From the NCBI GenBank assembly GCA_963848135.1, contig CAWKCK010000017.1, forward strand, positions 1,198,538 to 1,218,537: a DNA stretch of 20,000 bases, read 5' to 3'. The notes beneath the pieces are model-generated. The model worked only from the letters and a program-made list of their open reading frames with translations, did not search any database and had not been told where the DNA came from. Below are positions 1-20,000 of the stretch, piece after piece; the stretch's first letter is position 1, and each line of letters opens with the position of its first letter. Origin of the DNA: an uncultured delta proteobacterium (GTDB lineage: Bacteria; Desulfobacterota; Desulfobacteria; Desulfobacterales; SG8-13). The position numbers and the translations under genes are program-made.

Positions 1-44
1 TCGTCGACGCTGACTTCGAAGAGGTCAAAGAAGACAAAAAATAG
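1..44 (+). CDS. dnaK: C-terminal end of chaperone DnaK (Hsp70), partial
   Basis: Frame from position 3 reads VDADFEEVKEDKK* (TAG 42-44), the characteristic DnaK C-terminal tail; followed by a strong terminator. Confidence 0.85.
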   Translation, partial: VDADFEEVKEDKK

Positions 45-64
45 ACTTTATAGCGAAAACATTT

Positions 65-101
65 AAAAAAAACCGCGGTGAAAAAGCACCGCGGTTTTTT
101 T
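65..101. terminator. Bidirectional intrinsic terminator
   Basis: A8-CCGCGGTG-AAAAAG-CACCGCGG-T7: perfect 8-bp GC stem flanked by an A-tract and a T-tract, between convergent dnaK and GDPD genes. Confidence 0.9.
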
Positions 102-285
102 ATGCTTCCTTTTTACTGAAGTACAGATTGACCAATGCCGCTGTGGAGGTCCCCACTATCAGCAGAAAAGAAATCGTGAGGATGCCCCACGCCGGCCAGA
201 TCGAAATTGTCGCGGCTGGCTTTCGGGTAGCCGTTGAGGATGCATATTGAAAGCGGTGTTTCTATGATCATAGCAATATCCTGAA

Positions 286-1143
286 TTATTCTGTCCCCGG
301 TTCAGTGGGTCCGTACGTTTCCATTGACACGGCCTGAGGCCGGCCGGTGATCCGGGTCAGACGCTGCGGAAAATCGGTAATGATACCTGCCGCACCGGCA
401 GCGATGAATCGCTGTATGTCTTTCTCTTTGTTCACCGGCCAGACATTGACAGCGATCCCCTTTTCAGCCAGCTGTCCAATGATGCGATAATCGATCAGCG
501 TGTAGCGGGCGTTGTAGGTTTTGAATTCCAATTGTCCCCAGTCCAAAGGCTTGATCTTGGAATAACCGATCAATGCCTGGACCTCTATATCGGGTCTGAG
601 AACCTGGATTTTCTTCAACCACTCGTGGTTGAAGGATGATAGGACCAGATGTTTGCTGTCGAGATTCAGTCGGTCTACGAGCGCCAGTACCCGCTCGACA
701 ACCGGAAAAGCGGTCATTGGGGTCGGCAAGTATTTCATTTCGACATTGATCCGCCAGTTTGACTCCCTGGTGAAAAGCAAGGCGTCTTCCAGGGTGGGAA
801 TTTTTGCGCCCCGATACGCCGTTTGTTCCTCCCGCGATACGCTTCCGTCAATTATCTGGCCGAATGGGTCCGTATCGAGAAACCAGGATCCGCAATCCAA
901 CCTCTGTAGCTCGGTCAACGCAAAGCCGGTGACGTTCCATGGTGCCCGGCCGGGAAAAACAGCTCGGGCATCGGTTGTACGGGTTAGTGCGTCATCATGG
1001 AACAGGATGAGCGCCTCGTCAGCACAAACGGCCAAATCAGTTTCCCACATGTCGGCACCGGATTCCAATGCCTTTCGTGCCGCTTGTAGTGTGTTCTCCG
1101 GTGCCAGGCTTCGCGCCCCGCGATGGGCGATATTGAGAACCAT
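286..1143 (-). CDS. Glycerophosphodiester phosphodiesterase (GDPD, UgpQ/GlpQ family)
   Basis: Motifs IAHRGA, PENT, E-T-D, HD, IPTLED, NVEMK, SSFN and GIITDFP; no signal peptide, so probably cytoplasmic. Confidence 0.93.
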   Translation of the reverse strand: MVLNIAHRGARSLAPENTLQAARKALESGADMWETDLAVCADEALILFHDDALTRTTDARAVFPGRAPWNVTGFALTELQRLDCGSWFLDTDPFGQIIDGSVSREEQTAYRGAKIPTLEDALLFTRESNWRINVEMKYLPTPMTAFPVVERVLALVDRLNLDSKHLVLSSFNHEWLKKIQVLRPDIEVQALIGYSKIKPLDWGQLEFKTYNARYTLIDYRIIGQLAEKGIAVNVWPVNKEKDIQRFIAAGAAGIITDFPQRLTRITGRPQAVSMETYGPTEPGTE

Positions 1144-1211
1144 GGTATTTGTTCCTGTGTAAGGAGTAATGGACGGCAGGTGTCGGAGGCCTTCGGATAG
1201 CCTACCGGAAA

Positions 1212-1240
1212 TAAATAAGCCAGGGGGTGGGGTGTGTCAA
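1212..1240 (-). promoter_or_regulatory. Possible sigma70 promoter for the GDPD gene
   Basis: Minus strand TTGACA (1240-1235), 17 bp, then TATTTA (1217-1212); perfect -35 but weak -10. Confidence 0.35.
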
Positions 1241-1457
1241 CATGAAAGCTGTAAGGACCAACGGTCACCTCTACCGAATTATCCGAAGAAAGTGACCGCG
1301 GCAGGATCCCGCATAGGCAAACTCCCGGATGACTTGCTGCAATCACAGTGGATGTGTTATGCAGTCCACATACAAACCGGTGAACTATAGCGTATCTCAA
1401 TCGATGTGCATGAGGCTTAAAGATGACGCGGAAGACATTGCACCAAAGAAGGGCAAG

Positions 1458-2837
1458 ATGACCAGTGTAACTGGAATGCTCACCTTGGATTCTCTCTCCC
1501 GTCTTGTGGCCGATGAACAGATCGACACGGTGGCGGTCGTTTTCCCGGATATTTACGGGCGCCTTATGGGAAAGCGGATCGACGGTAAATTTTTTATAGA
1601 CCACATTGCCAAAGAGGGAACCCATGCCTGTAATTACCTGCTGACGGTCGATATGGAAATGACGCCTGTTCCCGGTTACGATTTTGCCAACTGGGAAAAG
1701 GGTTATGGTGACTTTCATCTGGTACCGGATTTGAAGACGCTGCGGAAGATCAGCTGGCAGGATCGGACCGCCATGGTATTCTGTGACCTGCACAACTCAT
1801 CGGACCGCACCCCGGTTGCACTGGCACCACGGTCGATTCTCAGAAAACAGGTACAGTCGGCCGCCGGACAGGGATTCCGGGCAATGGTCGGATCTGAGCT
1901 GGAGTATTTCCTGTTCAGAGACTCTTACCGGGATGCCAATCGAAAGAAATATACCGCCCTCGAGCCGGCAGGTTGGTATCTCGAAGACTATCATATGCTC
2001 CAGGGCACACGCGAGGAGAACTTCAACGGCGCCGTCCGGCGCCATTTATCCCGTTCCGGAATTCCGGTGGAGTGCTCGAAAGGAGAATGGGGCCGCGGTC
2101 AGCATGAAATCAATGTCCGGTACTGTGACGCCCTGGAGATGGCCGACCGCCACACCGTCTACAAGCAGTGCATGAAGGAAGTCGCCGATCAACTTGATTG
2201 CAGCGTAACTTTCATGGCAAAGTATGCTGCCGACCAGGCCGGTTCCAGTTCGCATATCCATTTGAGCCTGTGGAACACCAAAGGCAATGCGTTTGACGGC
2301 AATGAATCCATCGGCCCGATACAGGGCTCGGAGACATTTCGCTGGTTTTTAGGGGGCTGGCTGGCCCACGTACCAGAATTCATGGTTTTTTACGCGCCAA
2401 CGGTGAATGCCTACAAACGCTACCGCAGCGGTTCCTGGGCGCCAACGCGTATCGCCTGGAGCCACGACAATCGCACAGCCGGTTTCAGGGTTGTCGGCCA
2501 GGGGAGCAGCCTTCGCATCGAATGCCGTATCCCGGGAGCCGATTGCAACCCGTATCTGGCGATTGCCGCCGCCATCGCCTCGGGCATGGACGGTATTGCC
2601 AACCGTATCGAACCGCCCGAGAACTTCGCTGGAGACGTATATGCCGCTTCGAATCTCGCCCGTGTTCCACAGCATCTGTCGGCAGCACAGCTGAATTTCC
2701 AGAACAGCAGTTTTGTACGCCAGGTCCTCGGTGATGCGGTAGTAGACCATTACGCCCGGTTCTTCGCGGTTGAACAGGAAGCCTTCGAAAATGCGGTCAC
2801 GGACTGGGAACGTCAACGCTATTTTGAAAGGATCTAA
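1458..2837 (+). CDS. Glutamine synthetase-like protein, GlnA4/PuuA-type gamma-glutamylamine synthetase
   Basis: GS motifs DIYGRLMGKR, ELEYFLF, EWGRGQHEIN, TFMAK, GSSSHIHLSL, DNRT and RIECRIPGADCNPY; GlnA4-clade segment CNYLLTVDMEM...WEKGYGDF. Start moved to ATG 1458 (AAGAAGGG upstream, 459 aa); the ORF track's 1329 start adds a non-homologous extension. Confidence 0.9.
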   Translation: MTSVTGMLTLDSLSRLVADEQIDTVAVVFPDIYGRLMGKRIDGKFFIDHIAKEGTHACNYLLTVDMEMTPVPGYDFANWEKGYGDFHLVPDLKTLRKISWQDRTAMVFCDLHNSSDRTPVALAPRSILRKQVQSAAGQGFRAMVGSELEYFLFRDSYRDANRKKYTALEPAGWYLEDYHMLQGTREENFNGAVRRHLSRSGIPVECSKGEWGRGQHEINVRYCDALEMADRHTVYKQCMKEVADQLDCSVTFMAKYAADQAGSSSHIHLSLWNTKGNAFDGNESIGPIQGSETFRWFLGGWLAHVPEFMVFYAPTVNAYKRYRSGSWAPTRIAWSHDNRTAGFRVVGQGSSLRIECRIPGADCNPYLAIAAAIASGMDGIANRIEPPENFAGDVYAASNLARVPQHLSAAQLNFQNSSFVRQVLGDAVVDHYARFFAVEQEAFENAVTDWERQRYFERI

Positions 2838-2839
2838 GG

Positions 2840-3613
2840 ATGAGACTGAAAGGTAAAGTGGCTGTTATTACTGGTGCGGCCAGCGGCATCGGAAGAGCAT
2901 CGGCGCTGCTCTTCGCCGGCGAAGGCGCCGCGGTGGCAGCCTGCGATATCAATGAAGACGGCGCCGCGGAAACCGTTTCCCTAATCCGCAAAACCGGCGG
3001 TGAAGCGCTCAGCGTGCATGCGGATGTATCGCAAGCCGTTGATTGCAAGAAAATGATCGCCATTGCCGAAAAAAATTTCGGAACAATCAACATCTTGTTC
3101 AACAATGCCGGCATTATGGACGGCCGGGATGACAATGCGGTGACCACCGACGAGGCGGTCTGGGATCTTACCATGGCGATCAACCTGAAAGGCGTATTTC
3201 TGGGGTGCAAATACGGAATACCCGCCCTGAAGAGAGCCGGTGGTGGGGCCGTGATTAATACCGCCTCGTTTGTGGCGATTCTCGGCGCCGCCACGCCACA
3301 GATTGCCTATACCGCCAGCAAGGGCGGGGTGCTGGCCATGACGCGCGAGCTTGCCGTCGTGCACGCTCGGGAAAATATTCGTGTAAACGCTCTCTGCCCC
3401 GGACCACTGAAGACCGAGCTTCTAATGAAATTTCTCGACACCGAAGATAAGCGTCAGCGGCGCCTGATTCACGTCCCTATGGGTCGCTTCGGCGAAACCG
3501 ATGAAATGGCACGGGCAGCCCTATTCCTGGCCTCGGACGAGGCCTCCTATATTACGGGTGCGACCTTCACGGTTGACGGCGGCATCACTGCCGCTTATGT
3601 AACACCCGAGTAA
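2840..3613 (+). CDS. Classical short-chain dehydrogenase/reductase (resembles SDRs of glnA4 clusters)
   Basis: TGAASGIG Rossmann motif, NNAG, catalytic S and YTASK, VNALCPGP, VDGG; starts 2 bp after the GS stop, implying one operon. Confidence 0.93.
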   Translation: MRLKGKVAVITGAASGIGRASALLFAGEGAAVAACDINEDGAAETVSLIRKTGGEALSVHADVSQAVDCKKMIAIAEKNFGTINILFNNAGIMDGRDDNAVTTDEAVWDLTMAINLKGVFLGCKYGIPALKRAGGGAVINTASFVAILGAATPQIAYTASKGGVLAMTRELAVVHARENIRVNALCPGPLKTELLMKFLDTEDKRQRRLIHVPMGRFGETDEMARAALFLASDEASYITGATFTVDGGITAAYVTPE

Positions 3614-3749
3614 CTCTATAGGCAATTCAATGACCTCCCGCAAAATCGGATGAGTGGTATGTTAACCGCTCAAAGCGGCCATTTAAGACCATCAGCGCAC
3701 GCAATCCGCCGGCCATTGAATTTTTCTCAAATATCTCCCTTCAATTGAA

Positions 3750-3992
3750 TCAGACCATCGATTGATCTAATCGCATTTTGCGAAACCATTTTTCCATGTC
3801 CGCACCTTTGTTCCAACTTTCGATCAACCCTTCTAAAATATCAATTTTCCGTTGCTTCTCATTATTTATTTCTTTTTGAATTTGTTCATCTGTAAAGGAC
3901 GACTCATCAACGCTTCCGGAAACCAATCGTACCCGAAGTTTCACAGTGTGTTCAAATTCGTGATCGACAAAATCAAATGCAATCTCACTCAT
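3750..3992 (-). CDS. Small hypothetical protein (80 aa)
   Basis: GAGGG RBS about 6 nt upstream of ATG; protein-like charged composition; no family recognised. Confidence 0.55.
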   Translation of the reverse strand: MSEIAFDFVDHEFEHTVKLRVRLVSGSVDESSFTDEQIQKEINNEKQRKIDILEGLIESWNKGADMEKWFRKMRLDQSMV

Positions 3993-4523
3993 TTTTTTCC
4001 CTCATGGTTCAGAAGACTTATTTTCTGATATTCTGTGGAAAACGGTATGTCATTGGGTCGAGATTTTACCCCGCTCGGGTGGCATCTAAAATACCTGTGG
4101 CAACGCTTAACCAGTCCACGATTATACTGAACACCATGCCTAAAAGAACCACATCTGCCGATTACAATTTCACATCACAAGCGGATGTCACCGTATTGTG
4201 TAAATAGGATATCCCAAGTGTTTATTCAATAAAAATCCCGTGAATCTAAATCGAATCGACAAAACCCCAAATCTGATAATTGTTTCCGTATTAATGTGGC
4301 GTTTTCATATCTGTCATATTTGTTTGAGGAAACAGCTCATTTGGCATTTTGTTCTCATCTGGTGAAACGGTGATTACTAATAGAAAGATTTAGAATGTTA
4401 CTATTTTCAGGTAGATATGTTAAAATATATCAATGCCATAATGAAAGGCACCAAGCGTACGGCAATAAATAGGACCCAACTTCACACATTCTTTAAAAAT
4501 GCAACAGAAGTAAGGAATTGTAA

Positions 4524-5651
4524 GTGAAACCAGTCGGTAATAACCCGGAAGAGACAGTAAAATGGTATTTAGAGGCCGTGGCGGATACAGACAGGGAATG
4601 GATGGTTGCCGTCAAGCCACTTCCTTTTATCATTGGCCGCGATGAAGACTGCGAACTTAAGTTGACTGCCAAGCGGATTTCCAGGCGCCATTCCGAGATT
4701 CGTGAAAGTGGTGATCATCTTTGGATTCGCGATCTTGAAAGCACCAATGGCACTTTCGTGAACCACAAGAAGATCGAGCAGGCAGAATTGCTCGAATCGG
4801 GTGACATAATTTCCATTGGGGATTTTAATTTTTACATTAAAAACGTTGAATCTAATACAACATCCACGATGAGTAAAACTATCTCCATGGATATTTCTCA
4901 AGAGTTAAATTACTTGGACTCTATGAGGCCCAAGCTGCGAGCGTTGCTTTTTGAGCGAACCGTTATCCCTCATTTCCAACCAATCGTAAAGTTCTCAGAT
5001 ATGACAGTAACGGGGTACGAAATTCTCGGAAGGATTCCTAATGGAGACTTACCATCAAACCCTTCCGAGCTTCTAGAAATGGCTCAGTGTTTAGGGTATG
5101 CCTCTGAACTCAGCGCCCTTTTCCGTGATGTAGGCGTTGACATTGGGAGAAACCTACCGGGATCTCCTATTTTGTTTGTCAATACGACGCCAATGGAAGT
5201 TTACAAGATGAATGTTCTCTTAGAATCGCTAAGGAAGATTCATGATATGGTCCCCTCGAACAGAATCGTACTCGAAATTCATGAAAAGGCTATCACCGAC
5301 ATGAATGAGATGTCGAGACTCCGCAATGGGTTGGAAAAGCTGAACATAGGTCTGGCATTTGATGACTTCGGCGTTGGCCAAACGCGGCTGATGGAGCTCG
5401 CAAAGGCGCCTCCGGATTATCTTAAATTTGACGCATCCCTCATCCAGCATATCCACCTGGCACCGAGGCGGTTGCATCAAATGGTTTCTACCTTTGTCAA
5501 AGCAGCCCAAGACCTTGGAATTGCCACCATTGCAGAGGGAATTGAATGCTCTAATGAGGCTGAAAAATGCCAACAGCTTGGCTTTAATTTCGCGCAAGGC
5601 TTTTTCTATGGCAGGCCTTTGCCCATAACCGAAATCAATATCAGCTCATAA
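4524..5651 (+). CDS. FHA-EAL domain protein (putative c-di-GMP phosphodiesterase)
   Basis: FHA motifs IGR, SRRHS and DLESTNGTFVN; EAL motifs FQPIV, YEIL, FVN, VLEIHE, DDFG, YLKFD, AEGIE and QGFFYGRP; AAGGA RBS before GTG. Confidence 0.92.
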   Translation: MKPVGNNPEETVKWYLEAVADTDREWMVAVKPLPFIIGRDEDCELKLTAKRISRRHSEIRESGDHLWIRDLESTNGTFVNHKKIEQAELLESGDIISIGDFNFYIKNVESNTTSTMSKTISMDISQELNYLDSMRPKLRALLFERTVIPHFQPIVKFSDMTVTGYEILGRIPNGDLPSNPSELLEMAQCLGYASELSALFRDVGVDIGRNLPGSPILFVNTTPMEVYKMNVLLESLRKIHDMVPSNRIVLEIHEKAITDMNEMSRLRNGLEKLNIGLAFDDFGVGQTRLMELAKAPPDYLKFDASLIQHIHLAPRRLHQMVSTFVKAAQDLGIATIAEGIECSNEAEKCQQLGFNFAQGFFYGRPLPITEINISS

Positions 5652-5671
5652 TAGATAAATCCCTTTAATCA

Positions 5672-5734
5672 CCAGGTCATATCCCTCGAAAATCCTCAAA
5701 AACTAAAATTCGTATTGTGAAAATGAATCGCAAC
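5672..5734 (+). repeat. Intergenic repeat family A, copy 1
   Basis: CCAGGTCATATCCCTCGAAAATCCTCAAAAACTAAAATT; 30/39 identical to 12108-12146 (exact 16-mer TCGAAAATCCTCAAAA) and 31/39 to 15874-15912, by manual alignment. Confidence 0.75.
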
Positions 5735-6154
5735 TGCGCCTATTTAAGGAGAATGTATTCAGCCGTTCCGACTATTGACAGTACAATTTTAGTACATAAA
5801 CTACTTCTCATCGGGATATAAATGCCTTAAGAGGGTCATGTATTGACCGCTATACCATAAATTTCTCTTCAAACAATCATTCTTCCATCTTCCTTTACTC
5901 CCGGACACAGCGGTACTTTTTGGGCAGAAAGAGTAGCGTTCCATTCGCAGAAAAATCTGCCGGACAGTATACCACTTCTCTATTTGTCTCAAACTTCAGA
6001 TTTAACATAAGGGAGCAATCTTACTGCTGACCACAAAACGCGAACCTGCACCCCGACTCTATAATTGGTATTTTAGTCAAAGATGAACACCGATTTTTAT
6101 ACAATAACGTCATGCATAACGAATCACGCCATATTCGCCATAGGAGAATAAGTT

Positions 6155-6574
6155 ATGTCAACAGAAACTGAAGTCCGCAAAATTTCAGAACAATTCTACA
6201 AAGCATTGAACCGTATGGTCAATGGGGATGCCGGTCCACTGGCAGACATCTGGTCGCACAGCAAGACCGTTACGACCATGCACCCGAGAGGTGGGCGAGA
6301 AATCGGCTGGGATGCCGTCAGGGAATCGTTTGAGCAAGTCGCCCAATTGTCCTCAGACGGAAAGGTTGGACTGAAAGATCAACTCATCCAGGTCGCCGGG
6401 GATGTGGCCTACGAAATAGGCACCGAGCATGGGCAGTTTAGGCTTGCCGGACAGCAGGTCACCATCGATCATCGCGTCACGAACATCTATCGCCATGAAT
6501 CGGGGGTGTGGAAGATCGTCCATCACCATACTGATGTTTCTCCGAATATGTTGGATGTGATCAGTCACATGTAA
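6155..6574 (+). CDS. NTF2/SnoaL-like (DUF4440-type) protein
   Basis: HPRGG..GW, GDVAYE and RVTNIYR...WKIVHHH pattern; AGGAG RBS. Confidence 0.88.
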   Translation: MSTETEVRKISEQFYKALNRMVNGDAGPLADIWSHSKTVTTMHPRGGREIGWDAVRESFEQVAQLSSDGKVGLKDQLIQVAGDVAYEIGTEHGQFRLAGQQVTIDHRVTNIYRHESGVWKIVHHHTDVSPNMLDVISHM

Positions 6575-6609
6575 GCCGATACGTAAGCAACCTTATTATC
6601 GCTCGGTAT

Positions 6610-6899
6610 GCCAAGTTCACGGCTGGCAGTGCGTGTTCGGGCATGTACAGAGGTCTGCGGCTCTGGGAGGCTGCTGTGAAAGTGGCCGGCTCGCTAAGAC
6701 AAGAGAGGATGTCATCAATGCACTAAACCACGCAAAGATCGCTGAGGGGCCGGGGGATCCAGGGGAAATGGTGCCCGGTCAGCATCTCGTTCGAATGAAC
6801 ATGTACATTGCCCAGGCAAACAACGGTACTTTCAAGATTGTCGAGAGCCTGGGGGGCATTAATCCAAAGGAGTGCATGCAAGGTTTATATAGTAAGTAA
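6610..6899 (+). pseudogene. C-terminal fragment of an AmiC/UrtA-like (branched-chain/amide) ABC substrate-binding protein, frameshifted
   Basis: Frame from 6610 reads AKFTAGSACSGMYRGLRLWEAAVKVAGSLRQE; after 2 extra nt (AG at 6706-6707) it continues DVINALNHAKIAEGPGDPGEMVPGQHLVRMNMYIAQANNGTFKIVESLGGINPKEC. The N-terminal part is absent. Confidence 0.7.
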
Positions 6900-6980
6900 A
6901 CAAGATCCGTGTCGATGACCTCTTGGTGGCCTTGAGCGCGTCGAACAATGGCTGACGAGAATCGCGGGGCACAGCGTATA

Positions 6981-7019
6981 GCGGTCCGGTTGCAACAACC
7001 GGCGCTACAACCGGACCGC
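6981..7019. repeat. GC-rich inverted repeat (REP-like hairpin)
   Basis: GCGGTCCGGTTG (6981-6992) / CAACCGGACCGC (7008-7019): perfect 12-bp stem, no T-tract. Confidence 0.6.
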
Positions 7020-7048
7020 CAGGCGCACACTCTCGAAGGAATAGATCC

Positions 7049-7210
7049 ATGAGAAATGTAATTCGTCAATCAGTCGTATTATCAGCTTCCCCTGAAAAAC
7101 TATTTGAAATGTACATTAATCCCTCGACCCACCAGGCCATCACGGGTGAGCCGATCGATATTGGAGATAAAAGAGGTTCTGAATTAAAGATGGTCCTTTC
7201 CATGATTTGA
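7049..7210 (+). pseudogene. Truncated SRPBCC/AHSA1-like gene (N-terminal 53 codons)
   Basis: AAGGA RBS; MRNVIRQSVVLSASPEKLFEMYINPSTHQAITGEPIDIGDKRGSE resembles the N-terminus of AHSA1/SRPBCC proteins, then ends prematurely at TGA 7208-7210. Not in the ORF track. Confidence 0.65.
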
Positions 7211-7245
7211 TAGTAACAGACTAAATTGATAAAGAGGACGTCGCC

Positions 7246-8148
7246 ATGAAAAACGTATTGAGAACCCCGGATGAACGCTTCCTTGATCTTCCTGATTTCC
7301 CGTTCGATCCGGTTTACATCGACGATTTAAAGGACTTTGAAGGCTTACGGATGCACTACGTAGACGAAGGCCCTCAAATTGCAAATAACGTTTTTCTGTG
7401 TTTGCACGGCGAACCAACATGGGGCTTCCTTTACCGGAAAATGATCCCGCGTTTTACGGATGCGGGTAATCGCGTGGTCGCACCGGATTTTTTCGGTTTC
7501 GGTCGTTCAGACAAACCGGTGGACGAAACAGTGTATACGTTTGAATTTCACCGCAATTCGCTGATTGCCTTTATTGATCATTTAGACCTTAAAAACATCA
7601 CCCTCGTTTGCCAGGACTGGGGCGGTCTTCTGGGGCTCACATTGCCAATGATCATGCCGGAACGATTTTCCCGCCTGCTCATCATGAACACAACTCTCGG
7701 TACTGGTGATGTTCAACTTTCCCAAGGCTTTCTCGATTGGCGCTCCTGGGTTAGAAAGAATCCTGACCTTTCACCTGCCAGGCTGCTAAAGCTCACCTGT
7801 CCGCATTTGTCGGAGCGAGAGTGTGATGCTTATGACGCACCATTTCCGGATACCAACTACAAAGCCGGTGTTCGTTGTTTCCCTGAATTGGTGCCTGATC
7901 GACCCGCCGCACCCGGCGCGGAATTGTCACGCAGAGCACGCGAGTGGTTGCGCAACAAGTGGACCGGGCCGGTATTCATGGCCGTTGGGATGAAAGATCC
8001 AGTACTGGGCCCACCGGTGATGCAGGTACTTCGCAATGACATTCGGAACTGCCCCGAACCATATGAACTTCATGAGGCCGGGCATTTTGTTCAAGAATGG
8101 GGTGAAGAGGTTGCCACAGAAGCGCTGGAGGCTTTGAACAATAACTAA
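7246..8148 (+). CDS. Haloalkane dehalogenase, HLD-I (DhlA-like)
   Basis: LRTPDERF start, HGEPTW, GFGRSDKP, nucleophile QDWGG, second halide-binding W (FLDW), acid GMKDP and base AGHFVQE. Confidence 0.9.
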   Translation: MKNVLRTPDERFLDLPDFPFDPVYIDDLKDFEGLRMHYVDEGPQIANNVFLCLHGEPTWGFLYRKMIPRFTDAGNRVVAPDFFGFGRSDKPVDETVYTFEFHRNSLIAFIDHLDLKNITLVCQDWGGLLGLTLPMIMPERFSRLLIMNTTLGTGDVQLSQGFLDWRSWVRKNPDLSPARLLKLTCPHLSERECDAYDAPFPDTNYKAGVRCFPELVPDRPAAPGAELSRRAREWLRNKWTGPVFMAVGMKDPVLGPPVMQVLRNDIRNCPEPYELHEAGHFVQEWGEEVATEALEALNNN

Positions 8149-8255
8149 ACCCGCTTGGTAAAATCTCTGTAATAGAATGAAATCAAGAGCCTTCGAATGT
8201 GGTTCAAAAAATTCTGATTCGTATTTTATAAACACCCAAACATGAGGAGGAAATA

Positions 8256-8807
8256 ATGAAAAACTTGACGCTCAATTATGAAACCCTCATCAAGATCTCT
8301 CGATCCCTATCAAAATCAAAGGATCCGGAAAAAATCATCCAAATGACCGTGGAGAGTATCAAAACAGCTTTAGGCATCAAGGGATGCGCATTGTTTTTGG
8401 TTAATACGCAGTCAAAAGAATTGGAGGTTGCTGCTTCGACAGGACTAAGCTCTGAGTATTTGAACAAGGGCAAAGTGAGCGTTTTACGCTCGATTGCCGA
8501 ATCTCTTGAAGATGGCCCGGTAGCAGTTTATGATGTAAGCGATGACCCCAGGATACAATATCCCGAGGCCGCCAAAAAGGAGGGCATCGCCTCCATACTT
8601 TCTGTACCTATCTTTGTCGGTGATGCAGCCATCGGTGCAGTGCGGGTTTATGCATCCGAAAAATGGGAATTTACATTGGACGATGTCAACTTCGTTCAAG
8701 CTTTGGCCCAGATTGCAGGCATCCTAATAGAAATGAGTCGTTTATACAAAGGTCAGAATGAATACATTGACGTCTTGACAATTAGTTGTGAGTCTCCAGC
8801 TCTATAG
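8256..8807 (+). CDS. Standalone GAF domain protein
   Basis: GLS..YL.KG, DDPRIQYP, EGIASILSVPI, IGAVRVY and F...LA pattern; GAGGAGG RBS. Confidence 0.88.
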   Translation: MKNLTLNYETLIKISRSLSKSKDPEKIIQMTVESIKTALGIKGCALFLVNTQSKELEVAASTGLSSEYLNKGKVSVLRSIAESLEDGPVAVYDVSDDPRIQYPEAAKKEGIASILSVPIFVGDAAIGAVRVYASEKWEFTLDDVNFVQALAQIAGILIEMSRLYKGQNEYIDVLTISCESPAL

Positions 8808-8901
8808 ATTTATGCCAAATCCGTAACCGTAGGTACTTTTTATTTTACCGCATTTACCGACATCAAGGCATTGTGTTTGGGTTTTTTAACCTATCCTTCC
8901 T

Positions 8902-8987
8902 TAGGGACAATTACCCTATTATGGTAAAATATGCCCATTTAAACGTGGTTTTACCCTATTGAAAAAGCTCCAGAACATCGATATGTG
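8902..8987 (+). promoter_or_regulatory. Promoter module with three 20-bp-phased boxes abutting a TTGAAA -35 (copy 1)
   Basis: TACCC 8912, TGCCC 8932, TACCC 8952; TTGAAA 8959-8964; similar to 10739-10825. Confidence 0.5.
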
Positions 8988-9006
8988 ATACCTAATTTGA
9001 GCGATT

Positions 9007-9107
9007 GTCGGGGTTGCCGCAGCTACAAGGAAGATGTCGTTCCGCTATAGTCAGCTATGCGGAACGGCATATGACGCCTTAGAGGCGGCAAGATCGGCAA
9101 TCCCGAC
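9007..9107 (+). ncRNA. Putative structured RNA or leader (three-stem junction), unassigned
   Basis: P1 GTCGGGGTTGCCG/CGGCAATCCCGAC; P2 ATGTCGTTCCGC/GCGGAACGGCAT; P3 CGCCT-TAG-AGGCG. The non-Watson-Crick pairs are G-U on the + strand. Confidence 0.45.
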
Positions 9108-9109
9108 GG

Positions 9110-9186
9110 GTTTCAAATTTTAAAATCAAACTTTGTTAGAATTCCTTATAAATAAAGCAGTTCCCCCTCCATTTAAAATTTGAAAC
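9110..9186. repeat. 15-bp perfect inverted repeat enclosing 47 bp
   Basis: GTTTCAAATTTTAAA (9110-9124) / TTTAAAATTTGAAAC (9172-9186). Confidence 0.7.
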
Positions 9187-9313
9187 GCTCACTTTAGGTG
9201 AAAATAATATTAAAGTTTACCCGACATGTTCTTGACCTCCAGATCGATATAAATACTGATCTGTCTCCTTTGCTAAGACGCTACTAAATCTCCTTCCGTT
9301 TCCTCCTGCTGGA

Positions 9314-9820
9314 GAGAGCCGTCGAAGTCTTGAGAACCGAGCTCTGGAAGACAAGATCCGCGTCTTTCATGCCGCCAGTCACGGCATCTACGGATCACCC
9401 AAGATTCACCGGGATCTTATCGATGATGGCGTGCGATGCGGTAAAAACCGTGTCGCCCGAATCATGCGTGAAGCCGGTATCCGGTCTCGGACCAAAAAGA
9501 AATTCAAAGCGACGACCAACTCCCGGCACAACCTGCCGGTAGCGCCAAACCTGCTGAACCAGGATTTCACTGTGGATGCTCCTGACCGTACTTGGGTTAG
9601 CGATATTACCTACATCCATACCGAGAAAGGATGGCTATATCTGGCCGTGCTGCTGGATCTGTTCAACCGCGAGATCGTCGGTTGGGCAACCTCATCTCGG
9701 ATGACCCGCCAACTGGCGATTGATGCACTGCAGATGGCTCTTGGCCGTCGAACTCCTGCACAGGGCTTGATTCACCACTCGGATCGGGGCAGTCAATACG
9801 CTTCCGGCGATTATCAAACA
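9314..9820 (+). mobile_element. IS3-family transposase OrfB internal remnant (pseudogene)
   Basis: ESRRSLENRALEDKIR...YGSPKIHRDL...RVARIMRE, PVAPNLLNQDF, WVSDITY and HHSDRGSQY; homology stops at about DYQ, before the third DDE residue; no OrfA or TIRs seen. Confidence 0.9.
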
Positions 9821-9979
9821 GCAATTGGTTCGTTTTACGCAAAAACGAAAAATCAAAAATTGGCAATTTTTAACCCTTAACTTTCTTGGTTAAAAACATG
9901 AAACAAGGTTTTGGGAAGATGCCAAAATGCCTCTGGGGAATATTTTGTCCTTCATAGAGGCCTCTTTTCAGCTTTACCA

Positions 9980-10023
9980 GGAATCTATTCGGTATTTAAC
10001 CAGATCGCGGTATAGATTGGAGG
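9980..10023 (+). repeat. Intergenic repeat family B, short degenerate copy
   Basis: GGAATCTATTCGGTATTTAACCAGATCG resembles 19752 GGAATATTTCCTTATCTTAGCCAGATCG; ends ATAGATTGGAGG, like 14524 ATAGTTGGAGG. Confidence 0.35.
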
Positions 10024-10032
10024 GCTGATAAA

Positions 10033-10518
10033 ATGAAAACGATATTGGTTTCTCTGGCCTTAGTCGGCTTCGGTATTTTCTTCACCACAAAATCATATCC
10101 AACATGTTTAAACAGATATAATGATAAAAATTGTGAAAGTAATCTAAATTACTACCTATCCCAATACTTTCACATTGCCGCCGACATTATTATATACCCC
10201 AAAGTCCTCAATCTCAAAAGCAAACGCAAAACAATTATATCAGGGATCAGGTTGCATGACGGGTATGATCCTCATGACATTGACGGGGATTCCATCGAAT
10301 TATCCGTTCAGTCCTGCGTGGTCTGCAAAATAATCTATCCGGATTGTGGGTATCCTTCGCACGGGCGCTACATCTCCGTTTTCCCACGACCGGGCCTGAT
10401 TGATGATATCGAGACCGTCGCGCTTGAATTTCCTACCAAGTTAGAGCTAAAAATAACCGGTGAGCTAAAGGACGGGACCCCCTTTGAGGGGTTGGATATT
10501 ATTTGGGTTGTCAAATGA
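10033..10518 (+). CDS. Hypothetical exported protein with a conserved uncharacterised beta-type domain
   Basis: N-terminal hydrophobic signal; P..LNLKSK...GYD..DID...ITGELKDGTPFEG.D.I.V pattern that I recall from C-termini of large surface proteins; GGAGG RBS. Confidence 0.7.
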   Translation: MKTILVSLALVGFGIFFTTKSYPTCLNRYNDKNCESNLNYYLSQYFHIAADIIIYPKVLNLKSKRKTIISGIRLHDGYDPHDIDGDSIELSVQSCVVCKIIYPDCGYPSHGRYISVFPRPGLIDDIETVALEFPTKLELKITGELKDGTPFEGLDIIWVVK

Positions 10519-10738
10519 AAATAGTGCAAAGAAAAATAGACCAAGGTCGATGCAACGATGCAAGTTTCTTTTCCCTAATTCATGACTTATGCCAAGGCGT
10601 TGTTGATCGCCTGTTTTTCGCTTTCGTTTAACGCACGAAACTTTTCAGTCTATCGGATCCACCGCAGTGTAACCCATTGTTCTTGAATTGAATAATTTTA
10701 TATATGTCTTCGGTTGGACAGATCAAATTCATTCTCGG

Positions 10739-10825
10739 TAGGAGATACGCCCATCATAAAGGAAATATTCCCACTAAAATGTATGTTTCCCTCTATTGAA
10801 AAACCTTAGAGAGCAAATATATACA
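10739..10825 (+). promoter_or_regulatory. Promoter module copy 2, upstream of the PilZ gene
   Basis: CGCCC 10748, TTCCC 10768, TTCCC 10787; TTGAAA 10796-10801; TATATA/TATACA at 10818-10825. Confidence 0.5.
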
Positions 10826-10997
10826 TGTTTATTGGAAGTTACCTCAAATCGGGGCCATCAGTAAATCCATGCCGGTGATTTTTGACAATCTTTTCAGAAG
10901 TGTTCCTTCTGAATTAAGCGTCGTGAATCGTCGGTAGTTAGACTATCATAGTGGCTCTCGTATCGATGACGGCGGACAAGTGTAGCGAGGTCAAATA

Positions 10998-11501
10998 ATG
11001 GAGTCAGAGACAAGACGGAAATATCCACGCCTCCCTGGTCAAATTTCAATTTTGTATGCAGGATATGACTCTGGGGGTTATGATAAAGCCATAATGCTTA
11101 ATAGCTGTCCGGATGGAATGTATTTTAAATCGGACTCGCCTGTTCAGCCACAATGTGATCTTTACATCAAAATCCAGGATCACCGGCGAGGGAGTTACGT
11201 GCCAGATCAGTATAAGGCTTTTCGAGCCAAGGTGAAATGGTGCCACAAGGTAAGGGGCGATAAGGTTCCGTGCTATGGCATTGGCGTTCAATACACAGCC
11301 AAGAGTCATCTCTCATACGGTATAAATTGTACCAACTCCGACTGTCTTTGCGATTTATGTGAGAAGCGATCCCCTACCAAATCGATCCATCGAACTGAAA
11401 CCGGACTGCAGTTGTGCCCCGATTGCTTAGAACATATGGAGACACTTTCCCGCTCCATGGTAGAATCTGTAGAGCGTTTTTTATTAAGAAACGTGGTTTA
11501 A
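10998..11501 (+). CDS. PilZ domain protein with C-terminal C4 zinc finger
   Basis: RKYPR (RxxxR), NSCPDG (D/NxSxxG-like), AKVKWC and GIGVQY; then CDLC-x18-CPDC; GAGGT RBS. Confidence 0.82.
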   Translation: MESETRRKYPRLPGQISILYAGYDSGGYDKAIMLNSCPDGMYFKSDSPVQPQCDLYIKIQDHRRGSYVPDQYKAFRAKVKWCHKVRGDKVPCYGIGVQYTAKSHLSYGINCTNSDCLCDLCEKRSPTKSIHRTETGLQLCPDCLEHMETLSRSMVESVERFLLRNVV

Positions 11502-11550
11502 TTGACACAGTTCATCGCAACAAATTTAGTGAATAAGGAGAGAATGACCT

Positions 11551-11853
11551 ATGGAAATGACATCAATCGCAAAAGATTTTATTGGCCTACAAAAACAAGC
11601 TTTCAATAATTTTTTCGACGCCGTGGCACTTATCCAAGACCAGACTGAAATAACGAACAGATTTTTTACCAAACAAATGCGTATCAGTGATGAAGCGCAA
11701 AGTTATGTCGATCAATGCCGAATGATTTTCAAGGATGGGCGTGACGAATCCCGAAGACTTGTCATTGAAAGCATCACTAACATGGAGAACTTTTGCGACG
11801 CTTTAGGATCGAATAGACGAATCGAAAAGAATATTGGCGCTTCAAAACCTTAA
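11551..11853 (+). CDS. Phasin-like helical protein (deltaproteobacterial type)
   Basis: IAKDFIGLQKQAFNNFFDAVALIQDQTE...FKDGRDE resembles the Desulfobacterales phasin-like family as I recall it; AAGGAG RBS. Confidence 0.65.
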   Translation: MEMTSIAKDFIGLQKQAFNNFFDAVALIQDQTEITNRFFTKQMRISDEAQSYVDQCRMIFKDGRDESRRLVIESITNMENFCDALGSNRRIEKNIGASKP

Positions 11854-12107
11854 CTGCCGTAAACTCCTTGAAGTGTTTGATACCCCGATAAAAGGTCTAT
11901 AAAAAACAAACGATCAGAGGTGATTGTCAAAAGCGATATCCATTAAAGTCGCCTTTTTACAGTACTGCATGCCTTAGTGTGGTCGCCAGAATGTAAGCCT
12001 TACCGTGCGAGATACTTACCAATTTATCTAACATAAATTACCCAAATCCGAAAAGTAAGAACAACGATTAACCGCAATTTTGATCGTACCTCAAACTTTT
12101 GGGTTAG

Positions 12108-12171
12108 CCTAACCATAACCTTCGAAAATCCTCAAAATCTGAACTTTCATGAGCTGGAAAGAAATCGTAAC
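12108..12171 (+). repeat. Intergenic repeat family A, copy 2
   Basis: CCTAACCATAACCTTCGAAAATCCTCAAAATCTGAACTT...TGGAAAGAAATCGTAAC aligns with 5672-5734. Confidence 0.75.
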
Positions 12172-12514
12172 ATTTCATCACACCGGTAACTTAACAATAC
12201 CCTTTGCAATAATATAAAGTTGGCGATATTAGAAGTATGTGATGTATCCACGATTTCCGATTATCATAGATGTCATATAGGCCATAGGCAGGTTTTTAAA
12301 GAAGACACGGGTTTGCTCATTCAGTAGGTTGCAGCGACCACATTAAGGTTTTAAATACAGCATTGTATTTTCTGCATAATTGATTCTATGATAAGCGCAA
12401 TGCTAAAATATAAATTATCAAAACATAAGTGATGTTCTCATGCATTGATACCGAAACCCTGTTTCTCAATCGAGAGGCGGATTTTTTGGTTCGTGTCCGA
12501 GGGGGGTGGATGTT

Positions 12515-13165
12515 ATGAAAAATTTAACTTTGTTCATAAAATTAATTTCATTTCAGCTTGTATCAGCATGCATAGTGTCAAACCTTGTGTTACCGGCTCC
12601 AGTTTTTTCGGCGGAGACTTCCCAGGCCTTTAGGCATGAAAACGGTCTCCAGACCTATGTCCCCCCCGAGTGGTTTCTAAGAGGATACTTCATTGCCAGT
12701 GAAAAAAAACCAAAGTACGTTTTTGGTACGGTTCAGGATTTTGCAGATACGCTTGGTGACACAACCACGTGGTTGATCGAGGACTTGGAGTTAGAACGGC
12801 TGAAAGCGGCCTCTGCTGATGGTAAGAAAATCGAATATTCGCTCTTTCTTGAAGCGGTTTTAACTGATAGCACAGAATACTGGGTTTTCGTAGTGCTGCC
12901 CTATGAAAGTGCGCAGGCGTGGTACGATGCGAGGCGAGCCTATCACGGAAGAAAAGCCGATGAATATTACGGAGAAGCCCGAAGTGAGATTGAACGTGCA
13001 TTGAATCAAGGATTTAACATTAACGCTGAGCTTCGCTTTTGGATAGAGAACGGAGAGACCAACCTGCAGGTCCCCGAGGACGTAATCGTAAGCAAATACA
13101 ACATTAAACCGGTTTTCGATCTCGGCACGGGCCGCCGGATAGCGCCGGCAGCTAAAATTGAGTAA
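12515..13165 (+). CDS. Hypothetical exported protein
   Basis: ATG 12515 after GAGGGGGGTGGA; signal-peptide-like N-terminus ending VFS-AE; 26 bp upstream of the AKR gene. The ORF track gives an alternative GTG start at 12506. Confidence 0.75.
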   Translation: MKNLTLFIKLISFQLVSACIVSNLVLPAPVFSAETSQAFRHENGLQTYVPPEWFLRGYFIASEKKPKYVFGTVQDFADTLGDTTTWLIEDLELERLKAASADGKKIEYSLFLEAVLTDSTEYWVFVVLPYESAQAWYDARRAYHGRKADEYYGEARSEIERALNQGFNINAELRFWIENGETNLQVPEDVIVSKYNIKPVFDLGTGRRIAPAAKIE

Positions 13166-13191
13166 CTCGGAATTCAAGGAGGGTATAAATC

Positions 13192-14424
13192 ATGCCATTC
13201 AATGAGAATAAATCTGATAAATCTAATCGCCGGGATTTCCTAAAAAAAGCAGCTAATATAGGATTGGGGATTGCGGCGAGCGGTGCCGTTCTCCGGTCGC
13301 CCCGTCCGGCATCAGCTCAGATCACCCTTCCCAATACGCCAGTACCCCGCAGACCTTTCGGCCGGTCGGGCACAAAGGTCTCTACACTTTCGCTTGGCGG
13401 GATGTTTGACATATTGAATAATCGACTAATGCTTGCCAAAGCGCTTGAGTGGGGAATCGACTATTGGGACACTGCTGAAGTATACGGTGGGGGTCGCAGT
13501 GAAGAGGGCATCGGTCGCTGGTTCGCTAGGTATCCTGATAGCCGCAAACAAGTGTTTCTGGTGACCAAGCTTTCACTGAGAAAAGGTAGCGATTTTACGC
13601 CCCGGCTTGAAGCATGTTTGAAACGGCTCCATACCGATTATGTTGATCTTCTCTTTGTGCATGGCATCAGAGGCATTGGTGATATGCCTCCCCACCTGGA
13701 ATCTTGGTCCCAAGCAATGAAAAAGGCTGGCAAGTTGAGGTTGTTCGGTTTTAGCACACATGCCAATATGGAAGACTGCCTTGAGGGGGCCGCTCGGCTA
13801 CCGTGGATAGACGGCATCATGTTTACCTATAACTACCGCCTGATGCATGAGAATCGAATGAAAGCGGCAGTTGAGGCCTGCTACCAAGCCGGTATCGGTC
13901 TCACTGCAATGAAAACCCAAGGCGGCGGTCCAGTCATGAGTGATTCCGATGCTGAGTTAGAAATGGCAGGCCGCTTTATGCAGAAAGGATTTACACACCA
14001 TCAAGCAAAACTAATGGCTATTTGGGAAGATAAACGTATCGCGAGCATTTGCTCTCAGATGCCCAATCTCACCATTTTGGCAACCAACGCGGTTGCAGCA
14101 GTCGATCAAACCCACCTTTCACAGTTCGACCGTAACTTGCTGGTTAAATACGATCGGGAAACTTGCAGTGACTACTGCGCTGGATGCGGTCGTCTTTGTT
14201 CAGAAGCGCTTGATGATAGGGTGCCCATAAACGATGTCATGCGCTGCCTGATGTACGCTCATTCTTACCAGGATTTAATGCTGGCACGTTCCACATTCGA
14301 AATGCTACCGTTTCAAACAAAGGCGCTCTTGACTCAGCTGGACTTTAGTGCAGCGGAACGGTCGTGCCCCCGAAACTTGCCGATTGGACGGATGATGCGA
14401 GAGGCGAGTAAACTTTTGACTTGA
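13192..14424 (+). CDS. Tat-signal aldo/keto reductase with C-terminal Fe-S cysteine motif
   Basis: NRRDFLK twin-arginine motif; AKR tetrad in WDTAEVY, LVTK and FVHG; CAGCGRLC...C...CP; AAGGAGG RBS. Confidence 0.9.
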   Translation: MPFNENKSDKSNRRDFLKKAANIGLGIAASGAVLRSPRPASAQITLPNTPVPRRPFGRSGTKVSTLSLGGMFDILNNRLMLAKALEWGIDYWDTAEVYGGGRSEEGIGRWFARYPDSRKQVFLVTKLSLRKGSDFTPRLEACLKRLHTDYVDLLFVHGIRGIGDMPPHLESWSQAMKKAGKLRLFGFSTHANMEDCLEGAARLPWIDGIMFTYNYRLMHENRMKAAVEACYQAGIGLTAMKTQGGGPVMSDSDAELEMAGRFMQKGFTHHQAKLMAIWEDKRIASICSQMPNLTILATNAVAAVDQTHLSQFDRNLLVKYDRETCSDYCAGCGRLCSEALDDRVPINDVMRCLMYAHSYQDLMLARSTFEMLPFQTKALLTQLDFSAAERSCPRNLPIGRMMREASKLLT

Positions 14425-14461
14425 CCGGGTGAACGGCAGCCTGTTTCTATTTTCATGAACC

Positions 14462-14531
14462 TATCATCTGGTCGATTCGCTTGATATAGCCGGATCCTAT
14501 CGTCATCGATGGTACGATTTCCAATAGTTGG
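14462..14531 (+). repeat. Intergenic repeat family B, copy 1
   Basis: 14462-14492 is 28/31 identical to 18320-18350; 14487-14531 is 36/45 identical to 19769-19813 (manual, ungapped). Confidence 0.8.
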
Positions 14532-14659
14532 AGGATCGGCAAGAAGGCCCGAACTCTATGAAGTCCTTTTTATATGGGATATTTTTTAAAATAGAATTAC
14601 ATTAAGTATAACAGGTTCTGTATAATACCTGTTCGAGAACCAGACGATTGAGGACAAAA

Positions 14660-15775
14660 ATGGGTATTGAACAAAGAGTCAACCCTCGGAGCACGATATC
14701 CGAGAGGCAGAGCCAGGCGCACATGCTGGGGCACGGCTTCTATAACAAACACTCGCAAGAACAGGGCATGGTGAATCGCTATTGCTTGCCTCTCTTGGCT
14801 GATGCTGTGAACACAATTGACGTCGAGCAAACCGCTGACCATTTTCGCATAGCTGATTATGGCTCAGCTCAAGGGCGCAATTCGCTTTTGCCGATCAAAA
14901 CCGCGATAGCAAAAGTTAAGTTGCGTTGGAATCCCCTCCCTCCTATTACAGTCATCCACACTGATCTGCCGACGAATGATTGGACGACTTTGTTCCAAAC
15001 GGTGCTCACTTCGACCGATAGTTACCTTGTCGGCGAGACAAACGTGTTCGCTTTTGCCAGCGGTATTTCCGTCTACAGTGAAATCTTTCCACCGAACTAC
15101 ATTGCACTCGGTTATTCCGCCATCGTCGAACACTGGCTAAGCCACAAACCAACCAACATAACTGATCATATATGGACGGCTCGCACCATAGGGAAGGAGC
15201 ACGATGCTTGGGCGGCGCGGGCCAAAGACGATTGGTACAACTTTTTACGCTTTCGCGCGGTAGAATTGATTCCGTCGGGACGCTTAGTGATTGTGGGGAG
15301 TGGGGCTGATCCTGAAGGCAACAGCGGTGCGGAGGCGCTCCTTGATCTGGTGAACGATATCCTTCAATCAATGGTAACAAAGGGCGAATTGCTCGCCGAT
15401 GAGTATGCACAAATGGCAATCCCGACCTACTATCGGGTCGAGAAAGAGTGGCGCGAACCGTTCAAGGATTCGGAGTTTATCCAAGGGAATCCGCTCAGAC
15501 TGCTGCGTTATGAAGAATTCGCCTTGGACGATGTCTATCTCGCGCAATATGAGCAGACCGGCGATGCCGTCGCTTTCGCCAAGGAATATGCCGCCTTTTT
15601 CCTGGCCGCTTTTGAACCGTCGCTGTTCGTCAGTTTGCGTGAAGACCGAGATGATCTGAACAAACAGCGCATCAGCGAGATCTTTTCGAAACAATTACAG
15701 ACTGCGCTGGCCCAAGACCCATCGAAGTATTCCGCGCGGTGGTGGCTGGCGGTAATGGTGATTGCAAAGAGATAA
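14660..15775 (+). CDS. SAM-dependent carboxyl methyltransferase (SABATH / Methyltransf_7 family)
   Basis: M.G.G.YN.HS, IADYGSAQGRNS, DLPTNDWTTLF, HWLS..P, FLRFRAVELIPSGRLV and PTYYR match SABATH motifs; GAGGA RBS favours ATG 14660. Confidence 0.88.
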   Translation: MGIEQRVNPRSTISERQSQAHMLGHGFYNKHSQEQGMVNRYCLPLLADAVNTIDVEQTADHFRIADYGSAQGRNSLLPIKTAIAKVKLRWNPLPPITVIHTDLPTNDWTTLFQTVLTSTDSYLVGETNVFAFASGISVYSEIFPPNYIALGYSAIVEHWLSHKPTNITDHIWTARTIGKEHDAWAARAKDDWYNFLRFRAVELIPSGRLVIVGSGADPEGNSGAEALLDLVNDILQSMVTKGELLADEYAQMAIPTYYRVEKEWREPFKDSEFIQGNPLRLLRYEEFALDDVYLAQYEQTGDAVAFAKEYAAFFLAAFEPSLFVSLREDRDDLNKQRISEIFSKQLQTALAQDPSKYSARWWLAVMVIAKR

Positions 15776-15870
15776 TTGGCAGCATGATGACTCTTGGAAA
15801 TCGGCTTGTTGCCACCCGAAACAGAAGGCCTCTAACAATGCAAATTCAGGAATCATTGAAAAGACTGTGA

Positions 15871-15912
15871 TAGCCAGATCATATCCTTATAAAATTCTCA
15901 AAATCTGAAAAT
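15871..15912 (+). repeat. Intergenic repeat family A, copy 3 (begins with the family B core)
   Basis: TAGCCAGATCATATCCTTATAAAATTCTCAAAATCTGAAAAT; first 15 nt are 14/15 identical to 19769-19783. Confidence 0.75.
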
Positions 15913-15936
15913 TGCGATTATGACAAGCCGGCAATA

Positions 15937-15985
15937 GCATTGACCCACCCACAAGTTCCATATAGTTTAAATATATCGGAAAGTG
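15937..15985 (+). promoter_or_regulatory. Sigma70-like promoter upstream of flavin reductase, duplicated at 19835
   Basis: TTGACC 15940-15945 ... TATAGT/TAGTTT 15961-15968; similar to 19835-19888. Confidence 0.5.
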
Positions 15986-16467
15986 AGTAATCTTCGATCT
16001 TATCCAAGTATGGTCAATATTTCATGATTTAACAAATCCTCAAAAGAATACGGAATGGAGATTCTTCAATGGGGAAGGTTCAAGCAGATTTCAAAACACT
16101 ACGTTATCCGTTACCGATAACTCTTGTCGGTGCTATCGTAAAAGGGAAACCAAACTTTTTAACCATTGGCTACTTTGCCATCCTCAGCCATTTGCCACCT
16201 ATTGTCTCAGTAACATTATACAAAAACCATTATACTGTAAAAGGAATCAAAGAAAACGGTGCATTCAGCGTAAATATTCCATCTGCTGACATGGTGAAAA
16301 TAACGGACTACTGCGGAATAGCTTCTGGGCGGAAAGTGGACAAATCGAACCTTTTTAAATCCTTTTATGGTCTGCTCAACACCGTACCGATGATCGAGGA
16401 ATGTCCATTGAATATTGAATGTAAGTTATTTCAATCTATAGATACCGGCAACAACTTAATATTTTTA

Positions 16468-17987
16468 CTCAACTTTCGGTGTTCGTAGCCAAGTTGTTCT
16501 TTGACAAGCCGACACACTGCAGCGCGGTGTCCATGATAGCATCAAAGAATGCCGATGCTGTTTTTTCACAGAAGTTGCCAAGATTTCTCAATTGATTGCT
16601 CGCCAGAGTCAAAATCCGGTAAAGCGCCTCAATGAACGAGATATCACTGACTTCATCACAGCAGAGGTAAAAAAGCTCTCCAAAAGTTCGATGATCTGTC
16701 TCGGTTCGGCACTGATAGGCCAAAAACATATACCGCATGAACACGATGGACGTATGAGCAATCAGGGCGTCAAAGTCACGGCACTGGATTTCTTTGGCCA
16801 GTTTTAAATGTTGTTTGGCCATTTTGAAGAACACTTCGATATCCCAACGCTTACCGTAGATGCGGACAACATCTGCATCGGGCAGACTGATATCGGTTGT
16901 TAGCAGCGCCAGCCAGTCCTTTTTGCGTTTATCCCGGACAAAGACCAGTTTAACCTGCCGACCATCTTTGAGTTGCACCAGGGTGCTGGCCAATACCTTG
17001 GCCCGTCCCCGTCGTTTCTTCAATTTGCCATAGATATTCATCAGATCCATGGCATGCCCGTTGTAGCGGTAGAAAATCTTGGAGGACTTTTTCACCATGC
17101 CGACGACATCAATATGTTCTGCCAAGGCCGTAACGGTAGCGGGCATCGTGAACCAGCTGTCCATCAGAAGATAGTTTGCACAGATACCAGCAGACCGTAT
17201 GCGTTTGACCATGTTTTCAAGATGCGCGGTGGCCTTAACCGTCGCCTCTTTTCTGCGTTGATGCGCACAGCAGCGTTTATCCAAAGGTTTTTGACTGCCG
17301 CACAAACGCTTTTTCGAATCGGCCGAGGAGAGCAGGGAGAAGTCCAACGGCAGGCAACTGGCACCGTCGGACCAGCATACGGTGAGCATCCGAAAGCCTC
17401 TCAAATAACGGCCCGTACTATGATCCCAGACGCGGCACAGCAGTTCAACCATTTTGGATCTGGAGCGATCGTAAGGACTGTCATCAATGATGAGAACCGT
17501 TTCTCTATCTTTGCTTGTTAGCCTGTCGAAAAAAGCGAACAGACGACGTCCGAGGCAAAGAAGCAATCGACGCCAGTTATAGGTTGTTCCTTTAAGCAAC
17601 TGATAGGCCGCATCTTTGCCGAAGGGAAGATCCTGGTTGATAACAATGCCGCGGAAGAAGTTCTGACCGACAAATGGCAGTGTGAATATGGCTTGTGTCA
17701 AAGAGCGAACACTATGACCGTGGCGTTTTCGTACCCCACAGCGGTGCAGAAGGGTGCCCAGTCTGAATCGGTCGAAAAAGTCATCAATTTTGCTTTGAAC
17801 GTGAATGTTTCCTTGAGATTCGGAGGCAATGTTGGTATGGTCCATTTGAGCCCTTTCTTTTTGATATTATTATGAATTATGCCAAATCCATTATAAATCA
17901 AAAGACGGGGCTCTTCAATTTATTTCTTCATGATTTCAAATAATTAGACCATAATTCTGCCTCGCAAATCTAATCCAGAAAGTTGAG
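16468..17987 (-). mobile_element. Complete insertion sequence, 1520 bp (IS4-like DDE; possibly ISNCY ISDol1 group)
   Basis: TIRs CTCAACTTTC (16468-16477) / GAAAGTTGAG (17978-17987); 7-bp TSD ATTTTTA at 16461-16467 and 17988-17994. Confidence 0.95.
16469..17845 (-). CDS. DDE transposase (458 aa), intact
   Basis: IIDDS, LMDSWF and YGKRWDIEVFFK (YREK motif); stop codon lies inside the TIR. Confidence 0.95.
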   Translation of the reverse strand: MDHTNIASESQGNIHVQSKIDDFFDRFRLGTLLHRCGVRKRHGHSVRSLTQAIFTLPFVGQNFFRGIVINQDLPFGKDAAYQLLKGTTYNWRRLLLCLGRRLFAFFDRLTSKDRETVLIIDDSPYDRSRSKMVELLCRVWDHSTGRYLRGFRMLTVCWSDGASCLPLDFSLLSSADSKKRLCGSQKPLDKRCCAHQRRKEATVKATAHLENMVKRIRSAGICANYLLMDSWFTMPATVTALAEHIDVVGMVKKSSKIFYRYNGHAMDLMNIYGKLKKRRGRAKVLASTLVQLKDGRQVKLVFVRDKRKKDWLALLTTDISLPDADVVRIYGKRWDIEVFFKMAKQHLKLAKEIQCRDFDALIAHTSIVFMRYMFLAYQCRTETDHRTFGELFYLCCDEVSDISFIEALYRILTLASNQLRNLGNFCEKTASAFFDAIMDTALQCVGLSKNNLATNTES

Positions 17988-18319
17988 ATTTTTAGGAGAA
18001 GTAGCATCTGTTTACGCTAATGAAGAGGTCTTGAGCGAAGGTGTGCCAGATATTCGAACGATCGACCCAATGGTGCTGTTTGGGTCTGTCTACCACTCTT
18101 GGAAATTCGGGCAGGAAATCGCTGGGGCATACCGGATTGGGAAGAAATTCAAGGACAGCGTTTCTTAGAAGAAACAGATGTCTCCAACTAAACGTATATG
18201 AGTAGAAGTTACAAATATCTAAGATGATATCTGTAAAAATTTTTCCATTAAAAAGTACTGATATTTTAGACCTATCAACCGTATAGGTAAACTAAAACCT
18301 GCTGCTATGACCTTTGAGG

Positions 18320-18394
18320 TATCATATGGTCAATTCGCTTGAGATAGCCGCACTGTATTGTATCAACATAATTAGTGCGCCATATGATAATTGG
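18320..18394 (+). repeat. Intergenic repeat family B, copy 2
   Basis: TATCATATGGTCAATTCGCTTGAGATAGCCG vs 14462 TATCATCTGGTCGATTCGCTTGATATAGCCG; ends GATAATTGG. Confidence 0.78.
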
Positions 18395-18559
18395 ACCTTT
18401 AGTAAGAAATCTATCGATTCGGGTTTAATCCTTCGCATCAGAGCCTGTCGGCCAATGATAGAGCCCATAAAAATGGATATTTTTAATTTCGGTTAATATT
18501 TATTGTGCTAAGAGGTGAATGTGGTGATTAGGTCACTCTATTAATTAAGGAGGGGCAGC

Positions 18560-19684
18560 ATGTATAATAGTTTATTTTCTGAAATTAACATACAGGGCTT
18601 GATTTTGAAAAACCGTCTTACAATGGCACCACTCTACCTGGGCTATGCTGGTGAAGGCGGTACGGTCAGCGAAATGTTGCTGGAGCATTATCGAATCATG
18701 GCTCAAAGCGGCGTCGCCATGGTCGTAGTCGAAAATTCGACTGTAGACCATCCCCTCGGAAGCGGCTCCAACAGAACCCTGAGGGCTGACATCGACGACA
18801 ATCTGGACGGTCTGAAGAAGTTGGCCGCAACCATCAAAAAAGACGGTGCGCTATCCTGCTTACAGATCAACCACGCTGGACGTTTTGCCCATTTGGCACA
18901 AGAACCGGTGGCGCCATCGGCGGTAAAAACCTTTGGCCGGATACCCAGAGTCCTCGAAAAGGTAGAGATCGACCGTATTATGGACAAATATGCCAACGCC
19001 GCGGTTAGGGCCAAAACTGCAGGGTTTGATATGGTGGAATTGCACGGTGGCACCGGCTATCTGCTGGCCCAATTTCTCTCTCCACGAACCAACCACCGCA
19101 CCGATCAATATGGCGGAAACCTGGAAAATCGCCAGCGATTCGCCCTGGAGGTACTGAAGCGGGTCCAAGATGCGGTGTATGGCTTCCCAGTGGGGTATCG
19201 GTTTTTGGCCGATGAATGGCTTCCGGACGGCTTGCAATTGGATGAGGCAAAACAATTCGCCAAAAGTTTAGCCCAAGCTGGCATTGCGTATATTTCAGTC
19301 ATGGGCGGCACGTATGAATCCTTTTCCTTGCCTGAAATTGTAGAACAATCCAAACAGCAAGGTTACATGCTCGATTTGGCCGCAGAGATCCGTGCAGGAA
19401 TCGATGTGCCCGTGATCGCCGCCGGCCGCTTAGCTACCGGTGGATTTGCGGACCAGGCCATCTCCGAAGGCAAGACTGACCTGATCGGGTTGGCACGTGT
19501 ACTCTGGGCCGACCCGCAATGGCCGAAAAAGGTTCGCGATGGCCAGGAGGCAGACATTGTCCATTGCGATCCTGACTGCGGTGACGCCTGCATGCAGATG
19601 GTGATGAAAGGTCGGCCGGCGTTTTGTGTAGCGTGGTCTCCAGAAAAAATGAAGGGATGGAAGGCAAAATTTATTGAAAAGTAA
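18560..19684 (+). CDS. NADH:flavin oxidoreductase / Old Yellow Enzyme family protein
   Basis: LKNRLTMAP, QINHAGR, AGFDMVELHGGTGYLLAQFLSP.TN.RTD.YGG and DLIGLAR...DP.WP; C-terminal Cys cluster; AAGGAGG RBS. Confidence 0.93.
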   Translation: MYNSLFSEINIQGLILKNRLTMAPLYLGYAGEGGTVSEMLLEHYRIMAQSGVAMVVVENSTVDHPLGSGSNRTLRADIDDNLDGLKKLAATIKKDGALSCLQINHAGRFAHLAQEPVAPSAVKTFGRIPRVLEKVEIDRIMDKYANAAVRAKTAGFDMVELHGGTGYLLAQFLSPRTNHRTDQYGGNLENRQRFALEVLKRVQDAVYGFPVGYRFLADEWLPDGLQLDEAKQFAKSLAQAGIAYISVMGGTYESFSLPEIVEQSKQQGYMLDLAAEIRAGIDVPVIAAGRLATGGFADQAISEGKTDLIGLARVLWADPQWPKKVRDGQEADIVHCDPDCGDACMQMVMKGRPAFCVAWSPEKMKGWKAKFIEK

Positions 19685-19744
19685 ATTCAAAATCCCATCA
19701 AATGCACAATAGCGGGGTTGCGTACATGTAATTTTTTCCAAATC

Positions 19745-19813
19745 TATCTCTGGAATATTTCCTTATCTTAGCCAGATCGTATCGTCACCTTTGATGCGAT
19801 TTCCGATATTTGG
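19745..19813 (+). repeat. Intergenic repeat family B, copy 3
   Basis: TAGCCAGATCGTATCGTCACCTTTGATGCGATTTCCGATATTTGG, 36/45 identical to 14487-14531; upstream TATC-TCTGG also shared. Confidence 0.8.
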
Positions 19814-19834
19814 TCTAGTGGCAAGTAAACACAA

Positions 19835-19888
19835 GTATTGACCCTCCTCACTATTTCCATATACTCTTTCAATCAATCTGTAAGTGGC
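19835..19888 (+). promoter_or_regulatory. Sigma70-like promoter, probably for a gene beyond the window
   Basis: TTGACC 19838-19843, 16 bp, TATACT 19860-19865. Confidence 0.55.
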
Positions 19889-20000
19889 TGGTTTCCATAA
19901 AATATATCATTGACGAAAAACACTAATTCATGCATCGACACGATTATCCCCCTGCATATCAATCTTGGCTCACTATTTGTTTAGGAATTGCGTTCTATTT

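Follow-up and report, generated by a model that had tools for sequence, protein, structure and literature searches.

The window analysed here, a stretch of 20,000 nucleotides, holds the left part of an accessory island of 62.7 kb with a GC content of 0.46 against about 0.50. The island is missing from this locus in two relatives; in genomes G005 and G014, only about 145 bp separate the short-chain dehydrogenase gene from the gene that lies at window-relative position 66,378 here. The features of the window are as follows.

2840..3613, + strand: short-chain dehydrogenase (Pfam adh_short), the last backbone gene; the island begins right after it
3616..20000, no strand: left part of the accessory island, continuing past the window; its left edge has no recognisable site
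4524..5651, + strand: cargo, FHA-EAL protein (Pfam)
5669..5711, + strand: decayed half site, central core and part of an A-type right arm (leave-out profile, E 0.0036)
6155..11853, + strand: decayed stretch with SnoaL, alpha/beta hydrolase, GAF, unknown, PilZ-like and small helical genes, and debris (Pfam)
12062..12161, + strand: worn A-subtype site, third centre TGGAAAG at 12155-12161 (E 3e-9)
12162..14443, + strand: cassette cargo, unknown secreted-type protein (12506-13165) and aldo/keto reductase (13192-14424)
14444..14543, + strand: B-subtype site, centres at 14444-14450, 14490-14496 and 14537-14543 (E 4e-25)
14648..15775, + strand: cargo, SAM-dependent carboxyl methyltransferase (PF03492)
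15828..15927, + strand: A-subtype site, first centre worn, third centre TGACAAG at 15921-15927 (E 9e-17)
15928..18301, + strand: cargo, flavin reductase-like gene (from 16069), interrupted by an IS at 16467-17987 (Pfam)
18302..18406, + strand: B-subtype site with a 5-bp insertion, first centre CTGCTAT at 18302-18308, third centre TAGTAAG at 18400-18406 (E 8e-20)
18407..19725, + strand: cassette cargo, NADH:flavin oxidoreductase at 18560-19684 (PF00724)
19726..19825, + strand: B-subtype site, third centre TGGCAAG at 19819-19825 (E 5e-17)

A preliminary description held that the genes share one strand, apart from an IS transposase, and are functionally unrelated. Both points are borne out: 13 of the 14 ORFs of at least 100 aa lie on the + strand (4602 to 19684; the exception is at 16469-17845), and the genes belong to distinct Pfam families. 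The repeats it reported were recovered in part. Five full sites (cores at 12105, 14487, 15871, 18345 and 19769; E 3e-9 to 4e-25) and the half site at 5669-5711 are all on the + strand and were scored with profiles built without the window copies, the best reversed-control match having an E value of 9.7. Four traces, at about 4255, 9980, 12251 and 18222, are no better than chance for a window of this size (at least 2 expected) and are absent from the profile search. The trace at 12251 falls inside cargo common to two relatives.

Sites follow stop codons closely, as described, at distances of 20, 53 and 42 bp for the sites beginning at 14444, 15828 and 19726. The claim that many gene boundaries carry a repeat holds for the right half of the window; the profile search of the window found no recognisable site between 5711 and 12062. 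Since the left 8 kb of the island holds one half site only, genes must also arrive by other routes. In four loci of relatives, a PilZ homologue is found no more than 250 bp from a site.

Comparison with relatives places the edges of cargo at the site. The cargo at 12162..14443 is 89% identical in G005 and has different neighbours there; the common sequence begins at 12163, and the G005 copy starts at the third centre of a site and stops at the first centre of the following one. The oxidoreductase cargo is 95% identical in G003, with a third centre at either end of the match, and 93% identical in G007 from the first centre, where homology begins at 18302. The site at 19726..19825 is near-identical in G003 as far as 19825, and the sequences differ beyond. 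The window units with site-bounded copies elsewhere are 12162-14443 and 18407-19825. The flavin reductase-like gene is uninterrupted in G008, and the carboxyl methyltransferase cargo is absent among the matches listed for 15 genus relatives.

With mobile-element groups excluded, 11 of 12 groups have a cargo start at the third centre and 2 have one at the first. Cargo ends, in 13 groups, fall at the third centre in 5, the central in 4 and the first in 3, with 2 unplaced. The suggestion that crossover occurs mainly at a core shared by A and B is not upheld, as most edges lie at the outer 7-mers; the TAGCCAGATC core survives as a lesser route, used in 4 of 25 cargo groups. The first base past TGGCAAG differs in three of seven close pairs, so the cut may sit one base further than this 7-mer.

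The genome-wide profile scan and clustering check that had been proposed gave about 96 sites in the source genome at E<0.05, and none at E<=1 in the reversed genome. A neighbouring site lies within 5 kb for 81 of 96 sites, compared with 14 expected. Adjacent sites are on the same strand in 73 of 77 cases in the source genome and 104 of 105 in relatives. ORFs between sites follow the strand of the site in 79 of 102 cases, and about 14 of the 23 off-strand ORFs resemble transposases or recombinases by sequence. Sites are present in 14 of 16 genus genomes. The site model of the source genome finds only 0-2 weak sites in five distant genomes, for which a lineage model is needed. The scatter in random orientation expected of a MITE or IS-end relic is not seen: the sites form clusters that point one way, whereas neighbouring copies of the window's 210-bp MITE share a strand in 27 of 105 and 28 of 51 cases.

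The site is one repeat of about 100 bp with fixed spacing, in which A and B, earlier taken as two families, are arm subtypes. It contains three 7-bp centres spaced 46 and 47 bp apart, the third of which is TGGCAAG and lies at +50 in 64 of 71 sites in the source genome and 117 of 126 in relatives. The 11-bp arms resemble one another: zero shift is the best alignment of arm profiles in all nine comparisons, and the six arms jointly outscore 20,000 of 20,000 column shuffles. On this basis, the site reads as three Xer-type cores in tandem, each an 11-bp arm, a 7-bp centre and an 11-bp arm. Conservation is strong in the 7-mers and weak in the outer arms, a pattern that protein-binding boxes would show as well. 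A TTGAC motif is often seen after the site.

A folded site was sought at several levels. RNAalifold gives 0 pairs on the top strand, DNA folding z averages -0.46 (top) and -0.22 (bottom) with 1 of 31 below -2 on each strand, and no covariation is found about the site centre. RYYYAAC / GTTRRRY ends occur in 0 of 225 sites, complementarity of cassette start and end is not above chance (42 pairs, p 0.07-0.26), and Rfam and tRNA scans of the window gave no real match. An attC-type single-strand hairpin was rejected, and the site lacks attC ends and variable length.

Some sites contain a nested Xer-like recombinase of 278 aa. It is found inside sites in the source genome and in G001, G003, G006 and G010, and the nearest copy lies 6.7 kb past the window end. 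The recombinase unit is 1.06 kb and has one gene, with the left half of the site at one end and the right half at the other. Across Desulfobacterota-type genomes, the right arm and TGGCAAG lie at a fixed place upstream of the recombinase start. The catalytic residues R141, K165, H224, R227, H251 and Y260 are at least 90% conserved among 45 homologues. Archaeal XerA proteins are the best solved relatives, and the structure model, with pLDDT below 50 after residue 235, was used for fold class only. A conserved extra base within an A-run interrupts the reading frame, and 6 of 6 source-genome copies with a start codon have it.

In a sample of 120 genomes of the order, 5 of 9 site-positive and 18 of 111 site-negative genomes carry the recombinase, counts in which kin are not independent; 18 of the 23 recombinase-positive genomes have no site by the model used in this sample. 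No intact copy was found in G007 (58 sites) or G016 (8 sites), and the plasmid and phage collections searched gave no recombinase at all. A serine recombinase was rejected as the driver, with only one broken resolvase gene present.

A second kind of element, with two recombinases, is flanked by TGGCAAG at either side and has terminal inverted repeats matching at 12 of 12 bp in 5 of 5 cases. Control pairs gave 0 of 1,774, and the 7-mer thus acts as a tyrosine-recombinase overlap. The 7-mers are insertion points for three kinds of mobile element, and an IS110-family element targets the sites.

Taken together, the repeat forms the edges of gene units that have different neighbours in relatives, and it is likely a double-stranded triple-core site, likely recombined by the nested Xer-like recombinase. 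We put the probability of this reading at about 0.6. The gene-capture system with a recombinase outside the window, proposed earlier, is supported by the same-strand arrays, the cargo edges at the site and the tyrosine recombinase genes that lie 1.4 and 6.7 kb past the end of the window. We infer that the nested recombinase moves the cassettes. Like centres would recombine with like, third with third most commonly. A circle of cargo and one site would be cut out and reinserted in the same direction at another site, which would yield co-oriented rows and sites with arms of both A and B type. The additional base in the A-run would keep enzyme output low, and arrays would outlive loss of the enzyme.

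The search for circular intermediates that had been suggested found no circle or back-joint in the contigs of five sediment runs, and the few joints at sites in these contigs can derive from other copies. Twenty public runs contain small parts of the sequence, with a share of at most 0.35. Right-arm-plus-first-centre joints number 18, against 41 in reversed DNA. Both flanks are shared by only 3 site pairs among 254 sites.

Relics of a decayed non-autonomous element, which the preliminary description named as its alternative, may account for the repeat, as the site shares its two ends with the recombinase unit, the autonomous element in this case. In a rival explanation, the mobile unit would be a minimal tyrosine-recombinase element running from first to third centre, 1.06 kb with its gene and 100 bp without, that inserts at the end of earlier copies, with cargo as a passenger between two copies. 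In Desulfosarcina-type loci, a second central dyad 36 nt after TGGCAAG resembles such an end-to-end joint (about 12 of 17 rows), and the same joint occurs once in the source genome (C17 1240734). Half sites are common, the first centre being intact in 119 and the third in 192 of 254 sites. We nevertheless consider this explanation unlikely. A strict pattern for an empty target that keeps both outer arms gave 0 matches in the source genome and 140 loci, with flanks seldom common to copies; clustered, co-oriented copies are unlike a true MITE; and cargo and its downstream site moved jointly in five groups.

Very unlikely, in our judgement, is recombination of the sites by host XerCD, as with dif modules, with the nested gene as a passenger. 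Five of six arms match the pdif XerD arm at 4.4 to 5.5 of 11 bases (p 0.004 to 0.054), and G007 and G016 retain arrays, the intact recombinase genes found there being mainly of XerC/D type. The centres, however, are 7 bp rather than 6, site direction does not alternate, and a separate single 11-6-11 dif-like site lies at C2:210323. It is highly improbable that the repeat is a regulatory or structural sequence, such as a promoter or operator, with genes exchanged by homologous recombination between similar copies. The TTGAC motif and the common arm mosaics (20 of 69 sites mixed) would suit this account, but the copies are only about 50-60% alike, in 7 of 7 close pairs the edges are no more than one base away from the third centre, and mobile elements of three kinds insert at the 7-mers. 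The two-recombinase elements are hardly credible as the driver: they alone have a clean 7-bp duplication with perfect ends, and one lies 1.4 kb past the window, but just 1 of the 16 genus genomes has them, against 14 with sites.

The classic example of cassette capture is the integron, which relies on folded single-strand sites. The systems of IntI, attI and attC compared here are integrons, sedentary chromosomal integrons and CALINs (PMC8618304, PMC9024848, PMC3053210). As far as these sources describe them, the common features are co-oriented rows of mostly single accessory genes with a site after each, crossover chiefly at the site's downstream end, a special site next to which a tyrosine recombinase is encoded on the opposite strand, arrays that outlast the enzyme, and an IS110-family element that targets the sites. 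In contrast, the enzyme here is a plain core-binding and catalytic protein, and the source genome has no IntI (no TIGR02249 match at E<=1e-30). The nested recombinase scores 52.9 against TIGR02249, where the cut-off is 265, and covers positions 20-177 of 315. The site is of fixed length with three usable centres and lacks hairpin and attC-type ends, and each chromosome has many small arrays and several enzyme copies.

The pdif sites of Acinetobacter plasmids are single 28-bp XerCD sites with 6-bp spacers and alternating direction (PMC13141974). In the part of that account used here, they likewise bound gene modules as Xer-type arm-centre-arm sites whose partners need matching centres. The likeness of the arms to the XerD arm is weak, at best 5.5 of 11 bases. 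Unlike pdif, each 100-bp unit here is made up of three cores with centres of 7 bp, the sites are on chromosomal contigs with their own recombinase, and 177 of 182 neighbouring sites share a strand.

Tn554, RIT, SE and GInt elements have two to four core genes and 1-2 copies (PMC10214605, PMC3414803, PMC8138268). They resemble the present system in their tyrosine-recombinase ends over a 6-7 bp spacer, their target choice and their absence of transfer genes, as far as the sources go. The two-recombinase elements resemble this class, with its two adjacent genes matched in part, whereas the nested unit has a single gene. The portions of these sources drawn on here describe no building of arrays of ~100 sites (PMC10214605, PMC3414803, PMC8138268). 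A literature search at title and abstract level, with supplements outside its scope, found no account of this system.

The wider reading, which we hold tentatively and at slightly less than even odds, is a third natural cassette platform beside integrons and dif modules. It would combine a slippage-controlled Xer-like recombinase with a three-core, double-stranded site in which the 7-bp centres, each different, would act as three addresses, so that a circle could be excised and reinserted at any of three points with direction kept. It would be spread over Desulfobacterota and have its own site-seeking parasites. If true, a parallel system with an ordinary Xer-like enzyme and double-stranded sites means that cassette arrays have more than one origin, and such arrays are likely overlooked by tools that look for IntI and attC. 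It would also explain much accessory gene turnover in these sediment bacteria, given the number of sites in one genome. A small recombinase with three separable 7-bp addresses is possibly a useful tool. Related sites and the recombinase are present in complete genomes of cultured Desulfosarcina strains.

Backbone genes occupy the window up to position 3613, with accessory genes beyond it. The preliminary description took the accessory genes to be co-oriented, and 13 of the 14 after 3613 do lie on the + strand. It also placed two repeat families, A and B, at gene boundaries. The copies are real, but anchoring shows the two families to be arm subtypes of one site, a repeat of ~100 bp. Profiles seeded with those copies find ~100 related sites in the 6.0-Mb source genome and none at E<=1 in the same genome reversed. 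Window sites were re-tested using models built without any window copy. This recovered five full-length sites (cores at 12105, 14487, 15871, 18345, and 19769) plus one half site, at 5669. The weak or partial copies reported at 4255, 9980, 12251, and 18222 do no better than chance, and no site is detectable in 5711-12062.

In the genus relatives G005 and G014, ~145 bp separate the gene that ends at 3613 from the next gene, which in the source genome lies 62.7 kb further on. Because the flanking genes stand so close together in these relatives, the window is the left part of an island. The island has a run of 24 profile matches, every one on the + strand, and the same locus in G006 carries a different insert of 6.7 kb. 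Gene debris is present at 6633-6899, 3741-4014, and 7031-7189: part of a gene for a periplasmic binding protein, and short segments with matches at other positions in relatives. Three mobile elements or remnants occur in the window:

8990-9199: 210-bp MITE bounded by terminal inverted repeats; 105 genome loci, scattered and in both directions
9313-9880: transposase gene remnant with rve and HTH_21 domains; nearly identical copies at other genome positions
16467-17987: DDE insertion sequence with inverted ends, splitting a flavin reductase-like gene that is whole in G008; two identical copies on contig C18

Sites are clustered and share a strand. In the source genome, 81 of 96 sites have a neighbor within 5 kb (random placement: mean 14, maximum 27), and neighboring sites agree in strand in 73 of 77 cases. 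Agreement is 104/105 across 60 regions picked around matches in six relatives. The MITE, used as the control, is clustered at 27 of 105 loci and same-stranded in 28/51. Sites are found in 14 of 16 genus genomes, with a maximum of 64 per genome; in a sample of 120 other genomes from the order, nine have them. A lineage model finds short clusters in three cultured Desulfosarcina genomes (8, 15, and 5 sites, of which 3, 5, and 1 had trained the model). Several arrays or single sites lie within 2-8 kb of tRNA or tmRNA genes (C17:48308-48478, C17:1249421, C18:437921, C5:659692, and C2:293896 of the source genome), a proximity that may be due to chance.

The site has a fixed spacing and three conspicuous 7-mers, or centers: CTGCTAT at -43, a variable central one at +3, and TGGCAAG at +50, the last exact in 139/225 sites. 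The flanks of the 7-mers, which played no part in choosing the outer registers, gave their best alignment at zero shift in 9/9 comparisons. The six 11-bp arms flanking the centers have profiles that are mutually alike beyond 20,000 shuffles, with 2 of 15 single pairs not significant. The register is independently supported by five two-recombinase elements, whose perfect terminal repeats have TGGCAAG on both sides, and by Desulfosarcina-type loci, where TGGCAAG takes the place of CTGCTAT, 36 nt before a dyad. We read the site as three core sites whose overlaps differ. Two points speak against this: the outer arms are low in information, and the base after TGGCAAG is unlike in 3 of 7 close pairs. 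Mixed arms occur in 20 of 69 full sites. A TTGAC motif lies ~12 bases past the third center at 19835-19870, where TATACT follows, and at many other sites; it could serve as a cassette promoter or belong to the outer arm.

The edges of the cargo, the genes between sites, fall at the centers. Pairs with one common flank among 254 sites gave 30 groups, of which five, being mobile elements, were left out. Cargo starts at the third center in 11 of 12 groups (two with weaker identity) and at the first in two, one group having starts of both kinds. Ends, scored in 13 groups, lie at the third center in five, the central in four, and the first in three, with two lacking a clear end; one group has ends at two centers. 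Both flanks are common to just three site pairs. The unit at 12163-14443 stands between other neighbors in G005, and the edges of its G007 copy are without a site. The unit at 18411-19825 is found with its downstream site in G003 and with its upstream site in G007. One cargo gene, at 14648-15775, encodes a SAM-dependent carboxyl methyltransferase (PF03492), a family known mainly from plants.

The candidate enzyme is a 278-aa Xer-like tyrosine recombinase. Its gene, on the opposite strand, is flanked by a left half site and a special right half site. This arrangement occurs at least six times, the closest 6.7 kb past the window. The protein has just core-binding and catalytic domains with conserved catalytic residues. 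The best solved relative is archaeal XerA. Among named relatives, the closest are mostly records of Desulfobacterales type, which suggests a Desulfobacterota host. Homologues with 65-78% protein identity still have the right half site and TGGCAAG ahead of the gene. Of 57 gene copies examined, 40 carry one additional base in a stretch of 8-9 A near codon 20 and seven are in frame, which suggests programmed slippage. Co-occurrence of sites and enzyme is positive but loose; in G007 and G016, sites are present but no intact enzyme copy is.

The repeat system is real and probably represents a cassette platform of a new type; literature searches turned up no description of it. Most likely, the enzyme would join equal centers of two direct-repeat sites and free a circle of cargo plus one site. 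The circle would reinsert at an equal center elsewhere, keeping direction and mixing arms. Site geometry and cargo edges are observed, and the enzyme's identity, the circles, and the slippage are inferred. The chief rival reading is a minimal element: its two ends form the site, and cargo travels as a passenger. It overlaps the cassette reading, and the difference is which centers pair. Dif modules share Xer-type cores with these sites, but their spacer and alternation are absent. A single 11-6-11 dif-like site at C2:210323 of the source genome, unlike the array sites, is likely the host dif. Integrons work similarly, but the source genome lacks the integron integrase IntI, neither strand of the site forms a hairpin, and the attC end pair is absent. 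A true integron integrase is encoded at C2:26668-27618 of G006, a relative with 64 of these sites. RIT, Tn554, SE, and GInt are set apart by a multi-gene core that is absent here.

Targeting of attC by group IIC introns and of pdif, the dif module site, by IS1202-family insertion sequences is reported. Mobile elements at or near the present sites are as follows:

C17:1219882-1222010, C5:47142, C18:551465, C1:237213, and C18:610388 (source genome): two-recombinase elements of two families, 2.1 kb, with perfect terminal inverted repeats
C1:217539, C1:247949, C18:536804, C18:591016, C5:43003, and C5:657290 (source genome): IS110-family element, 344 aa, within the third center
L060:567-1500, L075:18840-19100 with L076:19-783, and L095:11545-12400 (loci from relatives): another tyrosine recombinase, then a transposase-like gene, presumably IS91-like

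The two-recombinase elements encode two tyrosine recombinases and nothing else, are bordered by TGGCAAG as a 7-bp duplication, and are present in one of 16 genus genomes. The IS110-family element sits at an identical spot in 6/6 copies examined. The recombinase and transposase-like pair begins one base past the third center in G007 and one base past the first center in G006. At three sites (source genome C18:452874 and C18:591016; relative locus L069:1886), a common upstream sequence, which we take to resemble a group II intron 3' end, stops at the first center.
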